Positions 1 through 64,000 of a stretch of DNA of 64,000 nucleotides are shown in pieces. The position numbers were made by a program, and so were the translations under genes. Positions within the stretch are counted from its first letter, which is position 1. The number at the start of each line of letters is the position of its first letter. This DNA is from Candidatus Micrarchaeota archaeon (lineage in GTDB: Archaea > Micrarchaeota > Micrarchaeia > Norongarragalinales > Norongarragalinaceae): NCBI GenBank assembly GCA_016207165.1, contig JACQQD010000003.1, forward strand, positions 47,343 through 111,342. Direction: 5' to 3'. The notes beneath the pieces were generated by a model. It had not been told where the DNA came from, searched no databases, and saw only the letters and a program-made list of their open reading frames with translations.

Positions 1-1
1 G

Positions 2-103
2 GCGTTGGCCATCCAAAAACTCGTCGAATCCAAGGCTCCGGCAAAAACCAAGGCCGAGGAAAAACCCGCCGAAGCGGCTTCCGCTTCGGAAGAGAAAAAA
101 TGA
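2..103 (+). CDS. 3' end of probable ribosomal protein P0/uL10 (partial)
   Basis: Open frame ALAIQKLVESKAPAKTKAEEKPAEAASASEEKK* directly upstream of rpl12, the usual archaeal gene order. Confidence 0.6.
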   Translation, partial: ALAIQKLVESKAPAKTKAEEKPAEAASASEEKK

Positions 104-109
104 AGGTGA

Positions 110-412
110 ATGATCATGAAAGACGTATACGCCGCTCTGTTGCTGCACAAAGCCGGGCAACCCATCAACGAAGAAAACGTGAACAAAGTGTTGATGGCCG
201 CCGGCGTGCAGGAAGACGCAACCAAGATTAAGGCGTTGTGCGTGGCCCTGGACGGCGTCAACATTGACGACGCCGTTTCGAAGGCCGCGGTCGTTGCCGC
301 CGCTCCAAGCGTTGGAGCCGCGGGCGCCGCCGCTGAAGAAAAGAAGGAAGAGGAAAGCGCGGAGAAAAAGGAAGAGGAAGCCGCCGCCGGCTTGGCGTCG
401 CTCTTCGGCTAA
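110..412 (+). CDS. rpl12: 50S ribosomal stalk protein P1/L12 (archaeal)
   Basis: YAALLLH N-terminal motif, Ala-rich hinge, acidic tail ending GLASLFG; AAGGTGA SD upstream (start 110 or 116). Confidence 0.95.
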
Positions 413-429
413 ACGTTCTCCCCGTTACC

Positions 430-445
430 TTTTTTTTTCTTTTTT
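430..445 (+). terminator. Oligo-T archaeal terminator after rpl12
   Basis: Long T tract shortly after the stop codon. Confidence 0.55.
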
Positions 446-496
446 CGCACAACCCGGTCCACAGGCTAGCTATAGCGCAAGCCGCACTCTTTTTTT

Positions 497-1051
497 TTAA
501 TCCGAGGAAGCGTACGACTTCAGCCACGTCAAGACTTGCGTCCGGGCGAATTGTTCCGATGCTTGCCACGCTTCGCGCTTGGGGGCCGAAAGTGCCTCAT
601 GGCCTCCCACGGGAAAATGCTTGACGGAACCAAAGAAGTCCTTGAGAAACAAGCGGAGTTGCCGGTAGTCCTCAGGACTCAATGGCACGACGGCGTGCTT
701 TGTTGAAAGCGTGTCACCAAAAACCCCGGCAACCCCGGGCTTGGCAACGAGCTTTCTTTCCGTGTAATGGGACTTGGGCTGAACGTGAGACCCCAGAATC
801 CACGACGTGGAATTCCATTCAAAGGGATGCAAGGTGAGTTGGACGTGCACTTGCGGGTTTCGGGCGTGGGCTTGGCATGCAAAGTGGGCGACAAAACGTC
901 CACCGGAACCCAGGCGGCCTTGAAACGTCCAATTCACCACGCGGTCGTCGTCGCCTTTCGTGTCAAAAAGAGAAGCCGTGTTGCCGTGAAAGACTTCCGC
1001 GTTTCCCGGAGTCTCTATCTTCCGCAGTTCACGGAGGAACTCGGAAAGCAT
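497..1051 (-). CDS. Hypothetical orphan protein
   Basis: 184-aa ORF filling the gap between genes; no motif recognised. Confidence 0.6.
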   Translation of the reverse strand: MLSEFLRELRKIETPGNAEVFHGNTASLFDTKGDDDRVVNWTFQGRLGSGGRFVAHFACQAHARNPQVHVQLTLHPFEWNSTSWILGSHVQPKSHYTERKLVAKPGVAGVFGDTLSTKHAVVPLSPEDYRQLRLFLKDFFGSVKHFPVGGHEALSAPKREAWQASEQFARTQVLTWLKSYASSD

Positions 1052-1066
1052 ATCCGGCTTCGCGCC

Positions 1067-1486
1067 TCAACCGGCTTGTTGGTTGGTGGCCGACGGGCTC
1101 TGCAAATGGGGTTGGAAGACTTTGATGGGCGCGGAAATGTTGATGGCGTAACCCAACAGGGTGCCGACCGAGGACGCCGTGTACTCCAAGGAGCCCAGCA
1201 ACCGTTCGGCCACGTCCTTGGGCAAGGCTTTCTGTTTTTTGAAGTGGTCCACCACGTTTTTGCGCTCGGCTTTGGGCCCTTCCAGCCACGCCTCGCCGAT
1301 GACTTTCATTTCCGCCACATCCTTGGCGTAGTGGATGGTGTACTCGTAATCCACCACAACGTCCTCGCCACGCTCGGATACATCCAAGACGTCGATGTTG
1401 ACGTTGAGGCCCTCGAACTTGGCGTCGGTTTTCATGCGTTTGGCGGCGACCGAGACGATGCGGCCCCCGCGAACTTTAACGGCCAT
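1067..1486 (-). CDS. Conserved archaeal hypothetical protein
   Basis: 139 aa, host-like codon usage, GAGGTG SD upstream. Confidence 0.75.
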   Translation of the reverse strand: MAVKVRGGRIVSVAAKRMKTDAKFEGLNVNIDVLDVSERGEDVVVDYEYTIHYAKDVAEMKVIGEAWLEGPKAERKNVVDHFKKQKALPKDVAERLLGSLEYTASSVGTLLGYAINISAPIKVFQPHLQSPSATNQQAG

Positions 1487-1505
1487 AATACAAAGACACC
1501 TCGGG

Positions 1506-2180
1506 TTAGATTTCCAGGCTTTCTCCAGGCTGCATGACGTGAGGCAACGTCTTGGTTTGCTTCACGCGGCTTGCAAAATCCTTGGCGTCCGCCTGGATGT
1601 TGTCAAACGTATTGTAGTGCATGGGCACCACGTGTTTTAAACGCATGCGCTTGACGGCCGTGATGGCCGCCAAGACGTCCATGGTGTACGTGCCCCCAAT
1701 GGGAACGAGGCCCACGTCGGCGGACACGCGGGACAAGTCGAAAAAGTCGTAGGTATCTCCCGAGTGGTACACGGACTGGCCTCCAACGGTGACGATGTAA
1801 CCCACGGCATGCACGCTTTGAGGATGCTTAGCCGCCACCACCTGCACGTCCATGCCTTGAATGGTGAACCGCTCGCCTTCGGAGACGGCCATCTTCAGCC
1901 GCTCCGGCACGTTCAACCCCTCCAACGTCTCCAGGGGAGCGATGATCTGACACATGTTGCGCGTGACGACTTGCTCCAACGTCGCGGGGTCGCGGTGGTC
2001 GAAGTGCTCATGCGAGACGAAGACGGCGTCCACATCGCGGAACTGGGAGGCCGACGCGGCCGGCGGCACGCGCCGCGGCGTCTTGGAGTTGGAGTCCTTG
2101 GACAGCCAAGGGTCAAACAACACGTGCTTGCCGCCGATTCTTACGGAAAAGCCGGAATGCCCCAAGTACAACAGTTCCAT
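1506..2180 (-). CDS. Metallo-beta-lactamase-fold hydrolase (UPF0173/UlaG-like)
   Basis: YLGHSG, SHEHFDH, HSGDT, PIGGTYTM, PMHYNTF motifs. Confidence 0.9.
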   Translation of the reverse strand: MELLYLGHSGFSVRIGGKHVLFDPWLSKDSNSKTPRRVPPAASASQFRDVDAVFVSHEHFDHRDPATLEQVVTRNMCQIIAPLETLEGLNVPERLKMAVSEGERFTIQGMDVQVVAAKHPQSVHAVGYIVTVGGQSVYHSGDTYDFFDLSRVSADVGLVPIGGTYTMDVLAAITAVKRMRLKHVVPMHYNTFDNIQADAKDFASRVKQTKTLPHVMQPGESLEI

Positions 2181-2233
2181 CAACGGAAAATGAAAGGGTC
2201 GGCTTTTATAGATTCGGTTCATTTAAGCCGATT

Positions 2234-3061
2234 ATGCGCTTTGGTCCAGCAGGCGTACCCATTCGATCCAATCAACGGTCCAGTTTGGCGGGGGTGCAAG
2301 TCACCGCGGACTTGGGTTTGGACGCCATGGAACTGGAGTTCGTGCATGGCTGCCGCATGAACGACGAATCCGCGAAAGCCGTGGGCGCCATGGCCAAGGA
2401 AAAAGGCGTTTCGTTGTCTTGCCACGCCTCCTATTACCTGAACCTGTTGTCTCCCGAAAAAAACAAACTTGAAAAAACCCTGCACGAACTCACGCGGACC
2501 GCCGAAGTCTTGGCCCTGGCCGGCGGAAAACGCATCGTGTTTCATTCGGGATTCTACTTGGGCATGAACCCCGCCAAAGCGTATGCGGCCATGAAGAAAC
2601 AGTACGAGGCCCTTGCCAAAACCATTTCAAAAAACGATTGGAACGCGGTTTTGGCCCCGGAAGTGACTGGAAAAAAAAGCCAGTTTGGCTCCTTGGAAGA
2701 AGTATACGGTTTGGCGGCCGACATCGGCTACGACAAAATCCAGCCTTGCATCGACTGGGGGCACGTTCACGCCCGCGACAACGGCGCCTTGAATCAACCC
2801 GAAGAGTTCGAAAAAGTGCTGGAAACCGTGGAAAAATTCGTCGGCAAAGAGGGACTCAAGACCCTGCACTGCCACATCGAGGGCATCCGGTTCACGGAGA
2901 AAGGCGAGAGAAACCATTTGCGCATCACGGAGGGCCCCCCGGACTACAAGCAAATCATCCGGGCACTCAAAACGTTCAAGTGCGATGGCACCTTGATTTG
3001 CGAGAGCCCGGCCATGGAAGACGATGCCTTACTCCTCCAAAAAGCGTGGAAAACGGCCTAA
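2234..3061 (+). CDS. nfo: Endonuclease IV-like AP endonuclease (TIM barrel)
   Basis: FGPAG, HASYYLNL, VFHSG, PEVTGKKSQFGS, CIDWGH, ICESP motifs. Confidence 0.85.
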   Translation: MRFGPAGVPIRSNQRSSLAGVQVTADLGLDAMELEFVHGCRMNDESAKAVGAMAKEKGVSLSCHASYYLNLLSPEKNKLEKTLHELTRTAEVLALAGGKRIVFHSGFYLGMNPAKAYAAMKKQYEALAKTISKNDWNAVLAPEVTGKKSQFGSLEEVYGLAADIGYDKIQPCIDWGHVHARDNGALNQPEEFEKVLETVEKFVGKEGLKTLHCHIEGIRFTEKGERNHLRITEGPPDYKQIIRALKTFKCDGTLICESPAMEDDALLLQKAWKTA

Positions 3062-3360
3062 AAGGGGATTGGGTCCGCCAGCAAGACCTCGTGACGCAGG
3101 TGCGGGCGCACGCCGTCAAGGATTCGTTGATACTGTTCGCGCAAACCATTCGGCGGAAGCCTTGCGGAAAGCACCACGGCGTGCGGCCCGCCGGCAAACA
3201 CGCGCACCAGGGGCGCGCCATGCACCCAAGGCACCAGAACAGATTCAAACCGTTTCTTCCATGCTTTAACCTGGGAAAAAGACAGCAAGGACTTCTCGTC
3301 GGGATTTTCTCCCGTGCGCGCGGGAACCGTCAAGTTCACGCGGGCAAACGGTTCAGCCAA
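3058..3360 (-). CDS. Hypothetical orphan protein
   Basis: 100-aa ORF overlapping the end of the upstream orphan. Confidence 0.5.
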   Translation of the reverse strand: MAEPFARVNLTVPARTGENPDEKSLLSFSQVKAWKKRFESVLVPWVHGAPLVRVFAGGPHAVVLSARLPPNGLREQYQRILDGVRPHLRHEVLLADPIPF

Positions 3361-3875
3361 AGTGGACCCTGGAAAACCATCCGAAGCGGGTACCCCAGAC
3401 CCAACAAAAATTTCTTTGCCTTTCTTCCCTCGTAAATCTCCTTGCTGATTTGCACGGACTCCGACAACGCCTTCAATTCCTTTTCAAGAAGCGCCACCGA
3501 GGGCTCCGGAAGCATGGGGGGAAGCGTATCGGGGTGCCGGGGCAACGCAATGGAAGGCTTGGAAAACACCACCAAAAGCCGGTTGCCCAAAGACCGGTAC
3601 GTCCAATCGGCTTCGGGTCGGATGCGAAGCCACTGCAAGTCAGCGTACAGGTTCCTCCAGTCCTGCCGGAACTTCGGCGCCAGTGTGGAGGAACCGATGA
3701 CCGCGCTGGCTTGCGCGCGCAAAAAAGCCCTCACCAAAGGCCCTGCCAAATCCGGGGAATGCTCAAACAAACCGTTTCGGTTGGGCAATTCAACAGCCCA
3801 ATACGAACGAGGGCCCTGCGTGGAAGGAGGCAACTTGAAATGGTGAAGCGTCAGGCGGCGCGCGGTAGAACCCAT
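3336..3875 (-). CDS. Hypothetical orphan protein (basic)
   Basis: ORF from MGSTARRL; TTTAT box upstream; no motif. Confidence 0.55.
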   Translation of the reverse strand: MGSTARRLTLHHFKLPPSTQGPRSYWAVELPNRNGLFEHSPDLAGPLVRAFLRAQASAVIGSSTLAPKFRQDWRNLYADLQWLRIRPEADWTYRSLGNRLLVVFSKPSIALPRHPDTLPPMLPEPSVALLEKELKALSESVQISKEIYEGRKAKKFLLGLGYPLRMVFQGPLWLNRLPA

Positions 3876-3964
3876 CCAACCGGAGTATAACGCAACCCAT
3901 AAAAAGCGTTTTCCGCCTCTGTTTGAAGGAACAGAACCATCAGAACCAAGCGCGTGTATTTTAC

Positions 3965-4693
3965 GTGGCCAAAAAAGAATTCTCTTCATTGTACGTGGGG
4001 TTGGGCGCCTTGGCGGTGCTTCTCGTCGTGGGCGTCGCCTACGTCGCGTTTTTGCAACCCGTTTTAAGCCAACCCACGCCGACGCCCAGCGCACCCGTCA
4101 TCACTTCGAACAACGCCAACCCCTCCATCCCAGCCCAAGCGGTTCTCACCGGCAAGCCCAGCTGTTCCACCAACGCCAGCACGCCCGTGCTGTTGTTTCA
4201 CGACCCGTACTGCCCCGCGTGCGCGGCCAACGAACCCATCCTCAACGCCTTCTACAAGAAGTACGCCGGTTCCGCGGACATCCAGTACCGCTTCGTGGCC
4301 ACGCATTCCAGGCAAATGGCCCAGCAATTCGGCATCAACGAAACGTTCATCGCCCACGACTACCACGTGTGCGCGCAGGACCAAGGCCGACTCCAGGAAT
4401 TCAAGGCCTGCTTTTACCGCACGCTTGAAATCCAGGACGGCCAGTACCTGCCCATGAACGACTCCACGCTTCGCGACTGCGCCGTGGTTCAAAGCGGGTT
4501 AGACCAAGCGCAACTGGACGCGTGCTTGCAGACGGCGCGGGCCCGCATCGACGAACAACTGCTGGAGGCCGCGGACTTTGGCGGCGGCACGTATTTTACG
4601 CCCATGGCCGTCGTGGGATGCGAGTACCGCGTGAACTCGGCGCTGGTGGAAGAAACGTATTGCGCGGTTTCAGGCGCCTGCCCAACCGCTTAA
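3965..4693 (+). CDS. Membrane-anchored thioredoxin-fold (DsbA-like) protein
   Basis: N-terminal TM helix, PT linker, DPYCPAC, FTP cis-Pro loop. Confidence 0.75.
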   Translation: MAKKEFSSLYVGLGALAVLLVVGVAYVAFLQPVLSQPTPTPSAPVITSNNANPSIPAQAVLTGKPSCSTNASTPVLLFHDPYCPACAANEPILNAFYKKYAGSADIQYRFVATHSRQMAQQFGINETFIAHDYHVCAQDQGRLQEFKACFYRTLEIQDGQYLPMNDSTLRDCAVVQSGLDQAQLDACLQTARARIDEQLLEAADFGGGTYFTPMAVVGCEYRVNSALVEETYCAVSGACPTA

Positions 4694-4721
4694 AAGCATC
4701 CAAAGCGTGGTATTTCGACAT

Positions 4722-6179
4722 ATGCTTCGAAGCATTCAGCCCAAGCAGGACTGGAACCAACGCGTGCTGCGCGTACTGAAGGAAGCCCCCAAACTCAAGA
4801 AGCTCCGCGTCTTGGCGGGGTTTAACGCGGTCACAGACTACATCAAGTTCGTGGATTCCAAAACCGTGCTGAAAGCCTTCAGCGGATTGGATGAAGCGGA
4901 ACGCAAAAAAGCGCTGGACAAAAGCCAATCCGACGCCAACCACCTAACCCACCCCAGAGACTTTTTGGCGCAGCTTTTCCGGTGCATGCGCATCGGCAAA
5001 GCGGGTTTAGTCGTCGCGTCCCCGGAAGTGCTCAAGTGGCTGGACGACGCCTTTGGCGCGCCGGACGAAAAGCGCTTGGGGGGACAAGCCGCCCTGATGG
5101 CCGCCCAACTCTCGGAATTGGGAGCCCGCGCCTGCATCTACCCCGCCAACCTGTCCGTGGACCAAGCCAAACTGATTCCCGACGACGTCTGCGTGCCGGT
5201 GGCCGACAAAAAGAAACTCAAGCTCGCAAAGCCCCTGAAAGCCGCCCGACCCGAAGACCCCACCCAAACCAGTTGGATTTTTGAATTCACCCACGGCCAA
5301 GTCCTGGAACTGCCTGGCGAACGCATCGAGTGCCCACGGCAGAACCGCCTCATCGTCGCCTACCCCTCCAACTACACCGCCGCCTTCAAGAAAGACATGG
5401 AACCCGCGCTGCCCAAGCTCGCCAAGCAAATCGACGTACTGCTCGTGTCCGGCTACCATGCCCTGGACGCCAAAACCGCGAAAAAGGAGTTGGCCACGAT
5501 AACGGACCAACTCAAAAAGATGCGCAACGCCAACAAGAAAATCCAAGTCCACTACGAATTCGTGCCCTACGAGGATGACGCCGTCGGAAAAGCCGCCCTC
5601 AAGGCGCTCTCCGGCCTCATTGACAGCATGGGCATGAATGAAGTGGAGCTCGTCAACGTCTTGAAGTTGTTGGGATTCAAGAAAAACGCGCAGGACATCG
5701 AAAAACACGAGTGCGCCGAAACGCTCTACGAAGGCGCGGCCGCCGTCCTGGAAAAACTCCGGCTTCAACGCGTCCACGTGCACAGCCTCGGCTACAACGT
5801 TCTGGTCGTATCCAAGAAAGTGGACGCCGACGCGGCGCGCGACGGCGCGCTTTTTGGCTCCGCGGCCGCCACCGTCAAATCCACGACCGGTAAATTGGGC
5901 CAAGCCGAATTTTCCAAGGAGGTCTTCCTCAAAATTTCCGAAACCGGGTACAACCAAATCGGGCAATTCGAGTCCTCCATCTGGGACTCGTGGCAGAAAA
6001 AGAAGCGAAAACCCATTTCCTCTCTTTTAAGAAAACAGTTCATGAGCTCCGGCATCTTCGACGAACAAAAAACGCATACCGCCATCATCGTTCCGGCGCC
6101 AGTGGCTACCGGGTTAAAGACCACCGTGGGATTGGGCGACGTCGTCTCGGCGTGCGCCATTGCCTTCCAAGCCGCCTGA
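4722..6179 (+). CDS. pfkC: ADP-dependent glucokinase/phosphofructokinase
   Basis: RLGGQA, PRQNRLI, SMGMNEVEL, RVHVHSLGY, TTVGLGD motifs. Confidence 0.88.
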   Translation: MLRSIQPKQDWNQRVLRVLKEAPKLKKLRVLAGFNAVTDYIKFVDSKTVLKAFSGLDEAERKKALDKSQSDANHLTHPRDFLAQLFRCMRIGKAGLVVASPEVLKWLDDAFGAPDEKRLGGQAALMAAQLSELGARACIYPANLSVDQAKLIPDDVCVPVADKKKLKLAKPLKAARPEDPTQTSWIFEFTHGQVLELPGERIECPRQNRLIVAYPSNYTAAFKKDMEPALPKLAKQIDVLLVSGYHALDAKTAKKELATITDQLKKMRNANKKIQVHYEFVPYEDDAVGKAALKALSGLIDSMGMNEVELVNVLKLLGFKKNAQDIEKHECAETLYEGAAAVLEKLRLQRVHVHSLGYNVLVVSKKVDADAARDGALFGSAAATVKSTTGKLGQAEFSKEVFLKISETGYNQIGQFESSIWDSWQKKKRKPISSLLRKQFMSSGIFDEQKTHTAIIVPAPVATGLKTTVGLGDVVSACAIAFQAA

Positions 6180-6184
6180 AACCC

Positions 6185-6841
6185 ATGAGCCCCCCGCTTC
6201 CCCGCATCATTGGCGTTGAACATTACCCCTGGAACTTGGACGAAGCAAAAAAAGTCGTTGACGCACTCCCCGGAAGCTCCCGCGTGGGCCTGGAAATGGA
6301 TTTGCCGCCCTTACTCCACGAGGCCTTCCAGAAAAAGTACCCCCGTCTGACTGGATCCGGAATTTACGGCGCCACCGGTTTTTTCAATGAACTGGCGAAG
6401 TACGCGACGAAGCGCGGCCACACCATCGTGTGGCTGGACCACCCGACGCGATCCATGGCAGGCGTACACCCCCTGCTTGAAAAAATGGAGCGGTACCTGG
6501 ACCAACGCGCAAAAAATGGCGAACCCGCCGACATGCTACCGGTCCAAATGATATTCGGTTTTCGGGCGTTGACCCAAAGGCTCGCGCCATTCCGATCCAA
6601 AATCATGGCGCACAAAATACGTCGGACGCCATGGGCGGAAACGGACGTGGCCCTTTTGGGGGGCTTCCACGCCGAAGACGTGGCCGAGGCACTCAATGCA
6701 CGCGTGGAGAAACAGATCGGCGAAACCACGCCTCAACAAGCCCGTAACGCCCGAAACGCATTCGAAGAATTTCGGTCAACGCAGGACGTGCGCCAATGGG
6801 TGGACGATTTCCTAAAGGGGCTCAAACAGCAAGGCACTTGA
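6185..6841 (+). CDS. Hypothetical protein (weak TraB/Tiki-like pattern)
   Basis: IIGVEH...VGLE...GGFHAEDV pattern; weak resemblance only. Confidence 0.55.
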   Translation: MSPPLPRIIGVEHYPWNLDEAKKVVDALPGSSRVGLEMDLPPLLHEAFQKKYPRLTGSGIYGATGFFNELAKYATKRGHTIVWLDHPTRSMAGVHPLLEKMERYLDQRAKNGEPADMLPVQMIFGFRALTQRLAPFRSKIMAHKIRRTPWAETDVALLGGFHAEDVAEALNARVEKQIGETTPQQARNARNAFEEFRSTQDVRQWVDDFLKGLKQQGT

Positions 6842-6898
6842 CGCCACCCCCCGCAAAAACCATTTAAACCCGGCTTGCCACCAAGAACAACGGTTGGA

Positions 6899-6925
6899 AT
6901 GGCCCGGGATTTACTTTGCCGTTGA
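6899..6925 (+). promoter_or_regulatory. Candidate leader uORF MARDLLCR* upstream of the cysteine operon
   Basis: ATG about 30 nt after TTTAAA (6863-6868); contains a TGC codon; overlaps a stem arm. Confidence 0.4.
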
Positions 6926-6964
6926 AAACGTCGTTTTAGCGTCCAGCCCGTTGCTTTTTCAATG

Positions 6965-7028
6965 TCGTTGTCCCTTGAAAGCCCAGCGTTAGCTTGGCCC
7001 CGGAACGCGTTGGGAAGAAGGACAACGA
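6965..7028 (+). promoter_or_regulatory. Long leader stem-loop of the cysteine operon
   Basis: TCGTTGTCC (6965-6973) complements GGACAACGA (7020-7028); inner CCCAGCG pairs with CGTTGGG. Confidence 0.55.
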
Positions 7029-7046
7029 AAAATGAGGGAGAACATC

Positions 7047-7436
7047 ATGATCATGGAAACGCGCCGGCTTTGGGCGCATGAAGAAACAAGGCCCGAACAC
7101 AAGGAACACTTGAAAAAACAGATTGTGGAAAGCCAGACCATCACGCCCATCGTGGTGGACCGGGAGACCTTCGTGGTTTTGGACGGCCACCACCGCCTGC
7201 AAATCGTCCAAGAACTGGGTTTTGGAAAAATACCCGTGCACTGGATGGATTACGGCGACGCGTCCATCGAAGTGAAAGCCTACGACACCGGAACGCCCTT
7301 GGACAAGGCGCACGTGATTGCGCGCGCCAAACAAAAAAGGTTGTACCCGCCGAAAAGCACGCGGCACACGTATCAAGGAAAACACGTGTCCGAGTGGACG
7401 GAAAAACACCCGGTTTCACTATCGGAGTTGAAATGA
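7047..7436 (+). CDS. ParB/Srx-domain protein, SerK/SbnI-like free serine kinase candidate
   Basis: HEE, PIVVD, LDGHHR, PPKSTRH motifs; first gene of the cys operon; alternative start 7032. Confidence 0.7.
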   Translation: MIMETRRLWAHEETRPEHKEHLKKQIVESQTITPIVVDRETFVVLDGHHRLQIVQELGFGKIPVHWMDYGDASIEVKAYDTGTPLDKAHVIARAKQKRLYPPKSTRHTYQGKHVSEWTEKHPVSLSELK

Positions 7437-7439
7437 CGA

Positions 7440-8384
7440 ATGCATGAATCCATCCTGGACGCCGTGGGAAACACGCCTCTGGTCAAACTCAAGAAAATCG
7501 GCAAAAACCTCGGCGCCCGACTCTACGCGAAAGTCGAGTACGTCAACCCCGGCGGATCCGTCAAGGACCGCATGGCCATCCAAATGGTGGCCGACGCCGA
7601 AAAACAAGGGTTGCTGAAAAAAGGCGGCACCCTCGTCGAGCCCACGTCCGGCAACACCGGTGCGGGATTGGCCGTGGTGGCCGCCGTCAAAGGCTACCAC
7701 TGCATTTTCGTTGTACCGGACAAAGTCAGCCCCGAAAAAATCGACTTGCTGAAAGCCTACGGTGCCGAAGTCGTCGTCACGCCCACCAACGTGGAACGCG
7801 AGGACCCCCAAAGCTATTACTCCGTCGCCGACCGCTTGGCCAAAGAAAGAAACGCATTCCAGCCCAACCAGTACTTCAACCCCTCCAACCCCTTGGCGCA
7901 CTACGCGTCCACGGGCCCTGAAATCTGGGAACAAACCAAAGGCAACGTCACGCATTTCGTGGCCGGCATGGGAACCGGAGGCACGATTTCAGGAGTCTCG
8001 AAATTCCTCAAAGAACAAAACCCGAAAATCCAGGTGGTGGGCGCGGACCCGGAAGGCTCCATTTACTCGTCCAAAGACATCCACCAGTACAAAGTCGAAG
8101 GCATTGGCGAAGACTTTTACCCCGGAACCATGGACCTCAAATTGGTGGACCGCATCATTCAGACGCACGACGCGGAAAGCCTGTCCATGACGCGCCGGCT
8201 CGCGCGAGAAGAAGGCATCCTGGTTGGCGGGTCCTCGGGGGCGGCCACCGTGGCGGCCGTGAAACTCGCCGAAGAACTGGAAAAAGACGCGCTGGTCGTC
8301 GTGCTCTTGCCCGATGGCGGACGAGGTTACCTCAGCAAAGTCTTCTCCGACGCGTGGATGGAAAAAAACGGTTTTGAAGTGTGA
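7440..8384 (+). CDS. PLP-dependent cystathionine beta-synthase/cysteine synthase
   Basis: NPGGSVKDR, EPTSGNTG, GMGTGGT, VEGIG; no C-terminal CBS domains. Confidence 0.92.
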   Translation: MHESILDAVGNTPLVKLKKIGKNLGARLYAKVEYVNPGGSVKDRMAIQMVADAEKQGLLKKGGTLVEPTSGNTGAGLAVVAAVKGYHCIFVVPDKVSPEKIDLLKAYGAEVVVTPTNVEREDPQSYYSVADRLAKERNAFQPNQYFNPSNPLAHYASTGPEIWEQTKGNVTHFVAGMGTGGTISGVSKFLKEQNPKIQVVGADPEGSIYSSKDIHQYKVEGIGEDFYPGTMDLKLVDRIIQTHDAESLSMTRRLAREEGILVGGSSGAATVAAVKLAEELEKDALVVVLLPDGGRGYLSKVFSDAWMEKNGFEV

Positions 8385-8448
8385 CCATGCGGTTGAACAC
8401 GAACGTTTTGCTGAAACAAAACGATTCACGAAAAAGGGGTCTGGCGCA

Positions 8449-9591
8449 GTGAAGTTCAACACGAAAGCGGTTCACGCCGGAGAAAAACCGGATTCCGCCA
8501 CCGGGGCCCTGGCAACGCCCATTTATCAGACGAGCACGTACGCCCAGGACGCGCCCAACCAACACAAGGGCTTCGATTACAGCCGGGCGGCCAACCCCAC
8601 CCGGCAAATCCTGGAAAACAATTTGGCGGCCCTGGAAAACGTGGATTACGCCGTGGCATTCTCTTCGGGCTTGGCGGCCACAAGCTCGGTGTTGAACTTG
8701 TTCAAGCAAGGCGACCATGTGGTCGCGTCACAAGACATGTACGGCGGCACGTACCGGTTGTTCAAGCAACTCTACGAAAAATACGGAGTCACCTTTGATT
8801 TCGTTGACGCGACGAACTCGGACGCCCTGCAATCCGCCATCAAACCCAACACCAAACTCGTATGGATTGAAACCCCCTCCAACCCGCTTCTCAAAATTAC
8901 GGACATCAAAGCCGCCGCCGCCATCGCCCACGACGCCAACGCGCGGTTGGCCGTGGACAGCACCTTGGCCACGCCCCACCTACAACAACCCTTTTCCTTG
9001 GGGGCCGACTTGGTCGTGCATTCCACCACGAAGTACCTCAACGGACACGCCGACGTCATCGGCGGCGCGGTATGCGTCAAAGACAAAACCCTCTACGAAC
9101 AGTTGCGCTTCTGGCAGAAGTCCGTGGGATCGGTTCCGGGCCCCCTGGATTGCTATTTGGTGTTGCGCGGAATCAAGACCCTGCCGCTTCGCATGGACCA
9201 GCACTCCAAGAACGCCATGACCGTCGCCCAATTCCTGCAAAGCCATCCCAAAGTCAAGCGCGTCATTTACCCCGGACTTCAAAGCCACCCCCAACACGAA
9301 TTGGCGAAAAAACAGATGACCGCGTTTTCAGGAATGATTGCCGTGGAATTGGACGCCTCCTTTGAAAAAGCCATGGCGTTTGCCTCCAACTTGGAACTGT
9401 TCACCTTGGCCGAGGACTTGGGGGGAGTCAAGAGCCTGACGTGCCACCCGGCGTCCATGACGCACGCCGCCGTCCCAAAACAAGAACGCCTCAAAACGGG
9501 ATTCACCGACGAACTCATCCGCCTGAGCATCGGCATCGAGGACGCCGACGACCTCATCGAAGACCTTGAAAAAGCGCTGGACCCATTGTAG
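8449..9591 (+). CDS. Cystathionine gamma-lyase/synthase family enzyme
   Basis: PIYQTST, YSRAANPT, ETPSNP, HSTTKYLNGH, IRLSIGIE. Confidence 0.92.
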   Translation: MKFNTKAVHAGEKPDSATGALATPIYQTSTYAQDAPNQHKGFDYSRAANPTRQILENNLAALENVDYAVAFSSGLAATSSVLNLFKQGDHVVASQDMYGGTYRLFKQLYEKYGVTFDFVDATNSDALQSAIKPNTKLVWIETPSNPLLKITDIKAAAAIAHDANARLAVDSTLATPHLQQPFSLGADLVVHSTTKYLNGHADVIGGAVCVKDKTLYEQLRFWQKSVGSVPGPLDCYLVLRGIKTLPLRMDQHSKNAMTVAQFLQSHPKVKRVIYPGLQSHPQHELAKKQMTAFSGMIAVELDASFEKAMAFASNLELFTLAEDLGGVKSLTCHPASMTHAAVPKQERLKTGFTDELIRLSIGIEDADDLIEDLEKALDPL

Positions 9592-10998
9592 ATGAATATG
9601 CCGAAATTCTTCAACACATTGACCCGCAAGAAGGAAGCGTTCAAGCCCCTCCAGAACAACTTAGTGCGCTGGTACGCATGCGGCCCCACGGTGTACAATT
9701 ATCCCCACATCGGCAACTACCGCGCGTACGCGTTTGTTGACTTGCTCCGCCGCTTTCTGGAATGGAAGAACTACAAAGTCATGCTGGTCATGAACATCAC
9801 GGATGTGGACGACAAAACCATCCGCGACTCCCAAAAACAAGGCAAAACATTGGAAGAATTCACGCGGTTCTACGAGAAAGGCTTTTTCGAGGACCTGCAA
9901 ACACTGAACATTAAGCCCGCTAACTACTATCCCAGAGCCACGGACCACATCAACGACATGGTCAGCCTCATTGGCGAATTGACGCTGGCCCACAAGGCGT
10001 ACCAAGGCTCAGACGGGTCATGGTACTACAAGATTTCCGAGTTCTTGGACTACGGCAAGCTCTCGGGCCTCCAACAAAAGGACTTGAAAGCCGGAGCCTC
10101 CGGCCGCGTGGCGGCGGATGAATACACCAAGGACAACGTCTCCGACTTCGTATTGTGGAAAGCCTGGCAGCCAGACGACGGCGACGTGTACTGGGAAACC
10201 CGTCTTGGAAAAGGAAGGCCCGGCTGGCACATTGAATGCTCCGCCATGAGCACCAAGTACCTGGGGTTTAGCTTTGACATCCACACCGGCGGCGTGGACT
10301 TAAAATTCCCCCACCACGAAAACGAGATTGCCCAGTCGGAAGGCGCGTCCAAAAAACCGTTTGTCAAGTACTGGCTGCACAACGAGCACCTCCTGGTTGA
10401 AGGCAAGAAAATGTCAAAATCCCTGGGCAACTTCTACACGCTGCGCGACTTGTTGGACAAAAACCTCAAACCCGCGGCCATCCGCTACGCGCTCATTGCC
10501 ACGCACTACCGAAGCCAACTGAACTTCACGTTTGACGTGGTGCACGCCGCAGAAAAAACGCTGGACCGCCTCCAAGACTTTTTGGCTCGAGCGAAAGAAG
10601 CGGATGGAAAAAACAATCCCGGCTTGGAAAACGCGATCAAAAACACGAAAAAACGATTTGAAGACGCGTTGGACGACGACTTGGACGTCGCGCAGGCCCT
10701 CTCGGCGGTCTTTGAACTGGAGCACCAAGCCAACAAGGCCATGGCGCTGGGCCACGTCTCCAAAAAACAAGCCGAACGAATCGCAGACTTCTTTTGGAAC
10801 GATTTTAACGCGGTCTTCGGCGTCCTGGAAAAAAAGTCCGCCACCGTGCCGAAAACCGTTTTGGACCTCGTGGAGAAACGGGAAGCCGCCCGAAAAAAGA
10901 AGGACTTCAAGGCCGCGGACGCGCTTCGAAACCAAATCAAGGAAAAGGGCTTCGAGGTCGTGGACGAGGCCACTGGGCCCCGGCTGAAAAAAACCTAA
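9592..10998 (+). CDS. cysS: Cysteine--tRNA ligase
   Basis: CGPTVY, HIGN, GRPGWHIECSAM, FPHHENE, KMSKS. Confidence 0.97.
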   Translation: MNMPKFFNTLTRKKEAFKPLQNNLVRWYACGPTVYNYPHIGNYRAYAFVDLLRRFLEWKNYKVMLVMNITDVDDKTIRDSQKQGKTLEEFTRFYEKGFFEDLQTLNIKPANYYPRATDHINDMVSLIGELTLAHKAYQGSDGSWYYKISEFLDYGKLSGLQQKDLKAGASGRVAADEYTKDNVSDFVLWKAWQPDDGDVYWETRLGKGRPGWHIECSAMSTKYLGFSFDIHTGGVDLKFPHHENEIAQSEGASKKPFVKYWLHNEHLLVEGKKMSKSLGNFYTLRDLLDKNLKPAAIRYALIATHYRSQLNFTFDVVHAAEKTLDRLQDFLARAKEADGKNNPGLENAIKNTKKRFEDALDDDLDVAQALSAVFELEHQANKAMALGHVSKKQAERIADFFWNDFNAVFGVLEKKSATVPKTVLDLVEKREAARKKKDFKAADALRNQIKEKGFEVVDEATGPRLKKT

Positions 10999-11627
10999 CC
11001 ACGAAGGTCCTGAAACGTTTTGTAGCCTTCCACCAAAAACAAGAATGCGGGAAGCAGGGGCGGAAAAACCGCGTCGAGACGGCCGACCCACAACGTGAAA
11101 AACAATCCGCCGAAAAGCAGGGCATCCCGCAGCAAGTACTTCTGGCGTTCCACGGCATTGGACGCGTCCTGGGTTTTTCCTTCCTGGACCAGACGGTCAA
11201 TGAATACCATCGTCAACGCAAACGACAGGAACACCAAACCAAACAGCGGCGCCACAAAAAACGGGTCCACGCGGTCGCGAAACGCATACAAAACCGCCAA
11301 AAAGACGCCCAAGCCCGTGAACACGGAAAGCCAGACCGTCACGCCTTTTTGCTTGGACAAATTGACTTTGACTTGTTCAAGGTCCGACAGCAAACCAAAA
11401 AACATCTGGAAGCGGTTGCCGCGCCACTCCTTGGGAAAATCAAGGAAACGAACGGCCAAGGACCCAAACAACAGCAAAAATTCCAAGCCGTACGCGGCGC
11501 CCAACACCTTGAGGGAAAACGCGTCAAAGAAAACTCCGGAAACGGATTTGACCAACGCATCAAAAAGGTACAACAAAAGAAGCAAGTGAACGGCGAAAAC
11601 GCCGAGGCGATCCAAGGAAAAGCGCAT
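10995..11627 (-). CDS. Multi-pass membrane protein
   Basis: Five to six hydrophobic segments. Confidence 0.7.
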   Translation of the reverse strand: MRFSLDRLGVFAVHLLLLLYLFDALVKSVSGVFFDAFSLKVLGAAYGLEFLLLFGSLAVRFLDFPKEWRGNRFQMFFGLLSDLEQVKVNLSKQKGVTVWLSVFTGLGVFLAVLYAFRDRVDPFFVAPLFGLVFLSFALTMVFIDRLVQEGKTQDASNAVERQKYLLRDALLFGGLFFTLWVGRLDAVFPPLLPAFLFLVEGYKTFQDLRG

Positions 11628-11633
11628 GCTGTT

Positions 11634-14285
11634 TCACGCCTTCTTGCCGCGGGCAAAACGCGTGGACCCGCCGCCTTTGGCCCCCGCGGCGTTCAAAAGA
11701 GCAGTGGCATCCTGTTTGGACGAGTCATGCGTGGCAGCCACGACCAAGCCCGTCTTGGTCCAAAGCACGCAATCGATTTTCTTCGCCAGCTCCGTGGCCA
11801 AAAGCTCTAGCGTCTTCATGTCGTCAAACGGCACTTCCTTGTTGACTTGAACCTGTTTCTTGGCCAACGCCTCGTCCAACACTTTCCTGGCAAACGACGC
11901 CGCCAAGAGGTCCTGGCTCTTCTCCACTTTCTTTTGCGCTTCCTTCCATTCTTCAAAAAGCCGGTTCACGCCGGAAGGCAATTGGTCCGCCGACACGCTT
12001 AAAACCGAGGCGGCCTCGTCCAACACTTTTTCCTGGTGCTGCACGAACTCCAAGGCTTTCGGCCCCGCACGGTAGCGGAGGCGAATGACGCCGTCCTGGA
12101 CTTGGTCCACGCCGGTAATCTTCAGAAAACCAACTTGGTTCGTCGCGGTCCGGTGGATTCCGCCGCACGCCTCCGCATCCCAATCTTGGATGGTCACCAC
12201 GCGAATGGTCTTGCCAATGGCGCCGCCGCCCTGGTACAACCGGAAACCGTGTTCTTGTTCGGCGCGCCCCCGGTCCATTTCCTGGACCGTCACGGCCCGC
12301 GCCTGCATGATGACTTCGTTGGCCACCCGCTCCATTTCCTGGACTTTCTCCAGGGACGGGCGTTCAAAGTGCGTCACGTCCACGTGCGCCTCGGCTTCCT
12401 CCTTTTTGGAGCCGTGTTGCCACACGTGGCCGCCCAGCACTTTCCGAGCGGTGGCAATCATGATGTGGGTGGCGGTGTGATGCCTGGAAATGCTTTCCCG
12501 GCGCGGCACGTCCAATTGCAGCAACACATCCTGGTTGAGCGTGAAATCCGACGCGTTGGAAACGTAGTGGATGACGACGGAACCCTGTTTTTGGACGTCC
12601 ACCACGTCCACGCCCTCCATGAACCCGTGGTCAGCGGCTTGGCCTCCGCCTTCCGGATAAAACAGCGTGCGGTCCAGCACCACGGCGTTGAAAAGAAAGT
12701 CCACGTGCAGGACTTTGGCGTGCGTCTGTTTCAGCGTGGCGTCCAAGTAATACAGTAACTGGGTGGGGGGAAGCGGGGGCAAAACGATTTTGGTTTTGGG
12801 ATCTTTTTCCGAATCCTCGTCGGAGTGGTCTTTCCCCATGACGTGTTTTTCGGTGAGCTGCTTGTAGAATTCGGAAGGGATTTGGATGGATTTGCCGGCG
12901 GCTTTCTCCAAGAGTTCCGGGGTGATGCCGTGGCTTTCGTACAGCGTCACCATTTCCTTTGTGGACAAGGGTTTTCCGGAGGCGACGACCTGTCGGGCCA
13001 TGCCGGAGGCTTTCTGAAACGACGCCTCGTACTTGCGTTTTTCCACGCCCAAGACCGCAAACACGTCATCCAGGTTCTCGCGGAGTTCCGGGAACACGGG
13101 GTGCAAGTCGTCGGCGTGCAGTTGCATGACTTGTTCCAAATCCACGTTCAAATGGTATTGGTGGATGAACGCCAACGCCCTGCGCAAAAGCACGCGCAAG
13201 TTGTAGCCGCCCGCCGAGTTGGAAGGCAACGCGCCGTCCGTCAACGCGAACAACAAGGCCCGCGAGTGGTCCGCCACGGCGTACAAGGCTTGTTGCGGCG
13301 CGATGGAGTGCTCCAATTCATTCAGTGAAATGGATAGCGCGGAGGCAATCTTTTGCTTCTCTTGCTTGAGGTCCACCGTGCTTTCCACGTCCAAACTCGC
13401 CGAGAGCTTGGCGTAGCGGTCCAAGAGTTCCTGGTCAAGCGACAGCCCGGCCTGGCGCCGCATGAAGGACAACGGCTTGGCAAACACCGCATCGTATGCG
13501 GTGGGCGTGCCGTTGTAGTACCACAGCAGCCGCTCAAAGCCCCACCCCACGTCGATGACTTTGGTGTCCAACTCCTCAAACCCGGCCTTGGACGCGCGGA
13601 ACTGCATGAACACGGAGTTGACCAGCTCCGATCCGTGCGCAAAGGACTCCATGGAGGGGCCGAACGCGGAAAAATCCGGCATGTTCCAGACGTCCTCGCC
13701 GTAGATGAGGTCCTCCTTGGAAACGCCCAACACGCCAGTGAGAAAATCGAAGTTGTACTGCAGGCACTCTTCCTTCCAGTAGCCGTCTTGGGGGGCGTTA
13801 AACGCGTGCTGGCCCGCCATCATGAAACACGAGAAATGCCTTCCCGTAATACCGATGTTGGCGATGTCCGGAAAACGCAGGCACATCTGCGGCACCATCA
13901 ACGGGTTGGCGGGATACTCAAAGACGACTTTGCCTTGCTCCAACCGCTGAAAATCCACGATGGAGGCAATGGTAAAGGGTAAATCGTCGCGCCACCGGGA
14001 CACCACGGGATACCGGGGAATCACGGCGTGGCCGTTTTTCTTCCAGAAACCCGCGAACTTCTTCCAGAAACTCGCGTACGTCTCGGCCCGAGGCTGTTCA
14101 CGGAAAAACGCGTATTGTTCATGCGAAGAGTCGCCGCACGTGTCGCGGGCCGAAACGGACCAAAAACCCTTGCCGCAGATTTTGCACGCGTACCGGGAAA
14201 AGCCCTGCTCGTCAAACAAGGGCACCTGGTAGTACTTGGAATAATCCTCCCGGAACGTGTCCACGAGCGTTTTCTTGGAGAGCAT
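11634..14285 (-). CDS. alaS: Alanine--tRNA ligase (archaeal type)
   Basis: N-terminal CxxC, RWRDD..FTIASI, IDVGWGFER, YPEGGGQ, HHTATH, EACGG, GGGS. Confidence 0.97.
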   Translation of the reverse strand: MLSKKTLVDTFREDYSKYYQVPLFDEQGFSRYACKICGKGFWSVSARDTCGDSSHEQYAFFREQPRAETYASFWKKFAGFWKKNGHAVIPRYPVVSRWRDDLPFTIASIVDFQRLEQGKVVFEYPANPLMVPQMCLRFPDIANIGITGRHFSCFMMAGQHAFNAPQDGYWKEECLQYNFDFLTGVLGVSKEDLIYGEDVWNMPDFSAFGPSMESFAHGSELVNSVFMQFRASKAGFEELDTKVIDVGWGFERLLWYYNGTPTAYDAVFAKPLSFMRRQAGLSLDQELLDRYAKLSASLDVESTVDLKQEKQKIASALSISLNELEHSIAPQQALYAVADHSRALLFALTDGALPSNSAGGYNLRVLLRRALAFIHQYHLNVDLEQVMQLHADDLHPVFPELRENLDDVFAVLGVEKRKYEASFQKASGMARQVVASGKPLSTKEMVTLYESHGITPELLEKAAGKSIQIPSEFYKQLTEKHVMGKDHSDEDSEKDPKTKIVLPPLPPTQLLYYLDATLKQTHAKVLHVDFLFNAVVLDRTLFYPEGGGQAADHGFMEGVDVVDVQKQGSVVIHYVSNASDFTLNQDVLLQLDVPRRESISRHHTATHIMIATARKVLGGHVWQHGSKKEEAEAHVDVTHFERPSLEKVQEMERVANEVIMQARAVTVQEMDRGRAEQEHGFRLYQGGGAIGKTIRVVTIQDWDAEACGGIHRTATNQVGFLKITGVDQVQDGVIRLRYRAGPKALEFVQHQEKVLDEAASVLSVSADQLPSGVNRLFEEWKEAQKKVEKSQDLLAASFARKVLDEALAKKQVQVNKEVPFDDMKTLELLATELAKKIDCVLWTKTGLVVAATHDSSKQDATALLNAAGAKGGGSTRFARGKKA

Positions 14286-14343
14286 GGCCACCAGCTTTAG
14301 GCTTTCGGCAACTATTTAATCTTGGCCTCGGTAGTTGTTCAAA

Positions 14344-15855
14344 ATGAAGGAAGCCTTCAACGTCAAAGTCTACGACATCGAACAAGGCCGAAACGAAGTC
14401 GTTTTGAGCGCCAAGCAGGCCCGCCGCATGGGCGTCGACGTTTCCGGCCGCGTCGAACTATCCGTCGGAAAAAAGAAAACCACGGCCATCGTGAACCTGG
14501 CGCACCGGACCGTTTCAAACCACGAAATCGGCGTGTTCTGGGAAGCCGTGCAGGAACTCAAACTCAAAAACGGGCAAAAAATATCCGTGTCCCCGCTACG
14601 GCCGCCCGCGTCCCTGGACGCCATCCGGAGAAAACTGGACGGCAAGACGTTGGAACCCGTCGAAGTGCGTAGCATCATCACCGACTTGATGAACGGCCAC
14701 TTGGCGACCCCCGAACTGGCCGCGTTCATCGCGGCGGTCCACACGCGCGACATGACCATCGAGGAAACCACCGCGCTCACGGAAGCCATCTACCAGAGCG
14801 GCGAACGATTGACGTTCAAAAAAACAAAACCCGTGCTCAGCGAGCACAGCATCGGCGGCGTGGCCGGAGACCGAACCAGCATGCTGTTCGTACCCATCAT
14901 GGCGTCTTTGGACGTGTTGGTACCCAAAACCTGCAGCCGCGCGATTTCCTCGGCCGCCGGCACCGCCGACGTCATGGAATTGTTTTGCCCCGTGGACTTG
15001 ACCGCCCAAAAAATGAAGGCCGTCGTCGAAAAAACCAACGGGTGCCTGGTGTGGGGCGGGGCCGTGAACATGGCGGCCGCCGACGACAAGCTCATCCAAA
15101 TCCGCCACCCCCTCCACTTGGACCCCCACCCGCTTTTGTTGTCCAGCATCCTGGCGAAAAAAAAAGCGGAAGGCGCAAAATACGTCATCCTGGATATCCC
15201 CACCGGCATCGGCGCCAAAGTCCGGGAAGTCGAGGAAGCCCGCGCCTTGGCTAAAAAGTTCCGGACTCTCGGCGAACACCTGGAAATCAACGTCGAAGTA
15301 ACCATCACCGACGGTTCCGAGCCTTTGATGCCGTTTGCCGGCCCGGCGCTGGAAGCCAAAGAGGCGCTTAGGACCATGGAAGGATCCGGTTGGAACGGGT
15401 TGGCGGAAAAGTCATGCCAGCTCTCCGGCGTGGCCATCGCGCTTCTTCGAGGCGTCTCACGCGAAGAAGGCTACCGCTTGGCGCGCCACCGCCTCAAAGA
15501 CGGCCACGCCCTGCAGAAATTCTTGGAAATCGTGGCCGCGCAAGGCGGCAAAAAAGAGCCGCAAAGCGCGGACGTTCAAGTCGGAAAATTCCGAGCCACC
15601 GTGTTCGCTCCAGAGGAAGGCACCGTCGAGCACGTGGACAACCGCCGGCTTTCCCGCGTGGCCCGCGCATTGGGCGCTCCGGACGACAAACTGGGGGGCC
15701 TCCACGTGTTAGCCATGAAAGGCGACCGCGTCGAGAAAGGCCAACCCATCTGCGAACTGTACGCCTCAAGCCAAGACAAGCTGGACTACGGCCTCGAGCA
15801 AATCAAGCACTTCAATCCAGTGGACATCGAGAAAATCGTCATCGACGTGGTATAA
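14344..15855 (+). CDS. AMP phosphorylase (thymidine phosphorylase family)
   Basis: N-terminal extra domain, HSIGGVAG, PKTCSRAISSAAGTAD, DIPTGIGAK. Confidence 0.9.
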   Translation: MKEAFNVKVYDIEQGRNEVVLSAKQARRMGVDVSGRVELSVGKKKTTAIVNLAHRTVSNHEIGVFWEAVQELKLKNGQKISVSPLRPPASLDAIRRKLDGKTLEPVEVRSIITDLMNGHLATPELAAFIAAVHTRDMTIEETTALTEAIYQSGERLTFKKTKPVLSEHSIGGVAGDRTSMLFVPIMASLDVLVPKTCSRAISSAAGTADVMELFCPVDLTAQKMKAVVEKTNGCLVWGGAVNMAAADDKLIQIRHPLHLDPHPLLLSSILAKKKAEGAKYVILDIPTGIGAKVREVEEARALAKKFRTLGEHLEINVEVTITDGSEPLMPFAGPALEAKEALRTMEGSGWNGLAEKSCQLSGVAIALLRGVSREEGYRLARHRLKDGHALQKFLEIVAAQGGKKEPQSADVQVGKFRATVFAPEEGTVEHVDNRRLSRVARALGAPDDKLGGLHVLAMKGDRVEKGQPICELYASSQDKLDYGLEQIKHFNPVDIEKIVIDVV

Positions 15856-15860
15856 ACCCA

Positions 15861-16436
15861 ATGGTCACTCATGTCGCCGTGTACCACCAAGTGGAACCAG
15901 CCGGACGCATGCAAAAGCCAGGAACCGCAATCACGTACTTTGAATTCCACGTCGGCACGCCGGAAGAACTGGGAACCACGGCCATTTCTGAATTCAATCC
16001 GGGAAAACTATTGACCCGCGTCGCGGTCCGACGCATACCGTCCAGATACCGCGGCGTCTTGGCAAGAACCCTTCAAACCATGAGAGCCATTGGGTACATG
16101 CGCTACCGAATCGTTCAGAGAGCCGACCGGAAGCGGAAAGCCATCAGCAGCAACGTGTACCCCAAAAAAAGCATTGGAAAGCGCATTCCAGGACTGGGAA
16201 CCCGGTTGGAACGATACGTGACACGGTACCTAAGAAGGTCTCGGTGGGCCGTGCAGTATTTTAGAACCACTAAAAATCCATCCGAGCCCCGTACCAAGCA
16301 AATCGTCGCCCGCGGCGGCCTCCCGAAAGACCAAGATGTGCATTGGCGCCGATGGGAAGCAGGACTCAAGCGGGCGGAGCGCCGGGCGTGGCGCGACCTT
16401 GGACGAAAACGCAAGGAATTGGGGACACCCGTGTGA
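15861..16436 (+). CDS. Hypothetical highly basic orphan protein
   Basis: 191 aa, Arg-rich, 4-nt overlap with the next gene. Confidence 0.6.
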   Translation: MVTHVAVYHQVEPAGRMQKPGTAITYFEFHVGTPEELGTTAISEFNPGKLLTRVAVRRIPSRYRGVLARTLQTMRAIGYMRYRIVQRADRKRKAISSNVYPKKSIGKRIPGLGTRLERYVTRYLRRSRWAVQYFRTTKNPSEPRTKQIVARGGLPKDQDVHWRRWEAGLKRAERRAWRDLGRKRKELGTPV

Positions 16437-16924
16437 AGAATCGTGAAAGACAGATCCGCATTGGTCACGTGCACTTAACCGTTTCAAATCTCTCCCTATC
16501 CATCGCGTTTTACCGGTTGCTGGGATTTGAAATCACGCAAAGAATGGGTGACCAAGCCGCGTTCTTGTCCTCTGGCGGATATCATCACACCATCGGATTG
16601 AACACGTGGAGCAAACCCGGAGCCCAAAAACCACAAAGCGGCCAAATCGGTTTGTACCACGTCGCCATCCTCTACCCGAACCGAATTGAATTGGCCAAGG
16701 CCGTCAAGCGGTTGCTTGCCGCCGGACACGAATTGGATGGGACGGCGGACCACGGCGTGTCGGAATCCGTGTACGTGAAGGACCCCGACGGCAACGGATT
16801 GGAGTTGTACGCCGACCGAAAAGAATCCGATTGGCCCCGCGACGCGCAAGGAAACCTCAACATGGCCACGAATCCACTGGATTTGAACGCGTTGCTTCAA
16901 GACGCCGAAACCCATTCGAAGTAA
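16433..16924 (+). CDS. VOC/glyoxalase family protein (CatE-like)
   Basis: GHVHLTV, GGYHHTIGLNTW, GLYHVAIL, DHGVSESVY.KDPDGNGLELY. Confidence 0.9.
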   Translation: MKNRERQIRIGHVHLTVSNLSLSIAFYRLLGFEITQRMGDQAAFLSSGGYHHTIGLNTWSKPGAQKPQSGQIGLYHVAILYPNRIELAKAVKRLLAAGHELDGTADHGVSESVYVKDPDGNGLELYADRKESDWPRDAQGNLNMATNPLDLNALLQDAETHSK

Positions 16925-16995
16925 ACGCTTTTTAAGCGGTGTTTTCATGCGTTGTAGGCTTCTGTTCCTTTCAAACTGAAAGGTGATTGTACAAC

Positions 16996-17490
16996 ATGTC
17001 CAAACTGACGATTCCCGCCATGGTGGAAGGCGGCAAAGCCTCCGCCGGCCCGCCCCTGGGTCCCGCACTGGGCCCCACCGGACTGAACATCGGGCAGATC
17101 ATCGCGCAAATCAACGAGAAAACGAAGGCCTTCGCCGGCATGCACGTGCCCGTGAAAGTCGTCGCCGACCCCAAGACCAAGACGTTTGAAATCGAAGTCG
17201 GCACGCCACCCACGTCCGCGTTGCTCAAAAAAGAAGCCGGCATCAAGGAGCCCGTCAAGGAGACGGAAGGCGAGAAAGGCAAGAAAACCATCGGCAACTT
17301 GTCCTTGGACCAAGTCATCAAAGTCGCTCAATCCAAGAAAGACCAGTCCCTGGCCAAGACCCTGAAAAGCCGGGTCAAGGAAGCCGCCGGAACGTGCCTG
17401 TCGTTGGGCATTACCGTGGAAGGCAAAAACCCCAAAGAATTCATTGCCGACGTCTCCGCCGGAAAACACGACGCCAAGCTCAAGGACTAG
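16996..17490 (+). CDS. rpl11: 50S ribosomal protein L11
   Basis: GGKASAGPPLGPALGP, PPTSALLKKE, GTCLSLG; AGGTGA SD. Confidence 0.97.
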   Translation: MSKLTIPAMVEGGKASAGPPLGPALGPTGLNIGQIIAQINEKTKAFAGMHVPVKVVADPKTKTFEIEVGTPPTSALLKKEAGIKEPVKETEGEKGKKTIGNLSLDQVIKVAQSKKDQSLAKTLKSRVKEAAGTCLSLGITVEGKNPKEFIADVSAGKHDAKLKD

Positions 17491-17496
17491 TGTTCC

Positions 17497-17515
17497 GGCT
17501 CCCGGTGTTTTTTCT
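17497..17515 (+). terminator. Small hairpin plus T tract after rpl11
   Basis: CCGG-CTC-CCGG followed by TGTTTTTT. Confidence 0.45.
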
Positions 17516-17636
17516 CCAAATCCGGGCGCGGCCACGCCAACGCGGAGGTTGGAGCCTGGCTCGCGTTGTAAACCGCGACCATTGTTTCCTGCGTGTGGTC
17601 CAAGTGGTGGGCGCGGCGAAAGCCGTCGTAGACTTC

Positions 17637-17939
17637 CTAGTGGATGAAGTCCCGCAGCAAGTCCACGGCCTTTCGGATGGATTGGCCGATCTGTTTTTCG
17701 CTCTTGGCGCCGGAACAAATGACTTTGCCGTTCTTGAACAACAACAGCGTGGTTCCGATGTCTTTCAGGCGCATGATGGCGCCGGGGAACTGCTCCGGCT
17801 CGTATTCGACGTTGTCGACTTCCATGGCGATGTTGAACAAATCCAGTTCCACCTTCAAATTGGCGGAGGCGACGATGTTTTCCACCTTGAACGACATGTC
17901 GACATTCCTAGGCAAGCGCTTCTTTGCTTTCTTCACCAT
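17637..17939 (-). CDS. tbp: Single-repeat (half-size) TATA-box-binding protein
   Basis: VENIVAS, EYEPEQFPG, LLFKNGKVICSGAKS each present once; 100 aa; GGTGAT SD. Confidence 0.88.
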   Translation of the reverse strand: MVKKAKKRLPRNVDMSFKVENIVASANLKVELDLFNIAMEVDNVEYEPEQFPGAIMRLKDIGTTLLLFKNGKVICSGAKSEKQIGQSIRKAVDLLRDFIH

Positions 17940-18074
17940 AGAGCCATCACCGTTTTAAATATGCTTTAAAAAACTTGGGGTCCCGCCTTATAAAGCCTCG
18001 GTTTGGGGTTGGAAAGGGAGGTTTATAAAAGGGGAACGGAACACATAGGATATTCTAAATTTCCAGGTGTAACC

Positions 18075-18353
18075 ATGAAGCGATCCAAAGGGGCGCATTC
18101 CAAGCGCTCCCGAAACCTCCGCGCCAAGGGCCGCGTGGCCATCACGCAGTTTTTGCAGGAATTCAAGGCCGGCGACCGCGTGCGCATCGACGTGAACACC
18201 AACGTGCTTCGCGGACGGCCCACGACCCTGCGGTTTAACCGCAAAACGGGTCTGGTGCTCGGAAAGCAAGGCAAAGCCTACTGCGTGCGCATTCAAGATG
18301 GCGGCAAACCCAAAGAGATGTTCATCCTGAACGCCCACCTCGTCAAGGTGTAA
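18075..18353 (+). CDS. rpl21e: 50S ribosomal protein L21e
   Basis: MKRSKG, FKAGDRVRI, G.P..RF..KTG.V, DGGKPK, HL. Confidence 0.93.
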   Translation: MKRSKGAHSKRSRNLRAKGRVAITQFLQEFKAGDRVRIDVNTNVLRGRPTTLRFNRKTGLVLGKQGKAYCVRIQDGGKPKEMFILNAHLVKV

Positions 18354-18355
18354 AA

Positions 18356-18685
18356 ATGGAATTGATTCAAACCAAGCCCGTATCCATTCCCGAGTCGCTT
18401 GACTTGCTTTTGAAGCGCCAGAAAGACGGAGAACTGGGGTACGAACAGCAAAACACGTTGACGCATCTGGAAGCCGTGGCCAAGATGGACGGAAAAGACG
18501 CTAAGGCCATGGAAAAAGAGCTCAAGGCCGCCGTGGCGTCGATTTCAGACGCTCAGCTGGCCGCGCTCGTCTCGATTGTGCCCAAGAACGCCGATGACGT
18601 GCGCCAGGTGCTGGCCCAAGAGAAAAGCGAGGCCACCGAAGACGACGTCAAGAACATCCTGGCTATCCTGAAAGCCAAAAAATGA
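18356..18685 (+). CDS. rpoF: RNA polymerase subunit Rpo4/RpoF
   Basis: ELGYEQ motif; conserved position after rpl21e. Confidence 0.85.
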   Translation: MELIQTKPVSIPESLDLLLKRQKDGELGYEQQNTLTHLEAVAKMDGKDAKAMEKELKAAVASISDAQLAALVSIVPKNADDVRQVLAQEKSEATEDDVKNILAILKAKK

Positions 18686-18743
18686 GGGGGGGCTTTAAAT
18701 TGCCCTTTCGCCTAAACTGATTTTGCGAGGCGTATGGATTGCC

Positions 18744-19322
18744 ATGTTCAAAAGGGAGGAGAACGCGTTCGTCCTGGATTTCTTGCCCCAGGGAAAGTCC
18801 GGGGAAGCCAAGCGCGAGCCCGTGGTCCAGCTTTTGGGCGACGCACAGTTCACGTTGCTTGAAGCCACGCCCAAACCCGGCGAAGCCTTGGCGTTGGGCG
18901 AAGAAGTCTACATCGGGCGCGGCGACCGCAACAAAGTCACGCACATCCGCGGCCGCATCCAGTACAATCAGTTGACCAACGCGGCACAACGGGAACTGGA
19001 AGTTCAAGTGGGGCAAATCGTTTTGCGCCGCGAAGCCGAATTCGTGCATTTTCTCAACCGCGCGGGCTCGATTTCCATCCGCGTGCACGCGTTGGAGCTT
19101 CTGCCTTCCATCGGCAAAAAACACTTGCAAGCCCTGCTCTCGGAACGCGAGAAAAAACCGTTTGAAAACTTCGCCGACGTCAACGCACGCGTGCACAACC
19201 TGGGCCGGGTCGACGAAATCTTCACGCAACGCATTTTAAGCGAACTGCGGGGCGACGAAAAGTACTACTTATTCGTCAAGATGCCCAGCCGCGACGACGA
19301 ACCCCGAAGACGGCGCTTCTAA
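18744..19322 (+). CDS. DUF655 predicted RNA-binding protein
   Basis: VLDFLP, FTLLE, HALELLPSIGKK, KYYLFV; conserved operon position. Confidence 0.88.
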   Translation: MFKREENAFVLDFLPQGKSGEAKREPVVQLLGDAQFTLLEATPKPGEALALGEEVYIGRGDRNKVTHIRGRIQYNQLTNAAQRELEVQVGQIVLRREAEFVHFLNRAGSISIRVHALELLPSIGKKHLQALLSEREKKPFENFADVNARVHNLGRVDEIFTQRILSELRGDEKYYLFVKMPSRDDEPRRRRF

Positions 19323-19326
19323 AGCC

Positions 19327-20085
19327 ATGAGACGCCCTCCGCTTGCCCAACACTTTTTGTGGGATTCCCAAGTCACCCGCCGGGCGGCCAACGTCGTTTC
19401 CCTGAAAGGCCTCCGCGTGCTGGAAGTCGGCGCCGGCACCGGCGCGCTGACCGTTGAACTGGCCCGCCAGAAACCCGAGAAACTCGTCGCCGTGGAAACG
19501 GACGCCGAACTCATTGTGAAACTCAATGCGCGCGTGCGGGACTGGCCCAACGTCAGCGTCGTACACCACGACGTACGCCAAATGGATTTCTCGGGTTTTG
19601 ACCTGGTTGCCGGCAACATCCCCTTCTACCTGTCATCGGAACTCATTTTCAAGACGTTGGAAAGCGGGGCCGACGCCCTTTTTTTCCTTCAAAAAGAGTT
19701 TGCAGACCGTTTGGTGGCCCAACCCGGTTCATCGTCGTGGGGCCGGTTGAGCGTCAACGCGCAGAACCACGCCGACGTGCGCATCGCCTTGGACGTGCCG
19801 CGGTTTGCCTTCAGCCCGCCTCCCGCCGTAGACGCTTGCGTCGTGGTATTGAAACGCAAAGCCCCGGAGGCCATCGACGAAAAACTCGTCGAGGCGTTGT
19901 TCTCGCACAAGAACCAGAAAATCCAGAACGCGTTTGAGCACTCCGCGCGAAAACTCGGCCTGAAAAAAGACGAAGCCAAAACCATTTCCAGGGAAATGCC
20001 CTTCTCGCAGGAGCGCGTGCGCCGCCTCACGCTGTCCAACTGGCTGACGCTCTCGGATTTCCTGAAAAAGAAAAAAAAGGCGTAA
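19327..20085 (+). CDS. ksgA: 16S rRNA adenine dimethyltransferase
   Basis: QHFL, LEVGAGTG, GNIPF, QKEFADRL, FSPPP.VD. Confidence 0.92.
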   Translation: MRRPPLAQHFLWDSQVTRRAANVVSLKGLRVLEVGAGTGALTVELARQKPEKLVAVETDAELIVKLNARVRDWPNVSVVHHDVRQMDFSGFDLVAGNIPFYLSSELIFKTLESGADALFFLQKEFADRLVAQPGSSSWGRLSVNAQNHADVRIALDVPRFAFSPPPAVDACVVVLKRKAPEAIDEKLVEALFSHKNQKIQNAFEHSARKLGLKKDEAKTISREMPFSQERVRRLTLSNWLTLSDFLKKKKKA

Positions 20086-20090
20086 CCGCG

Positions 20091-21362
20091 TTACGCTTCC
20101 GAAAGTACGAGTTGGACTTTGTCCGACGGCCGCGTCAAATTGCCGGCGCGAATGCCGACCAGCGTGTGCACGCCTTTTTGCTCCGCCAAATCCAGCAACC
20201 GCTGGGTGACGATGCCGTCCAACACCACCGCATGCACGTTCTTGGCGTCGCTCAAACTCTTCATGATCTCGCGGATGGGCACTTCACGCATCGGCTTGAA
20301 GCCTGAATCCAAAAAGCGCGCCTTGAGCGAGCCCTCCAAGTCCTTCAACAGCCCTTTAAGCGACGGGTCTCCGGCGGCCTGGGGTTCGGCAACAGCGGCA
20401 GGCACGGGCCTTGGCAGCGGCTTTGGTTCCGACTCGCCTTCCGGCTCATTCATGGGAACCGGCTCGTCCGAGAACGGTTCGGCGAACTCTTTCTTCTCGT
20501 TGCGGCGGGACTCGCGGCGCGACTCCATCATGGAGTCATAGCCCTTGACTTGTTCCACCGGCACTTTGCGGCGCAGGGACTTGATAAGCTCCTTGCGCGA
20601 AAGCTCTTCGACTTCTTTGCCCGGCGGAGCGCGGGCCACGAAATCAATTTCCGTGGCCGCCAAAAGCTCCCGCAAAATGATGTCTCCCCCGCGGTCGCCG
20701 TCCAGAAACGCGGTGACTTCCTTTTGCTTGCAGAGCTCGATGATGGTGGGGTTGACTTTCGCGCCGCCTACGGCTACAACATTCTTGAAGTTGTTCTTCA
20801 ACATGTTGACCACGTCGGCGCGGCCCTCCACGACAATGATTTCCTCGGAGGAGGCCGCATCCGGTCCGGCGGCCAGCTTGTCGGCGCCCAACGCGACGAC
20901 TTCCGAGACTTTGACGTGGTCCCGCACCAGTTCCGCGAGCTGCTTGGATTCCGGCAATTCTTCCGTTACCAGGCTCTGAAGCAACGCTTTCGCCCGGTCC
21001 AAGACCATCTTGCGCTTCAAATTTCGTGAGTCCTCGATGCGGTGCACCTTGATGCGCGCCTCGCAGGGCCCCACGCGGTCCACGACTTCCAACGCACCCG
21101 CCAAAATGCTGGTGTCCACCATGTCTAGGCTGGAAGGAACCACGATGGTGCCGAAGCTCTTGCCGCCCCGCAACTGCAAGTCGACTTCAATTCTACCGAT
21201 TCGGCCGTTTTTCTGCAATTCACGCAAGTCCAGTTCGTCGCCCAGCAACCCCTCGGTCTGGCCGAAGACGGCGCCGACGATGTCCGGTTTTTCGACGATT
21301 CCGGAAATCTCAAAACTCGCCTTGATCAAGTACTTGACGGTATCCACGTATGTTTTTCCCAT
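20091..21362 (-). CDS. dnaG: Archaeal DnaG (exosome-associated primase-like)
   Basis: GAVFGQTEGLLG, VVEGRADV, DGDRGG; AAGGTGA SD. Confidence 0.95.
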   Translation of the reverse strand: MGKTYVDTVKYLIKASFEISGIVEKPDIVGAVFGQTEGLLGDELDLRELQKNGRIGRIEVDLQLRGGKSFGTIVVPSSLDMVDTSILAGALEVVDRVGPCEARIKVHRIEDSRNLKRKMVLDRAKALLQSLVTEELPESKQLAELVRDHVKVSEVVALGADKLAAGPDAASSEEIIVVEGRADVVNMLKNNFKNVVAVGGAKVNPTIIELCKQKEVTAFLDGDRGGDIILRELLAATEIDFVARAPPGKEVEELSRKELIKSLRRKVPVEQVKGYDSMMESRRESRRNEKKEFAEPFSDEPVPMNEPEGESEPKPLPRPVPAAVAEPQAAGDPSLKGLLKDLEGSLKARFLDSGFKPMREVPIREIMKSLSDAKNVHAVVLDGIVTQRLLDLAEQKGVHTLVGIRAGNLTRPSDKVQLVLSEA

Positions 21363-21367
21363 TGAGT

Positions 21368-21763
21368 TCACCTTACGTTTTTGGACGACAACTCGACGTA
21401 TCGGGCTGGCAAGTCCTCCACGGTCCGCACGCCGAACACGCGTTCAAAGCGGTTTCGGACGAGGGCCTGGGGGACGACGCCGTAAGCCAACAAAAATTCC
21501 GTGAAACGGTCCGTCAAGCGCCGTCCGTCCGCGTCAAAGTCGAACAACAACACCACGCCATGCTGACCGCACAGCGTCGCGTTTTTTTCGACGAAGCGCA
21601 ACGGCGGCCCGTGGGGAGTGAACACCAACGCATCCACGCCCAAGGCCTCCAACGCCTTTTTGTCGCGTTTTCCTTCCACGAGGACCACGCGGCCTTCCAA
21701 CAACTGGAGGGTCTTGTCCAGGACCGATTGCACGGTTTGGGCCTTCAAAGCCTGATTTTTCAA
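21368..21763 (-). CDS. Small TOPRIM-domain protein (start uncertain)
   Basis: VEGKRD..AL and DFDADG motifs. Confidence 0.82.
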   Translation of the reverse strand: MKNQALKAQTVQSVLDKTLQLLEGRVVLVEGKRDKKALEALGVDALVFTPHGPPLRFVEKNATLCGQHGVVLLFDFDADGRRLTDRFTEFLLAYGVVPQALVRNRFERVFGVRTVEDLPARYVELSSKNVR

Positions 21764-21776
21764 CCTCGAGTTCAGC

Positions 21777-22205
21777 CTATGCGCGAATGCGTTCGCGTTC
21801 GGCAATCAGGTCATACAAGGAGGGAGACAAATCCACGATGTCGCGTGCGGAAATGATGCCGGCCACTTCGTTGCCGTCCCTTCCGCCGAACACCACGAGT
21901 CTTTTCACGCGTTTTTGCCCCATCAACCGGGCGGCATCCGTCAAATCGGATTCCGGCCCAAGGCCAATCAACGGCTTGGACGCCACATCTTTTACGGCGG
22001 CGTCCAGTTTCTTCTTGGAGAGGACTTTTCGAACCAGGTCCTCGTCGGTGAGAAGGGCGTAGATTTTTCCGCGGGAATTGGTGACCACCAAGCACCCGAC
22101 GTCGTTTTTCGTCATGCGCTCGGCGGCCTCGAAGATCGAAGCGTCATCCGCAATGGTGACCAATTCGGTCTTCATGCAGTCTCCCACTTTAATGCCTGTA
22201 TCCAT
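21777..22205 (-). CDS. CBS-domain pair protein
   Basis: Two CBS repeats (VGDCM...VGCLVV; KRLVV...GIISARDI). Confidence 0.9.
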   Translation of the reverse strand: MDTGIKVGDCMKTELVTIADDASIFEAAERMTKNDVGCLVVTNSRGKIYALLTDEDLVRKVLSKKKLDAAVKDVASKPLIGLGPESDLTDAARLMGQKRVKRLVVFGGRDGNEVAGIISARDIVDLSPSLYDLIAERERIRA

Positions 22206-22296
22206 TCAACGCATCTAGTACTTGGATTTACTTAAATACGCATCGCTTGCCGGCGTTAACCAATTCGGCGAATGACGAACCTTTGCTGGAAATGCG

Positions 22297-23589
22297 TCAG
22301 GGATACGCCCGGTTCATGACCCGCGGAAACGCCGTGGCATCGCGGATGTGCTCCAAGCCGGCCACCCACTTGACCAAGCGCTCGACGCCCAAGCCAAAGC
22401 CGCTATGCTGGACGGAACCAAACCGCCGCAAATCCAAGTACCACGCGTAGTTCTCCAGTTTCTCGCCGGCTTTCTTGAGCTTCTTTTCAATGCGCTGGAG
22501 GTCAACCTCGCGTTCCGACCCGCCGATGATTTCGCCGCCGCCCGGAGCGATGAGGTCGTGGTTGTTGACAGTGCCGTCCGGGTTCTCCAACATGTAAAAC
22601 GGCTTCATGGACGAGGGAAAGTGCGTGACGAATACCGGCTGGTCCAAGCCCTCCGTCAAAGCCGCTTCCTCGTCCGCGCCAAAGTCGTCGCCCTCCTTGA
22701 ATTTGAAGCCCTTTTTTTGGAGGCGTTTGACAGCGTCCTGGTACGCAAGTTTTTCAAACGGCGCGCTGATTTTTTCCAAGTCTTGCGGGTTTCTTCCCAA
22801 AACGGCCAACTCTTTCTGGCATTGCCGCGCCACTTCATGACACACAAACGCCACCAGTTTCTCTTCAAAAGCCATGATTTCCTCGTGGGAACAATGCGCG
22901 GCCTCGCCCTCAAAGTGCCAGTATTCGGCGAGGTGTTTTGGGGTCCGGCTTTTCTCGGCGCGAAAAGAAGGCGTGATGGCGTAGACTTTCTCCAACGAAA
23001 AAATCAACGCTTCCAAGTGCAGTTGCGCGCTTTGGGATAGAAACGCTTTTTTCCCAAAATACGGGACTTCGAACAAAGTGGACCCGCCTTCCGCCGCGGA
23101 CGACGACAAGATGGGGGGCGTGGTTTCAATGTAGCCTTCTTTCTTGCAGTACTCTCGAATGGCTTCAAGCACAACGGCTTTGACTTTCATGGCCGCCGTC
23201 AATTCGCGCGAACGCAACCACAAATGCCTTACATCCAGTAAAAACTCGGTGGACTGGTCCTTGGAAATGGGGAAGACCTCGGAAAAGTGAAGCACGTGAA
23301 AATGGGACGCCTGAAGTTCAAATCCGCCTGGAGCGCGGGAATCTTTCTTGACGGTGCCTTCCACGATCACCGCGCTTTCAAGCAATGCTTTGGACGCATC
23401 CTCAAAGTGGTCGTCCTTGACAACTCCTTTCTTGACCGCACACTGGAGAATTCCGGTGGAGTCACGCACCACGACGAAATTGAGTTTGCCTTGACTGCGC
23501 GAGCGGTAAATCCAGCCCCGGATCTTCACGGCGCGGCCTTCGGGGACGTGGCCGTCAAGCACTTGTTCAATGGGGGTCACTTGAGTCAT
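22297..23589 (-). CDS. asnS: Asparagine--tRNA ligase
   Basis: OB fold, RHLWLRS, LSQSAQL, FRAEKSRT.KHL.EYW, HSGFGLGVER. Confidence 0.93.
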   Translation of the reverse strand: MTQVTPIEQVLDGHVPEGRAVKIRGWIYRSRSQGKLNFVVVRDSTGILQCAVKKGVVKDDHFEDASKALLESAVIVEGTVKKDSRAPGGFELQASHFHVLHFSEVFPISKDQSTEFLLDVRHLWLRSRELTAAMKVKAVVLEAIREYCKKEGYIETTPPILSSSAAEGGSTLFEVPYFGKKAFLSQSAQLHLEALIFSLEKVYAITPSFRAEKSRTPKHLAEYWHFEGEAAHCSHEEIMAFEEKLVAFVCHEVARQCQKELAVLGRNPQDLEKISAPFEKLAYQDAVKRLQKKGFKFKEGDDFGADEEAALTEGLDQPVFVTHFPSSMKPFYMLENPDGTVNNHDLIAPGGGEIIGGSEREVDLQRIEKKLKKAGEKLENYAWYLDLRRFGSVQHSGFGLGVERLVKWVAGLEHIRDATAFPRVMNRAYP

Positions 23590-23632
23590 TGAAAGAAAAG
23601 AGGGAGAAAAAAGAAGAAAAGGCTTCTGGAGG

Positions 23633-24085
23633 TCACCGCTTCTTGCGGGCGCGAAGGTACTGCTTGTTTTCCTGGCCGCGGGCAATGGGAGCTGGATCCA
23701 GTTTATAGTACACCCAGGCCGCCGCGGCGGTGCCGACGATGCTGAAAGGCACTTGAACCAAGGGCACCACGTCCGGCAGGTTGTAGAAAAGCCACGCAAT
23801 CACGTCGGGAATGGCTAACAAAATGCCGAACTGAATGCCGTGCTTGAGGGGTTGCACGTTCTGGCCGCGGCCCAGCTTCTCCAAAAACTCGCACATGATG
23901 TAGATGCCAGCCAAAAGCAACACCAAGAACCCGGCCATGGGAACCAACGGATCACCGGCGCGAACAACGCCTTGGGCCTGAAGCTGGAGCCACGTTGGCA
24001 TCAAAATCACGCTGTTTCCAATGTTCAAAATCACAACCGCTGCAATCCACGCGCCCAAAACGCCTTTCCAAAACCGAAGATTCAT
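23633..24085 (-). CDS. Four-TM membrane protein
   Basis: Four hydrophobic segments. Confidence 0.7.
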   Translation of the reverse strand: MNLRFWKGVLGAWIAAVVILNIGNSVILMPTWLQLQAQGVVRAGDPLVPMAGFLVLLLAGIYIMCEFLEKLGRGQNVQPLKHGIQFGILLAIPDVIAWLFYNLPDVVPLVQVPFSIVGTAAAAWVYYKLDPAPIARGQENKQYLRARKKR

Positions 24086-24181
24086 GAGATAAACCACCTG
24101 CTAACCACGAAGGCGGCCCAGAATAAAAACAACGAGGAAGCAGTCACCTCCGGCACTTCTTTAAAACCAAGAAGCGTAAGA

Positions 24182-24502
24182 ATGCATTCGAGGAAAAAAC
24201 CCAGCATGGAAGTCAACCCGGAAGCCATCCAGGAGGCCCTCGCCCGCAAACAGCACGCCCTGGGTCAGGCGGAAGTCAGGCCAGAAGCGCAAACCGACGG
24301 AAGGAAAGCGTGGACGATTCACTTCCCCAAAGCGCCGCGGCGCCTTACGCCGGAAGAAAAGCAAAGGGAGTTGATTGCGCTAAAAGCGCACTTGGCTCAA
24401 GCGCTCTCCGTGGGATTTGAAAACGCAAACCTCGACATTCGACGCACACACGAACCACCTGGCCTCTTCGTTCGCCTCGCCCCCCGCTATGAACCACTCT
24501 GA
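24182..24502 (+). CDS. Hypothetical orphan protein
   Basis: ATG about 20 nt after TTTAAAA; 106 aa; no motif. Confidence 0.55.
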   Translation: MHSRKKPSMEVNPEAIQEALARKQHALGQAEVRPEAQTDGRKAWTIHFPKAPRRLTPEEKQRELIALKAHLAQALSVGFENANLDIRRTHEPPGLFVRLAPRYEPL

Positions 24503-24554
24503 ACGGCTTGCGCAATCGGGGGAATTATTAACCTCGGCGGAAGAAAAAAACGTC

Positions 24555-24899
24555 ATGGCCTACAAACAAGCGCTGATCGTCCGAACCGATTTGGGCATGG
24601 GCAAAGGCAAAATCGCGGCGCAATGCGCGCACGGCTCCATTTCCGCGTACCTCAAGGCCGATTCGGAAAGCCGGGCCGCGTGGGTAAATTCCGGCATGGA
24701 AAAAGTCGTCCTGAAAGTCCAATCCGAGAAAGAACTAGCCACCCTCTTCCAAAAAGCAAAAAAAGCGGGGCTCCCGGCGGCGATCATCACGGACGCGGGC
24801 CACACCCAAATCGCTCCTGGAACGAAAACCGTGGTAGGCATTGGGCCGGCGGAAGAAGACGAGTTGGACGCCTTGACGGGCGACTTGAAACTGCTTTAG
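24555..24899 (+). CDS. pth2: Peptidyl-tRNA hydrolase Pth2
   Basis: MGKGKIAAQCAH, KVVLK, DAGHTQ, GIGP, LKLL. Confidence 0.95.
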   Translation: MAYKQALIVRTDLGMGKGKIAAQCAHGSISAYLKADSESRAAWVNSGMEKVVLKVQSEKELATLFQKAKKAGLPAAIITDAGHTQIAPGTKTVVGIGPAEEDELDALTGDLKLL

Positions 24900-25279
24900 C
24901 CGACGATGTTCTCAAACGTCAAGCCGATGGGCAACTCCTTTTCCGACAAGCTGTACCCTGAACCCGTTTCCTTCAACAACGCCAACGGGAAAAACCGCCA
25001 GTCCGTGTGGGGAAATTTCCAAGCCACGTATATGGGAAGGCCCGTGCGCTGTTCCCACTCCCGGTACAAAACGATTTTGGGTTTTTCAAAATGAAGCGAA
25101 TTTTTCCACGCCTTGCACTCCAACGCGAACTTCTTCGTCGTCTTCAAGACAATCAAATCCGGTGACACGCCATCCGAGCCCGACCCCGACGCCCGCGTGA
25201 CGAAAAAACCCTTCTCTTCCAGCATTTTTTTGAGCTGGCGTTCGTACAGGGTGCCTTTGGCTTTGCGGGAATTCGTCAC
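24896..25279 (-). CDS. hjc: Holliday junction resolvase
   Basis: KG..YER.L, RASGSG, PDLI, ECK motifs. Confidence 0.88.
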   Translation of the reverse strand: MTNSRKAKGTLYERQLKKMLEEKGFFVTRASGSGSDGVSPDLIVLKTTKKFALECKAWKNSLHFEKPKIVLYREWEQRTGLPIYVAWKFPHTDWRFFPLALLKETGSGYSLSEKELPIGLTFENIVG

Positions 25280-25341
25280 GAGTCAGTACAGCTCCAAGGG
25301 AAAGAAAAAAGAAATCAAAAAGATAAAGACCGGCACTTCCA

Positions 25342-25767
25342 CTAAGCCGGCGCAATGGTCCGCAGTGCGGGCTTCTTGGAAGGAAAGTCAGAAGCGTTGA
25401 CCACGACGTCTTCTGCGCTCGCCAACTCCATTAGGATACGACCGGGCCCGGCCACGCATAGTTCCATCTTGTCCCCGATGCGGGCTCCGACCGCCTCAAG
25501 AAGTTCGGCGGGCAAGTAAACGACGGGTTTCTTTCCTGCAGCCGAACTAATTTTGCGGGTCAAACGAATGGGCGGAGCCAAGGAATAGATGATCTTCTCA
25601 AGGGCCCTAGCCTGCGGGGAGGTGAACGCTTCCAAACCGCATTGCGGGCACCGGAGGCCTTCTGCATCCTTGACGATGACACCCCGGGCCTCGTAGTCCA
25701 TACGGACAACGTCCATGGGCACGTGACATTTGTAACAGCGAATCTTTCCTTGGTCCATGGCGTTCAT
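25342..25767 (-). CDS. YgiT/MqsA-type Zn finger fused to AbrB/MazE-like domain (putative antitoxin)
   Basis: CYKC...CPQCG then RKISSAAGKKPVVYLP..LLE..G...GD. Confidence 0.75.
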   Translation of the reverse strand: MNAMDQGKIRCYKCHVPMDVVRMDYEARGVIVKDAEGLRCPQCGLEAFTSPQARALEKIIYSLAPPIRLTRKISSAAGKKPVVYLPAELLEAVGARIGDKMELCVAGPGRILMELASAEDVVVNASDFPSKKPALRTIAPA

Positions 25768-25987
25768 CCTCGCTTCCTCAGGACGGTTACGACCCACACG
25801 CCCAGTTCGTCCTGTGGCGGCAGACGGCGAAAAGCACCGCGTTCTTGATTCGGCACGCGATTTTGAACTTGTTTTTTCCCTCGGGAATTCGGGTGCCGCA
25901 AGACAAGGCCTATTCGACCTGCTCTTGATTGAGGCCCATGTAAAAGAGCTTGTCGCTGGCGTGCCGCGTCCAAATGAAATGTTCCAC
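25764..25987 (-). pseudogene. Disrupted DUF4258-like toxin gene
   Basis: Reconstructed MEHFIWTRHASDKLFYMGLNQEQVE*ALSCG...VLFAVCRH/QDELGVWVVTVLRKRG; in-frame TAG at 25910-25912 and a frameshift near 25812; ATGA overlap with the antitoxin. Confidence 0.65.
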
Positions 25988-26005
25988 AAGAATGCACCGC
26001 AACCA

Positions 26006-26026
26006 TGTACGTACAATATACGTACA
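26006..26026. promoter_or_regulatory. Inverted-repeat operator of the TA pair
   Basis: TGTACGTA-CAATA-TACGTACA, a perfect 8-bp inverted repeat beside the TTTAT box. Confidence 0.6.
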
Positions 26027-26053
26027 AAAATAAAAAGGTGGGGGGAGTCCCAT

Positions 26054-26350
26054 CTATGCCGTAGCCAGGGCCGCCTGCGGGTTGCGGGTCTTCCACGCGG
26101 AAAGCCGTCGCTGCGTATCCAACTCCAACGCCTCGGACGCGTACCGCTGCAGGATGGCGGAGACCGCCAAGGCGTTTTCGGGATTCATGGACACGGAGCC
26201 CTTGTCCGAGTCGGTGATGCGCACCGAAACGCTGGACGGCAGGGCTTTGCCGTCCTTTTCTTTTCCTTCCCAAAAGCTCACGTCCAGTTTCGCGTCCGTG
26301 TACGCGAAACGGAATTGGTGGGCCTTGATGGGCCGGTTTTGTTCACTCAT
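26054..26350 (-). CDS. Hypothetical protein (possible PC4/Whirly-like fold)
   Basis: GGTGA SD; beta-strand pattern followed by a helix. Confidence 0.7.
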   Translation of the reverse strand: MSEQNRPIKAHQFRFAYTDAKLDVSFWEGKEKDGKALPSSVSVRITDSDKGSVSMNPENALAVSAILQRYASEALELDTQRRLSAWKTRNPQAALATA

Positions 26351-26468
26351 TTTTCTTCACCCAACCTGCGTTCCAACCAATCCCTCCCAGCCCACGTTTA
26401 AAAACCTGGGGAGGGGTCCTGGCCGGTGAAACGCTTTAAACTCCGGCCACCACACCAACGAACACCCA

Positions 26469-27653
26469 ATGGCTCAACTATGGACGGAAAAGCACGCGCC
26501 CAAGAAATTAGACGAAGTCTATGGCAACCGGGAAAGCATCGACTTCATCCGCAAGTGGGCGCTGAACTGGCAACGGGGCCAGCCCCAACAACCCCTGCTT
26601 CTGTTCGGTCCCCCCGGCACCGGCAAAACCGCCACTGCCAAGGCCTTGGCATTGGAAATGGGTTGGAGCCTCTGGGAATCCAATGCCTCCAGCCTACGGG
26701 ACGCCAAATCCGTGCAACGCGTCATACAGCCCGCCATGCAGCAAGGCACGCTTTTTGGGGAAAGGCGGTTGGTCTTGTTGGATGAAATCGACGGCGCGTT
26801 TGACCGCGGCGAAGTGCCGGCCCTTCTTGAAGCCGTGGCCAAAGCCAACCAGCCCCTGGTCTTGACTGCCGACGACGTGTGGAACCCCAAACTCTCCGGT
26901 CTGCGGGCGTCATGCAGCAAAGTCGAGTTCAAAAAAATCGGGAAAATCGACGTGAAAAAGGTGCTCCAAAGCATCGCGGAGGCCGAATCCATCCAAGCCG
27001 ACGTGGCCGCCATTGCCGAGAACGCGCAAGGCGACCTGCGTGCCGCAGTCATCGACCTGCAAAGCGGGTCCCAAAGTCCTCGGCTCAAGAAGAAAAACGT
27101 GTTTGAAGCGGTACGCCGCGTGTTCAAGGCCACCTCCTTTCAAGACGCCATGGACGCCGGAGAGGAAGCCGACGTGGACTTTGACTTGTTTTCGCGGTGG
27201 ATTGAAGAAAATATTCCCGTGGAATACACGGATGCAAAAGACAACGCCAGGGCCTTGGACGCGTTAAGCAAAGCCGACGTGTTCGCGGGCCGAATCAGAA
27301 AACGCCAGTACTGGGCGCTCTACAAGTTCCAGCGGGCATTTACCCTAGCCGCCGTGGCCGCCGCCAAGCAAAAACCCTACCACCAGTTCACGGCGTACAA
27401 GTTCCCCTCCTACATCCGGTACCTCGGCCAGACCCGCAAAAGCCGGGCCGCGCTCAAAAGCGCGACGCAGAAAGCCGGAAGCCTCCTTCACTGCTCCAGC
27501 CGGAAAGTCAAACAAGACGTGGCCTACTACAAAAAAGCCGGCGGATTCTTTGGATGGGACGACGACGAAAAGTCAGCGGTGGGCGCCCAAGACCTTGTAC
27601 CCCACCACGGCCGCGGCAAACGCCAGAAGAACCCAAAGAATGAAACTGGATGA
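26469..27653 (+). CDS. rfcL: Replication factor C large subunit
   Basis: [34 protein letters not shown]. Confidence 0.92.
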   Translation: MAQLWTEKHAPKKLDEVYGNRESIDFIRKWALNWQRGQPQQPLLLFGPPGTGKTATAKALALEMGWSLWESNASSLRDAKSVQRVIQPAMQQGTLFGERRLVLLDEIDGAFDRGEVPALLEAVAKANQPLVLTADDVWNPKLSGLRASCSKVEFKKIGKIDVKKVLQSIAEAESIQADVAAIAENAQGDLRAAVIDLQSGSQSPRLKKKNVFEAVRRVFKATSFQDAMDAGEEADVDFDLFSRWIEENIPVEYTDAKDNARALDALSKADVFAGRIRKRQYWALYKFQRAFTLAAVAAAKQKPYHQFTAYKFPSYIRYLGQTRKSRAALKSATQKAGSLLHCSSRKVKQDVAYYKKAGGFFGWDDDEKSAVGAQDLVPHHGRGKRQKNPKNETG

Positions 27654-28295
27654 CAAGACGCGGAACCACTCCACGAAGAACGCTTGTACTTCTTGGCCCA
27701 AAGTGATTTCCCGCTCAAAGGAAACGTCCCACGTGCCCGACGCAGGCCCCACCCAACGGATCAAGCGCTCGTCCGTGAACACGTTGACTCCGGCTTCCGG
27801 CGACACGGCCACGCGCAAGGCGTCCGGCGGCAGGCGCATGACCAACGCCATGTTGTTGCCCAACGTGACTTCACCAGGCTGGCCCAACGCGATTTTTTCC
27901 ATGTCCACGCCGTACACCGTCTTTCGGCTGGACACCGGAGTCAACAGCGTCAGGTTGGCCACGTCGTACTCCAACGTCACGGACGCCGCCGTAAAACCGG
28001 TCGGAAACTCGCGGGCGGCCACGATGCGCAAATTAAACGACGAACCCGTAGTGTGGTAACGGATGTTGCGCGAAAACTTCTGCCAATCCGCCAACGTCGT
28101 TTTGCCTTCTTTCAACACGAACTCGAACGCCTGAATTTCGCTGTCGCTATCCAAGTTCAAAAGCGATTTCTCAATCACGTGCGCGCTGCCGTCCTCCTTG
28201 AACTGGACGTCCATGGTAAAGCCGCGGTCCGTGTACGCGGAAATGGTGGAGGCGAGAACCAAAACCGCCAACACGAAAACAAGGCAACGACCCAT
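27573..28295 (-). CDS. Exported protein with C-terminal TM anchor
   Basis: Signal peptide, beta-rich body, C-terminal hydrophobic helix. Confidence 0.72.
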   Translation of the reverse strand: MGRCLVFVLAVLVLASTISAYTDRGFTMDVQFKEDGSAHVIEKSLLNLDSDSEIQAFEFVLKEGKTTLADWQKFSRNIRYHTTGSSFNLRIVAAREFPTGFTAASVTLEYDVANLTLLTPVSSRKTVYGVDMEKIALGQPGEVTLGNNMALVMRLPPDALRVAVSPEAGVNVFTDERLIRWVGPASGTWDVSFEREITLGQEVQAFFVEWFRVLSSSFILWVLLAFAAAVVGYKVLGAHR

Positions 28296-28337
28296 AGACA
28301 ACCAATAAGCTGGACGGGAAAATAAAAGGGTTGGCGC

Positions 28338-28664
28338 CTAGGACGCCGGACACGACGCCACGGCAAACACCGTTCCTAAGCCGTCTTCTTGCCAGACGGT
28401 CTTTGGGTACGCCACCCGCGTGGGGAAAAGACAGTCCTGCCACGCTTTTTTGGAAAAAGCCACGCAACACCCCGTTTTCGTTGACCAAAACGATTCCAAC
28501 CGCCCTTTTTCCACCGGGTCCGTCCACGCCGATTCGGGAGAGTGCCAAACCTCCTCCGCCGCCCACGCCGCCCGAATGCAATACAAAGGCACCGGCTGGA
28601 CGTGAACCAATCCCGTCCACTGCACCCAGAAGAAAAGCGTTAAAGCGGCTTCCAACGCCAACAC
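28338..28664 (-). CDS. Pilin-like small protein
   Basis: MLALEAALTLFFW hydrophobic N-terminus; lies in the pilin cluster. Confidence 0.5.
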   Translation of the reverse strand: MLALEAALTLFFWVQWTGLVHVQPVPLYCIRAAWAAEEVWHSPESAWTDPVEKGRLESFWSTKTGCCVAFSKKAWQDCLFPTRVAYPKTVWQEDGLGTVFAVASCPAS

Positions 28665-28667
28665 AGC

Positions 28668-28829
28668 CTAACCCCCCAAAACCGGGTGGGCCAACTCAAG
28701 CCACCTTGCTTGCAACGCCACCGCATCCACGTGCCAAACCACGTAACCGTGGAAAACAGTGACCCAGGAAAACGTGGCCGCCACCAAAAACAGAAACAGC
28801 GCCGCGGCCAACAGCACGTCAGCCTCCAC
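28668..28829 (-). CDS. Very small pilin-like protein (53 aa, absent from the ORF track)
   Basis: MEADVLLAAALFLFLVAATFSW...; tiles between its neighbours. Confidence 0.5.
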   Translation of the reverse strand: MEADVLLAAALFLFLVAATFSWVTVFHGYVVWHVDAVALQARWLELAHPVLGG

Positions 28830-29088
28830 GGCCGACCACCAAACCGTCGGACCACCGCACCTCCAGTCCGCAGGACGCGTTCATGCGTTCAGGCGAGAAA
28901 AAAAGCAGCGTGGTCCCCGAATTGGAAACGTCTTTGGCAAACAAGCAAAACCACGCCGCCCGACTTTCTTGGAGGTGGCCCTGAAAAGCGGCATCCAAGG
29001 AAGCCAGCCACGCACGTTGACCTATAAGCAGTGCGGCCACCAACACCAAGAAAGCGGCGAATGCCGCCATGAAGGAAAGCGCGTTCAA
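28819..29088 (-). CDS. Pilin-like small protein
   Basis: Hydrophobic N-terminus; 4-nt overlap with the upstream ORF. Confidence 0.55.
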   Translation of the reverse strand: MNALSFMAAFAAFLVLVAALLIGQRAWLASLDAAFQGHLQESRAAWFCLFAKDVSNSGTTLLFFSPERMNASCGLEVRWSDGLVVGRGG

Positions 29089-29624
29089 ACCGCCTCAACA
29101 CCCACCACGTCGCCAAAAGAGAATACCGCACCAAAAAACGGCGTTCCAAACACCGGAAACGGAAAATTCGGGCCCCACGACACGTTCAAGGAGTCGTCCA
29201 GGGACTCTAAAAAAAGAAGGCCTTCGGCCACCCCCACGTCCAGGCACCGCGGACACGGACGAATCGCTTGATCCGACCGCATCAAGTCCAGCCACGCCGA
29301 GACCTCGACATCGGAGACCAACCCGAACACCACGTCCAAGTCCACGCCCCGCTGAAGGTACGCCGCCTCCAAAAAACGTTCCCCGGCCACGGCGCGACGG
29401 CCGGCATCCAACGCCACCTCTTCCAAGGAACCGCCCCGCGCCCCAGACAGGGCATCATGAAGAAAATTCCTCACGTCGTGGCCCACCACGCGACGTTGGC
29501 TTAACTGCATCATGGCCAGGGAATAATCGTCAAGTTCCGAGGAAAAAGAAACCAGGCTAGCCGACCAACCCGTGGCCGCCGCGATGACGCCAAACACCCA
29601 AAAAAGCGCGAACCCCCTCCTCAC
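29085..29624 (-). CDS. Class III signal peptide (pilin-like) protein
   Basis: MRRG/FALFWVFGVIAAA; 4-nt overlap with the upstream ORF. Confidence 0.6.
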   Translation of the reverse strand: MRRGFALFWVFGVIAAATGWSASLVSFSSELDDYSLAMMQLSQRRVVGHDVRNFLHDALSGARGGSLEEVALDAGRRAVAGERFLEAAYLQRGVDLDVVFGLVSDVEVSAWLDLMRSDQAIRPCPRCLDVGVAEGLLFLESLDDSLNVSWGPNFPFPVFGTPFFGAVFSFGDVVGVEAV

Positions 29625-30007
29625 GAAAAAACCACGTCCACACCCCGGTTTTTCCGAACCGCCACCGTATGCGTGCCCTCCACCAAAGCCGCGCGCCCGC
29701 CGCCCTCGAAAACAGCTCCGACGCTCAAAGCGCCAAACGGCGACGTCCACGCCAACGAATCGCCGGACCAAACAACCGACACGTTGTGTTCGAGCGCAAA
29801 ACGCTCTTCATGCCAGAAGCCCGGCGGCATGACGTCGGCAGCGCGAACGGCAAAGCGCACGCGCTCAAAAGCGGCCTCGTCGGAAAAAAGTCCCGCCTGA
29901 TCCAGCGCCGCTTTCCTCACCGGTTCGGTGCCCACCCAGAACACGCCAACGACGCCCAAGATTCCAGCCAAGACCAAAAGCGCTTCCAAGGAGACTTGGC
30001 CCCGCAT
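29621..30007 (-). CDS. Class III signal peptide pilin
   Basis: MRG/QVSLEALLVLAGILGVVG. Confidence 0.78.
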   Translation of the reverse strand: MRGQVSLEALLVLAGILGVVGVFWVGTEPVRKAALDQAGLFSDEAAFERVRFAVRAADVMPPGFWHEERFALEHNVSVVWSGDSLAWTSPFGALSVGAVFEGGGRAALVEGTHTVAVRKNRGVDVVFS

Positions 30008-30008
30008 G

Positions 30009-30200
30009 TCAATTCATCTTCTTGATTTGCTTGAACACGTTTTCGGCTTGCTTGGACAGGACGTCCTTTCCCTCCACAGCCGTGGCTTGAAGCTGGGTGA
30101 CCAACAGCAAAGCCACCGCCACCAAAGCCGCGGTGAGAATCAGCATCTCCGCCGAGACTTGGGCAGTCTCGTCCTTCAGGAAGTCCCTCAACGCGTTCAT
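30009..30200 (-). CDS. Small class III signal peptide pilin (Flp-sized)
   Basis: DETA/QVSAEMLILTAALVAVALL; 63 aa. Confidence 0.8.
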   Translation of the reverse strand: MNALRDFLKDETAQVSAEMLILTAALVAVALLLVTQLQATAVEGKDVLSKQAENVFKQIKKMN

Positions 30201-30234
30201 GTAGAAAAAGCCGGGAAGCGCCGTGAAAAGCCTT

Positions 30235-30255
30235 GAGTAGAAAAAAAATCAACCC
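30235..30255. promoter_or_regulatory. Shared operator copy 1 (pilin promoter)
   Basis: GAGTAGA-AAAAAAA-TCAACCC beside a minus-strand ATAAAT. Confidence 0.6.
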
Positions 30256-30394
30256 AACCGATTTATGCAACGCGCTGAATCGAAGCCACCATCGTCCAAA
30301 ACAACCATAAAAAAAAGTAAGTACTTTAGACAGGTATCTAACGGAAACCCGGCGTATTGGAACGGTGTTTCGAATCCGGCAAGAAACCGGGCAC

Positions 30395-30970
30395 TCAAAC
30401 CGTCAAGGCGAACAACAAAAAGAAGAATGCCAAAAACGTGGACAGCCAAACGCCCTTGTTCCACGCCCACACCTTGGCCCCGTCCAAGACGCCAAACGGC
30501 ACCATGTTAAACGCGCCCAAAAACGCGTTGACGACGGCTCCAAGCAACGCGAATTGCTGCAAGCTCGGCACACTGGCGGCCAACACCAAGAACAGGATCG
30601 CCAACCCCAAATTCATCAAGGGGCCTGCAATGGAAATCTTGCCGACCTGGGCCTTGGAAAGCCTTCCGTGAAAGTAAACGGCACCCGGAGCGGCAAACAC
30701 GAACTGGCCCTGCGTGGCAAAGGCCATCCCAAGCGCCAGAACCAGTCCCAAAGTCCACGCCCGGAAATACGCGGTGGCGCCAAACGAAATGGCCACGTAC
30801 TTGTGCGCCAACTCATGCAAGATAAACCCCAGCCCCACCGTCAAAAGCACGGTGTAAAAATAGTCCACGGAGAATACGTCGTCGCGGAACAACGAGAACG
30901 CCAAGGAAATGGTGATGACGGACACCAGAATGTGCAGCCATTCCTCGGCATCAATGCGAAAACGGGCCAT
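30395..30970 (-). CDS. M50 family (site-2) intramembrane metalloprotease
   Basis: HELAH, AGP..N, FNMVP...LDG. Confidence 0.92.
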   Translation of the reverse strand: MARFRIDAEEWLHILVSVITISLAFSLFRDDVFSVDYFYTVLLTVGLGFILHELAHKYVAISFGATAYFRAWTLGLVLALGMAFATQGQFVFAAPGAVYFHGRLSKAQVGKISIAGPLMNLGLAILFLVLAASVPSLQQFALLGAVVNAFLGAFNMVPFGVLDGAKVWAWNKGVWLSTFLAFFFLLFALTV

Positions 30971-31024
30971 GGGAAATTACTTGGAAACGCAATGGTTTTT
31001 GTGGGTTTTGGAAAAGAAAAACAT

Positions 31025-31441
31025 TCACGCCAGCCGCTCGGTTTCCGTGATCTTGACCGTCGCCGGACTAAACGTTCCCCCGTACGACGTGATTTGGCCT
31101 TCCGCGTGAACCCCGTTGCCGTACACGATCTTGATTCTTTCCCCAACCCGCCCGTCTTCAAGCGCCGTGACGAACAAGACGTCCAACAGCGCCGCGCGCA
31201 CGCCGCCTTCCCGCCGAAACAAGGCCACCATGGAATCGCCTTTCTTGATGCCGCGCACGTGCGGGTACGCAAAAGCCCACACGATGGACAAGCCGATGCC
31301 CAAGGCCAAAAGACGCCACACGTCGGACAAGAATTGAGCGCCGGTAACTCCTCGTTGAACCAAAAAGCCGCTCAAACCAAACAAAATCAGGGCTACGCTT
31401 ACCGAAACGGTCAACGCCTTTCCCAACGCACTGAGGTTCAT
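31025..31441 (-). CDS. Membrane protein with C-terminal beta domain
   Basis: Two TM helices then a beta-rich tail. Confidence 0.7.
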   Translation of the reverse strand: MNLSALGKALTVSVSVALILFGLSGFLVQRGVTGAQFLSDVWRLLALGIGLSIVWAFAYPHVRGIKKGDSMVALFRREGGVRAALLDVLFVTALEDGRVGERIKIVYGNGVHAEGQITSYGGTFSPATVKITETERLA

Positions 31442-31450
31442 GAAAAAGTT

Positions 31451-33577
31451 TCACGCGTACTGCAAGTCTTTTTCGCGTTGCCGCTTCTTCATGAGGATGG
31501 GTGACAGCGTGGACAACGCTTTCTCAAAGTGCTTGGGTTCCACGACTTTCGCGTTGACATTCTCCCGAAGCGCGACCATGGCGGCTTCCCGGCACAACCC
31601 CTCGACGTCGGCTCCGGAAAAGCCGTCCGTAACCTTGGCCAGGTGCCGAACGTCCACTTTGTTCAGCGGCATGGCCTCGGTGTGCACCTTAAAAATGGCC
31701 AGCCGCGTCTCCTCGTCGGGCAACCCGATTTCAATGATCTTGTCAAAGCGGCCCGGCCGAAGCAAAGCGGGGTCAATGATGTCAATGCGGTTGGTGGCGG
31801 CAATCACGACGATTTCCTTGATGTTCTTCAGCCCATCCATTTCCGTCAACAGCGTGTCCACCACGCGGGCGCTCACGTGGGAACCCCCCTCGTCGCCGCC
31901 GCGCACCGGAGCCACGGCGTCCAACTCGTCGATGAAAACGATGGTGGGCGCCGCCAACCGGGCTTTCCGAAATATTTCCCTCAGCCCGCGCTCGCTTTCA
32001 CCGATCCATTTCGAAAGAATCTCCGGGCCCTTGATGGAAATGAAGTTGGCTTCCGCCTCCGTGGCCACGGCCTTGGCCAACATGGTCTTGCCCGTGCCCG
32101 GCGGACCGTAAAGCAGAATGCCTTTCACGGGCCGAATTCCCAACCGCTTGAAGGCCTCCGGCTTTTTGAGCGGCATTTCGACAGCTTCCCGAATCTCGCG
32201 TTTGGCCTCGTCCAATCCGCCGACGTCGCTCCAGCGCACGTTGGGCGCCTCCACGAAAACCTCTCTTAACGCCGAGGGGTGAATCTCGCGAAGCGCATTC
32301 TTCACGTCGTCGCGCGTGACTTTGAGTTCCTCCAAAATGTGGGCGGGAATCTCCTCGTCCTCCAAATTGATCTTCGGTAAAATTCTCCTCAACGCCTTCA
32401 TCGCGGCTTCCTTGACCAACGAATGCATGTCCGCCCCCACAAAGCCATGCGTTTGCGCCGCAATCTCGTCCAACGACACATCCTTGGAAAGCGGCATGCC
32501 GCGCGTGTGAATCTGGAGGATTTCCTTCCGGCTCTTCTTGTCCGGCACGCCAATCTCGATTTCCCGGTCAAACCGCCCCGGCCGCCGCAACGCCGGATCG
32601 ATGGCGTTCTCACGGTTGGTGGCGCCAATGACTACAACTTGCCCACGGCCCTTGAGCCCATCCATGAGCGTGAGAAGCTGGGAAACGATTCTTTTTTCGA
32701 CTTCGCCCACCACTTCCTCCCGCTTGGGGGCCACCGAATCCAGTTCGTCGATGAAAATGATGGACGGCGCGTTCTCCTCGGCTTCATTGAAAATCTGCCT
32801 TAGTCTTTCTTCGGCCTCGCCCACGAATTTGCTGACAATCTCGGGGCCGTTAATCGTAATGAAGTGCGCGTCGGACTCGTTGGCCACCGCCCTGGCCAGA
32901 AGCGTCTTGCCGGTGCCTGGAGGCCCGTACAACAAAACGCCTTTCGGCGGCTCAATGCCCAACCGTTCAAACAATTCCGGGTGGCGCATGGGAAGTTCCA
33001 CCATTTCCCGGATTTTTTGGACTTCCTCCTTGAGGCCGCCGATGTCTTCATACGAAATCGTGGCAATCTTGCCCATTTCCTTGACGGGTTCTTCCTTGAG
33101 AATGAGCTCGGTTTCCGGCGCGACCAACAACAACCCAGCCGGCAACGTTTGGGCGACGACGAACGGAAAAGACGTGCCAAACACGTTGACGCTCAAAATG
33201 TCTCCCTTGCTCAAAGGCTTTCCAATGAGGTTCTTCTTCACGTAAGAGTCAAAACCCGGCGCGTACCGGCTGTTCTGGTTGGGAGCCAACACGATTTTTT
33301 TCGCCGTACGAATCTGGGCTTTCTTGACTTTCACGCGGTCGCCCAAAGCGACGGACGTGTTTTGCCGCAAAATGCCGTCCATGCGCACGATGTTGAGTCC
33401 CTCGTCCTGAGGATGAGCCGGCAGAACCAGGGCGGCGGTGGCTTTCTTGCCCTTGATTTCCACGACGTCGCCCGTCGTCAGACCCAACAATCTTCGAGCG
33501 TTGGAATCCAGCCTTACGACGCGTTTTCCGTAGTCAATCTGCATGGCTTCCGCGACTTTCAACTCCAATTCGTTCAT
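31451..33577 (-). CDS. cdc48: CDC48/VCP family AAA+ ATPase
   Basis: N-domain and two AAA modules, each with GPPGTGKT and RPGRFD. Confidence 0.96.
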
Positions 33578-33657
33578 GATGGTAATAGCCTCCGAAGAAG
33601 TATCTGGCGTCCAATACGTAATAGTCCCAGAACGCTTTTTTAAAGCAACGGTTGCAA

Positions 33658-34152
33658 TCACGTTTTCGGAACGAAAACGCCGGCTTTCCTGTCTTTTTGG
33701 ACGTTTCCCGCCTTGAAGTAGCGGCCATTCATGGCCAAATAGACTCCGGGCGGCAACGTCTGCACGAACGCCAAGGCGGAACCCAAATTGAAGAGCCCGT
33801 CCGAAGAGCCGAACGTAAAAGGAATCATGGCGCCGGTGAGCACCACCGTCTTTCTACTGACTTTCTTGGCCACGGCTTCCGCGGTTTCCGGCATGGTGTC
33901 CGTGCCGTGCGTCACGACAATCCGCTTTTCCTTGGCTGCCTCGCACGCATCGGCCACAGCCTTTCGGTCTTCATCCTTGAAATCCAGGCTATCCTTGAGA
34001 AGCAGGGTTTCAACCTCCACGTCCAAGTGGCAGCGGCCTTCCTTGAGCACCTGCGGCACGTGCGTCTTGGAAAACGAGAGTTTGGCGTGGATTTCATCGT
34101 AAAACTTGTCAAACGTGCCGCCCGTGACGAGAATCTTGATTTTCTCCGTCAT
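33658..34152 (-). CDS. Short L-asparaginase-domain protein
   Basis: TGGTFDK, THGTDTM, TGAMIP, SDGLFN. Confidence 0.88.
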
Positions 34153-35114
34153 TTCTTTTGCCCCGCCAAAACGATTTGCGCCAACAACGCTTCCATTTGG
34201 ATGCGTTCGTCCGCGCCCTCGCTCATCCGGAAAGAATACTCGCCGACTTTGTCAACCAGGTGCACTTTCACGGAATCCGGCAAATCCATGGACACGATTT
34301 CACGGTACACTTGCTTCATGACGTCTTCCCCGGAAAGACCGTACTTGACCATCAACGAATCCAACTGGGTTCGGGCCTCCAAGAAAGAGCCCTTCCACGC
34401 AAGATTCACCATGTCCTGGACTTCCTTGGGCCGCGCCTGCGCGGCCACCTTGTACACGTCGTCTTCCGACACGCTGGACCCCAACACCGACGCGGCTTGA
34501 AGCACGTTGAGCACTTTGCGCGCGTCGCCTTGCGCCATGTGCACCACGGCTTCGGCGGCCCCTTCCCCTAATTTAAGCTTCTCGGCGGCGGCCACTTTTA
34601 ACACCAGCTTCTGCAAGTCTTCTTGCTTGAGCGGCCCAAAACGAAACACGGCGCACCGGCTCTGGATGGGCTCGATGATGCGCGACGAATAATTCGCGTT
34701 CAAAATGAATCGGCACGTTTTGGTGTATTGTTCCATGGTCCGACGCAAGGCTTGTTGAGCATCATTGGTCAACGCGTCGGCTTCATCCAAAAAAATGAGT
34801 TTGAAGGGCACGTCCGCCAACGCCATGGTTCTGGCAAAGTCCTTGATTTTTCCGCGCACCACGTCGATTCCACGTTCATCCGACGCATTCATTTCGTGAA
34901 AGCTGGCACGGTAGTTTTCACCGAAAAGTCCGCGCGCCAACGCCAGGGCCGCGGAAGTTTTGCCCGTGCCTGCCGGGCCCGCAAACAACAGATGCGGAAC
35001 GTTTTTCTGCTCGGCATACGCTTTGAGCCGCTCGACGGCCACGTCCTGGCCCAACACGTCATCCAACGTTTGGGGACGGTATTTTTCCACCCACGGAATG
35101 TAATCGGAATCCAT
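34149..35114 (-). CDS. rfcS: Replication factor C small subunit
   Basis: PWVEKYRP, GPAGTGKT, NASDERG, DEAD, SRC; no intein. Confidence 0.96.
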   Translation of the reverse strand: MDSDYIPWVEKYRPQTLDDVLGQDVAVERLKAYAEQKNVPHLLFAGPAGTGKTSAALALARGLFGENYRASFHEMNASDERGIDVVRGKIKDFARTMALADVPFKLIFLDEADALTNDAQQALRRTMEQYTKTCRFILNANYSSRIIEPIQSRCAVFRFGPLKQEDLQKLVLKVAAAEKLKLGEGAAEAVVHMAQGDARKVLNVLQAASVLGSSVSEDDVYKVAAQARPKEVQDMVNLAWKGSFLEARTQLDSLMVKYGLSGEDVMKQVYREIVSMDLPDSVKVHLVDKVGEYSFRMSEGADERIQMEALLAQIVLAGQKK

Positions 35115-35193
35115 CAACATCAGGAAGGATTTCTGTGGCGTGTTGACCTTAAAAATCAAACGGCTTAAAAACGAGGGCGTCGTCTGGTTAACC

Positions 35194-35514
35194 ATGCTTC
35201 TTTGCACCACGGAAAACCCGCCCGGTCAAAAAATAAGGGACTACAAGGGCGTGGTGTGGGCCTCGGTGGTCCGCTCCAAGCACTTGGGACACGACTTTTA
35301 CGCCGTTTTGAAGAGCCTGAAAGGCGGCGACATCTCCTCGTATCAAAACCTCACCAACCAAGCCCGCGCCGACGTGCTGAAAAAACTGGAGGAAAACGCG
35401 AAAAAGCAGGGCGCCAACGCCGTCGTCGGACTGCAATTCGGCACCACGCAAATCCTCCCATCCACCATTGAAGTCTGGGCGGTAGGAACCGCGGTTACCC
35501 TCGCCAAAAAATAA
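35194..35514 (+). CDS. YbjQ/UPF0145 family protein
   Basis: GG....Y, GANAVVG, GTAV motifs. Confidence 0.88.
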   Translation: MLLCTTENPPGQKIRDYKGVVWASVVRSKHLGHDFYAVLKSLKGGDISSYQNLTNQARADVLKKLEENAKKQGANAVVGLQFGTTQILPSTIEVWAVGTAVTLAKK

Positions 35515-35532
35515 TCCACGGACCAATAAACC

Positions 35533-37296
35533 ATGAAATGGATGCTCCTGGTTTTGGCCGGAGTCCTGGTTTTTGGATGCCTCCAGTCCCCCCCTCAAAG
35601 CGCAAGCCCAACACCGGAAACCCCTGTCCCGCCAACGCCTTTCATTGAACCCTCTTTATCGCCCACGCAAACCCCGGTTCCCAGCGACTTCGTCTCGCGG
35701 AGATTTGAAACCCGCTCCGACGGCGCCGTGCGCGTGACCAATCCCCCTGGAAAGCAAAGCGACCAGAACCCCGCGTTCTTGGACGAAAACCACGTCCTAT
35801 TCACGCGCTTTGCCGACGGCTACAACCAAGGCAAAGCCAAACTCGTCTTGATGGATTTAAGGGATGGCTCCGAAACCGTGGTCGTCAACGATGGCGGCAC
35901 GGCGGTGTCCACCAACGGCAACCCCTTCACTCCAGACAAAAACCAAGTTTGTTACGCCTCGGATGCCAAAAGCGAGGATGACATATGGTGCGTGCCGGTC
36001 TTGGGTGGAACGCCGACGCGCGTCACCCGCGACGAATCCGGCAAGCACTTCATTGAACCGTCCGTACGCTTTGACGGCCAACGCATTGCCTTTGAAATGC
36101 ATGGCCCCGGCGACATTGACGCCTCCAGGGGCCAGATCTGGACCACGGACTTTTCCGGCAACACACGGGTCCTATTGGCGGATGACGCCGACAACCGCTT
36201 GCCGCAATACCATCCCACGGAAAACAAGATCCTCGTCCAACGCAAAGAAAACGGGTTGTTTCGGTTGTTTGTCTTGGATGAGGCCACGGGCCTACTTGCC
36301 GAAGTCGGCATTTTAACCGACGAAGGCACCGACGCGTCGTGGACGAAAAAAGGCGGCATCGTATACTCGGGTGAAAGCGCAAGGCTTGCCGTTCCGCAAA
36401 TCTTCATTCTTGAAGACGACCAAAGCACGCGCATCACAGACTCGGCCATGCTGGATTCCGCGCCGGCGGCTTCAACCAAACAAGTGGCGTTTGAGTCGCG
36501 CGAAAGAAAAAACATGCCGTCACGCATTTGGATCAAGACCCTACCCGTTGAACGCGCACCCAGGCCACCGCCAACGGATTACACCATTGCCAAAGGCGCC
36601 TCGTTTTCCTGGCAACTCGTCGAACCCATGAACACCAAAATCCAAGCCGACGTGTACGACATCGACTTGTTCGAAAGCAATGCGTCTACCGTGCAACAGC
36701 TTCACGACCAAGGCAGGAAAGTGGTTTGCTACCTAAGCGCCGGCACGTGGGAACCCTACCGCCCCGACGCCGGCGCGTTTCCACTGGAAGCCATCGGCAG
36801 AACCTATGCGCCTCCGTTTGACGACGAAAAATGGCTGGACATCCGAGACGAACGCGTTCAGGACATCATGGAAAAACGGCTGGATTTGTGCAAGCAAAAA
36901 GGCTTTGACGGCGTGGAGCCTGACAACGTCGACGGCTTCCAACAAAAAACGGGGTTTGACTTGACGGCCAAAGACCAGCTGGCGTACAACGCGTGGCTGG
37001 CGAAACAAGCGCACGCCCGGGGACTGTCCGTCGGCTTGAAAAATGACGGCGAACAAGCCGCAGACTTGGTCAACGAATTTGACTTTGCGCTGGTGGAGCA
37101 ATGCGTTTCCGACGGATTCTGCGAAGAATTCAAGCCGTTTGTGGACGCGGGCAAAGCCGTGTTCATGGTGGAATACACCGACCAAGGCACCACCCTGGAT
37201 GAAATCTGTTTTTCAGCTGAACAATTCGGCTACTTTGGCTTGCTGAAAAACCGGAACTTGGATGCGTTCGAGGCAACGTGTCCGAAAGCCGGTTAA
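35533..37296 (+). CDS. Lipoprotein: TolB-like beta-propeller fused to a GH114 (endo-alpha-1,4-galactosaminidase-like) domain
   Basis: VFGC lipobox, PT linker, propeller repeats, then SWQL, YDIDLF, VCYLSAG, KGFDGVEPDNVD, GLKND. Confidence 0.82.
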   Translation: MKWMLLVLAGVLVFGCLQSPPQSASPTPETPVPPTPFIEPSLSPTQTPVPSDFVSRRFETRSDGAVRVTNPPGKQSDQNPAFLDENHVLFTRFADGYNQGKAKLVLMDLRDGSETVVVNDGGTAVSTNGNPFTPDKNQVCYASDAKSEDDIWCVPVLGGTPTRVTRDESGKHFIEPSVRFDGQRIAFEMHGPGDIDASRGQIWTTDFSGNTRVLLADDADNRLPQYHPTENKILVQRKENGLFRLFVLDEATGLLAEVGILTDEGTDASWTKKGGIVYSGESARLAVPQIFILEDDQSTRITDSAMLDSAPAASTKQVAFESRERKNMPSRIWIKTLPVERAPRPPPTDYTIAKGASFSWQLVEPMNTKIQADVYDIDLFESNASTVQQLHDQGRKVVCYLSAGTWEPYRPDAGAFPLEAIGRTYAPPFDDEKWLDIRDERVQDIMEKRLDLCKQKGFDGVEPDNVDGFQQKTGFDLTAKDQLAYNAWLAKQAHARGLSVGLKNDGEQAADLVNEFDFALVEQCVSDGFCEEFKPFVDAGKAVFMVEYTDQGTTLDEICFSAEQFGYFGLLKNRNLDAFEATCPKAG

Positions 37297-38399
37297 GTCC
37301 GCAACGACGCCGTGAGTTCCCGCCATTTCTCCTGCACGCGGAAAAAGCGTTTGACCTGGGATTCCAAGTCAGGCAAGCACACGTCCTTGAATGAAGTCAA
37401 CGCGAACCTAAAATACTCTTTCTCGATGTCCGAGTCCTCCAATTTCTTGACGGCCTCGTCCAACGGTTTCTGCTGTTGGCGCCGCAACGCAAAGCGTTCC
37501 GGCGAGAACTCATGCAACAGCGTATTTGGCCCCTCGCGGCAAGAACGCGTTACTTGCTCGTCGGTTGGAAGGCGGCCGAACTGCTTTAACGCGTACTCGA
37601 CCGCCAACCCGATGCACGAGCCTTGCACGCCGTCCACGTAATAGTTGACCAGCGTGTCCAACCCGTACTTTTCCGGCTTGTGGAAACCCACCGGTGCTTC
37701 AGGAAGAAACGGTTGGAACGCCTCTTCTTTCGAAAAATACTTGGACAAAGAACAAAACACGCCGTCCTCGATGCGGAAACGCGTCGGAAAAAACGCGTAC
37801 GGCAAAGCCAGTTTCCAGGACACCGCCAGACAACCCGCCTGGTAGCCCTCGACACTGGGCGGCCACTCGTCGGAATACCCGCAAAACGCTTCCCGCAACT
37901 TGACCAGCGCTTCTTTTCTTGAAATGCGGTGCTCGCGGAAATCCGTTAAAGCTCTGGACGCTTTGTCCATCAAAAACGACACGCCGGTGCGGCGGCCCGC
38001 ATACGCGCCCACCACCAACCCGTGGTCGTTTAAGTGCTTGGCAAACCGGGTGAAGAACGGCTCCACGGGCACCACGTCGTCGTCCAAAAACACGACGTTT
38101 TTTTGGCGCTTTACGGCTTCCAGCAACACGGCGTTCCGGGGCCCGCCATAAGGCCCCTCAAACAAGAACCGGTACTCCGCCGCCTGATGATTCAAATACG
38201 TTTTTTCATCCAGGATGGAAACGCCGACGCCATACGGCTTGGCGGCCGCATCGCCGAACATCTGGTTTTCTGCGGCGTGCCCCGACCCATCCACCACCAC
38301 GACTTCCGCGCGAACCCCCTCGCTTTGGAGGGCCTCCAAGACGTTCAGCACGGTGGGCCGCAGGCGGTGGGCGCGATTGGAAACAATGCCGACGATCAT
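37293..38399 (-). CDS. GT-A fold glycosyltransferase-like protein
   Basis: VVVDGS, YGGPRN, FLDDDV, RIED motifs. Confidence 0.65.
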   Translation of the reverse strand: MIVGIVSNRAHRLRPTVLNVLEALQSEGVRAEVVVVDGSGHAAENQMFGDAAAKPYGVGVSILDEKTYLNHQAAEYRFLFEGPYGGPRNAVLLEAVKRQKNVVFLDDDVVPVEPFFTRFAKHLNDHGLVVGAYAGRRTGVSFLMDKASRALTDFREHRISRKEALVKLREAFCGYSDEWPPSVEGYQAGCLAVSWKLALPYAFFPTRFRIEDGVFCSLSKYFSKEEAFQPFLPEAPVGFHKPEKYGLDTLVNYYVDGVQGSCIGLAVEYALKQFGRLPTDEQVTRSCREGPNTLLHEFSPERFALRRQQQKPLDEAVKKLEDSDIEKEYFRFALTSFKDVCLPDLESQVKRFFRVQEKWRELTASLRT

Positions 38400-38956
38400 T
38401 GCACGTCCCCGTGGCCCGGAGCCAGCAACCGGTAATCCAGGCGTTCAAGCAAGGAAAGGGATTCATCCAACGCCGAAGAGTTGCCGCCCCACAAATCCGT
38501 ACGCCCAACCCCTCCATGGGAAAACTTGGTGTCCCCCGAAAAAAGAATTCCCGAATTCTTCTCCAGAAAGCACACGCTGCCGGGCGTGTGACCGGGGGTG
38601 TGGAAAAGCTCCAACGCAAAATCGTCAAACCCCAGCACGTTTCCCGAAAACGGCTTGAAAAAATCGGGCTTAGGCGTATCCGCATAATCCGCGTTCAAGT
38701 CTTCCAGCACCCGCAAGTCCCCGGCGTGCATGAGCCCAGGCCACTGCGCCTCCAACGCCCCCAGCACGTGGTCGAAGTGGCCGTGGGTAAACAGGACGCC
38801 GGCCACGGGCTTGGACAAAAAAGACACCACGCGATCCGGATTCAGGCCCGAGTCAACCAGCCACACCGCATTTTTTCCTTCCAACACGTAGACGTTGGAC
38901 GACAACGGTTCCTCATCCCCGTAGACGACGTGGATGCCATCCGCCAATTCCTGCAT
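38396..38956 (-). CDS. MBL-fold hydrolase (glyoxalase II-like)
   Basis: THGHFDH, TPGHTPG, FSGDT, PGHG. Confidence 0.9.
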   Translation of the reverse strand: MQELADGIHVVYGDEEPLSSNVYVLEGKNAVWLVDSGLNPDRVVSFLSKPVAGVLFTHGHFDHVLGALEAQWPGLMHAGDLRVLEDLNADYADTPKPDFFKPFSGNVLGFDDFALELFHTPGHTPGSVCFLEKNSGILFSGDTKFSHGGVGRTDLWGGNSSALDESLSLLERLDYRLLAPGHGDVQ

Positions 38957-38958
38957 GA

Positions 38959-39171
38959 CTAGGCGGGTTGGGACGCCGGAGCTTGAAAACGCTTCTGGGT
39001 GGACTTTTTACCCCAGCAATCCTTGCAGATGACGCGGCGCTCGGTTTTGGTCGCCGTCAAACTGGACTTGATGCAGTACTTACAAACGATCCGCTTGCAG
39101 TACGTGCAAGGCTCAAAATAGTACTCTTCCTTGCCGCACCGCTCGCATTTCTTCAACGACGCCTTCTTCAA
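38959..39171 (-). CDS. Small Cys-rich zinc-finger protein
   Basis: Four CxxC pairs in about 70 aa. Confidence 0.72.
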   Translation of the reverse strand: MKKASLKKCERCGKEEYYFEPCTYCKRIVCKYCIKSSLTATKTERRVICKDCWGKKSTQKRFQAPASQPA

Positions 39172-39274
39172 AACAGAGACACCCCTAAGTGGAACGCAAA
39201 AACCGAATTCCAAAGGAAACCGGAAACACTCTGTAAAGGCCTTGATTTAAAAAGGCTTCGCGAGAGGGCGAGGC

Positions 39275-39625
39275 CTACTCCTTGCGACGGCGCTTGATTC
39301 GGGGCGGAAGTCTCGGCAAGACACCGCGAGTTGGCGGAGGATCCACTGGAACGCCCGTCGCCAACGGCAAAACCCGATCCGAATGCTCTTTTTTGACCCA
39401 TGCCTGCAATTCCCTCTTCAATACATTGGAAACGCCGCGGTATACGCGATTCAACTTTGAAGAATCATCACGAAAAACGAAACGTCCATTTTCCAGATCC
39501 GGCAATTTTTCTCCAACGGCATGGTCCGAAACATGGATTCCCATGACGAACCCCAAACCATTAAGGAGAATCGGGCCATGTTCAGCGTGTTCCAACGTAA
39601 ACGACTTTTCCCTGGGGCCAACCAT
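39275..39625 (-). CDS. Hypothetical orphan protein
   Basis: 116 aa, basic tail PPRIKRRRKE. Confidence 0.5.
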   Translation of the reverse strand: MVGPREKSFTLEHAEHGPILLNGLGFVMGIHVSDHAVGEKLPDLENGRFVFRDDSSKLNRVYRGVSNVLKRELQAWVKKEHSDRVLPLATGVPVDPPPTRGVLPRLPPRIKRRRKE

Positions 39626-39681
39626 GGAAATCGCATTGGGGACGCCAGAAGATAAAAACCGTTGCCATCCATTACACCCCT

Positions 39682-39900
39682 ATGAACGCGTTCATCAAGA
39701 CGTTTGGCTGCACCTACAACCACGCCGACTCCGACGACCCGGCGGCCCAACAAGGCATTTTGTGCCGGTCCAACGGCTACCGGCCCATCATCCTGGAAAA
39801 CGCGGAAATCGGGCGAACCCACTCCGTCCGAATTCAGCAGGCGGGCACCGCGTATTTGAAGGCGTACAACCCAGAACAATCCATTGTAGCGAGGTTCTAG
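39682..39900 (+). pseudogene. Internally deleted MiaB/MtaB-type tRNA methylthiotransferase remnant
   Basis: N-terminus IKTFGCTYNHADS joined directly to a TRAM-like tail RSNGYRPIIL...G....VRI..AG..YL; radical SAM core absent. Confidence 0.7.
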
Positions 39901-39907
39901 TTTTTGC

Positions 39908-40258
39908 ATGCATGAAATAATTCGAGGAATCCGCGAAAACCTCCATGTAACGGACACCAAAAAACCAGTCCTCATTAGAATGCGCACAAACGGACCGCAC
40001 CTGGAGGTGCATTACGCCTCCAAGGAACACTACAAAGAAGACGAAGAACGCATCCGAGCCATCGCGGAAAAACATGGTTTTAGAGTCGACATCACTCGAA
40101 GTGGCACGAACATTCGCCGCATTCAGTTGCCGCCGGAAGAATTGGAGGAATGGCACCGGGAACGGGTTCGGTTAAAAAACATGGCCAAAATACCGCCCGG
40201 CGAACAAGGAAAGCGCATGGCGGAAATCCTGGAAAGCCTCAAAGACGCCGAAAAATGA
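39908..40258 (+). CDS. Hypothetical orphan protein
   Basis: 116 aa, charged; no motif. Confidence 0.6.
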   Translation: MHEIIRGIRENLHVTDTKKPVLIRMRTNGPHLEVHYASKEHYKEDEERIRAIAEKHGFRVDITRSGTNIRRIQLPPEELEEWHRERVRLKNMAKIPPGEQGKRMAEILESLKDAEK

Positions 40259-40301
40259 ATTCCGAAAGCGTTTAAATCAAACGCCCGTCAACAAGAAAAC
40301 C

Positions 40302-41060
40302 ATGCCCAAGGCGTACCTGGACAAGATCTTCGGCCACACGCTGGACGCCTACCGCAAAAACGGCAAACTCATCCTGTTTTTCTCCGTGCCGTTTCTCGTC
40401 GTCATACCCCTCTTGTTCTTCCTGCCGAACTTCGCGTCCTTGGGCGGATTGTTTCTACGGTTTGACAGCGTTCCGGCCAACGTGGACTTCTCGCAGTTTG
40501 GCTTCATCGCCGCCGTCTACCTGGCATCGCTTCTATTGGCCTCGTTTGCCATTTCCGCCATCAACATCGTTTTGCGCTCCCAGCGCACCCTGACGCGCCT
40601 GACGCATTTCGAGGTCCAACGCATCGAGCACGCCACCTTCAAATTGTTCTTCGTGTTTCTCACGGCCAGCGTCGTGATCTTGGCTGCCAACGTGCTTTTG
40701 CTGAACAGCCAAATCCAGTTCAACGGTGGCCCCCTGCCCCTGCAGCCGCTCTTGGGAAGCCTCATTGCGTTCCTGGTTTCCGGAGCGGTATTGTTTGCCC
40801 CCCAAGCCATAACCGTGGACGACGCCCCGCTTTCCGAAGCCGTGGTGCGCAGCACCCGATTCATGTTCCGCAAACCCTTCCTATTTCTATCGTTCCTCGT
40901 CGTCGCGTCCATCCTGCTTTTGGCCAACGACGCCCTGTTTTTGGCGGTAACGCCGGATGGCTCTCGCCTGGCGACGTTGTTGGTCAACGGCTTTCTCATC
41001 GTCCCCTTCCTGGAAGTCATGAAGACGCACGTCTACCTCTCCAAATACGAGTTGATTTGA
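40302..41060 (+). CDS. Multi-pass membrane protein
   Basis: About six TM segments. Confidence 0.8.
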   Translation: MPKAYLDKIFGHTLDAYRKNGKLILFFSVPFLVVIPLLFFLPNFASLGGLFLRFDSVPANVDFSQFGFIAAVYLASLLLASFAISAINIVLRSQRTLTRLTHFEVQRIEHATFKLFFVFLTASVVILAANVLLLNSQIQFNGGPLPLQPLLGSLIAFLVSGAVLFAPQAITVDDAPLSEAVVRSTRFMFRKPFLFLSFLVVASILLLANDALFLAVTPDGSRLATLLVNGFLIVPFLEVMKTHVYLSKYELI

Positions 41061-41064
41061 ACGC

Positions 41065-41517
41065 GTGCCCCAACGACTAAAGGAAATGCATAGAGAACTC
41101 TTGGAACGCGGATACACGTTGGTTAAAGATCGGGGTACCCTGCGATACGTCGCGAAACCAGCAAAAGCGGAACACCCGCGCCGAGAACTGGTCTTAAACA
41201 TTAAACCGAACCTCGTCGAAGAAGGAAGCACGATTCCGGAACCCAACCGGCCATTCATGATGGAAATTGAACTAACCAACGGCACCCACGTTCAACACCG
41301 CGAACTGAGCCGCGAAGCGGAAGAAGACATTGAAGCCACCCTGCCCAGGAAAATAAGCCTGTCCTACCGAAAAATCGGAGGTCGTCTCAAAGACCACGTA
41401 CGTGAAGCGGAAAAAGACATGGAGATAAAATACGGGTTCGAGGGACTTGCTCGATCCATTGCGCTAAGCCAAGCCGTATACCATTGGCTAACGGAAAAAA
41501 AAGAATCCGGCTCATAA
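41065..41517 (+). CDS. Hypothetical orphan protein
   Basis: 150 aa, fills the gap, more A-rich than its neighbours. Confidence 0.6.
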   Translation: MPQRLKEMHRELLERGYTLVKDRGTLRYVAKPAKAEHPRRELVLNIKPNLVEEGSTIPEPNRPFMMEIELTNGTHVQHRELSREAEEDIEATLPRKISLSYRKIGGRLKDHVREAEKDMEIKYGFEGLARSIALSQAVYHWLTEKKESGS

Positions 41518-41543
41518 CGCTTTAAACCCTAAAAAACCAAGTA

Positions 41544-43613
41544 ATGCGGTTCATGACGATCCTCATCATCAGCGAAAAGCCGTCCGCCGCCCGAAAAATC
41601 GCTTCGGCTCTTTCCAACGGCAAAGCCAAAACCAAGGGAGCCGGCAAAGTCAAGTACCACGAATTTGAACTGGACGGCCAAACCGTGCAAGTCGCCGCCT
41701 CGGTGGGCCACGTGTACGGCATCCGCTCTACCCAAAAAGGAAACGACTACCCCGTTTTCGACATCCAATGGAGTCCAAGCCACGAAATCGAGAAAAACGC
41801 TTCGTACACCAAAGACTACCTCAACGTCATGCGGCAATTAGCCAAGACCGCCGACGAAGTCGTCAACGCGTGCGACTACGATTTTGAAGGCGAACTCATC
41901 GGCGCCAAAATCATTGAATTCAACGCCCCAAAAAAGAAGAAAACCCGCATGAAGTTCTCCACGCTGACGGCCAAGGAACTTCAAAACGCCTTCCAGGCCC
42001 GCGGCCCACCCAACACGGGATTGGCGCAAGCCGGCGAAACACGCCACGAACTGGATTGGCTGTGGGGCATCAACGGATCCAGAGCCTTGATGGCCGCCAT
42101 CAAGAAAGCCGGCATCTTCCGCATCCTAAGCATCGGACGCGTGCAAGGCCCGGCGCTAGCCGTGCTGGCGCAACGCGAACGCGAAATTTCAGCCTTCATC
42201 TCCAAACCATTCTGGCAATTGTTCGCCCACGTCGAGAAAGCCACGTTCGAGCACGTGCACGGAAAATTCTTTGAAGAAAAAAAAGCCGACGAAGCACTGG
42301 CCCAATCGGACAAGAACGGAACCGTCACGTCGGTAGAACAACGCAAAGTCAAACAACGCCCCCCACCCCCATTTGACCTCACCAGCCTCCAACTGGAGGC
42401 GTACCGCTGCTTCGGTTTCACGCCCACTCAAACCCTGCAACTCGCCCAAGACTTGTACTCGGAAGCCTGGATCAGTTACCCCAGAACCTCGTCCCAAAAA
42501 CTTCCGGAAACCCTGGGGTTGGACGCCATCATCTTCTCCTTAACCAAACAAGCCGCCTACCAGAAAAGCGCGCAAAGCCTCGTGGACGCCAAACGCTTTG
42601 CACCCGCCGAAGGCCCAAAAGAGGACCCGGCGCATCCCGCCATCCACCCCACCGGCGAAGCGCCTTTCAAACTCAACCCCCAACAACAAAAACTCTACGA
42701 CCTCATCACCAAACGCTTTCTTTCGTGTTTCGCCGAGGAAGCCAAACGCATCAAAATGCACGTCGTCCTGACGCTGGGCAAAGAAGACTTCCAAGCCGAC
42801 GGAGCCCACACCGTTCATTCCGGGTGGCATTCCATCTACGCGCCGTACACGAAAATCGAGGAAACCATCCTGCCGCCATTTAAAGAAGGACAAAAAGTAA
42901 CGGCCGAAGACCTCGCCAAAGTTCGCAAAGACACGCAACCCCCCAAACGCTTCACCCAAGCCTCCGTCATCAAGGCCCTGGAATCCAAAGGATTAGGCAC
43001 CAAAGCCACCCGCGCCCAAATCGTCCAAACCCTGTACAACCGAAACTACGTCTCCGGCAAAAGCATTGAAGTCACGCCCCTGGGATTGCGCGTCCAAGAA
43101 GCCCTGGAACACCACGTACCCGAAATCTTAAGCGAGGAATTCACGCGCCAAATCGAGGCGGAAATGGAGGCCATCGAAGCCGGAAAAACCGAGAAAGAAA
43201 AAGTCGTGGAAGACGGAAAAAAAGAACTCACCAAAATCCTCTCGACGTTCAAAAAGAAAGAACTCGACGTCGGCAAAGAACTCGTCTCGGCCCTGAAAGC
43301 CACGCAGTTCCAAGCCAACGTGTTGGGTGAATGCAAAAAATGCGGCAAGAACCTCGTCGTCCGAAAATCAAGGTTTGGCTTCTTCGTCGGTTGCCTCGGC
43401 TATCCGGCATGCAAGACCGTGTACCCGCTTCCCAAAGAATCCTCGGTGAAAGCCCTCCGCAAAACCTGCGAAAAATGCGGCACCCCCCAAGTCTCCGTCC
43501 ACCGCAAAAGCAAGAAAACATTTTCCATGTGCCTGGACCCCCAATGCGAAACCAAAGCCAACTGGGGAAAACCCAAACCGCCCAGCGCCGCTGAAAAAAC
43601 TTCCACCGCGTGA
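41544..43613 (+). CDS. topA: Type IA DNA topoisomerase
   Basis: ISEKP, DYDFEGE, SIGRVQ, ISYPRT, HPAIHPT, GLGTKATR, C-terminal Zn ribbons. Confidence 0.96.
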   Translation: MRFMTILIISEKPSAARKIASALSNGKAKTKGAGKVKYHEFELDGQTVQVAASVGHVYGIRSTQKGNDYPVFDIQWSPSHEIEKNASYTKDYLNVMRQLAKTADEVVNACDYDFEGELIGAKIIEFNAPKKKKTRMKFSTLTAKELQNAFQARGPPNTGLAQAGETRHELDWLWGINGSRALMAAIKKAGIFRILSIGRVQGPALAVLAQREREISAFISKPFWQLFAHVEKATFEHVHGKFFEEKKADEALAQSDKNGTVTSVEQRKVKQRPPPPFDLTSLQLEAYRCFGFTPTQTLQLAQDLYSEAWISYPRTSSQKLPETLGLDAIIFSLTKQAAYQKSAQSLVDAKRFAPAEGPKEDPAHPAIHPTGEAPFKLNPQQQKLYDLITKRFLSCFAEEAKRIKMHVVLTLGKEDFQADGAHTVHSGWHSIYAPYTKIEETILPPFKEGQKVTAEDLAKVRKDTQPPKRFTQASVIKALESKGLGTKATRAQIVQTLYNRNYVSGKSIEVTPLGLRVQEALEHHVPEILSEEFTRQIEAEMEAIEAGKTEKEKVVEDGKKELTKILSTFKKKELDVGKELVSALKATQFQANVLGECKKCGKNLVVRKSRFGFFVGCLGYPACKTVYPLPKESSVKALRKTCEKCGTPQVSVHRKSKKTFSMCLDPQCETKANWGKPKPPSAAEKTSTA

Positions 43614-43623
43614 AAAACGTTCC

Positions 43624-44247
43624 ATGGCGTCCCCCGAACTCCTCGCACTCATCGCGTACGGCGCCAGCTTGGGATTAACCGGCGCATTGACCCCCGGACC
43701 ACTGTCCACCGTCATGGTCTCGGAAACCATGGCGCACGGGAAACTTCGCGGCGCGTTATTTGCCTTGGCGCCCCTGCTCACCGACCTGCCCGTCTTGCTG
43801 GCATTCGTCATCGGATTCACCGTCCTTCAAAACGGCATCATGCTTTGGGCCGCAGGCTTTTTGGGCGGCGCATACCTCGTCTACCTCGGCGTCCGCCAAA
43901 TCACGGAAAAACAAAATGCCACAAAAAACCAGGCCGGCAAGAAATCGGCGCTCCGAAAAGCCTTGACCGTCAACGCCGCGAACCCCAACCTCTACATCTT
44001 CATGGGCTCCGTCATGGCCCCCCAAATCGTGCAAGATATCCACGACCCGCTTCTTTCCGCCGCCTTCTTTGCCTCCTTCCTCCTGTTCCTCGTCGGCGGC
44101 AACCTGGGCGTGGTGGTAGCCGTTGACCGCGGCAGAACGTTCTTCGAAAGCCAGAACTACCGGTTCATCCTTCAAGCCCTCGGCGTGCTCCTCGTTTTTT
44201 TCGGCGGCAGGTTATTGTACGCCGCCCTCCAACAGGTCTTTCCATGA
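43624..44247 (+). CDS. LysE family translocator
   Basis: TPGPL, GGAYLVYLG, NAANP motifs. Confidence 0.88.
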   Translation: MASPELLALIAYGASLGLTGALTPGPLSTVMVSETMAHGKLRGALFALAPLLTDLPVLLAFVIGFTVLQNGIMLWAAGFLGGAYLVYLGVRQITEKQNATKNQAGKKSALRKALTVNAANPNLYIFMGSVMAPQIVQDIHDPLLSAAFFASFLLFLVGGNLGVVVAVDRGRTFFESQNYRFILQALGVLLVFFGGRLLYAALQQVFP

Positions 44248-44990
44248 AAATCACGGTGGACCTGCGCAAAAGCGTGCACGAAAACGCGGCGGCTTATTTT
44301 GAAGAAGCCAAGAAATGGGAGAGAAAAGCCGAAGGCGCCAGAAAAGCCATCGCGGCATTCGAACAGAAAAACATCCACGCCAAATCCAAGCCAAAACAGG
44401 CCTCGTCCAAGAAAACCAAGGCCAAGTGGTTTGACGGTTACCACTACACCACCACGAAAAACGGCTTTTTGGTCGTAGCCGGAAAAAACGCCAAGCAAAA
44501 CGACGAACTGTACTCCAAACACCTCAAGGACGGCGACCTATTCTTTCACGCCGACGTCATCGGCGCGCCCACCACCCTGGTCAAGTCCGGCGGCAAACCC
44601 GTTCCAAAAGAAGACCAAGAACAAGCCGCCCAAATCGCCGCTTCCTACTCCAGAGCCTGGAAACAGGAATGGAACACCGTGGACGTGTACGCCGTACAAC
44701 CCAGCCAAGTCACCAAGTACAGCCAAGGTGAATTCGTGGGAAAAGGCGCATTTCTCATCTCCGGCAAACGCGAGTGGTTCCGCAACACCGAATTGAAGTT
44801 GTACCTGTCGCACGACGAAGAAGGCGTCCACGTGCACGCCGTCCACCACGCCCCAAAACCCGAAAACGCCGTTTTGATCCAACCCGGCCGAACGCCAAAA
44901 GAACAAGCCGCCAAAACACTCTCCAAGAAATGGGGCGTGCGGGAAGAAGACCTCCTCGGCGTCCTTCCCGGCGACGTGGCACGCATTTAA
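44244..44990 (+). CDS. NFACT-R (DUF814) RNA-binding domain protein
   Basis: ENAAAYFE..KK, AGKNAKQND, FHADVIGAP, YSRAW, GAFLISGKR. Confidence 0.88.
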   Translation: MKITVDLRKSVHENAAAYFEEAKKWERKAEGARKAIAAFEQKNIHAKSKPKQASSKKTKAKWFDGYHYTTTKNGFLVVAGKNAKQNDELYSKHLKDGDLFFHADVIGAPTTLVKSGGKPVPKEDQEQAAQIAASYSRAWKQEWNTVDVYAVQPSQVTKYSQGEFVGKGAFLISGKREWFRNTELKLYLSHDEEGVHVHAVHHAPKPENAVLIQPGRTPKEQAAKTLSKKWGVREEDLLGVLPGDVARI

Positions 44991-45047
44991 ACCGAAAAAA
45001 ACCAAGACAAGTCAGTGGCCGAAAACAATGGAGTGAATTTCTGACGC

Positions 45048-45974
45048 ATGGTCCTTGAATTTCTGCTCGTCATCTTGGGTTTGGTCCTCTTTGAAACCGT
45101 GTCCAGCGTCGACAACGCCGTGATCAACGCCGAAGTTCTTTCCAAAATGTCGGAACGCGCGCGCCGGTGGTTCCTCATCTGGGGCCTGCTGGCCGCCGTC
45201 TTTCTCTTGCGCGGCGTGCTTCCCTGGCTGATTGTCTGGGCCGCCAACCCGTCTCTTGGACCTGTGGAAGCGCTTTTGTCCACATTGTCCGACGACCCGC
45301 ACGTCGTTCAGGCCGTGGAAGCCTCGGCACCCGTTCTGCTTGTAGGCGGCGGCGTGTTTTTGATGTTTTTGTTCCTGCACTGGCTGTTTTTGGAAAAGAA
45401 AAACTTCGGATTGTACGGAGAAAAGTTCTTCCAAAAGCAAGGCGTCTGGTTTTACGCCGTCGTCTCCGTGTTTCTGGCGGCCGTGATTTGGTTCTCGCTT
45501 CAAATCAACCCCGTCATGGCGTTTAGCGCCGCCATCGGCTCGACCGTGTTTTTCATCACGCACGGCTTCAAGCAGAACGCCGAAGAAAAAGAGCGGGAGC
45601 TTTTGGAAGGAAAACACTCCAGCGCCTCGGATTGGAGCAAGATTTTCTACTTGGAGGCCATCGACGCCTCCTTTAGCATAGACGGCGTGGTTGGAGCATT
45701 TGCCTTCACGTTGAGCGTGCCCCTCATCCTGATTGGCAACGGCATCGGCGCGTTCGTGGTAAGGGAAATGACGATCCGCAACATTGAAACCGTGAAAAAA
45801 TACGTCTACCTCAAAAACGGCGCCATGTACTCTATCTTCTTCTTGGGCGCCATCATGCTTCTGGACGCCTTCGGCTACCACATCCCCGCCTGGCTCTCGC
45901 CGGTCATCACCTTCTTTACCATCGGCTACTTCTTTTTGAAATCCAAGACGGAACTCAAGGCCGCCGCGCATTAA
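45048..45974 (+). CDS. DUF475/TerC-family membrane protein
   Basis: SSVDNAVINA, LEAIDASFSIDGVVGAFA, YLKNGAMYSI. Confidence 0.88.
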   Translation: MVLEFLLVILGLVLFETVSSVDNAVINAEVLSKMSERARRWFLIWGLLAAVFLLRGVLPWLIVWAANPSLGPVEALLSTLSDDPHVVQAVEASAPVLLVGGGVFLMFLFLHWLFLEKKNFGLYGEKFFQKQGVWFYAVVSVFLAAVIWFSLQINPVMAFSAAIGSTVFFITHGFKQNAEEKERELLEGKHSSASDWSKIFYLEAIDASFSIDGVVGAFAFTLSVPLILIGNGIGAFVVREMTIRNIETVKKYVYLKNGAMYSIFFLGAIMLLDAFGYHIPAWLSPVITFFTIGYFFLKSKTELKAAAH

Positions 45975-46018
45975 ACCCAATTCTTTTTAAGCGGTTCAAC
46001 CGTTTCTTGAATCCACAC

Positions 46019-46579
46019 ATGAAAACGGTTCTTTTCGCGCTCTTGACTTCCCTGCTGCTTCTCGGCTGCGTCCAGCAGAACCCAACGGCCACTTCGGCCC
46101 CAGTCATCGACACCCAGGACTCCGACGCGGCCATCAACGACGCCAGAGAAACCGGAGAGGAACTGGACCAAACCGGCGACATCCCTGCTGCCGAAAACGC
46201 GGATCCGACCCCCAAAGCAACGACAAGCCTCGGCGGAGGATTTTACGAACCATTCACCAAGATCCGGTACGAACAAGCCCGAACCGAAGGCAAAACCGTC
46301 TTCCTGGAATTCTACGCCAACTGGTGCCCCATCTGCAAACAGCAAGAGCCCCACATCGAAGCGGCATTCCAGGAAATCACGGACGAATCCGTGATTGGAT
46401 TCCGCGTCAACTACAACGACGATGACACGGATGACGACGAACGACAACTGGCGCGGCAATTCGGAGTTTCCTATCAACACACCCACGTGATCTTGGACTC
46501 CCAGGGAAACGTAAAAACAAAGTCGCTTGAACTCTGGGACAAAAACCGCGTCCTCGAAGAAATCCGAAAGGCGGCGTGA
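46019..46579 (+). CDS. Thioredoxin-family lipoprotein
   Basis: LLGC lipobox; FYANWCPIC. Confidence 0.85.
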   Translation: MKTVLFALLTSLLLLGCVQQNPTATSAPVIDTQDSDAAINDARETGEELDQTGDIPAAENADPTPKATTSLGGGFYEPFTKIRYEQARTEGKTVFLEFYANWCPICKQQEPHIEAAFQEITDESVIGFRVNYNDDDTDDDERQLARQFGVSYQHTHVILDSQGNVKTKSLELWDKNRVLEEIRKAA

Positions 46580-46586
46580 CCTCACC

Positions 46587-47315
46587 ATGGCGGAAGTCAC
46601 CTTGTTGCTGGCATTCGCGGCGGGCCTCATCTCGTTTCTGAGTCCCTGCGTTCTGCCGTTGATTCCCGCGTTTTTGACGTATTTGGCCGGCTCTTCCTCC
46701 AATGAACTCCAGAAAAACCCAAGCCAAGCCAAAAAAAAGATCTTCTTTTCCAGCGTCTTTTTCGTCCTCGGGTTCTCCGTCGTATTTTCTTTACTAGGCG
46801 TGCTGCTTCAAAGCGTCCTGAGCGGAGTCGCCTTTGACTTGCGCACGTACTTGGGTTACCTCGGCGGCGCGTTCATCATCTTCTTCGGATTGACGCTCAC
46901 GGGCTTGATCCAAATTGACTTCCTCCAAAAAGACCACAAATTCGACGTCCAAAAAACCAGGCATTCGTACCCCACGTCGTTTTTGTTCGGCGCCGCGTTC
47001 GCCGTGGGCTGGACGCCCTGCGTCGGCGCGGTGCTGGGAAGCGTCCTGACTTTGGCCGCCACGCAACCCCAGACCGCGCTTCCCTTGATGCTAGCCTATT
47101 CCCTGGGTTTGGGAATTCCATTTCTAGCCGCCGGCCTGTTTTTGTCGCGCTTGACGGGTTTCATCCAAAAAATCAGCCCCCACCTGAAAACCCTCAACAT
47201 CGTCTTCGGCATGCTTCTGATCGTCCTAGGCATCCTGGTGTTCACCAACACGTTGAACGTAGTGGCCAACTGGTTTCCCGCCCTGGGACTGGCGGAATCC
47301 CTCATGGGAAACTGA
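46587..47315 (+). CDS. ccdA: CcdA/DsbD transmembrane disulfide transporter
   Basis: SFLSPCVLPL and GWTPCVG. Confidence 0.92.
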   Translation: MAEVTLLLAFAAGLISFLSPCVLPLIPAFLTYLAGSSSNELQKNPSQAKKKIFFSSVFFVLGFSVVFSLLGVLLQSVLSGVAFDLRTYLGYLGGAFIIFFGLTLTGLIQIDFLQKDHKFDVQKTRHSYPTSFLFGAAFAVGWTPCVGAVLGSVLTLAATQPQTALPLMLAYSLGLGIPFLAAGLFLSRLTGFIQKISPHLKTLNIVFGMLLIVLGILVFTNTLNVVANWFPALGLAESLMGN

Positions 47316-47316
47316 C

Positions 47317-48384
47317 ATGATCAAAACCACGCGCCCGTTGGCCTTGGTCGCCGTCTTGGTCCTCATCGGAATCAGCCTCTTCGCCATTCAAGCCACGAAG
47401 AACACGGCATCCGCCGACATCCAGAACCAAAGCGCGTCCCATGCGTTTTTGGCCGACACGGAAAAACAAGGGTTCACGCCCGCACCGGAGTTGAACGACA
47501 TCAGCGGGTACCTCAACGCCCCAGAAAACTTTACGTTGTCCTCCGTCAAAGGAAAAGTCATCCTGGTTGACTTCTGGACGTACAGCTGCATCAACTGCAT
47601 TCGGACGCTTCCATACCTCAAGAACTGGCACGAAAAATACAAGGACCAAGGACTGGCCGTCGTGGGAGTGCACACCCCCGAATTCCAGTTCGAGAAAGAC
47701 TTGCAAAACGTGCAGGCCGCCGTCCAACAAAACGGCATTTCGTACCCCGTAGTCCTGGACAACGACTACGCCACGTGGCGCGCCTACCAAAACAATTACT
47801 GGCCCCACAAGTACCTCATCGACGCGCAAGGCTACATCCGCTACGACCACATCGGGGAAGGCGGATACGAAGAAACCGAGCGACAAATCCGGAAACTCCT
47901 CATGGAACGCGACGAACAACTCCAACTGGAGCCAACCCAAACCGCCAACGCCACGCCCCTTCCATTAGGGCAAATCGGCACCCCCGAAATCTATTTCGGC
48001 TACGACTTCATCCGCCAGCCCTTCGGCAACCTCGCGGAACTCAAAACGGAAGAACCCATCGCGTTTACGTTCAACGGCGTCGACCAATTCACTCCAAACC
48101 TGGCGTACCTGGAAGGAACCTGGGTCATCCGAAAAGACCACGCCGAACTGGTCTCCGACTCCGGACGCGTGGCGTTGGCGTTCAAAGCGAAAACCGCAAA
48201 CATCGTGGCCGGCTCCAACCCACCCCAACCCGTTACCGCGATGGTCTTTGGCTTGCCGGAAAAAACCGTGGCCATCCACCGCCAAACCCTGTACCCCGTA
48301 GCGGAAACACCGGACTACGAACAAAAAACCCTGGTTCTAACGGCTTCCAAAGGCTTTCAGTTGTACACGTTCACGTTCGGCTAA
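47317..48384 (+). CDS. DipZ-like redoxin
   Basis: DFWTYSCINC, GVHTPEF, YWP, GEGGY, TPEIY, YTFTFG. Confidence 0.88.
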   Translation: MIKTTRPLALVAVLVLIGISLFAIQATKNTASADIQNQSASHAFLADTEKQGFTPAPELNDISGYLNAPENFTLSSVKGKVILVDFWTYSCINCIRTLPYLKNWHEKYKDQGLAVVGVHTPEFQFEKDLQNVQAAVQQNGISYPVVLDNDYATWRAYQNNYWPHKYLIDAQGYIRYDHIGEGGYEETERQIRKLLMERDEQLQLEPTQTANATPLPLGQIGTPEIYFGYDFIRQPFGNLAELKTEEPIAFTFNGVDQFTPNLAYLEGTWVIRKDHAELVSDSGRVALAFKAKTANIVAGSNPPQPVTAMVFGLPEKTVAIHRQTLYPVAETPDYEQKTLVLTASKGFQLYTFTFG

Positions 48385-48779
48385 CCGAACTTCTCGTCCA
48401 ATTTCTCGCCCAAATACTTGTACGTCGCCGACTTGATGGCCTTCAAACTCAACAAAGCACACTTGGTTCTGGCAGGACTGACTGGCACGCCCAACAACTT
48501 GAACACGTCATCCCGTGAAACCTTCTTGACGTCGTCCAACGACATGCCCTTGACATGGTCCGTCAACAACGACGTGGCGGCCGTGGAAATGGCGCACCCA
48601 ATGCCGTCAAACTTAACGTCCTGGATTTTATTGTTTGAAATTTTCAAGAAAACCTCGATTTCGTCGGCGCACAACGGATTGGCGTCTTTGACCGACGTGT
48701 CCGCGTCACTCAACCGCCCCTTGTTGTGCGGATGCTTGTAATGCTCCAAAATCTGCTCCCGGTACATCTCCAAACTCAT
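48381..48779 (-). CDS. sufU: SufU/IscU scaffold protein
   Basis: NPLCAD, GCAIS, RTKCALL. Confidence 0.9.
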   Translation of the reverse strand: MSLEMYREQILEHYKHPHNKGRLSDADTSVKDANPLCADEIEVFLKISNNKIQDVKFDGIGCAISTAATSLLTDHVKGMSLDDVKKVSRDDVFKLLGVPVSPARTKCALLSLKAIKSATYKYLGEKLDEKFG

Positions 48780-48802
48780 ATGGGAAACCATCCACTACGC
48801 GG

Positions 48803-49999
48803 TTAGGCAAAAACCATTTGCGCCTGTTTGACGGCGTCGGCCAACCGGTGGCACTCGTCTTCCGTATTGTACAAGTAAAAACTCGCCCGCGTCGCTCCCG
48901 CGATGTTCAAACGGTCCATCAACACTTGCGCGCAGTGGTTGCCGGAACGAACCGCGATGGCGTTCGCGTCCAAAATGCTTCCCACGTCGTGCGTGTGCGC
49001 GCCAGCTAAGTTAAAGGACACAATCGGCGTGCGCGCCTTGGCAGAACCGTATACGGTGACGCCCGGAACATCGGAGAGCAAGTCCAACGTCGTTTTGAGG
49101 AGTTTTTCCTCGTGCTTCTGAATCGAAGAAAAGCCAACGCGTTGCAGGTAGTCAACGGCTCTGCTCAAACCGATGGCGTCCGCGGCGTTGGGGGTTCCCG
49201 CCTCGAACTTGGCCGGCAGTTCCGCCCACGTGGTCCCCTCTTTTTTCACTTTGGAAATCATGCTTCCCCCAAACAAGAAAGGCGGCATTTCTTCCAGCAC
49301 GCTTTTCTTGCCCCACAAAACCCCGGCGCCCATGGGGCCGCACATCTTGTGCCCCGAAAACGCGTAAAAATCGGCGTCGAAAACGTCCACCAAGCCATGT
49401 GGGGCGCCGGCGGCGCCATCCACCACCACCAACGCGCCTTGCTTCCTGGCTTTCTTCGTCCACGCCTTCACGTCGTTGACCGTGCCCAGGACGTTTGAAA
49501 CCTGGGCAAACGAAAACACGCGCGTCGCTTCGGGAAATTCAAACGAGTCATCCAATTCGCCTTGGTCTGTGACCGGCACGAACTCCAGTTTCGCGCCCGC
49601 TTCCCTGGCCACCTGCTGCCAGGGCACCAAATTAGAGTGGTGATCCATTTCCGTGACTACCACCACATCCCCTTTCCGAAGGTTGTGCCGGCCCCACGCC
49701 TGGGCCACCAAATTCAGGGACTCCGTCGCATTGCGCGTGAAGATGACTTCCTCGGCTTTGGCCTTCAAAAACGAGGCGACTTTTTCGCGCGCGGCCTCAA
49801 ACAATTGCGTGGCCTCCATGCTCAACGAAGAAACGCTTCGGTGCACGTTGGAGTACGACGCCGAATAAAAATCGGAAACCGCTTGAATGACGGATTCGGG
49901 TTTCTGCGTTGACGCCGCATTGTCCAAGTACGCCAACGGCTTGCCGTTAAACGTGCGCCGCAATACCGGAAAATCCATTCGGAGGGCATCAACGTCCAT
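48803..49999 (-). CDS. sufS: Cysteine desulfurase
   Basis: YLDNAAS, HHSN, SGHKM, FEAGTP, RSGNHCA. Confidence 0.95.
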   Translation of the reverse strand: MDVDALRMDFPVLRRTFNGKPLAYLDNAASTQKPESVIQAVSDFYSASYSNVHRSVSSLSMEATQLFEAAREKVASFLKAKAEEVIFTRNATESLNLVAQAWGRHNLRKGDVVVVTEMDHHSNLVPWQQVAREAGAKLEFVPVTDQGELDDSFEFPEATRVFSFAQVSNVLGTVNDVKAWTKKARKQGALVVVDGAAGAPHGLVDVFDADFYAFSGHKMCGPMGAGVLWGKKSVLEEMPPFLFGGSMISKVKKEGTTWAELPAKFEAGTPNAADAIGLSRAVDYLQRVGFSSIQKHEEKLLKTTLDLLSDVPGVTVYGSAKARTPIVSFNLAGAHTHDVGSILDANAIAVRSGNHCAQVLMDRLNIAGATRASFYLYNTEDECHRLADAVKQAQMVFA

Positions 50000-50012
50000 G
50001 GAAGTAAATCGC

Positions 50013-51122
50013 CTAGCTTATCGTTGCATCCAAAGATTCAAAAACGCGTTGGCGGACGCCCTCGTCCGGGATTTGGCGCACCAGCGACTCCAGAAAACCG
50101 TCCACCACCAGCTTTTCAGCTTGTCGCTTTTCCATGCCGCGGGACCGCAGGTAAAACAAGGCATCCGAAGAAAGCTTGGAAACGGTGGCCGCGTGAGAGG
50201 CCCGCACGTCGTTGTTGTCGATAAAAAGAGACGGAACGCTGTTGGACACCACGCCGTGGTCCAGATGCAGGACGCGGTCCTCCAAAAACGAATCCGTCTG
50301 ACTGGCCGTCTTGTCAATCCGAATGACGCCCCGGTACACCGCCGAAGCCTTGCCTTTCAAAGCCCCCTTGACCTTGACGTCGCTTTGCGTCCCCTTCCCG
50401 ACATGATGGGCCACCGTCGTCAAATCAAAGTGCTGGTTGCCAGAACCCAAAAAAACGGCAGAATGCCTTGGCGCGCGTGAACGGCTTCCAACGAAACGGT
50501 GCTCGACTTTGGTTCGCGACAGCGTGCCGCCCACGTCCACGTGAACGGAATTAATTTCGGCATCGGAACCCAGTTCAAAAAATTTCGAGGCAAACCCCAA
50601 CGTGCCGTCCCCGAAACGCTGGACCGAGTAATAATTCAATACAGCCCCGGCGCCCAGCTCAAACCGGCTGGTCTCCGCAAACAAAACCGGTTTTTTTGAA
50701 GCGTATTGCACGAACACGTCCAACACCGCATTTTTGCCTACACTAAAAACGTCCAGCAACCCCCCGGACCGCTCCGGGCGAACCACCACATCCAGCCGCG
50801 CCTGGTCTCCGGCCGACACGTCAAAACGCATTGACGAACCAAAGGCGTGCGCCAAAGCCTCCAACTTGTCCGAAGGCTTACCAAAATCAACATTTACGTT
50901 TTCATGAACCGAAACGTTTTTTGCTTTCACGTCCAACGCCACGGCGCCCAGCGGCGCGCACGCGGAAACATCCAGTTTCCGAACATCCGTGTACCGCCAC
51001 GCCTCCTCTTTGGGCGAAGGCAAGTCCATGGATTCAAAAACAGAAAAGGCGCGCTTCCTTTTTGAGGACGCCTTGGGAAAAAACCGGTCAAACTGAGCCT
51101 TTGAAAAAAGCGTTTCCAACAT
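50013..51122 (-). CDS. sufD: Fe-S assembly protein SufD
   Basis: EAWRYT, PSLFIDNNDVRASHAAT, FYLRSRG. Confidence 0.9.
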   Translation of the reverse strand: MLETLFSKAQFDRFFPKASSKRKRAFSVFESMDLPSPKEEAWRYTDVRKLDVSACAPLGAVALDVKAKNVSVHENVNVDFGKPSDKLEALAHAFGSSMRFDVSAGDQARLDVVVRPERSGGLLDVFSVGKNAVLDVFVQYASKKPVLFAETSRFELGAGAVLNYYSVQRFGDGTLGFASKFFELGSDAEINSVHVDVGGTLSRTKVEHRFVGSRSRAPRHSAVFLGSGNQHFDLTTVAHHVGKGTQSDVKVKGALKGKASAVYRGVIRIDKTASQTDSFLEDRVLHLDHGVVSNSVPSLFIDNNDVRASHAATVSKLSSDALFYLRSRGMEKRQAEKLVVDGFLESLVRQIPDEGVRQRVFESLDATIS

Positions 51123-51135
51123 GAAGAAAAACCTT

Positions 51136-52542
51136 CTAACCCACGGACCCTTCCATTTCAAGGTCGACCAAGCGATTCAACTCCACCGCGTACTCCATGG
51201 GCAAGTGCTTGACGAACGGCTCGATGAAACCCTGAACCAAGAGCTGCTTGGCTTTCTCCTGGGAAAAACCGCGGGACTGCAAGTAAAACAGCTTCTGCGC
51301 ATCCAGCTTTGAAACCGTTGCCTCATGCGAAATGGACACGTCATCGTTCTGGATCTGCATGTACGGCACCGTATCCGACGCGCTTTCTTCATCCAAAATC
51401 AAGGCGTCGCACTCCACGTTGCTTTTCACGTGGGACGCATTGGGCGCCACGTACAACAGCCCCCGGTACGTCGTGCGGCCCCCGTCCTTGGAAATGGACT
51501 TCGACGTAATCAAACTGGAAGTGTTCGGCGCAAAATGGTAAATCTTGGCTCCCGCGTCCTGGTGCTGACCCTTTCCAGCGAACGCAATGGACACGACTTC
51601 GCCGCGCGCTCCAGGCTCCATCAACAACACCGAAGGATACTTCATCGTGACCTTGCTACCGATATTTCCGTCAAGCCAAAAAACGGTTGCGTCCTTGAAA
51701 GCCTTGGCGCGCTTCGTGACCAAATTATACACGTCGCTATACCAATTCTGAATCGTCGTGTATTGGACACGGCTTCCTTCCAACGCAACGATTTCAACCA
51801 CGGCAGAATGCAACGAATCGGATGTATACGTCGGGCTACTACACCCCTCCAAATAATGTACGGAAGATCCCGGTTCGGCAATGATCATCGTGCGCTCAAA
51901 CTGGCCCATGTTCTTCGTGTTGATCCGAAAATACGCCTGGAGCGGCACGTCCACGTGCACGCCCTTCGGCACGTACAAGAACGAACCCCCACTCCACACC
52001 GCCGTGTTGAGCGCCGCAAACTTGTTGTCGTACATCGGAATCACGGAGCCAAAATATTTTTTGACGAGGTCCTCATGTTCCCTCAAACCAGAGTCCATGT
52101 CCAAGAACACGACGCCTTTTTTCTCCAAATCTTCACGGAGTTGGTGGTAGACGACCTCACTGTCATACTGGGCTCCTGCCCCGGCCAGGAATTTGCGTTC
52201 CGCTTCGGGAATGCCGAGTTTTTCAAACGTCTTCTTCATTTTCTCCGGCACGTCCTCCCAGGAACGCGCCGGCTTGTCCGTGGGCCGGGCATAGTACACG
52301 ATGTCGTCAAAATCAATTTGGGAAAGATTGGCGCCCCACGAAGGCATGGGCTTGGAATAAAAAACACGAAGCGCCTCCAACCTTTTTTCCAGCATCCACT
52401 CTGGCTCGTCTTTGATTTTTGAAATCTCGCGGACGACTTTTTCGCTGAGGCCCTTCTTGGTCTGGTACACCATTTCCACGTCGTCGTGAAAACCAAACTG
52501 GTACTCCGAGTCAAACGTTTGCTTCAACACACTTTTTTCCAT
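51136..52542 (-). CDS. sufB: Fe-S assembly protein SufB
   Basis: GQFERT, EGCSSP, LHSAVVE, HEATVS, PMEYAVE; no intein. Confidence 0.96.
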
Positions 52543-52552
52543 GAGCAACCAC

Positions 52553-53329
52553 TTACGCGGGCACCGGCTCCAATTCGCCGTAACCCTTTTCCTCCAACGC
52601 CAACGCCAATTCAAAGCCCCCGCTTTCCCTGATTTTGCCGTCGACGAACACGTGAACGAAATCCGGCCGAATGTGGTGCAAAATGCGAGGGTAGTGCGTG
52701 ATCAGCAAGACGCCCATGCCGGAGTTCTTAACCAAACCCTGAACGCCTTGAGCCACGACCTTGAGCGCATCCACGTCCAAACCCGAATCCGTCTCGTCCA
52801 TGACCGCGATGTTGGGTTGCAGGACCGCCATCTGCAGGATTTCACAGCGTTTCTTTTCCCCACCACTAAACCCGTCATTCAAATACCGCTCGGCAAACGA
52901 TTCGTCGATGTGAAGCGACTTCATTTTCTCCTTGAGGAACTTGGAAAACGTGAACACGGGCATCTGGTGTTCCTTGGAGCGCAACTGGTTGTACGCCGTC
53001 CGCAAGAAGTTCGCCACCGACACGCCAGGCACCTCCAAGGGGTACTGAAACGCCAAAAACAAGCCTTTCTGGGCACGGCCTTCCGGCGAATCCTCCAAAA
53101 TGCTTTCGCCGTCAAACAAAACGTCGCCAGATTCCACCACGTAGCTGGGATGGCCCATAATCACCGCCGACAACGTGGACTTCCCAGAACCGTTGGGCCC
53201 CATCAAGGCGTGGACTTCTCCAGACTGAACCGTCAGGTTCACGCCGTTGAGTACTTTTTTGCCGTCAACTGACGCCTCGAGGTTCTTGACCTCCAAGACA
53301 TGTTTTTCGGCTTCAAGCTTGATGGCCAT
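52553..53329 (-). CDS. sufC: Fe-S assembly ATPase SufC
   Basis: [25 protein letters not shown]. Confidence 0.96.
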
Positions 53330-53720
53330 GGAAATCCTCCAAACAAATGTCGCAATCCGACGGCACACGCTCTAGCTCGTGGTGAAGCTTGCACAAGTCC
53401 TTGGTCAAGCGGAAGTCCTGCGCCAAATGCTGGAGCGCTTCGTACCCCGACCACGCTTTCGACTCGATTTTGCCACAAGCCTCATTCACCCGCTTCTTAA
53501 ACTCCGCACTGAACGCCACCTTTTGTGCCCGCTTGGAGTGCACGTACTGGGACACCGCCGCTTCCGTAACGCCCAGCAACCCAGCCACCGCCTTCTGCGT
53601 CAAGCCACGTACAATCAACGCCGCCGCCAACTCCCGCCGCAACGCCGGCAACACGTACCAGACTTCGATTTCCTGAGGCAACAACGCCATTTCCGATTTT
53701 AACGCCAGTTTCAAACCCAT
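53313..53720 (-). CDS. HTH regulator with C-terminal Cys/His cluster, first gene of the suf operon
   Basis: LTQKAVAGLLGVTEAAVSQY HTH; CKLH...CDIC. Confidence 0.85.
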   Translation of the reverse strand: MGLKLALKSEMALLPQEIEVWYVLPALRRELAAALIVRGLTQKAVAGLLGVTEAAVSQYVHSKRAQKVAFSAEFKKRVNEACGKIESKAWSGYEALQHLAQDFRLTKDLCKLHHELERVPSDCDICLEDFHGHQA

Positions 53721-53747
53721 CACCGCAACCGGGCCAAACGCCCGCAC

Positions 53748-53761
53748 TTAACAATGGTTAA
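53748..53761. promoter_or_regulatory. Palindromic operator of the suf operon
   Basis: TTAAC-AATG-GTTAA between the minus-strand TTAAAA box and the regulator start. Confidence 0.55.
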
Positions 53762-53801
53762 CTTTCCGGTTTTTAAGGGTTTTTGGCCTATAAAGACCCA
53801 T

Positions 53802-54118
53802 ATGAAATTCAAAAGAAAACCCTGCGGAATCTGCAACACGCCGTTGCACGAATTCAAAGACGAAGTCACCGAAGGCATCCACGTGGACGCCTACCGTTGC
53901 AAGCAAGGGCACGCTAGCTACTCCAGAAGCGTCATGGAAAAAGTGGAGTCTATCCAGAAAGCCACACCGCCCAAGAAAGGCATTTACTGAAAGTAGGCTC
54001 CTCGGTGGCCGCACCCATTCTCGCCTCCATCGTTAAACTACTGGGCCTGAAACCCAAAGAAAAAGTCTACATTTCCACGCAAGACAACAAAATCATCATT
54101 CGGCCTAGCCTGACCTAA
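53802..54118 (+). pseudogene. Frameshifted Zn-finger/AbrB-like antitoxin
   Basis: CGIC...CKQGH frame stops at 53990; another frame continues TAQERHLLKVGSSVAAPI...LGLKPKEKVYI..QDNKIIIRP; shift near GCCACACCGCC (about 53964). Confidence 0.72.
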
Positions 54119-54183
54119 ACTTGAAAAAGACGCAGGAGGGCTTTTACAACCAGAGAATTCGGGGGCAAACCCGCAAAAGGCGG

Positions 54184-54771
54184 TTACGCCAAAGCCTCCT
54201 CCCGCGCCAAACGGCTTTGGCGATGACGCTTGAATTCACAAACGCAAAACTCGACTTCTTCACCGCATTCACACAACGGAGGCTTTTCCTCGAAAGGCGA
54301 CAACTCCTCGGCACTGCCCCAACGCACGACCTCAAATTCACAGTCGCCCCTTTTGACGCACGTGACCGGAACCGGCTCCCGTAATTTGGCTGAGTGGACA
54401 GCAATCAACGCGCCCGTCAAACCCCCCACAAAATACGCGTTTCCAAACCCGTCCCGGAACTTAGAAAATGGATTCAAAAGGCCCAAAAAAGAGTTCGGAG
54501 AAACAAATTGAACCCAGCCCACAAAACACGGTTGGCCATTGATTTTGGCCTTTTGCAACCTGCCTTGACGCCCCGACAACCGCTCAAAAACCGGCACATC
54601 CAAGTCCTCGTCCTGGAACAAGCGCTTGGTTAGAAAACCGGCATGTCGGACGTGAACGGGTGGCTCCGATGAAACGGATGGATCAGACCCGGGTTTGGCG
54701 TCCTTGAATACCTGCCTGGCTTGGCCTTCCAACACGTTCAACAACCCCCTCCCGTTAAAAAGCCCTTCCAA
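54184..54771 (-). CDS. Divergent V4R-like protein with Cys-rich tail
   Basis: GGLTGAL...TCVKRGDCEFEV V4R-like ending, then CEC..CVC; start uncertain. Confidence 0.55.
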   Translation of the reverse strand: MEGLFNGRGLLNVLEGQARQVFKDAKPGSDPSVSSEPPVHVRHAGFLTKRLFQDEDLDVPVFERLSGRQGRLQKAKINGQPCFVGWVQFVSPNSFLGLLNPFSKFRDGFGNAYFVGGLTGALIAVHSAKLREPVPVTCVKRGDCEFEVVRWGSAEELSPFEEKPPLCECGEEVEFCVCEFKRHRQSRLAREEALA

Positions 54772-54775
54772 AAAG

Positions 54776-54811
54776 TCCGATAAATAGCCTGGGTAAAGAA
54801 AAAATCAACCC
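54776..54811. repeat. Direct repeat A containing shared operator copy 2
   Basis: TCCGATAAATAGCCTGGGTAAAGAAAAAATCAACCC; near-identical to 55501-55532. Confidence 0.75.
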
Positions 54812-54877
54812 AAAGTTTAAATGCCAGAAACCCGGAGAGACATTCTCCGCATCATGCAAACGCATAAATCCTGGAAA

Positions 54878-54894
54878 CATTACGAATAGTAATG
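54878..54894. promoter_or_regulatory. Inverted-repeat operator of the RelE-type TA pair
   Basis: CATTAC-GAATA-GTAATG just before the antitoxin ATG. Confidence 0.55.
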
Positions 54895-54901
54895 AACCAT
54901 T

Positions 54902-55147
54902 ATGAAAAACATCAACGTGCGGGTGGACGAGTACGCTGACCGGGTGCTGGACGTCTTCCGTGCCGCCCGCGGACTGAACAACAAGTCGGAAGCATTCAAC
55001 GAATTGGTCCACGAGTTCGGGCCCAAGATTTTGGAACCGGAACTCAACGAGGAATTCGCGAAAACCGTCCTGGCCGAAACGCAGGCATGGGAAAAAAAAC
55101 ACGGCTCCCGGCGCAAAATGACCTTGGACGAACTGGAAAAACCGTGA
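54902..55147 (+). CDS. Antitoxin (DUF2683/RHH-like)
   Basis: INVRVDEY.DRVL...GL.NKSEA, EPELNEEF; directly upstream of the toxin. Confidence 0.78.
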   Translation: MKNINVRVDEYADRVLDVFRAARGLNNKSEAFNELVHEFGPKILEPELNEEFAKTVLAETQAWEKKHGSRRKMTLDELEKP

Positions 55148-55151
55148 GTCC

Positions 55152-55427
55152 ATGTTCGAATTCGATTTGTCGGACGCGCTCCGCCAAACCCTGGAGGAAT
55201 TGAAGCAACGGGACAAGAAACTGGCCGAAGCCCTCACCAGAAAAATCCGAGAAATCGTTTCACGTGACGTGCAAACCATCGACTATTACAAGAACCTCCG
55301 GACCCCACTCCAAGAATCCAAGCGCGTGCACGTCGGCCGCTTCGTTTTGATCTTCAAAGTCTACAAAGAGAAAAACTTCATCTTGTTCCAACGCTTTGAA
55401 CACCACGACAAAGCGTACCAGCTTTAA
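55152..55427 (+). CDS. RelE/YafQ-family toxin
   Basis: YKNLR.PL...KRVHVG.FVLIF...FEHHDKAY. Confidence 0.85.
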   Translation: MFEFDLSDALRQTLEELKQRDKKLAEALTRKIREIVSRDVQTIDYYKNLRTPLQESKRVHVGRFVLIFKVYKEKNFILFQRFEHHDKAYQL

Positions 55428-55500
55428 AACATCTAAAACAGGGTTCTGCTCCACCGGTCGGGAAACTCTCTTGGTTTGCTATAACGCTACCCTCGCGAAA

Positions 55501-55532
55501 TCCGATAAATAGCCAGGGTAAAAAATCAACTC
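55501..55532. repeat. Direct repeat B containing shortened operator copy 3
   Basis: TCCGATAAATAGCCAGGGTAAAAAATCAACTC; spacer 4 nt shorter than in repeat A. Confidence 0.75.
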
Positions 55533-55541
55533 GCATTTAAA

Positions 55542-56363
55542 CTACTTGAAGTAAGCGAGAGTTTCTTCCCGGATTTGCTCCGCCAACGCCGCATTCTTGG
55601 TGGCCACCACGGAAACGGGGTGCTCCCAAGAGAAAATGTGGCGGTACAGGCCGCCCAAATTCAAAGATCCAGAATTCCCGGACTCGTACAACCCGTCCAA
55701 CGCCATCTTCAGCTCTGGCGCCAAGAACAATTGGATGACGCGGTCCTCTGACACCATGACGTTGGCCGACGAAGCACAGTCCACATCCAATTCCACGTTA
55801 GAGCCGAATTCCTTCCAAAAATTCATCAATAATTTGTCCAACTTCGAGTGGCCACGGCACAACACGTAATGGGGATTGGATTGCAAGAATTTTTTCATGG
55901 GAGCGTAATGCTCTCGGGCCACGGCAATGGAGGGACACGCCCGGTACCAGTGAGAGACCAACGGCGAGGCATAATCATGCAATTCGTAATCCTGGCGCAA
56001 CGCCCCCAGCAACGCGTACAAGGATTCAGCGTACGAGGAAAACGTAACGGAAAAAGAGTCCAAATCCCGTTTGAGCCGTTCCAACTCCAACCTTGGCAGG
56101 TTCTTCGGCGCCGACAACGACTCGGCCTGCCGCCGCGTTTCGTACACCCAATCCAAACTCAACGCGTACTGCTTCCGGGCTTCCACCAAAGCGCCGGCGG
56201 CCAAGAGCTTCTTGACGGCCTTGTTCACTTCCGGGTATGTCACCACCCCCTCGTCACGGCGCAAATGCGAATGCAGTTTCCGGACAGTCAACGGCCACTC
56301 CGAAGACAAAACGTCCAAAACCCTGGACCGCACGTCATCCTCCGAACCCAAAAAAGAATGCAA
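55542..56363 (-). CDS. Winged-helix regulator with C-terminal domain (paralog 1)
   Basis: VLSSEWPLTVRKLH...TYPEVNKAVKKL...G.L...YALSLDW; ends IREETLAYFK. Confidence 0.8.
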   Translation of the reverse strand: MHSFLGSEDDVRSRVLDVLSSEWPLTVRKLHSHLRRDEGVVTYPEVNKAVKKLLAAGALVEARKQYALSLDWVYETRRQAESLSAPKNLPRLELERLKRDLDSFSVTFSSYAESLYALLGALRQDYELHDYASPLVSHWYRACPSIAVAREHYAPMKKFLQSNPHYVLCRGHSKLDKLLMNFWKEFGSNVELDVDCASSANVMVSEDRVIQLFLAPELKMALDGLYESGNSGSLNLGGLYRHIFSWEHPVSVVATKNAALAEQIREETLAYFK

Positions 56364-56398
56364 CCAAGACCCACCCCCGCATTCAACGCCTAAACGGC

Positions 56399-57253
56399 TT
56401 ACTTGAAGTACTTCAACGTCTCCCCACGAATCTCGTCGGCTAACTCTGGATTGCTGGTAATAATCAAAGACACGTTTCCTTTGAGGCCGTACACAAACGA
56501 GTACAAAGCCGCAAAGTCTATTTGACCTTCATCACTTTTTTTGAAAACCGAGTTTATCCCTTTCCGGACGGGAGGTGAAAGGAAAAGCTGGACTACTTTG
56601 TCTCGCGTGACAAGCAAATCACAGCTGGTTGCGCAGCTCACCCCAATATGGACCTTTTTTCCTAAATCTTTCCAGAAGTCAGCCAAAACCGAATCCAATG
56701 CGGTTTGCTGATTGATGACTGCATAGTGTTCGCCAAGAGACATCATGCGTCGTAGTTGTTCAAATTCTTTCTTGGAAACGCAAGTAACCGGCCAAGCATG
56801 GTACCAGTGCGCTACAGTGGTGTCGGGTTCTTTGTTTTCCGAATAGTCGCGATCCATATTGTCCAAAAGCGCGTACAAAGCTTCCATATACGAGTCAAAT
56901 GACAATGTCACCGAGGAAGCGTTCTTTATTTCTCCAAACTCAAGTGCCGCCCTCCCACTTCGTTTGGCCTCCATCTTGTTAACAAAGGAATTCAAGTCCG
57001 TAATCCATTTCTGGTCCAAAACGTATTTTCGCTTGTCTTCAATCAAAACGCCTTGTCCCGTGAGAACCCGAAGCGCCTTGTGCACGCCCTGATACGTCGC
57101 CGGAGAACCGAAGTCCTTCTTGATAGTTTGAAAAACCTGTTTGGCGGAAAGATGCTCTTCCCGCGACAACACCAAGATGACCAAGTCCTTGATTTCCGAC
57201 TTGGAAGCCGAAAACGAGCTGACACGAGAGGCTAACACGACAGCAACCTCCAA
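56399..57253 (-). CDS. Winged-helix regulator with C-terminal domain (paralog 2)
   Basis: VLSREEHLSAKQVF...TYQGVHKALRVL...GVL...YVLDQKW; ends IRGETLKYFK. Confidence 0.8.
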   Translation of the reverse strand: MEVAVVLASRVSSFSASKSEIKDLVILVLSREEHLSAKQVFQTIKKDFGSPATYQGVHKALRVLTGQGVLIEDKRKYVLDQKWITDLNSFVNKMEAKRSGRAALEFGEIKNASSVTLSFDSYMEALYALLDNMDRDYSENKEPDTTVAHWYHAWPVTCVSKKEFEQLRRMMSLGEHYAVINQQTALDSVLADFWKDLGKKVHIGVSCATSCDLLVTRDKVVQLFLSPPVRKGINSVFKKSDEGQIDFAALYSFVYGLKGNVSLIITSNPELADEIRGETLKYFK

Positions 57254-57394
57254 GACCGTAAAAACCCAGAAAAAAGGCTAAAAAGGCCGTTGAACCTTCT
57301 CCGGACCAACGGCAACACGTCAAGACGGATTAACCCTCCCTGCATCGGCCTTCTCTCCTGAAGAGAGGCTTTCAGACAGTTTAATATAAACCTT

Positions 57395-57415
57395 GAGTTG
57401 ATTTTTTGTATACCG
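57395..57415. promoter_or_regulatory. Shared operator copy 4 (KaiC-prenyltransferase-V4R promoter)
   Basis: GAGTTGA-TTTTTTG-TATACCG, 4 nt after TATAAA (57385-57390). Confidence 0.6.
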
Positions 57416-57477
57416 TTCCCTCGCTATCTGTCGAAGAGATATAAAAGGGAAACGGGCATGAAAGAGTTGGCCGGTAA

Positions 57478-58239
57478 ATGGGAGAACGTAAGAAAACAGG
57501 TATCTCAGGGCTTGACAAAGCACTTAATGGAGGGATACCAAACGGGAACATAGTGTTGATTTCTGGTGGAGCAGGCACTGGGAAAACAACGCTATGTCTT
57601 CAATTTTTGGTAGAAGGGGCAAAAAATGGGGAAAAAACGCTATACATAAGCACCGAACAAAACGACGGAGAAATAAAACGCCAAGCTGAGCCATACGGGT
57701 GGCAAATAGCAGAACTTGAAGAAAAAAACTTGTTCAAAGTGCTGCACGTTAATATCTTGAAAGATGAAGATAATCTAGAAAAAATAAAAAAAACAATTGA
57801 AGAGCTTAAGCCAGAACGGATAGTTCTTGATTCTTTAAGTACATACTCAGACTACACTGCGGTAACACAATACGCAAGAGAACTCCTTTTAAAACGTGGC
57901 GGGGTCGCTCAGAGAGCTATAGATCAAATCATGCCTCAAAACATATCAGAAAAAGTAATCATAAAGCGAATGCTAGCAACACTAATAAATGACCTGAAAA
58001 GCCCCGGCGCAACGACACTAATCACATCGGAGTTACCCGAAACAAAAGGCCAGCTAAGCTCCGATGGAATTTCAGAATTCTTAGCAGACGGGGTCATATT
58101 GCTGTACTATTGGGAAATTGGCGAAGTAGAAGAACATGCAATGAAGATAAGGAAAATGAGGTACACCCCTCACGATTCTAGAGCGTTAATGTACAACATG
58201 AGCCGAAGTGGTATAGAAGTAAAAGCAGGAGAAATCTGA
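57478..58239 (+). CDS. Single-domain KaiC-like (RAD55/GvpD) ATPase
   Basis: TGISGLD, GGAGTGKTT, LDSL, EFLADGVI.L, IRKMR. Confidence 0.9.
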   Translation: MGERKKTGISGLDKALNGGIPNGNIVLISGGAGTGKTTLCLQFLVEGAKNGEKTLYISTEQNDGEIKRQAEPYGWQIAELEEKNLFKVLHVNILKDEDNLEKIKKTIEELKPERIVLDSLSTYSDYTAVTQYARELLLKRGGVAQRAIDQIMPQNISEKVIIKRMLATLINDLKSPGATTLITSELPETKGQLSSDGISEFLADGVILLYYWEIGEVEEHAMKIRKMRYTPHDSRALMYNMSRSGIEVKAGEI

Positions 58240-58913
58240 TGGAAAACACTAATAGTCTAAAACACGTGTTTGTTATTCCCGATGGAAACAGACGCTGGGC
58301 GAGAGAGAACAAAAAGACATACAAAGAGGTCTACGAGAAGGTCGCCATGGAAATTACGCCGAACTTAATTGAAGAGGTCTTACTAAAACAGGGAGTTCAA
58401 GAACTAACAATATTCATGCTTTCACGAAGTAACTTGATAAAACGAAGTCTTGACGAAGTACTACCTATTCTAAAGGCCCAAGAAAGACTATACGGCTGGA
58501 TTTCAGAAAATAAGGTGATGCAGAAATCGGGGGCTAGTTTTAAAGTAATTGGAGACAAGACGCTCCTGCCAAGATCATACTTAGATGCCTGTGAGAGATT
58601 AGAAAAAATTAACCATGGGAAAAAAAAGTGTAATTTTCTGGTCGGATACGATGCTGAATGGGAGCTACTCCAAGCAGTCAAAAAAATCGAGAGAATCGAA
58701 AGCGCAGACATTGTAAAAGAGCTAGCTCTAAACTCTGAAATTGATTTAATGATTAGAACGGGATTTGAGCACAGAATTTCGGGCGGCCCACTAATACAGC
58801 TGAAATTTGCAGAGTTAGTTTTCTGTGATTTTCACTACCCAGAATTGACTCGGAAAAAAATTCAGGAGATAATTAAACAATACGGAAAAAAGGAAAGGCG
58901 ATTCGGAAGATGA
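58239..58913 (+). CDS. Divergent cis-prenyltransferase (UppS fold)
   Basis: HVFVIPDGNRRWA, DLMIRTG.E.RIS, AEL.F. Confidence 0.85.
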   Translation: MENTNSLKHVFVIPDGNRRWARENKKTYKEVYEKVAMEITPNLIEEVLLKQGVQELTIFMLSRSNLIKRSLDEVLPILKAQERLYGWISENKVMQKSGASFKVIGDKTLLPRSYLDACERLEKINHGKKKCNFLVGYDAEWELLQAVKKIERIESADIVKELALNSEIDLMIRTGFEHRISGGPLIQLKFAELVFCDFHYPELTRKKIQEIIKQYGKKERRFGR

Positions 58914-59476
58914 TGGAATTTCTACAAAAACTATTAATGATGCGGCAGTTCCAAATGGGTAAAGGCAGAACGACAATACTGGGTCAGAGAGTGCTACTGG
59001 GACCAGTAGAAATACTCGTACCGGCAACACAATTAGCAATAGACCAACCATTAGAAGGGGCAAAAATATACGAAAAGGTTAGAACAACATTTAATGAGGG
59101 TTGGTCGGAAGCAGTAAGAAAAATGTACGGTATAAAGTCTCAAGACTATTTTAAATTCTTAATAGATATGTCAAATCTCGGAGGGTGGGGCGATGGCAAG
59201 TTAATCGAATTCGAACCAGCCACACTCGAAGGTAAATTCATTAACTACAATACGGCAATGGCAGAGTATTTCAAAGGAAAAACAAGCAGACCAGTAGACC
59301 ATATTTGGAGAGGATTGGCCGCAGGGGGGCTTACTAAAGCTTTTAAGACAGAAATAGACTGGTTTGAAACTAAATGCATCGCATGCGGCGAAGATAGATG
59401 CGAATACATTTTTAAACCAAGAAAAAAATTCGAGGAAAATAGAATAAAAGAAATAGAATACCAAATACCAATATAA
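58910..59476 (+). CDS. V4R-domain protein
   Basis: GGWG, PVDHIWRG..AG, ETKCIACGEDRCEYI. Confidence 0.85.
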   Translation: MMEFLQKLLMMRQFQMGKGRTTILGQRVLLGPVEILVPATQLAIDQPLEGAKIYEKVRTTFNEGWSEAVRKMYGIKSQDYFKFLIDMSNLGGWGDGKLIEFEPATLEGKFINYNTAMAEYFKGKTSRPVDHIWRGLAAGGLTKAFKTEIDWFETKCIACGEDRCEYIFKPRKKFEENRIKEIEYQIPI

Positions 59477-59478
59477 CG

Positions 59479-60027
59479 CTAGAACTGAAGCGGCAGAGGT
59501 TGATTCGGGAAACTTGAGGAAATTGGCGACCAATAATTGAAAAAGGCACGCGACAGCTTTTGCCAATTATGATTACGATGCGCTAGGCGAATTTCGAAAA
59601 ACATAGTGAAAGTAGACCTAGCAACTAAGATTGGCCTAAACAGACCAAATTTGAAGTAATGTTCAAGTAGCAAATTTAGTAAAATGCTAAACAAATTAGA
59701 ATGGCGATATGCTCGAATCCAGCCCACACGGAATTGCACAGATGCAGTTTCCTGACCTAACAAGTTATGTGCCGAGACAAATTCGTTTTTGATTTTAGAA
59801 TAGTAATAATCTTCCCGCGTTGAATCACCAGACAACTGGCAATTTCTAGCTAAATCTGCATATTGAAAAGTTTTCAAGACGTGTCTCGAAGCACCGACGG
59901 CTTTTTTTCTTGGAAAGCCTAATATAACTAAAAAGGAAACGCAACACGCTAACAACTCAGGCCACTTTTTTTCGTCATGAAACCTCCAAAGATTGGAATG
60001 CAATTTTCCGATTTGAAATAATTTCAT
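59479..60027 (-). CDS. Hypothetical protein in the AT-rich island
   Basis: 182-aa ORF following kaiC-2; W/H-rich helical pattern. Confidence 0.65.
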   Translation of the reverse strand: MKLFQIGKLHSNLWRFHDEKKWPELLACCVSFLVILGFPRKKAVGASRHVLKTFQYADLARNCQLSGDSTREDYYYSKIKNEFVSAHNLLGQETASVQFRVGWIRAYRHSNLFSILLNLLLEHYFKFGLFRPILVARSTFTMFFEIRLAHRNHNWQKLSRAFFNYWSPISSSFPNQPLPLQF

Positions 60028-60036
60028 AAAAAGAGC

Positions 60037-60783
60037 CTAACCAAACCCACTAACTTTCTTTACGTGCAAGCCCTGTTCCGTGATGTCAAAAGGATGCGTT
60101 TCCAAGCTGTGCTTGGTGCCCCGCATTTTTCGGACGTAGAGGGTGCGGGCGGCCTGCTGACCCATGCTTAAGAAGTTCAATAGAACCACGCCATCCGCGA
60201 CGTATTCTTCGACGCCGTATTTGGAGAACTTGACGGGTTCGTCTCCACTGGCTTCCGGCAATTCCGTGGTGACGATGGAACTCATGCCGGATTTGGTGAG
60301 GACTTGGCTGACGCGGAGGATGGCTCGCCGGATTTCGTTCTCGTTTTCCAGTTGGAAGCCCAAGGCGGGAATGGAGTCAATCACGAGGCGTTTGGCGCCG
60401 ATGCGCCGCGCAATGCCTAAAACGTCGGTTAAGACGCGGTTCACGTCCAACTGGTTGGCGGCCAAGGCGTGGTGTTCGCTTGAAGGAGTTCCGGCGCGGG
60501 CGGAGGCGCCGTCCACGATGGCAAACAAGTTGTGGCGTTCCAACTCTTGGAGGTTCCATCCGAAGCGAAGCATGTCGGAGCGGATGTTCTCCGGGGATTC
60601 GTCGAACGTCACGAAGACGCCGGGTTCCTGGTGCTGGGTCACGCCGTTGTAGAGGAATTGCATGGAGAAGATGCTTTTGCCGGTGCCGCATGCCCCAGCA
60701 ACAAGCATGGTGCGGTTCTTGGGGAAACCGCCTTCAATGAGGTCGTCAAGGCCCGGAATGCCGGTGGGCGCGCGTTCAACCAT
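60037..60783 (-). CDS. Single-domain KaiC-like ATPase
   Basis: TGIPGLD, GACGTGKS, IDSI, VEEYVADGV, VRKMRGTKHS. Confidence 0.92.
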   Translation of the reverse strand: MVERAPTGIPGLDDLIEGGFPKNRTMLVAGACGTGKSIFSMQFLYNGVTQHQEPGVFVTFDESPENIRSDMLRFGWNLQELERHNLFAIVDGASARAGTPSSEHHALAANQLDVNRVLTDVLGIARRIGAKRLVIDSIPALGFQLENENEIRRAILRVSQVLTKSGMSSIVTTELPEASGDEPVKFSKYGVEEYVADGVVLLNFLSMGQQAARTLYVRKMRGTKHSLETHPFDITEQGLHVKKVSGFG

Positions 60784-60810
60784 ACGGGGAAAGGAACGAG
60801 GGCCAAGCGC

Positions 60811-61512
60811 TTAAATCTTTTGGTTTAGCGCCTTGGAAAGGCCTTGGAACAGGTTTTCGTGCGTCAAGGAAAGCCACCCGTTTTTGCGGCAGGCGCGCTT
60901 GAGGCCGGGGCCGGCATTAAGCGCTATGGGTAATCCGACTTGTTCCATCATTTGTTCGTCCAAGACCATGTCACCAAAGCACAGGCTTTCATGCAAATCG
61001 ATTCCGTGGTGGTGTGCGTACGTCAAAACAGCCCACTTTTTTTGTGCGGGGTCCGTCAAGTTGTGCACGATTCGGCCAGTAAAGCGGCCGTTCTTGGTTT
61101 TCAGGCGGGTTCCGTAGGCGGCGGCAAAGCCCAGGGATTCGGTGAAGGGTTCCACCACGTCTTGAAAGGCGCCGGACACGGCCACCAACCTAAAGTGTTT
61201 CTTCTTCAGTATGGAAAGCAGTTTTTTGGTGTACGGATAAAAATTCGCGTGCTCGGATTGCAGGAACAACTGGTTCAGGGCCTTGAATTTCCGGACTTGA
61301 GTGCCTTTCAGGGAAGAAACGATAAGGGAAACGAGTTTCTGGGTGGTTTCAAGCTCGGTCAAGTGGTGTTTCTTGTGTTCCGAGTGGATGCGGTGCATGG
61401 CGGCCAATTGGCGGGCGTTGAACACGCCGTGTTCGGCTAGGAAATGCAGGTACTTGGGAATCGTGTTTTCCTGGAGAAGCGTGCCGGTCACGTCAAAGAA
61501 AGCGGCTTTCAT
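60811..61512 (-). CDS. HAD-IB family hydrolase
   Basis: FFDVTGTL, VSG, K, FGD...D..M. Confidence 0.85.
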   Translation of the reverse strand: MKAAFFDVTGTLLQENTIPKYLHFLAEHGVFNARQLAAMHRIHSEHKKHHLTELETTQKLVSLIVSSLKGTQVRKFKALNQLFLQSEHANFYPYTKKLLSILKKKHFRLVAVSGAFQDVVEPFTESLGFAAAYGTRLKTKNGRFTGRIVHNLTDPAQKKWAVLTYAHHHGIDLHESLCFGDMVLDEQMMEQVGLPIALNAGPGLKRACRKNGWLSLTHENLFQGLSKALNQKI

Positions 61513-61553
61513 GGGTGAGTTGAACGAAAAAGAGGTATTTCAAGCCAGTGGGT

Positions 61554-61892
61554 CTAAACGGGTTCAATGACGATTTTGTGGCCGAGCTTGGTGACTTTGA
61601 CTTCGTCGCCGGCTTTTAGCTTCAGTTGGCGTTCCAAATCAGAGGGAATGCGGAAGACCAGGGAGTTTCCGACTTCCGAGAGCGTGCGGTACAACGTCAA
61701 AGGCTCCGGCCAAACACCCAAACGCCGCGCCAATTCAATGGTGCGCTGGGACTCCTTTTCAAAAGGAAACTCTTGACCGCAATTCGAACAGCGCTCGCCT
61801 TTCTCCACGAAAACGTAGCCGCCGATTTCAGACACGATGTTGTCGGTTTTTCCCAGTCGGCCCGTGTTGCAGGCCGGGCATTTTTTGGTCAT
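61554..61892 (-). CDS. Zn-finger/AbrB-like protein (orphan antitoxin-like)
   Basis: CPAC...CSNCG then VGNSLVFRIP..L...LKLKAGDEV. Confidence 0.82.
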   Translation of the reverse strand: MTKKCPACNTGRLGKTDNIVSEIGGYVFVEKGERCSNCGQEFPFEKESQRTIELARRLGVWPEPLTLYRTLSEVGNSLVFRIPSDLERQLKLKAGDEVKVTKLGHKIVIEPV

Positions 61893-61996
61893 TTTCAGTC
61901 AATTTCGGGGATAACGAGTGAATTTCATCCGTGATAAAGATTGGGCAGAACAAGTAGAAAAAGAAGGGGGGAGGGTCAGGAGGAGCGTGAAACTGG

Positions 61997-62016
61997 GGAG
62001 GGGGTGCACCCCCTCC
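61997..62016. repeat. Perfect 20-bp GC-rich palindrome
   Basis: GGAGGGGGTGCACCCCCTCC. Confidence 0.85.
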
Positions 62017-62023
62017 GCGGTTC

Positions 62024-62044
62024 CGGTTGACCTTTTTTCTACCC
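62024..62044. promoter_or_regulatory. Shared operator copy 5
   Basis: CGGTTGA-CCTTTTT-TCTACCC, 5 nt from a minus-strand TTAAAG. Confidence 0.55.
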
Positions 62045-62094
62045 AACGTCTTTAACGGGTTTTTGTGAAGGGTGAAGCGGTGGAAAAGCGGGCC

Positions 62095-62631
62095 TTAAGC
62101 GTTCGGGTTTTCGCGCGCCTTCTCTGGGGAAGTGGCCTTCCCTCCTTGCATGGAAACCCGCCCGCTTTTCCTCCCTTTTTCCAACGCCACCTGACCGCCC
62201 AAATACCCGAAGTCAAACGATACCACGGCCAAAACGGGTGTGAAGGAACCCGAAGCAAACGAGGTCAAAAGCGCGGCGGCAGGCAGAAATGGTCTTGGAT
62301 AAAGAAAGTCGACGTGGATTTTCTCGTCGGCCAAGGCGGCCAGCAAACAGAGGAACCCAAAAACAAGCGGGAAAACGGGAACGCCGAAGTAAAGCGCGAC
62401 CACCCCAAACGCGGCGACGCCCAGCACGTGGGAAAGCGAATCGATTTTTCCGGCCAACGCGTTGGCCAAAACCGCGGGAAGAAAGACCAACGCCACCAGA
62501 GCGTCGTGGGTTACCAAATAACCCAAAAGCATGCCGTAGCCCAAAGCCGTCAAATAAGAGAGGGGGTGGTGCAGGGAGTCCGTTAGCTTGGTCAAAAAAC
62601 CCGCGACAAGCGCGCCCAGGAAAACGAACAT
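62095..62631 (-). CDS. Multi-pass membrane protein
   Basis: Hydrophobic; K.TD, GKIDSLSH, DE and RP conserved-looking residues. Confidence 0.75.
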   Translation of the reverse strand: MFVFLGALVAGFLTKLTDSLHHPLSYLTALGYGMLLGYLVTHDALVALVFLPAVLANALAGKIDSLSHVLGVAAFGVVALYFGVPVFPLVFGFLCLLAALADEKIHVDFLYPRPFLPAAALLTSFASGSFTPVLAVVSFDFGYLGGQVALEKGRKSGRVSMQGGKATSPEKARENPNA

Positions 62632-62634
62632 GGA

Positions 62635-63576
62635 TTAGTCCACGTACGGCGAAATGGAGGAACTGTTCTGGATGGCGTCAATGACTTTGGCTAGGGTGGG
62701 CGCAATGGGGCACACCGCAATCTTCTTTGATTTTTTGACGGGAATGGTGTCCGTGACGAACAACCGATCCAAGGCGTCGGAGTCCTCGATTTTGGATACC
62801 GCGTCGCCGGACAAAACCGCGTGGGTGGCGTAGGCGGACACGCTCTTCGCGCCGGCGTCCAAAAGCGCCTGCGCGCCGTTAAGCAGGGAGCCGCCGGTGT
62901 CCACCATGTCATCCACCATGATGCACATTTTTCCTTCGACGTCGCCGACCACGTGCGTGACTTTGACTTGGCCGGGCTTGGGCCGGCGTTTGTGGATGAT
63001 GGCCAAAGGCGCGTTGAGGCGTTGGACGAAATCTTGGGCTCTTTTCACGCCTCCCGCGTCAGGCGAGACGACGACGAAGTCATCGGATTTGAAGGACAGC
63101 GTTTTTTTCAGGAAATCCGAGGCCAACCGCGTGGTGCTCAAGTTGTCAAAGGGGATGCCGAAAAAGCCTTGGGCTTTCGCGGAGTGAATGTCCACCGAAA
63201 CGACGTTGGTCACTCCAACGGCTTGAAGCAAGTCCGCCACGACGCGGGCGGAAATGGGTTCGCGGGGCGCCATCTGGTAATCCTGCCTTCCGTAGCCATA
63301 GTAGGGCATGACGGCAATGATTTTCTCGGCGGAAGAGCGCCGAAGCGCGTCGGCCATCAACAGCAACTCCATCAAGTTGTTGTTGACCGGCGCGCAGGTG
63401 GACTGGAGGATGAATGCTTTTTGACCCCGGACGGTTTTCTGGACTTGCACGCGGGTCTCGCCGTCGTTAAACGTGGTGACGTTGGCGGGCGAAACCTCGG
63501 TTTTCAGGAGTTGGGCGACGTCTTTCGCCAAGGAGGGATTCGAGTTGCCGGTAAAGAGAATCGGTTTTTGGCCCAT
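62635..63576 (-). CDS. prs: Ribose-phosphate pyrophosphokinase
   Basis: FNDGE, PYYGYGRQD, VVSPDAGG, VDDMVDTGGS. Confidence 0.96.
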   Translation of the reverse strand: MGQKPILFTGNSNPSLAKDVAQLLKTEVSPANVTTFNDGETRVQVQKTVRGQKAFILQSTCAPVNNNLMELLLMADALRRSSAEKIIAVMPYYGYGRQDYQMAPREPISARVVADLLQAVGVTNVVSVDIHSAKAQGFFGIPFDNLSTTRLASDFLKKTLSFKSDDFVVVSPDAGGVKRAQDFVQRLNAPLAIIHKRRPKPGQVKVTHVVGDVEGKMCIMVDDMVDTGGSLLNGAQALLDAGAKSVSAYATHAVLSGDAVSKIEDSDALDRLFVTDTIPVKKSKKIAVCPIAPTLAKVIDAIQNSSSISPYVD

Positions 63577-63627
63577 ACTACTTAATGGCGATTCCAGATT
63601 TAAATGGGTTCCCGCCAAAAAGACAGG

Positions 63628-63834
63628 TCAGACCCGAGCCAATGGTTGTAACGCTTCATGAATTTTGCGCTTAACTTCGGAACGCGTCACCGCATTTTTC
63701 GGAAGGGTAAGCCGAACACCCAACTCGGGATTCATTGCGACGCCTAATCCACGGTATCCCCCACCGCGACGCCAAGAAGTGGCAATTTCGACACGCCAAC
63801 CATTCTGATAAAAGAAAGTACGCCGCATGAACAA
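63628..63834 (-). CDS. Small basic orphan protein
   Basis: 68 aa; starts immediately after the radA stop. Confidence 0.45.
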   Translation of the reverse strand: MFMRRTFFYQNGWRVEIATSWRRGGGYRGLGVAMNPELGVRLTLPKNAVTRSEVKRKIHEALQPLARV

Positions 63835-64000
63835 TCAATCCCGCACGCCTTCGGGGGTGACGCGGAAAACGATTTCGCCGTCCGGGAGGTTGGGCGAATC
63901 CACGAGCTTCATGATGCGGCGGTCCTCCTTGCTTCTCCTCACGTACAACCGGTACGTGGACGTGTGCGCCAGCACGTGGCCGCCGATTGGCGCTGTGGGG
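63835..64000 (-). CDS. radA: RadA recombinase, C-terminal part (partial)
   Basis: PIGGHVLAHTSTYRLYVRRSKEDRRIMKLVDSPNLPDGEIVFRVTPEGVRD*. Confidence 0.93.
   Translation of the reverse strand, partial: PTAPIGGHVLAHTSTYRLYVRRSKEDRRIMKLVDSPNLPDGEIVFRVTPEGVRD

Follow-up and report, generated by a model that had tools for sequence, protein, structure and literature searches.

The TBP of archaea and eukaryotes consists of two direct repeats in a polypeptide of about 180 aa, and its origin from a homodimeric ancestor with one repeat is a long-standing hypothesis. To our knowledge, no natural one-repeat TBP had been described as the sole TBP of a cell.

Single TBP domains have been described by Brindefalk et al. 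(2013), who reported monopartite TBP-domain proteins in Halobacteria (TbpA) and in Thermococcales, each encoded beside a full TBP (PMC3597702). According to the available text of that paper, the Thermococcales proteins are stand-alone single TBP-like domains of about 82-136 aa that are distant from TBP, form a cluster of their own and always occur with a full TBP. The same text describes Halobacterium TbpA as a single domain that clusters with true TBP domains, is non-essential and lies beside several full TBPs. Ravarani et al. (2020) mention single-lobe versions in one methods sentence, and two supplements of that paper contain no DPANN terms (PMC7221094). Surveys of DPANN archaea (PMC8407392, PMC8204110) and a paper on the RNAP of Nanoarchaeum (PMC8204694) state only that TBP is present, and the words 'TBP' and 'TATA' are absent from a 2025 study of Micrarchaeota, which proposed that Norongarragalinales may be less host-dependent (PMC12892359). 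In searches of the literature outside subscription journals, we found single-repeat proteins only beside full TBPs, no one-repeat TBP reported as the only TBP of a lineage, and no use of the term 'half-TBP', which is used below.

Here we describe a real, intact and conserved one-repeat TBP from a Micrarchaeota genome in which it is the sole TBP. The same architecture is present in 60 of 68 genomes of the order, and a two-repeat gene is present in none of the 68. The half-TBP belongs to the same repeat family as the canonical archaeal TBPs of Methanocaldococcus jannaschii (2z8u), Sulfolobus acidocaldarius (1mp9) and Pyrococcus woesei (1pcz/1ais), with E values of 1e-34 to 1e-37, and shares with canonical TBPs the YEPEQFPG stirrup, the phenylalanine positions and the partners TFB and TFE-alpha. 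Whereas canonical TBP has two fused repeats in about 180 aa, the half-TBP has one repeat in 100 aa, preceded by a Lys/Arg-rich N-terminal arm.

Results

A complete single-repeat TBP gene

The window is a stretch of 64,000 nucleotides from contig JACQQD010000003.1 of a Candidatus Micrarchaeota archaeon (assembly GCA_016207165.1). On its minus strand, an open reading frame at 17637..17939 starts with ATG, ends with TAG and codes for 100 aa, in which residues 1-16 form the arm and residues 16-98 the repeat. The Pfam TBP profile, PF00352, matches residues 16-98 along its entire length (positions 1-85 of 85) with 98.2 bits and E 2.5e-28, above the curated cut-off of 22.9 bits, and Pfam reports one complete repeat. 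The product is thus a TBP-family member by sequence match, and it lacks the two tandem repeats of a polypeptide of about 180 aa with a pseudo-symmetric saddle. Six of its first 13 residues are Lys or Arg. The net charge of the N-terminal tail has a median of +6 among 85 relatives and is at least +3 in 75 of them.

A Shine-Dalgarno-like GGTGAT, read from the sequence as a putative functional signal, lies 6 nt before the ATG (17946..17951, minus strand), and a candidate TATA box of the gene, TTTATAA, lies 49-55 nt 5' of the ATG (17988..17994, minus strand). The latter is similar to the BRE/TATA-like motif found upstream of genes across the genome. The divergent neighbours on the plus strand, identified with Pfam, are L21e (18075-18353), RpoF/Rpo4 (18356-18685), DUF655 (18723-19322) and KsgA/RrnaAD (19327-20085). 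This L21e-RpoF-DUF655-KsgA cluster has its own candidate TATA box, TTTATAAAA (18022..18030, plus strand), 45-53 nt 5' of the L21e ATG. On the other side, the gene for ribosomal protein L11 (16987..17490, plus strand; Pfam Ribosomal_L11_N and Ribosomal_L11) is convergent with the TBP gene. The TBP ATG is only 135 nt away from the L21e start at 18075, and the TBP stop only 146 nt away from the L11 end at 17490; a second TBP repeat was not found in any frame of these flanking spaces.

A sequence-only reading of this DNA had described a half-size TBP with one repeat, a basic arm, a GGTGAT motif and a clean stop, and the open reading frame and Pfam match confirm that description. It had also stated that no second repeat could be read downstream in any frame and that there was no room for one upstream before rpl21e. 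The two short gaps bear this out, as does a genome-wide six-frame search that returned one hit (see below).

Assembly of the locus

Four DNA runs of one study (X1-X4) cover the stretch, and the window may derive from one of them. Positions 17574-18800 are spanned by an X2 contig and positions 16951-17943 by an X3 contig, and neither contig shows a single difference, indel or joint. Together the two contigs bridge the TBP open reading frame into both neighbouring genes.

These data bear on the explanation that the single repeat is an artefact, in which a tandem repeat has collapsed, the gene is a frameshifted or truncated pseudogene, or the contig is chimeric. Three observations point in that direction: the Logan contigs of X1 break within the TBP gene at 17810/17811, depth rises at 17732-17859, and X4 has a loose end at 17811. 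However, the depth bump is made of pieces of 28-67 bases over the conserved core that encodes YEPEQFPG, several of them far deeper than this genome, and the record with the X4 loose end has a depth of 28.9, versus 3-7 for this genome. Both features probably stem from TBP genes of other archaea in the metagenome and not from a collapsed repeat. Furthermore, the X2 and X3 contigs cross the whole open reading frame unchanged, the one-repeat architecture recurs in about 60 genomes of the order from many assemblies, and the gene has a median dN/dS of 0.13 among close relatives. We consider an artefact exceedingly improbable. The sequence-only reading had asked for read support and had named a collapsed assembly as what might overturn it; the X2 and X3 contigs supply the former and show no trace of the latter.

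The only TBP-like sequence in the genome

The genome comprises 1.27 Mb in 12 contigs and is 90% complete. A Pfam TBP search of the entire genome at E <= 10 returned one match, the gene at 17637-17939. Additionally, an HMM was built from 85 single-repeat relatives and run with hmmsearch --max (filters off) on 26,403 six-frame open frames of at least 25 aa. This search also gave one hit, with E 1.8e-53, and the runner-up had E 5.1. As a control for the method, the same search tool lists both cyclin repeats of TFB, which indicates that adjacent repeats get reported. The gene in the window is the only TBP-like sequence of this 90%-complete genome, and the search for a full TBP or a second half that the sequence-only reading had proposed found neither. 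A 304-aa frame on contig C5 encodes the only TFB of the genome, which has two cyclin repeats, and TFE-alpha is encoded as well.

Conserved residues and predicted fold

Seventeen positions are invariant in 33 diverse single-repeat proteins: N21, V23, D33, L34, Y46, E47, P48, Q50, F51, P52, G53, A54, F68, K69, G71, I74 and C75. The solved TBPs of P. woesei, M. jannaschii and S. acidocaldarius carry exactly the YEPEQFPG block in their C-lobe loop. We take F51 and F68 to be the two DNA-intercalating phenylalanines of a TBP repeat, and the acidic YEPEQ loop to be the stirrup that TFB/TFIIB contacts on the C lobe. The phenylalanine pair and the stirrup loop are thus both present, with Y46-A54, F51 and F68 invariant and aligned with the motifs of solved TBPs, and their contact roles are presumably the canonical ones.

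A canonical TBP repeat has the element order S1-H1-S2-S3-S4-S5-H2. The AF2 monomer of the 100-aa protein (pLDDT 86.6) is predicted to have this same order, with a low-confidence N-terminal arm. Compared with the PDB, the model gave 44 matches at E <= 1e-3, all of them TBPs. It overlays one lobe of the canonical chains 2z8u, 1mp9 and 1pcz/1ais with an rmsd of 0.9-1.6 Å over 75-79 columns (0.9-1.3 Å over 75-79 columns for the best matches to solved TBPs). TM-scores were 0.72-0.75 on the query and about 0.40 on the target, and the latter value indicates that the model covers half of a TBP. The TBP-like domains of RNase HIII and DNA glycosylases belong to the same helix-grip fold family, and mouse OGG1 was a weak fold match (E about 0.1). 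Those domains are fused to enzymes, are without the sequence-level TBP signature and are not general transcription factors.

Distribution in the order and the class

Named relatives with 72-92% identity are MAGs of Candidatus Micrarchaeota or Micrarchaeia, several of which are labelled Candidatus Norongarragalinales. Judging by these labels, the source, a DPANN archaeon, probably belongs to the Norongarragalinales. Within the order, 61 of the 68 genomes searched have a TBP match and 60 have exactly one single repeat, in open frames of 93-182 aa across the matches; adjacent TBP repeats were found in none of the 68. The sole exception among the 61 matched genomes is G166, which shows 4% contamination and carries two single repeats, each on a contig of its own. 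The seven genomes with no match are 62-94% complete. Three of these were checked: the adjacent DUF655 gene is likewise missing from G007 and G090, and the G173 contig begins immediately ahead of DUF655, cutting the TBP locus. In these three genomes the locus is simply unassembled.

The sequence-only reading had suggested checking whether the length is conserved in relatives, and it is: 85 of the 92 fetched loci (L001-L092) carry a single repeat, with ATG-to-stop lengths of 91-146 aa and a median of 102 aa. The genome of JBAZVF010000001.1, a 1.30-Mb contig, likewise has one single repeat.

A survey of the class covered 151 genomes that are at least 80% complete, including the unpublished G108, which is used for no other result, and found a TBP match in 148. 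Among the matches listed, families f12, f17, f20, f21, f22 and f24 (36 genomes) have a frame of 188-223 aa that contains two adjacent repeats, and most other families have single repeats only, in frames of about 92-145 aa. G074, of family f15, has two adjacent repeats in a 307-aa frame. Family f14 has two matches per genome in all 22 genomes, and in the five genomes examined both matches are separate single-repeat genes; where the two halves share a contig they lie 150-760 kb apart, which includes two single-contig genomes. The complete genome CP058998.1, from Candidatus Fermentimicrarchaeum limneticum, lacks a two-repeat gene and has three single repeats that are unlinked. The class holds single, paired-unlinked, fused, three-repeat and four-repeat forms side by side.

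The class survey also allows us to weigh the explanation that the half-TBP forms a heterodimer with a second lobe that was missed, either too diverged to be detected or located in the unassembled 10%. For this one genome, in 12 contigs and 90% complete, an unassembled second gene is conceivable, and there are precedents for separate halves in the two diverged, unlinked genes in five of five f14 genomes examined and in the three unlinked halves of CP058998.1. However, exactly one repeat is present in 60 of the 61 matched genomes (68 searched), and loss to assembly gaps in all of them is implausible. Where second halves do exist, as in f14, they are readily detected at 79-94 bits, yet in this genome the HMM gave nothing better than E 5 and Pfam nothing else at E <= 10. 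A missed partner is very unlikely. The pairing with another half-TBP that the sequence-only reading had offered as one option is unsupported here, since a second half is not detectable in the genome; such half-half pairing may occur in the Micrarchaeota families that have two or three unlinked half genes.

The locus of the main TBP, under purifying selection

The genes L21e-RpoF-DUF655(-KsgA) flank the single-repeat gene of the order and also the two-repeat genes of f12, f17, f20, f21, f22 and f24, so that the half-TBP occupies the same locus as the two-repeat TBPs of its sister families. In f16 and f18, one TBP copy also adjoins L21e-RpoF-DUF655, and extra single-repeat paralogues lie elsewhere. 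Based on this shared neighbourhood, we conclude that the gene in the window is the positional orthologue of the main TBP.

Selection was measured as dN/dS among 73 close relatives. The 2628 pairs were reduced to 669 by dropping 1947 with dS >= 2 and 12 with dS <= 0.1, and over the kept pairs the median was 0.128, the 95th percentile 0.228 and the maximum 0.274. The single-repeat TBP gene is under purifying, not relaxed, selection. The sequence-only reading had considered that relatives might carry a full TBP at this locus while this copy showed relaxed selection. The first half of that scenario is true of distant relatives; the second half is not, with a median dN/dS of 0.13.

Promoters of the genome

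Our own rough gene calls gave 1248 genes, of which 743 are preceded by 50 nt or more of free space. Upstream of the start codons, TATA-like hexamers are most frequent at -35 to -26, and EM recovered the motif aAAa-SS-tTTTwAAa in an estimated 72% of the 743 upstream regions. We read this motif as a probable BRE-like A-run followed by a TATA-like element.

We considered whether a palindromic TATA element could be a signature of a symmetric TBP, and the counts point both ways. TTTAAA, the most frequent hexamer at the peak, is palindromic, and three peak hexamers are nearly equal in number to their reverse complements (24 vs 22, 28 vs 23 and 21 vs 18), but three other pairs are unequal (27 vs 13, 24 vs 12 and 19 vs 11). 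The TATA motif itself is only roughly palindromic, with a more informative 5' half. Because the palindrome is only rough and the hexamer counts are mixed, there is no specific promoter sign of a symmetric reader. Most of the asymmetry in the motif lies within its BRE-like part. This fits a symmetric TBP oriented by TFB and BRE, though it is no proof of one. The orientation of the archaeal initiation complex depends on TFB-BRE, according to the available text of PMC7289017.

Discussion

The half-TBP and described monopartite proteins

Our results distinguish the half-TBP from the single-domain proteins described previously. Both the half-TBP and the Thermococcales proteins are stand-alone single domains, but the latter are highly diverged and found beside a full TBP, whereas the half-TBP is a close homologue of TBP and the only one in its genome. 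Halobacterium TbpA, like the half-TBP, is close to true TBPs. However, the half-TBP is no dispensable paralogue of the TbpA type: it is a sole copy, with no paralogue or full TBP in the genome and no two-repeat TBP in the order, it is found order-wide, and it sits at the ancestral TBP locus as the positional orthologue of the main TBP.

These comparisons bear on a further explanation, in which the half-TBP is an accessory DNA-binding or regulatory protein and initiation is independent of TBP or is served by TFB alone. Single TBP-domain proteins of unknown function, or non-essential ones, do exist in other archaea, as the available text of PMC3597702 reports. Nevertheless, the examples given there co-occur with a full TBP, which is absent here, and the half-TBP scores 98 bits on the Pfam TBP profile, whereas that text calls the Thermococcales proteins distantly related. 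The gene also sits at the locus of the two-repeat TBP of sister families, in a genome with TFB, TFE-alpha and BRE/TATA-like promoters. We judge an accessory role to be highly unlikely, and the accessory regulator envisaged by the sequence-only reading is unlikely for the reason that the genome has no other TBP for the general job. The sole copy, the TFB and TFE-alpha genes, the adjacent RpoF and the upstream motif are consistent with a role as a general factor that would act with TFB, TFE and RNAP at BRE/TATA promoters.

A probable homodimeric TBP

With one repeat only, a saddle would have to be a true homodimer, in which the two halves are identical and so are the two stirrups. We propose that the sole TBP of this organism is built from a single repeat, two copies of which probably work together as a homodimer. 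The two copies would associate round a true two-fold axis to form the saddle that is normally made by two fused repeats, each subunit giving one intercalating phenylalanine pair and one stirrup loop. Such a dimer would bind an A/T-rich TATA element symmetrically, and a single canonical TFB could dock on either stirrup. The direction of transcription would then be fixed by TFB, through its reading of the A-rich BRE on one side of TATA. The basic N-terminal arm may provide an extra DNA contact, and its counterpart in the fused forms would be the linker. The half-TBP would bind and bend DNA and recruit TFB.

A homodimer was the first option named in the sequence-only reading. It is favoured by the sole copy, the positional orthology, the purifying selection, the invariant putative contacts and the ordinary TFB, TFE and promoters, from which dimerisation and DNA binding are inferred.

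A natural relative illustrates how near-identical lobes might fill a saddle. P0015, a protein of 187 aa, consists of a 92-aa unit repeated head to tail. When the protein is compared with itself at an offset of 92, 83 of 95 positions are identical, and the repeated unit takes in both the basic arm and the C-terminal end. An AF2 prediction of P0015 with alignment A2 (40 two-repeat proteins) gave pLDDT 94.8 and pTM 0.85, and the model forms a complete saddle with TM-scores of 0.81-0.91 to whole solved TBPs. Near-identical lobes of the P0015 type are thus predicted to fill both halves of the saddle, in a fusion and not a free dimer, and the prediction leans on likeness to solved structures.

Origin of the one-repeat state

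Assignment of the half-TBP to the N or the C lobe of canonical TBP was attempted and abandoned, as no comparison showed a preference. Scores against the N and C lobes of PDB entries were 63.9 and 66.2 bits for M. jannaschii, 62.0 and 60.5 for S. acidocaldarius, and 54.1 and 65.9 for P. woesei. Ten NCBIfam TBP hits of the half were divided equally between the first half (5) and the second half (5) of the models, and identity to haloarchaeal lobes was 0.33-0.44.

In the 144 two-repeat proteins of this group, the N and C repeats are unusually similar, with a median identity of 0.63 (range 0.45-0.90). The corresponding values are 0.40-0.44 in four haloarchaeal TBPs and, among broad representatives, 0.40 for proteins of up to 205 aa (n=62) and 0.35 for longer ones (n=66). 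The linkers of the two-repeat TBPs of the class are Lys/Arg-rich, like the arms of the single forms. In the lobe tree, the N and C lobes of several proteins are sister to each other, with starred support for P0005, P0086 and L088, whereas the N lobes of f22 and f24 fall together in one clade and their C lobes in another. A supported branch separates the single, N and C lobes of this group (a side of 52 rows, which includes 11 lobes of broad representatives) from 81 canonical N and C lobes. A topology that sets all N lobes apart from all C lobes was rejected (delta lnL 119, p-AU 5.4e-5), with the caveat that the grouping was chosen after seeing the tree. When four haloarchaeal plasmid TBPs were included, their N and C lobes joined on a long branch, a warning of long-branch attraction, and with 42 representatives the canonical N and C lobes were only partly sorted.

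A tree made by quick search from the neighbouring genes of 76 loci (384 columns) places the two-repeat loci in one clade of 17 and an Iainarchaeum-like group. Three state changes suffice on this tree, one of which is the broken two-repeat gene L087. We therefore do not claim many independent re-duplications, and gene conversion in the bipartite clade explains most of the N/C sister pairs equally well.

Transitions between the one-repeat and two-repeat states have occurred within this group. The P0015 type, at least, looks like a recent fusion, and gene conversion between repeats can account for much of the remaining N/C likeness. The direction of the older change can be read in two ways. Under secondary reduction, a DPANN ancestor had a two-repeat TBP and one repeat was lost, and the N/C similarity reflects gene conversion and not re-duplication. 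Two repeats are indeed present in 142 of 149 scanned top representatives from other archaea and eukaryotes, and the three changes on the neighbour-gene tree, one of them a broken gene, mean that few transitions are required. On the other side, the half has no affinity to either lobe in the PDB scores or the NCBIfam hits (5 and 5), and the lobes of the group stand together across a supported branch from the 81 canonical ones. Furthermore, the grouping of N apart from C is rejected (p-AU 5e-5), again for a grouping named after seeing the tree, and P0015 repeats an entire 92-aa unit with its arm, as a fusion of a duplicated single-repeat gene would. We give secondary reduction an even chance.

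A bolder proposal is that Micrarchaeota, and some Iainarchaeota, keep or have regained a pre-duplication, homodimeric TBP as the sole TBP of possibly free-living cells, with two-repeat forms re-created by tandem duplication and fusion. The basic N-terminal arm of the second copy would then become the linker between repeats, as in P0015. In its boldest form, the one-repeat state would predate the bipartite TBP of other archaea and eukaryotes. We regard this proposal as unlikely. The resemblance to a pre-duplication ancestor that the sequence-only reading suggested holds for the architecture, and the state may be ancestral or secondarily reduced.

Implications of a one-repeat TBP

Under either history, a whole order and much of its class have a one-repeat TBP as their only TBP. 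These natural proteins make it possible to test a symmetric TBP dimer for binding and bending of TATA DNA. They also offer a natural system for studying how direction is set by nothing but TFB and BRE, and what modern TBP gains from being asymmetric. Since the clade contains all the architectures, the duplication-fusion step is open to study in action.

In the public databases, 948 clusters of proteins of 55-175 aa match at E <= 1e-10. In NCBI records these proteins are often named 'hypothetical protein', which fits the scores of 59-88 bits that the NCBIfam TBP models give the half, below their cut-offs of 181-347. As the NCBI models miss one-repeat proteins, surveys that use them may score TBP as absent from DPANN genomes that encode it, which is a practical warning for such work.

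Families with several unlinked single-repeat TBP genes

In two other Micrarchaeota families, f14 (loci L097-L106) and f18 (L134-L137), the single-repeat TBP gene comes in two diverged forms at unlinked loci. The type A half-TBP contains the sequence ...ENIVASADL... and in some genomes has a DUF655 gene close by, and type B, with ...IQNIVVSADLH...IILFKNGK..., is located away from the DUF655 neighbourhood of type A. The two types form separate supported clades in the tree of single repeats and of the N and C lobes of two-repeat TBPs, and together they could constitute a natural heterodimeric TBP. Three unlinked single-repeat TBP genes, with frames of 106, 114 and 118 aa, occur in CP058998.1 (locus L089, genome G181), a record titled Candidatus Fermentimicrarchaeum limneticum complete genome, which lacks a two-repeat TBP gene.

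Proteins with two or more TBP repeats

The 187-aa protein P0015, encoded on a 1119-nt contig, is a head-to-tail repeat of an entire 92-aa single-repeat unit, basic arm included, with 83 of 95 positions identical between the copies. P0015 looks like the product of a recent duplication and fusion, and modelling predicts that it folds as a full TBP saddle. A second two-lobed protein, P0002 (195 aa, from a 1238-nt contig), has an N lobe that falls within the Norongarragalinales single-repeat clade of the lobe tree and a C lobe that groups with Iainarchaeum C lobes; P0002 represents either two unlike lobes that have fused or an artefact of chimeric assembly.

Among the database matches, P0001 and P0242 have three TBP repeats in a single polypeptide, P0241 and P0246 have four, and P0267 has two full repeats and a fragment. 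The three- and four-repeat homologues are 272-702 aa long, and P0241 resembles a two-repeat TBP that has been doubled. The Iainarchaeum TBP gene at L087:3968-4480 was counted as single in our scripted repeat scoring although it is a two-repeat gene, because its second repeat is interrupted by an ambiguous base and a frame change.

Annotation of single-repeat TBPs

Many single-repeat proteins of 95-110 aa (P0137, P0140, P0145 and P0153, among others) are named 'hypothetical protein' by NCBI, and all of the NCBIfam TBP models score them far under their cut-off. Surveys that count TBPs with models of this type may thus find TBP apparently missing from such DPANN genomes.

The TBP locus and upstream regions of its genome

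Contig depth increases several-fold over window positions 17732-17859, and contigs of X1, one of the four DNA runs covering the TBP gene, end at 17810/17811. These metagenomes also contain TBP genes of other archaea, which share pieces of 28-67 bases across the YEPEQFPG coding core. The 257-aa open frame at 16945-17718 on the minus strand, which shares its DNA with L11 and with the TBP gene's 3' end in an opposite or shifted frame, is absent from the codon-model gene calls and is a spurious frame of a type common at 56% G+C.

Genome-wide, in the regions upstream of genes, TATA-like hexamers peak only 26-35 nt before start codons, which suggests that many of its mRNAs are leaderless or have a very short leader. 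For the TBP and L21e genes themselves, the TATA-like boxes are approximately 50 nt upstream, and SD-like sequences are also present.

Follow-up and report, generated by a model that had tools for sequence, protein, structure and literature searches.

Regulators of the TrmB family bind inverted repeats such as TATCAC-N5-GTGATA, which lie upstream of BRE/TATA where the regulator activates and downstream of it where it represses, and a helix-turn-helix tyrosine (Y50) matters for recognition of the DNA, according to the available part of one account (PMC4158304). In Pyrococcus furiosus, TFB-RF1 (PF1088) activates from beside the BRE by recruitment of TFB, as far as the accessible sections describe it (PMC5937170, PMC4158304). 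The inverted repeat described here, from the Micrarchaeota, shares with the Thermococcales motif TATCAC-N5-GTGATA (TGM, the site of TrmBL1/Tgr), as portrayed in those sections, its 6-N5-6 form and its location at promoters, and its candidate binder has the same domain architecture by fold; it differs in lineage, in its half-site (GTWGAW), in its targets (cell-surface and toxin-antitoxin genes, as opposed to sugar metabolism), and in that the candidate regulator does not match Pfam TrmB (PF01978). The predicted position of its core, abutting the BRE, equals that of the TFB-RF1 site in the same sections, whereas TFB-RF1 acts there at weak-BRE promoters and the promoters that carry the motif here are of no less than average strength. 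EarA and ArnR-type regulators of archaellum genes recognise short repeats that lie upstream of BRE/TATA at filament operons, whose transcription requires these proteins; a pilin promoter with an upstream site follows the same logic here, with other proteins and other motifs.

The inverted repeat in the window and in related genomes

The window, a stretch of 64,000 nucleotides of a Candidatus Micrarchaeota genome, contains five copies of GRGTTGA-(T-rich N7)-TYTACCC, which a sequence-only reading had described as an operator tying a pilin cluster to a KaiC/V4R locus. All five exist as listed below (sequences read on the T-run strand; scores from the position weight matrix, PWM), lie between open reading frames, and are far above chance.

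30235-30255, minus strand: s1, GGGTTGATTTTTTTTCTACTC, before the pilin gene; one mismatch to TYTACCC in the right arm; 35.2 bits
54791-54811, minus strand: s2, GGGTTGATTTTTTCTTTACCC, before a 195-aa ORF; 34.9 bits
55516-55532, minus strand: s3, GAGTTGATTTTTTACCC, a shortened copy of 17 nt
57395-57415, plus strand: s4, GAGTTGATTTTTTGTATACCG, between wHTH-2 and kaiC1; two mismatches in the right arm; 32.8 bits
62024-62044, plus strand: s5, CGGTTGACCTTTTTTCTACCC; one mismatch in the left arm; 30.4 bits
61970..62022, plus strand: G-rich hairpin repeat abutting s5, with a 94% match at C1:164793

The PWM scan that the same reading had proposed, trained on the five window sites, gives 11 genome matches of at least 20 bits, 7 of them non-training sites, against a mean of 1.05 (maximum 4) in 20 order-3 Markov genomes; with leave-one-out matrices, s1 ranks 4th, s2 7th, s4 9th and s5 10th among 2,537,518 positions. 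The sites conserve a 6-N5-6 core, the inverted repeat GTWGAW-N5-WTCWAC, of which s1 is a strict palindrome (GTTGAT-TTTTT-TTCTAC), and the T-run spacer is mostly genus-specific. An 18-base family consensus (GTTGATTTTTTTTCTACC, up to 3 mismatches) finds 14 sites in this genome (G000) and 18 and 21 in its congeners G001 and G002, against 1, 1 and 3 for the reversed pattern; the count of five thus stands for the window but not for the genome. A chance origin of the copies is excluded. Across 41 genomes the strict palindrome occurs 80 times, against 22 for its reversed control. Other genera keep the half-sites around different spacers (TGCAG, TGTGG, TCGCC, TTGAG, TTTCG), followed by a TATA box and then a start codon at +37 to +41, so the motif is not a T-tract effect.

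Position of the element relative to BRE/TATA and start codon

Geometry was scored at 51 distinct sites, leaving out two of the 39 from G001 and G002 (both low-complexity T-runs), with gene starts from a crude gene caller made for this analysis. On the T-run strand, 42 of the 51 sites have an A/T-rich 8-mer that begins 3-8 nt past the element, compared with 720/1979 random intergenic positions and 26/51 on the opposite strand, and the ATG of an ORF of at least 40 aa lies at +33 to +37 in 16/51 (83/1979 at random; 0/51 on the opposite strand). Genome-wide (444 genes), the distance from the start of a TATA-like hexamer to the ATG is 28-34 nt, so the +33 to +37 distance is the general leaderless TATA-to-ATG spacing, which places the element mostly directly upstream of BRE/TATA. 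General promoters have an A-rich BRE and no conservation further upstream (263 of 543 aligned), indicating that the element specifically marks a subset of promoters; motif promoters score no lower for BRE/TATA than general ones do (median 6.8 versus 3.3, P = 0.13), so that promoter strength lends activator dependence no support.

The pilin promoter contains the following features.

30009..30200, minus strand: pilin gene (63 aa; class III signal peptide)
30223..30230, minus strand: T-rich box CTTTTCAC, 4 nt after s1, beginning 30 nt before the pilin ATG
30261..30266, minus strand: hexamer ATAAAT, 5 nt before s1, to which the repressor reading was tied

The pilin gene is below the PF04021 cut-off (E = 0.0069), and is 70-79% identical to its orthologs in G001 and G002, the former of which passes that cut-off. 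Its ATG is 35 nt past s1, which fits an A/T-rich box on the far side of the element and hence an element upstream of BRE/TATA: the position of CTTTTCAC is that of a functional TATA box in this genome, and it probably serves as one. No plus-strand gene was called beyond the ATAAAT hexamer. The element-to-ATG distance at pilin orthologs is +35 in G000, +35 in G001, +36 in G002 and +56 in G038, and the motif, with at most one mismatch, occurs in the pilin upstream regions of 6 of 30 relatives (0.24 expected). Among the window sites only s1 has the textbook ATG spacing. Site s2 needs a short leader: CTATTTAT sits 4 nt 3' of it, and a GGGAGGGGG stretch with TTG/GTG codons follows at +47 to +56. Neither s3 nor s5 has a gene in the canonical direction; s3, which aligns to s2 with 4 nt fewer and starts 9 nt past the wHTH-1 stop codon, is a shortened duplicate, no gene having been called downstream of it. 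On the opposite strand, s4 reads motif-AAGGT-TTATATTAAA.

The sequence-only reading had instead assigned the copies to a repressor position, 3-5 nt downstream of a gene-driving TATA box, where a bound regulator would block RNA polymerase. TATA-like hexamers do lie 3-5 nt from every copy (ATAAAT at s1, TTTAAA at s2 and s3, TATAAA at s4, and TTAAAG at s5, there on the other side) and 3-5 nt before 8 of the 15 G000 sites, a canonical TrmB gene in G008 shows exactly TATA-3 nt-palindrome-4 nt-ATG, and TrmB-family repressor sites are placed downstream of BRE/TATA in the part of PMC4158304 that is available. Such an arrangement would, however, give the pilin mRNA a leader of ~36 nt where the genome's TATA-to-ATG spacing points to leaderless mRNAs; the start codons at +33 to +37 suit a box on the element's other side, the G001 pilin promoter lacks such a box upstream of the element, and A/T boxes there are just mildly enriched (26/51 versus 36% at random). 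Blocking of RNA polymerase from this position is accordingly an unlikely account of the element, even if some sites, possibly s1-s4, may have repressor geometry. Still more improbable is that the T-run is an archaeal oligo-T terminator ahead of the next promoter, its flanks kept by common descent: the T runs of 6-8 and the ~5/15 G000 sites that follow a co-directional gene within 140 nt (s1, s3, C11a, C11b, C7) would suit it, but a divergent gene lies on that side at 9/15, and the half-sites that other genera keep without a T-rich spacer contradict it as a sole explanation.

Regulator candidates and their locus

Sites s2 to s4 surround or adjoin the following genes.

54184..54771, minus strand: 195-aa ORF after s2, likely start 54732-54744
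54902..55427, plus strand: toxin-antitoxin cassette (81 aa and 91-aa ParE-like), flanked by s2 and s3, which are on the other strand
55542..56363, minus strand: wHTH-1, TrmB-like regulator candidate, 273-aa ORF
56399..57253, minus strand: wHTH-2, TrmB-like regulator candidate, 284-aa ORF
57478..58239, plus strand: kaiC1, KaiC-like ATPase (PF06745, E = 4.5e-56)

The two wHTH paralogs are 31% identical and belong to a large family without a Pfam model: a Pfam search with both returned no family at or above cut-off, TrmB (PF01978) included. An AF2 model of wHTH-2 (pLDDT 85.5) has TrmBL2 (5bpd_C, E = 2.9e-9) and TrmB (3qph_A, E = 2.8e-5) as top Foldseek matches; these are the best over the whole length (winged helix, long helix, PLD-like C-terminal domain), though with TM-scores of only 0.27-0.36 and 10-13% sequence identity. 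By domain, the wHTH scores Z 10-12 and the PLD fold Z ~10. The paralogs are thus predicted by modelling to have a TrmB/TrmBL2-like architecture of winged helix, linker helix and PLD-fold domain, and Y54 and K59 are invariant in 22 aligned family members. At ~275 aa they come near the 264 aa given for TrmBL2 in the available record; TrmBL2 is a chromatin protein on coding and intergenic DNA, in contrast to the specific site seen here.

In 6 of the 17 homolog-bearing genomes (G001, G002, G022, G023, G025 and G030), a homolog of this family has a strict palindrome no more than 200 nt away, against ~0.1 expected by arithmetic from the site and homolog tables. The only palindrome of G023 adjoins its homolog, as does one of two in G030, and three of four in G025 are within 4 kb; in G000, 3 of 14 sites are within 5 kb of the wHTH pair (P = 2.7e-4). 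Fold and linkage make the paralogs credible binders, as had been proposed, and a TrmB-like regulator whose gene adjoins four of the copies probably docks at the inverted repeat.

A site of the same kind bound by canonical TrmB (PF01978) or another regulator is a possibility to be entertained tentatively. The paralog family went undetected in G033 (97% complete), G007 (93%) and G027 (90%), where the sites have canonical geometry, in a search whose positive controls, the members from G000 and G030, were recovered, and canonical TrmB homologs are present in 36 of 41 relatives, these three included. Canonical TrmB could be the binder also because its gene on G000 contig C7 has its 3' end inside a perfect palindrome, and the G008 gene has the autorepressor-like palindrome noted above. 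Adjoining palindromes are, however, found in 2/36 genomes for canonical TrmB versus 6/17 for the paralog family, and the one on C7 could be chance, since a VapB-like gene, a kind often found among the targets, also follows it. That small gene cassettes recombine or insert at the element is far less probable than any regulator site. Sites s2 and s3 flank the ParE-like cassette with ~50 bp in common, duplicated on either side, C11a and C11b flank an antitoxin-PIN cassette with ~37 bp in common, and inverted arms around a central spacer presumably recall recombinase core sites; but a recombinase gene was found next to neither cassette, none of the metagenome contigs makes a join across the cassette, a fixed spacing to TATA box and ATG is unexpected of an att site, and promoter duplication upon insertion accounts equally for the flanking copies. 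The ParE-like protein is below the PF05016 cut-off (E = 0.0082), and its cassette has a TATA-like CATAAATC of its own, 33 nt before the ATG.

The proposed tie to KaiC is weak: kaiC1 has its own TATA (ATATAAAA at 57439-57446, 31 nt before the ATG), and s4, 62 nt away, is on the margin of an island of low GC (39-43% versus 56%) and has no counterpart of at least 13 bits in the G001 and G002 synteny blocks. Nor does the label 'V4R-like' suit the 195-aa protein, which has orthologs in G001 and G002 and no Pfam match, and whose comparison with the V4R protein at 58910-59476 detects no similarity (E = 18). Site s5 is flanked by an AbrB/MazE-like gene (61554-61892, minus strand) and a membrane-protein gene whose 3' end faces it (62095-62631, minus strand); G001 (CGGTTGAACTTTTCTCTACCT) and G002 (CAGTTGATTTTTTTTCTACCA) each have a counterpart whose right flank is similar. 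In metagenome contigs the G-rich hairpin repeat beside s5 has elevated depth and many loose ends.

Targets and the proposed regulon

The five-site pilin/KaiC regulon gives way to a set of at least 14 sites, many of which precede genes for antitoxins, membrane proteins and secreted proteins. A TrbC/VirB2-like pilin gene starts at +49, +47 and +52 after the element in the three congeners, and secreted proteins of more than 650 aa downstream of the motif in G000 and G002 are 31% identical (E = 6e-79). Further targets are membrane proteins, large secreted proteins and many antitoxin genes; one membrane protein, without a Pfam match, has a GAGDAK motif, typical of prepilin peptidases.

The promoter inverted repeat is a real regulon element, its mechanism and scope revised from the first proposal. 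On balance, the account to be favoured is a wHTH-regulator site abutting BRE/TATA in a regulon of ~14 promoters. The element would bind a dimeric winged-helix regulator, for which the adjacent paralogs at 55542-57253 are the best candidates, with its core against the BRE/TATA of mostly leaderless promoters, roughly between -53 and -37 relative to the start codon. Once bound there, the protein would influence TFB/TBP, most likely by recruiting them (activation) and less likely by blocking the BRE (repression). As the sequence-only reading had perceived, a common cis-element joins the pilin promoter to the locus of the wHTH paralogs; the regulon would comprise the pilin operon, the TrbC/VirB2-like pilin operon, the GAGDAK membrane protein, large secreted proteins, several toxin-antitoxin operons and the locus of the regulator genes themselves.

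A 6-N5-6 palindrome shared by several families of an archaeal order

The element found in the window is a conserved 6-N5-6 regulatory palindrome that abuts the BRE of about 14 promoters of the Micrarchaeota genome G000, and the finding is both real and more general than first stated. All five copies lie where the sequence-only reading placed them, between ORFs and each with a TATA-like hexamer 3-5 nt away. Sequences are read on the strand that carries the T-run, and positions marked "+" count nucleotides after the element on that strand.

Motif copies and candidate regulator genes (window coordinates)
30235-30255 (-), s1, before the pilin gene: GGGTTGATTTTTTTTCTACTC
54791-54811 (-), s2, before a 195-aa ORF: GGGTTGATTTTTTCTTTACCC
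55516-55532 (-), s3, shortened copy of 17 nt: GAGTTGATTTTTTACCC
57395-57415 (+), s4, near kaiC1: GAGTTGATTTTTTGTATACCG
62024-62044 (+), s5, near an AbrB/MazE-like gene: CGGTTGACCTTTTTTCTACCC
55542-56363, wHTH-1, winged-helix protein
56399-57253, wHTH-2, adjacent paralog of wHTH-1

Five is the count for the window; the genome as a whole has 14 sites. The window is contig C3:47343-111342 of an assembly of 1.27 Mb and 56% GC. Scanning this assembly with a PWM built from the five copies, the check proposed with the original observation, gave 11 positions at or above 20 bits, whereas 20 simulated order-3 Markov genomes gave a mean of 1.05 (maximum 4). Seven of these positions are additional sites located on other contigs, and all but one are intergenic with respect to the called genes. 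When s1, s2, s4 and s5 were left out of the matrix in turn, they still ranked 4th to 10th among 2.5 million positions. Allowing up to three mismatches, the 18-mer GTTGATTTTTTTTCTACC is present at 14 sites in G000, 18 in G001 and 21 in G002, the last two genomes being congeners; its reversed pattern, searched as a control, gave 1, 1 and 3. Elsewhere in the order, in other genera and other families, the half-sites recur around spacers that are not T-rich (TGCAG, TGTGG, TTCAA, TCGCC, TCGGC, TTGAG, TTTCG), which reduces the conserved core to GTWGAW-N5-WTCWAC. Searched strictly in the set of 41 genomes, this core gave 80 sites versus 22 for its control. The palindrome is conserved in several families of the order, and it is tied to pilin genes in four genera.

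Two other functions were considered for the element. An archaeal oligo-T terminator would account for the T-run, but because the spacer varies in other genera the T-run cannot be what functions, which also excludes a pure terminator; by reading of the site table, the gene on the upstream side is also divergent at 9 of 15 G000 sites. For the other function, a site-specific recombination (att-like) site, no recombinase domain was found among the neighbouring genes scanned, and none of the contigs from four DNA runs of one study bridges either the toxin-antitoxin cassette or the low-GC island of the window, a comparison in which contigs cannot show absence.

Promoter geometry and the window sites

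TATA-like hexamers of G000 start 28-34 nt before the ATG, with a second A/T-rich patch at -10 to -5 (444 genes), a pattern of leaderless or near-leaderless mRNAs; promoters in general (263 of 543 aligned) have an A-rich BRE and nothing conserved farther upstream. The geometry of the element was determined on the T-run strand of 51 distinct sites in the three congeneric genomes G000, G001 and G002, after two of 39 congener sites, both low-complexity T-runs, were left out. An A/T-rich 8-mer starts 3-8 nt past the element at 42 of the 51 sites, compared with 720 of 1979 random intergenic positions, and on the opposite strand at 26 of 51, a mild enrichment over the 36% found at random. An ATG opening an ORF of at least 40 aa lies at +33 to +37 at 16 of 51 sites, versus 83 of 1979 random positions and none of 51 on the opposite strand. 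For divergent genes there is no clear excess, an opposite-strand ATG at +33 to +56 being present at 12 of 51 sites and 371 of 1979 random positions. The element is followed at +1 to +4 by AA-N-G, which resembles the general BRE, and then by a T/A-rich box; the same layout, an inverted repeat with BRE/TATA at a fixed distance, is found in the relatives G013, G025, G033 and G038. This placing of an inverted repeat, at fixed distance and immediately ahead of BRE/TATA, is the arrangement of a TGM-type upstream site, and the core, spanning about -53 to -37 and abutting the BRE, occupies the position of archaeal activator sites.

According to the TrmB review PMC4158304, TrmB-family sites are inverted repeats (for example TATCAC-N5-GTGATA), located upstream of BRE/TATA if activating and downstream if repressing. 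The sequence-only reading had assigned the copies a repressor (operator) position behind a TATA-like hexamer. Such hexamers are real on that side of s1-s4, but the operator position deduced from them fails for the family as a whole, though it may hold at s1-s4 themselves, the ATGs at +33 to +37 fitting an A/T-rich box 4-5 nt past the element. The ATG cluster, the frequency of this box and the usual start of TATA at -28 to -34 together imply that, for most of the family, the TATA in front of the element does not drive the target, and some sites may have a second, repressible or divergent promoter. BRE/TATA is not weaker at motif promoters (median 6.8 versus 3.3 in general, P = 0.13, as a proxy for activator dependence), so that the preference for activation over occlusion of the BRE comes from position and analogy only. 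The direction of regulation and the transcription starts of the motif promoters are predictions.

Site s1 is canonical, with the pilin ATG at +35, and pilin orthologs carry the element in G001 (+35), G002 (+36) and G038 (+56, a different family). Downstream of s2 are CTATTTAT at +4, a G-rich stretch and the TTG/GTG starts (+47 to +56) of a 195-aa ORF, whose product had been described as V4R-like and has neither a Pfam hit nor similarity to the V4R protein. Site s3 is a shortened copy that shares about 50 bp with s2; it lies 9 nt past the wHTH-1 stop codon with no gene downstream of it, and a ParE-like toxin-antitoxin cassette with its own TATA box occupies the other strand between s2 and s3. 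This cassette is flanked by direct duplicates, about 50 bp long, of the motif-bearing promoter (window 54773-54823 and 55500-55541), and an antitoxin and PIN cassette elsewhere is flanked likewise by about 37 bp (G000 contig C11:18410-18430 and 19191-19211), which suggests that the promoter was duplicated on cassette insertion or that the motif was targeted by insertion. The window also contains, at 55460-55486, a member of a family of hairpin repeats, each about 65 nt long, in which the core GGGAAACTTTCTTGGTTTGCTATAAC follows its inverted partner; there are 13 intergenic copies in G000, and one arm is located at the 3' end of the toxin-antitoxin cassette.

Site s4 lies 62 nt upstream of kaiC1, whose ATG is preceded at 31 nt by a TATA box of the gene's own; on the other strand the site reads motif-AAGGT-TTATATTAAA and is directed at wHTH-2, whose ORF starts 141 nt away. 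No counterpart of s4 was found in G001 or G002. The site is at the edge of a low-GC island (window 57000-60000, 39-43% GC versus 56% for the genome) that contains kaiC1, an undecaprenyl-diphosphate-synthase-like gene, the V4R gene and an opposing 182-aa ORF; the gene caller trained on the genome rejected the island genes, and the island looks horizontally acquired.

Site s5 has counterparts in G001 and G002. Its canonical direction in G000 is towards a conserved gene for a membrane protein, which it meets at the 3' end, and an AbrB/MazE-like gene and a HAD gene are on its opposite side. The former (window 61554-61892), located between s5 and the HAD gene and without a counterpart there in G002, encodes a protein of 112 aa whose N-terminal part is zinc-ribbon-like (CxxC...CxxC) and whose C-terminal domain is of the AbrB/MazE type (PF04014, E = 7.7e-8). 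Adjoining s5 (window 61970-62022) is a G-rich hairpin with GCGGTTC after it, which recurs at G000 contig C1:164793-164843; similar hairpins precede motif copies at three loci of G002 (L047, L048, L089), and in metagenome contigs the s5 hairpin has elevated depth and numerous loose ends, as expected of a multi-copy repeat. No Rfam family was matched between 29000 and 64000, and a tRNA scan found none.

The candidate regulators

The paralogs wHTH-1 and wHTH-2 are 31% identical, and neither has a Pfam hit at E up to 0.01. Their N-terminal winged helix does not match Pfam TrmB: not one of the 22 sequences in the family alignment hits PF01978, even with E allowed up to 1. In the same library the canonical TrmB on contig C7 scored 45.2 bits. 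Sequence searches of Pfam and PDB returned only sub-threshold winged-helix matches (Fur, BlaI, MarR). An AF2 model of wHTH-2 built from the 22-sequence alignment (pLDDT 85.5) was matched by Foldseek, at ranks 1-9, to TrmBL2 and TrmB chains (E = 2.9e-9 to 2.8e-5, with low TM scores of 0.27-0.36), the best whole-length matches being TrmBL2 5bpd_C (E = 2.9e-9) and TrmB 3qph_A (E = 2.8e-5); the other matches are PLD-fold proteins, to the C-terminal domain only. VIA-align gave Z of 10-12 for the winged helix (up to 11.9; 64 residues aligned, rmsd 1.3) and 10.2-10.3 for the PLD fold (129-147 aligned). The model thus predicts a winged helix, a linker helix and a PLD-like effector domain, the architecture of the TrmB and TrmBL2 structures. 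Y54, within a T/S-Y-Q motif, and K59 are invariant in the 22 aligned members; Y54 may correspond to Y50, the helix-turn-helix tyrosine of TrmB that is important in DNA recognition according to the same review, PMC4158304.

The family comprises 2229 cluster representatives at E up to 0.001, the nearer homologs being annotated as hypothetical. A search for related loci over genome contigs gave two loci only, and a relative has a wHTH-2 homolog that is 61% identical (locus L091). Some members of 445-644 aa have two or three matched stretches and are tandem-fused forms of the regulator, and family genes often occur in arrays of two to four.

Homologs of the paralogs (E up to 0.001) are present in 17 of the 41 genomes, and among the matches listed six of the 17 have a strict palindrome no more than 200 nt from one, where about 0.1 would be expected by our own arithmetic from the tables (the single site of G039 was left out of the count).

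Distance of the palindrome from the family homolog
G001: 85 nt
G002: 60 nt
G022: 72 nt; homology in the N-terminal domain only
G023: 45 nt; sole site of the genome
G025: 135 nt; three of four sites within 4 kb
G030: 14 nt; one of two sites of the genome

The site lies past the stop codon in the same orientation as the gene in G001, G002, G023 and G030, and in G000 at s3. A third half-site, ATCAAC, precedes it by 5-6 nt in G001, G002 and G023, and is present in G030, partly overlapping the stop codon. The gaps of roughly 250 nt that follow the motif beside the wHTH genes in these four relatives hold no longer gene; in G001 (locus L061) a 37-aa ORF (MSVRKKSRRVFVRDKR...), preceded by GGAGGAAGG, is found about 100-215 nt past the motif and shares an FVRDK motif with the C-termini of VapB-like antitoxins that follow other motif copies. 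Three of the 14 G000 sites are within 5 kb of the wHTH pair (P = 2.7e-4), and motif count correlates positively with presence of the family across the 41 genomes, a relationship confounded by kinship.

The palindrome is most likely read by this TrmB-fold family, two members of which lie among four of the window's copies, and we infer that they bind it. Against the assignment, no member of the family was found in G033, G007 and G027 despite their canonical sites, in a search whose positive controls worked, and 36 of the 41 genomes carry canonical TrmB genes (PF01978). One of these in G000 ends within a perfect palindrome, and one in G008 (contig C115:7629-8363, locus L115; PF01978 E = 1.2e-14) carries GTTGAACAATATTCTAC, a palindrome placed 3 nt past its TATA box and 4 nt before its ATG, which to judge from sequence would be a textbook autorepressor layout. 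A heterodimer of wHTH-1 and wHTH-2 was considered as a possible cause of the unequal half-sites; in G023 a site with the same inequality lies next to the only homolog detected there.

Target genes and significance

Genes downstream of the palindrome
G000: pilin operon
G000: 79-aa TrbC/VirB2-like protein (PF04956, E = 2.6e-4, below cut-off), then membrane proteins
G000: membrane protein with a GAGDAK motif, no Pfam hit
G000: 1139-aa secreted protein
G000: DUF6498 membrane protein
G000: antitoxin genes paired with PIN-domain genes
G001/G002: HicB, MazE/AbrB and FitA-like antitoxins, DUF192, DUF5678, PLD-like protein, HAD hydrolase
G033, outside the genus: T2SSE ATPase (PF00437, E = 1.1e-36), ATG at +38
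G025, outside the genus: CARDB protein; radical-SAM protein
G013, outside the genus: secreted protein of more than 500 aa

The palindrome with at most one mismatch occurs upstream of pilin genes in 6 of 30 genomes, where the remainder of these loci would predict 0.24, and with at most two mismatches in 8 of 30, where it would predict 2.6. This excess indicates that the link to pili made in the sequence-only reading is real and older than the genus, pilin being only one part of a mixed regulon. A GAGDAK motif is typical of prepilin peptidases. The TrbC/VirB2-like operon of G000 (contig C11:16397-18361, locus L100), which also encodes two membrane proteins of 314 and 262 aa, has been kept together with the motif in G001 and G002, and may be a conjugation-like or DNA-transfer pilus system.

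A full-text literature search found no paper on promoter motifs in Micrarchaeota, and on this basis the element and the family are called undescribed. The known kind is TrmB-type regulation through promoter palindromes, here in another lineage and another protein family. DPANN archaea are mostly uncultured and dependent on host contact, and to our knowledge almost nothing is known of their gene regulation. As a less probable reading, an order-wide switch in the Micrarchaeota can be proposed, in which a large TrmB-fold family lacking a Pfam model would act through GTWGAW-N5-WTCWAC abutting the BRE. Its PLD-fold domain would sense a small molecule, possibly the host's, and the switch would turn on a surface apparatus for host contact and DNA transfer (type IV pilin, T2SSE assembly ATPase, TrbC/VirB2-like pilin and adhesin-like secreted proteins) along with resident toxin-antitoxin modules. 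What is gained is a defined 17-bp site, a fixed promoter geometry and a short list of targets centred on pili and surface proteins, together with a large TrmB-fold family missed by current domain libraries and, within it, two concrete candidate regulators through which the control of host attachment becomes testable without culture.

Follow-up and report, generated by a model that had tools for sequence, protein, structure and literature searches.

A conserved DPANN gene neighbourhood as a candidate module for ligand-controlled accessory isoprenoid-lipid synthesis

What would keep the genes for two KaiC-like ATPases, a cis-prenyltransferase, a V4R protein and a pair of wHTH regulators side by side in an archaeal genome? 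We identified this set in a stretch of 64,000 nucleotides (the window) from a Candidatus Micrarchaeota archaeon (GenBank assembly GCA_016207165.1, contig JACQQD010000003.1). The host is a small groundwater archaeon, and the gene set recurs among related tiny archaea. A preliminary description proposed that the prenyltransferase makes a lipid-like signal, which the V4R and KaiC proteins read and relay to the regulators; what it had observed is confirmed in part, and its interpretation is partly supported. We assign a probability of about 0.5 to the reading that the locus is a conserved DPANN module for a ligand-controlled accessory isoprenoid-lipid pathway, in which a regulatory core is joined to a swappable isoprenoid cargo. 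With this gene set, an unstudied form of archaeal regulation becomes open to experiment.

Gene content and arrangement

The genes of the preliminary description are real and placed as it had described them. A coupled operon on the forward strand consists of kaiC1 (57478–58239, GC 0.409), cisPT (58239–58913, GC 0.391) and a gene for a stand-alone V4R protein (58910–59476, GC 0.383); kaiC1 and cisPT overlap by 1 nt, and cisPT and V4R by 4 nt. Divergent from kaiC1 are two tandem regulator genes on the reverse strand, wHTH1 (55542–56363), which has a native GC content of 0.546, and wHTH2 (56399–57253). Three further reverse-strand genes converge on the operon: unk182 (59479–60027, GC 0.388), encoding a conserved all-alpha protein without a known family; kaiC2 (60037–60783), native in composition with a GC content of 0.578; and a HAD-IB gene (60811–61512). 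The HAD gene had been considered a possible participant in the pathway. Its retention is limited to synteny within the genus, and it was not found in the other module loci, so a part in the pathway is not supported.

An additional cis-prenyltransferase

The cisPT product matches PF01255 with 129 bits (cut-off 27) over the full profile (positions 1–219 of 219), and of the solved structures a genuine undecaprenyl diphosphate synthase matches it best (3ugs, E 4.7e-45). Among 8–9 aligned sequences residues D15, G16, N17, R18, R19, S62, N65 and R69 are invariant, as are R173, T174, G175, R179, S181, E192, R220, R221 and G223 in the C-terminal half. The clade to which it belongs keeps the DGNRR, RTG-E-R-S, late Glu and C-terminal RRFG/RxG motifs. 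These motifs, with the Ser, Asn and Arg of helix 2, we take to be catalytic and substrate-binding.

Although the protein shares the fold family and all conserved motifs of UppS and other cis-prenyltransferases, it differs from UppS as a second copy, of a separate clade, that scores below the uppS cut-off and is coupled to KaiC and V4R genes. It reaches 100.1 bits against the TIGR00055 uppS equivalog, for which the cut-off is 109.55. In a phylogenetic tree it falls in a rare, well-supported clade (SH-aLRT 99, 18 rows), apart from the genome's housekeeping copy, which groups among the copies of relatives. That housekeeping copy (204.6 bits) is the second of two cisPT matches in the genome, and a counterpart of about 206 bits is present in all five other module genomes tested. 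Among 41 genomes (40 relatives and the window's own), the paralogue was found in the window's genome and in G017 only. The preliminary description had raised the prospect that this enzyme is the genome's only UppS and groups with the canonical copies, and it does neither; sequence and tree support its assignment as a further paralogue, phylogenetically apart from the housekeeping UppS. The genome has genes for HMG-CoA reductase, polyprenyl synthase and PcrB with which to supply isoprenoid substrates.

KaiC-like ATPases and a V4R protein

Both ATPases are single-domain members of PF06745, KaiC1 matching with 190 bits in two stretches of the profile and KaiC2 with 235 bits. In alignment, KaiC1 carries an insertion of ~30 residues relative to KaiC2 and retains the Walker A and B motifs; the GxxGTGK and hhhhDS motifs are invariant throughout. 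An assignment to circadian KaiC (NF006799 / TIGR02655) was rejected, as the proteins have one domain each (253 and 248 residues) and score 134.8 and 214.2 bits against an equivalog cut-off of 408. KaiC1 orthologues adjoin V4R at most module loci. KaiC2 is 74–78% identical to the copies of G001, G002, L176 and L177, and adjoins cisPT of the distinct clade in L031, L040 and L180.

Makarova, Galperin and Koonin reportedly termed archaeal KaiC-like ATPases 'signal transduction hubs' in 2017 (mBio). As in those systems, single-domain KaiC-like ATPases here lie beside small sensor-domain proteins and wHTH regulators, and in both cases the role is predicted from gene neighbourhoods alone. In contrast to the hubs as reportedly described, extra cisPT, UbiA and geranylgeranyl-reductase-family paralogues adjoin the ATPases here, and there is a defined predicted operator along with wHTH-V4R fusions. 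Archaeal KaiC-like ATPases are also cited as signal transduction hubs in another paper (PMC5847659).

The V4R protein scores 30.6 bits against PF02830 (cut-off 31) and 32.7 bits in a six-frame search. Among solved structures, a profile built from these proteins matches MJ1460, itself a V4R protein (2osd, E 1.9e-6), and also the phenol sensors MopR and PoxR (E 2.7e-5 to 1.9e-3), and residues E153, C156 and C164 are invariant in the alignment. In MopR, PoxR and DmpR a V4R-type sensor governs an ATPase. The likeness extends to a Cys/Glu motif, but there the V4R domain is fused to an AAA+ sigma-54 activator, whereas here it is a separate protein encoded beside a RecA-type KaiC ATPase. The V4R protein is presumed to be a sensor of hydrophobic ligands. 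The V4R domain is described as a hydrophobic-ligand binder that signals in cis or in trans (PMC2253512).

TrmB-like regulators and a predicted operator

Neither wHTH1 nor wHTH2 matched a Pfam or NCBIfam family, and at E 0.01 neither hit Pfam TrmB (PF01978) or the C-terminal regulator domain of TrmB; one of 16 members of the regulator family matches Pfam TrmB (E 0.0043). An AlphaFold2 model of wHTH2 (pLDDT 90) consists of a winged helix and a PLD-like domain. The best Foldseek match of this model is TrmBL2 (5bpd, E 1.8e-9), with TrmB at E 4.7e-5, and VIA-align places residues 12–98 on wHTH domains (Zur, Z 11.6) and residues 110–284 on the PLD fold (NucT, Z 10.3). No HxK motif was seen in the PLD-like domain of the regulators. 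wHTH1 is 30% identical to wHTH2 and scores 224.8 bits on the family HMM. The modelled two-part architecture is that of TrmB and TrmBL2, a resemblance newly observed here: like them (PDB 3qph, 5bpd), the regulators have a wHTH at the N terminus and a PLD-like domain at the C terminus, but by sequence fall outside TrmB and are without the second sugar-binding subdomain.

The regulator family numbers 2417 representative clusters and also occurs outside the module: 12 of 20 further loci with single-copy wHTH genes have no KaiC or V4R gene within about 10 kb. The window's genome has two copies, both at this locus, of which wHTH2 is 62–67% identical to same-genus copies. In four proteins, among them those of L031, L157 and L180, the wHTH of this family is fused to a full V4R domain. 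MsvR of methanogens, a wHTH-V4R redox regulator, is a parallel to these fusions; it differs in that its wHTH is of another family, and that the window has the wHTH and V4R as separate genes with the KaiC pair interposed. The earlier view that the regulators are part of the module is supported by the location of both copies, by the fusions and by a conserved predicted operator.

The motif GTTGATTTTTT occurs in three exact copies in the locus, at 54799 (−), 55520 (−) and 57397 (+), and twice elsewhere in the window, at 30243 (−) and 22998 (−). If one mismatch is permitted, the motif matches 12 times where 4.95 would be expected, and none of 100 shuffles reaches 12. The recurring operator motif previously described is confirmed in part; the locus holds three copies rather than the four claimed. 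Only the copy upstream of kaiC1 completes a palindrome. This site, ATAAACCTTGAGTTGAT (57386–57402), lies in the intergenic region between wHTH2 and kaiC1, 76 nt 5' of the kaiC1 ATG, and differs by a single mismatch from a perfect ATCAAC-N5-GTTGAT palindrome. Across 620,542 bases from related loci, ATCAAC-N5/6-GTTGAT has 34 copies (7.08 in shuffles), and 21 of the 34 are within 300 nt of a wHTH gene. The site upstream of kaiC1 is conserved in L175, L176 and L177, where the flanks are not alignable by eye. From its sequence and position, ATCAAC-N5/6-GTTGAT is likely the operator of the TrmB-like regulators. Half-sites or operator-like sites are also found 5' of a pilin-like ORF and operon in the window.

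Conservation of the neighbourhood

Of 13 genome loci with a gene of the distinct cisPT clade, 11 have it beside KaiC, V4R, the regulator family of the locus or unk182. The corresponding figure for metagenome loci reaching at least 216 bits on the clade HMM is 23 of 31, and a further two have UbiA only. Such neighbours occur at one of 111 control loci with cisPT from outside the clade (mean length 12.6 kb), though most of these controls come from bacteria of the candidate phyla radiation, in which KaiC-like modules would not be expected in any case. The association recurs in two phyla, Micrarchaeota and Iainarchaeota/Diapherotrites, and gene order is shuffled between loci. The counts overstate independence, since the module genes cluster phylogenetically and several loci nearly duplicate one another (L175/L176, L177/L178 and L185/L186, with L184 the same record as L033). 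The co-occurrence in other DPANN genomes that the preliminary description had called for was thus found, and it supports a conserved functional neighbourhood.

Isoprenoid cargo

unk182 homologues adjoin clade cisPT in L031, L033, L035 and L040 and in 15 metagenome loci. The AlphaFold2 model of the protein (pLDDT 94.3) has eight helices, and fold comparison gave no clear match; H17, D18, D58, W103, H150 and N154 are invariant, and the protein is not hydrophobic. Elsewhere UbiA takes a similar position, directly adjoining clade cisPT in L034, L036, L042 and L044 (with a 4-nt overlap in the last two) and following V4R within the same cluster in L037. unk182 and UbiA are mutually exclusive: about 20 loci have the former, 10 the latter and none both. 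At least one further UbiA is present in all five genomes with a module UbiA, and geranylgeranyl-reductase-family genes occur in L034, L036, L037 and G017. Judged by these neighbourhoods, the cargo elsewhere includes extra UbiA and geranylgeranyl-reductase paralogues, which had not been noted before; a UbiA or reductase of the module type was not found in the window's genome. In the same-genus genome G001 an Na+/H+ exchanger is encoded inside the KaiC2-KaiC1-V4R operon, so the core also controls non-isoprenoid cargo.

Glycan-carrier lipid synthesis is the canonical role of the cis-prenyltransferase family, in keeping with the match to 3ugs, and cisPT might instead make a dedicated polyprenyl-phosphate carrier for glycosylation of pili or surface proteins, with KaiC, V4R and the regulators coupling its supply to expression of the surface structures. 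Archaeal dolichol is saturated by reductases of the geranylgeranyl-reductase family, there are half-sites at the pilin-like operon, and just 5' of the module in AR10 (L033) are genes for a GT2 glycosyltransferase, an LPG_synthase_TM protein and two sugar epimerases/dehydratases. However, glycosylation genes adjoin the module in only one of 13 genome loci, a housekeeping cisPT was already present in all of the module genomes tested, and the translational coupling of UbiA in L042 and L044 points to prenyl transfer to a non-sugar acceptor. We regard this explanation as possible but unlikely.

We favour the accessory lipid pathway, for which the protein contacts, ligand, product and direction of control given here are what we infer. 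The core would be KaiC1 with its insertion, KaiC2, the stand-alone V4R protein and one to five tandem TrmB-like regulators; the cargo would be the extra cisPT with either the soluble all-alpha unk182, as here, or an extra UbiA, often accompanied by a geranylgeranyl-reductase-family flavoprotein. In this scheme cisPT would elongate an allylic diphosphate with IPP of the cell's own making, and the second enzyme would modify or transfer the chain, yielding a specialised membrane or envelope lipid of the polyprenyl type. Binding of that lipid, or of another hydrophobic molecule, by V4R would alter the state of the KaiC ATPases, which would in turn govern how the TrmB-like regulators bind DNA at the divergent promoter between wHTH2 and kaiC1 and at related sites, those of the ORF p195 (described below) and the pilin-like operon.

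The signal proposed in the preliminary description would be diffusible or delivered by contact, and its reading by V4R and KaiC would amount to quorum or host sensing. A presumed hydrophobic-ligand sensor is indeed translationally coupled to a lipid-chain enzyme, the cargo varies within one genus as interaction genes would, and operator-like sites lie 5' of the pilin-like ORF here and, by position, 5' of large surface proteins in L032 and L033. Nevertheless, no exporter, receptor or secretion gene is conserved among module loci, and since V4R (maximum 1.16) and KaiC have no hydrophobic segments, sensing would be intracellular. The UbiA and reductase partners found elsewhere speak for a bulk lipid retained in the membrane; a membrane or envelope lipid is a simpler reading of them than a signal. 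We consider such signalling doubtful.

A more specific form of the accessory lipid pathway is that DPANN archaea make a previously unseen cis-polyprenyl-derived lipid through a dedicated enzyme pair, the extra cisPT and either unk182, as an enzyme of a new fold family, or an extra UbiA, and that V4R and the KaiC pair let the cell sense this lipid of its own and reset transcription of envelope and pilus genes. This version is speculative and rather unlikely as a whole. If true, it would define the first lipid-ligand input for an archaeal KaiC hub, and possibly a host-sensing channel.

Mosaic origin of the block

The kaiC1-cisPT-V4R-unk182 genes form a low-GC block (0.38–0.41, compared with 0.564 for the genome) that is absent from same-genus genomes; G001 and G002 have other cargo at the equivalent place. 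The block is of mosaic origin, and the same mosaic, identically arranged, is present in independent metagenome contigs. Toxin-antitoxin pairs and transposase genes are found nearby.

The foreign composition, the alternative cargo in G001 and G002, and the nearby toxin-antitoxin and transposase genes would also be expected if the cisPT block were riding a variable hot spot beside a KaiC/V4R/regulator core that controls something else, with no pathway shared between them. This is very unlikely given that the start and stop codons of kaiC1, cisPT and V4R overlap, that the association recurs with shuffled order in two phyla and is nearly absent from controls, and that the mosaic is retained in independent contigs. 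The variation of the cassette between conserved flanks, the adjacent toxin-antitoxin genes, and integrase and terminase genes near the L035 copy could likewise recall an anti-virus or conflict system around the KaiC-like ATPases. In PADLOC, however, the sole matches were weak P-loop ones (mad8, E 4e-7 and 4e-6), the remaining nine proteins giving none, and the cargo consists of biosynthetic enzymes; we consider a defence role highly improbable.

A direct repeat and the ORF p195

Two of the three copies of the motif in the locus belong to a 55-nt direct repeat with a toxin-antitoxin pair between its copies. One repeat copy is a promoter-like element (54773–54829, reverse strand) with the half-site at 54799–54809, and the other (55498–55550, reverse strand) is at the 3' end of wHTH1, beyond the toxin-antitoxin pair; the two are 89% identical over 28 nt and 71% over 31 nt. 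These half-site copies could simply be promoter elements, or remnants of a duplication. The 54773–54829 element belongs to repeat families D6, D7 and I2 and was aligned with the element upstream of kaiC1.

Directly downstream of the promoter-like element is p195 (54184–54771, reverse strand), a genus-restricted ORF downstream of the regulators. It had been taken for a second V4R-like gene, an assignment we reject: hhalign against the V4R profile gives a probability of 1.5%, with just 32 columns aligned around a C-x2-G-x-CEF motif, and no lead was obtained from Pfam, NCBIfam or the Atlas. p195 is a possible member of the regulon, and is 52–54% identical over 76–84 residues to equivalently placed ORFs in G001 and G002.

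Gene organization of the locus

The window forms the end of a 111-kb contig; its genome measures 1.27 Mb, at 90% completeness. On the plus strand it carries kaiC1 (57478-58239; ORF list, Pfam and NCBIfam scans), a cis-prenyltransferase gene (cisPT, 58239-58913; Pfam and NCBIfam scans) and a gene for a V4R protein (58910-59476; ORF list and Pfam scan). The ORF list gives overlaps of 1 nt between kaiC1 and cisPT and 4 nt between cisPT and the V4R gene, exactly as in the coupled operon of the preliminary description. To the left on the minus strand are two paralogous regulator genes that match no family model, wHTH1 (273 residues, 55542-56363) and wHTH2 (284 residues, 56399-57253). To the right, also on the minus strand, are unk182 (59479-60027), an ORF of no known family taken from the ORF list, and three genes identified by Pfam and NCBIfam scans: kaiC2 (60037-60783), a HAD-IB hydrolase gene (60811-61512) and a zinc-ribbon/AbrB protein gene (61554-61892). 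Related loci come from Micrarchaeota and Iainarchaeota, and the sequencing runs that contain DNA of the locus are all groundwater metagenomes.

Two further components proposed from the sequence alone do not hold. The supposed second V4R-like gene corresponds to p195 (195 residues, 54184-54771) at the left end of the locus, which does not encode a V4R protein and scores at most 0.79 against the Atlas. The HAD gene, proposed as a pathway member, is kept only in genus-level synteny.

An additional cis-prenyltransferase

The cisPT of the locus is not the sole housekeeping UppS of its genome. A second copy on another contig scores 204.6 bits against PF01255, compared with 128.6 for the locus copy. 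While a cisPT is present in 40 of the 41 genomes searched (40 relatives and the window's own), a second is found only in the window's genome and one relative (G017), and is absent from both genomes of the same genus. A search of 5.8 billion proteins returned only six relatives of the locus cisPT at 37–64% identity, beyond which scores fall to generic UppS levels (E 1e-24). In a 91-row tree, from which 19 of 110 rows were left out as longer than 330 residues, the locus copy belongs to an 18-row clade (SH-aLRT 99) separate both from bacterial copies and from the housekeeping copies that its member genomes carry. A housekeeping cisPT is likewise present in each of the five other module genomes that were tested.

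Sequence comparison shows that the clade keeps all conserved cis-prenyltransferase motifs, and its best solved match is 3ugs, a true undecaprenyl diphosphate synthase (E 4.7e-45). Unusual archaeal and head-to-middle enzymes are no nearer to the clade. The extra enzyme might instead make a dedicated glycan carrier, a rival explanation that the 3ugs match favors and the housekeeping copies speak against.

Co-occurrence with KaiC, V4R and regulator genes

The proteins of the window, and HMMs derived from them, served as queries against the ORFs of all clade cisPT loci. At least one of KaiC, V4R, the wHTH family and unk182 adjoins the clade cisPT in 11 of 13 genome loci and 23 of 31 metagenome loci, counts that include several near-duplicate loci. 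Both genome loci lacking such a partner (L038 and L041) are cut close to the cisPT gene. Two further metagenome loci have a UbiA prenyltransferase as the only partner, and five of the six partnerless ones are contigs of 1.2–4.2 kb. Among 111 control loci with a non-clade cisPT (mean length 12.6 kb), most of them bacterial, only one has such a neighbor. The rival explanation that the genes are merely co-located must be weighed against this difference, and alongside the variation in module gene order from locus to locus. For another rival, a conflict system, PADLOC searches of the module proteins returned nothing beyond weak P-loop matches.

In one locus, a phage-type integrase (L035:4139-5332) and a large terminase (L035:14802-16049) are encoded less than 6 kb from the module, which may thus lie next to a provirus. 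In another (L039:1293-4708) the order is KaiC1, a 125-residue ORF, a FIST-domain protein, a 332-residue unknown protein and then the clade cisPT. No V4R gene was found at this locus, so the sensor may be replaced there.

A conserved frame with exchangeable cargo

The kaiC1, cisPT, V4R and unk182 genes have a GC content of 0.38–0.41 and GC3 of 0.34–0.40, compared with 0.564 for genome GC and 0.56–0.75 for GC3 of neighboring genes. The flanks are common to both same-genus genomes, G001 and G002, with identities of 74–76% for KaiC2, 60–67% for wHTH2, approximately 50% for HAD and 74% for PRPP synthase. Instead of the block, these genomes (L155 and L156) carry a UbiA gene together with distantly related versions of KaiC1 (34%) and V4R (28%), and G001 has an additional Na+/H+ exchanger at this position. 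Given shared flanks around a differing block, the locus is a conserved regulatory frame whose cargo, placed between the regulators and KaiC2, can be exchanged. Four metagenome contigs (L175–L178) have the exact arrangement of the window and one, L176, repeats the GC mosaic gene by gene; the mosaic is therefore not an assembly artefact. Contigs from one groundwater metagenome run, which may be the source sample of the window's assembly, span the two GC junctions, with coverage of 55500-59106 and 59633-61600 but not of 59107-59632.

Elsewhere the cargo includes further isoprenoid enzymes. An extra UbiA prenyltransferase gene adjoins the clade cisPT in L034, L036, L042 and L044, overlapping it by 4 nt in the last two, and follows the V4R gene within the same cluster in L037; each of these five genomes encodes one or more UbiA proteins besides it. 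Geranylgeranyl-reductase family flavoproteins adjoin the module in L034, L036, L037 and G017, and a polyprenyl synthase, PcrB, an HD phosphohydrolase and a FIST protein each occur in single loci. A phosphoribosyl-polyprenyl-phosphate pathway, composed of UbiA, HAD and PRPP synthase (neighbors in G002), was dropped because the UbiA copies score 109 bits on DGGGP-synthase-type models versus 34 on decaprenyl-phosphate phosphoribosyltransferase models.

Homologues of unk182 occur only beside clade cisPT genes. This 182-residue protein is not hydrophobic, is modeled as an eight-helix bundle (pLDDT 94.3), and has the invariant residues H17, D18, D58, W103, H150 and N154. A word-based homologue search returned only the protein itself, and structural relatives were no better than E 0.56 in Foldseek or Z 7.1 in a wide VIA-align search, the noise range for helical proteins. 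No hit below E 0.44 came from a profile search of the PDB, and Atlas scores were at most 0.84. Kinship with the HD phosphohydrolase at the same position in L032 was rejected (hhalign 0.2%). Approximately 20 loci contain unk182 and 10 contain UbiA, and none contains both, which, for loci that are not independent, fits two alternative second enzymes.

TrmB-like regulators

A profile search with the wHTH family yielded 2417 representative clusters at E ≤0.001, 632 of them at 1e-30, and no Pfam model covers the family. Foldseek placed TrmBL2 first (E 1.8e-9) for an AlphaFold2 model built from 123 input sequences (pLDDT 90), followed by TrmB and then PLD-fold nucleases. In VIA-align, residues 12-98 match wHTH domains (Zur, Z 11.6, rmsd 1.1 Å) and residues 110-284 match the PLD fold (NucT, Z 10.3, rmsd 3.2 Å over 133 residues). 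As no HxK motif was seen in the family consensus, the PLD-like domain is probably non-catalytic.

The family is found in 30 of 401 genomes of the phylum, and the window's genome has exactly two copies, both in this locus. Arrays of two or more copies accompany KaiC1, KaiC2 or V4R in five loci (L155, L156, L157, L158 and L161). None of these genes was found within approximately 10 kb in 12 of 20 wHTH loci, nearly all of them single-copy. In four proteins, one each in L031 and L157 and two in L180, the wHTH and linker of this family (HMM positions ~4-120) are fused to a complete V4R module that replaces the PLD-like domain. These fusions tie V4R sensing to the family's DNA-binding domain. No fused V4R forms of at least 402 residues were found, which is weak evidence.

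A candidate operator

The preliminary description noted a recurring operator motif, which we find to be one half of the palindrome ATCAAC-N5/6-GTTGAT. With one mismatch allowed, the palindrome occurs at 34 sites in 620,542 bases (the window and 34 related loci), versus a mean of 7.08 and a maximum of 14 in block shuffles. Across many genomes, 21 of the 34 sites lie within 300 nt of the end of a wHTH gene. The window's putative operator, ATAAACCTTGAGTTGAT (57386-57402), lies between wHTH2 and kaiC1, and the same element stands at equal distance from kaiC1 in L175, L176 and L177, where the remaining intergenic sequence is unalignable by eye. The copies at 54799 and 55520 (minus strand) are half-sites inside a 55-nt direct repeat flanking a toxin-antitoxin pair.

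A half-site, GGGTTGATTTTTTTT, is also present at 30243 (minus strand), upstream of a 63-residue pilin-like ORF. By eye, the minus-strand run of small ORFs at 28000-30300 has pilin-like N-termini (e.g. 30009-30200 and 29621-30007), and given the position of the half-site this run may be in the regulon. Two further half-sites, GAGTTGATTTTTTTTC, occur on the minus strand of another contig of the same genome (C11:18428 and C11:19209). Judged by eye, a small RHH-like ORF and then a PIN-like ORF follow one of these sites, and the other stands ahead of a small membrane ORF close to a gene for a P-loop ATPase. Full palindromic sites at L032:16637 and L033:15256 immediately precede two genes with large secreted or surface products, a LamG/DUF2341 protein (823 aa) and a PPC-domain protein (838 aa), respectively.

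Proposed function

KaiC-like ATPases are proposed to be main signalling hubs of archaea, an idea reportedly put forward by Makarova et al. in 2017. No archaeal KaiC-like ATPase is known to us for which an input ligand, a target enzyme or an operator has been defined. The module offers compact, testable candidates for all three, with V4R as the candidate sensor and the extra cisPT with its partner enzyme as the candidate metabolic target and possibly also the ligand supplier. In addition, a probable binding site is now available for a family of regulators that spans over 2,000 sequence clusters and matches nothing in Pfam.

Read most simply, the module is an accessory isoprenoid-lipid pathway. 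The genome encodes the capacity for IPP and allylic primers, and the lipid enzymes would be cisPT and unk182 in the window, and cisPT, UbiA and a reductase in other loci. Pathway expression would be set by the TrmB-like regulators at the shared candidate operator, with V4R and KaiC as the sensing and switching parts. We infer all of the following parts of this model: the molecule bound by V4R, the protein contacts, and the sign (positive or negative) of the control. A single complex prediction of KaiC1 with V4R scored 0.01, which speaks neither for nor against binding. Two papers describe the V4R domain as binding hydrophobic ligands and signalling in cis or trans (PMC2253512; PMC2614490). The module might instead make a signalling lipid, a rival explanation closer to the isoprenoid-based signalling system first proposed for 54184-62044.

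Among the papers covered by full-text searches, none was found that links KaiC to a cis-prenyltransferase, a UbiA or a geranylgeranyl reductase. The module also bears on membrane and surface shaping in small-celled DPANN archaea.

Neighboring genes

The gene at 61554-61892 heads the minus-strand run containing HAD, kaiC2 and unk182. Its 112-residue product contains an AbrB/MazE-type domain at the C-terminus (PF04014, E 7.7e-8) and, on inspection of the translation by eye, CxxC...CxxC at the N-terminus; a fragment 63% identical to this product lies near KaiC2 in L180. An integral membrane protein of 178 residues without a family match (62095-62631; hydropathy maximum 2.36) is 46% identical to a neighbor in G002. 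Directly 5' of KaiC2-cisPT in another locus, a relative of this protein is fused to an S-adenosylmethionine decarboxylase domain (L031:8155-9078).

Left of the regulators, the ORFs at 54902-55427 encode a YafQ/RelE-like toxin (TIGR00053, E 5.3e-13) and an RHH-like partner, and are bracketed by the 55-nt direct repeat, which carries a promoter-like element (54773-54829 and 55498-55550). A toxin-antitoxin pair 35–40% identical to this one occupies the same relative place in G001.
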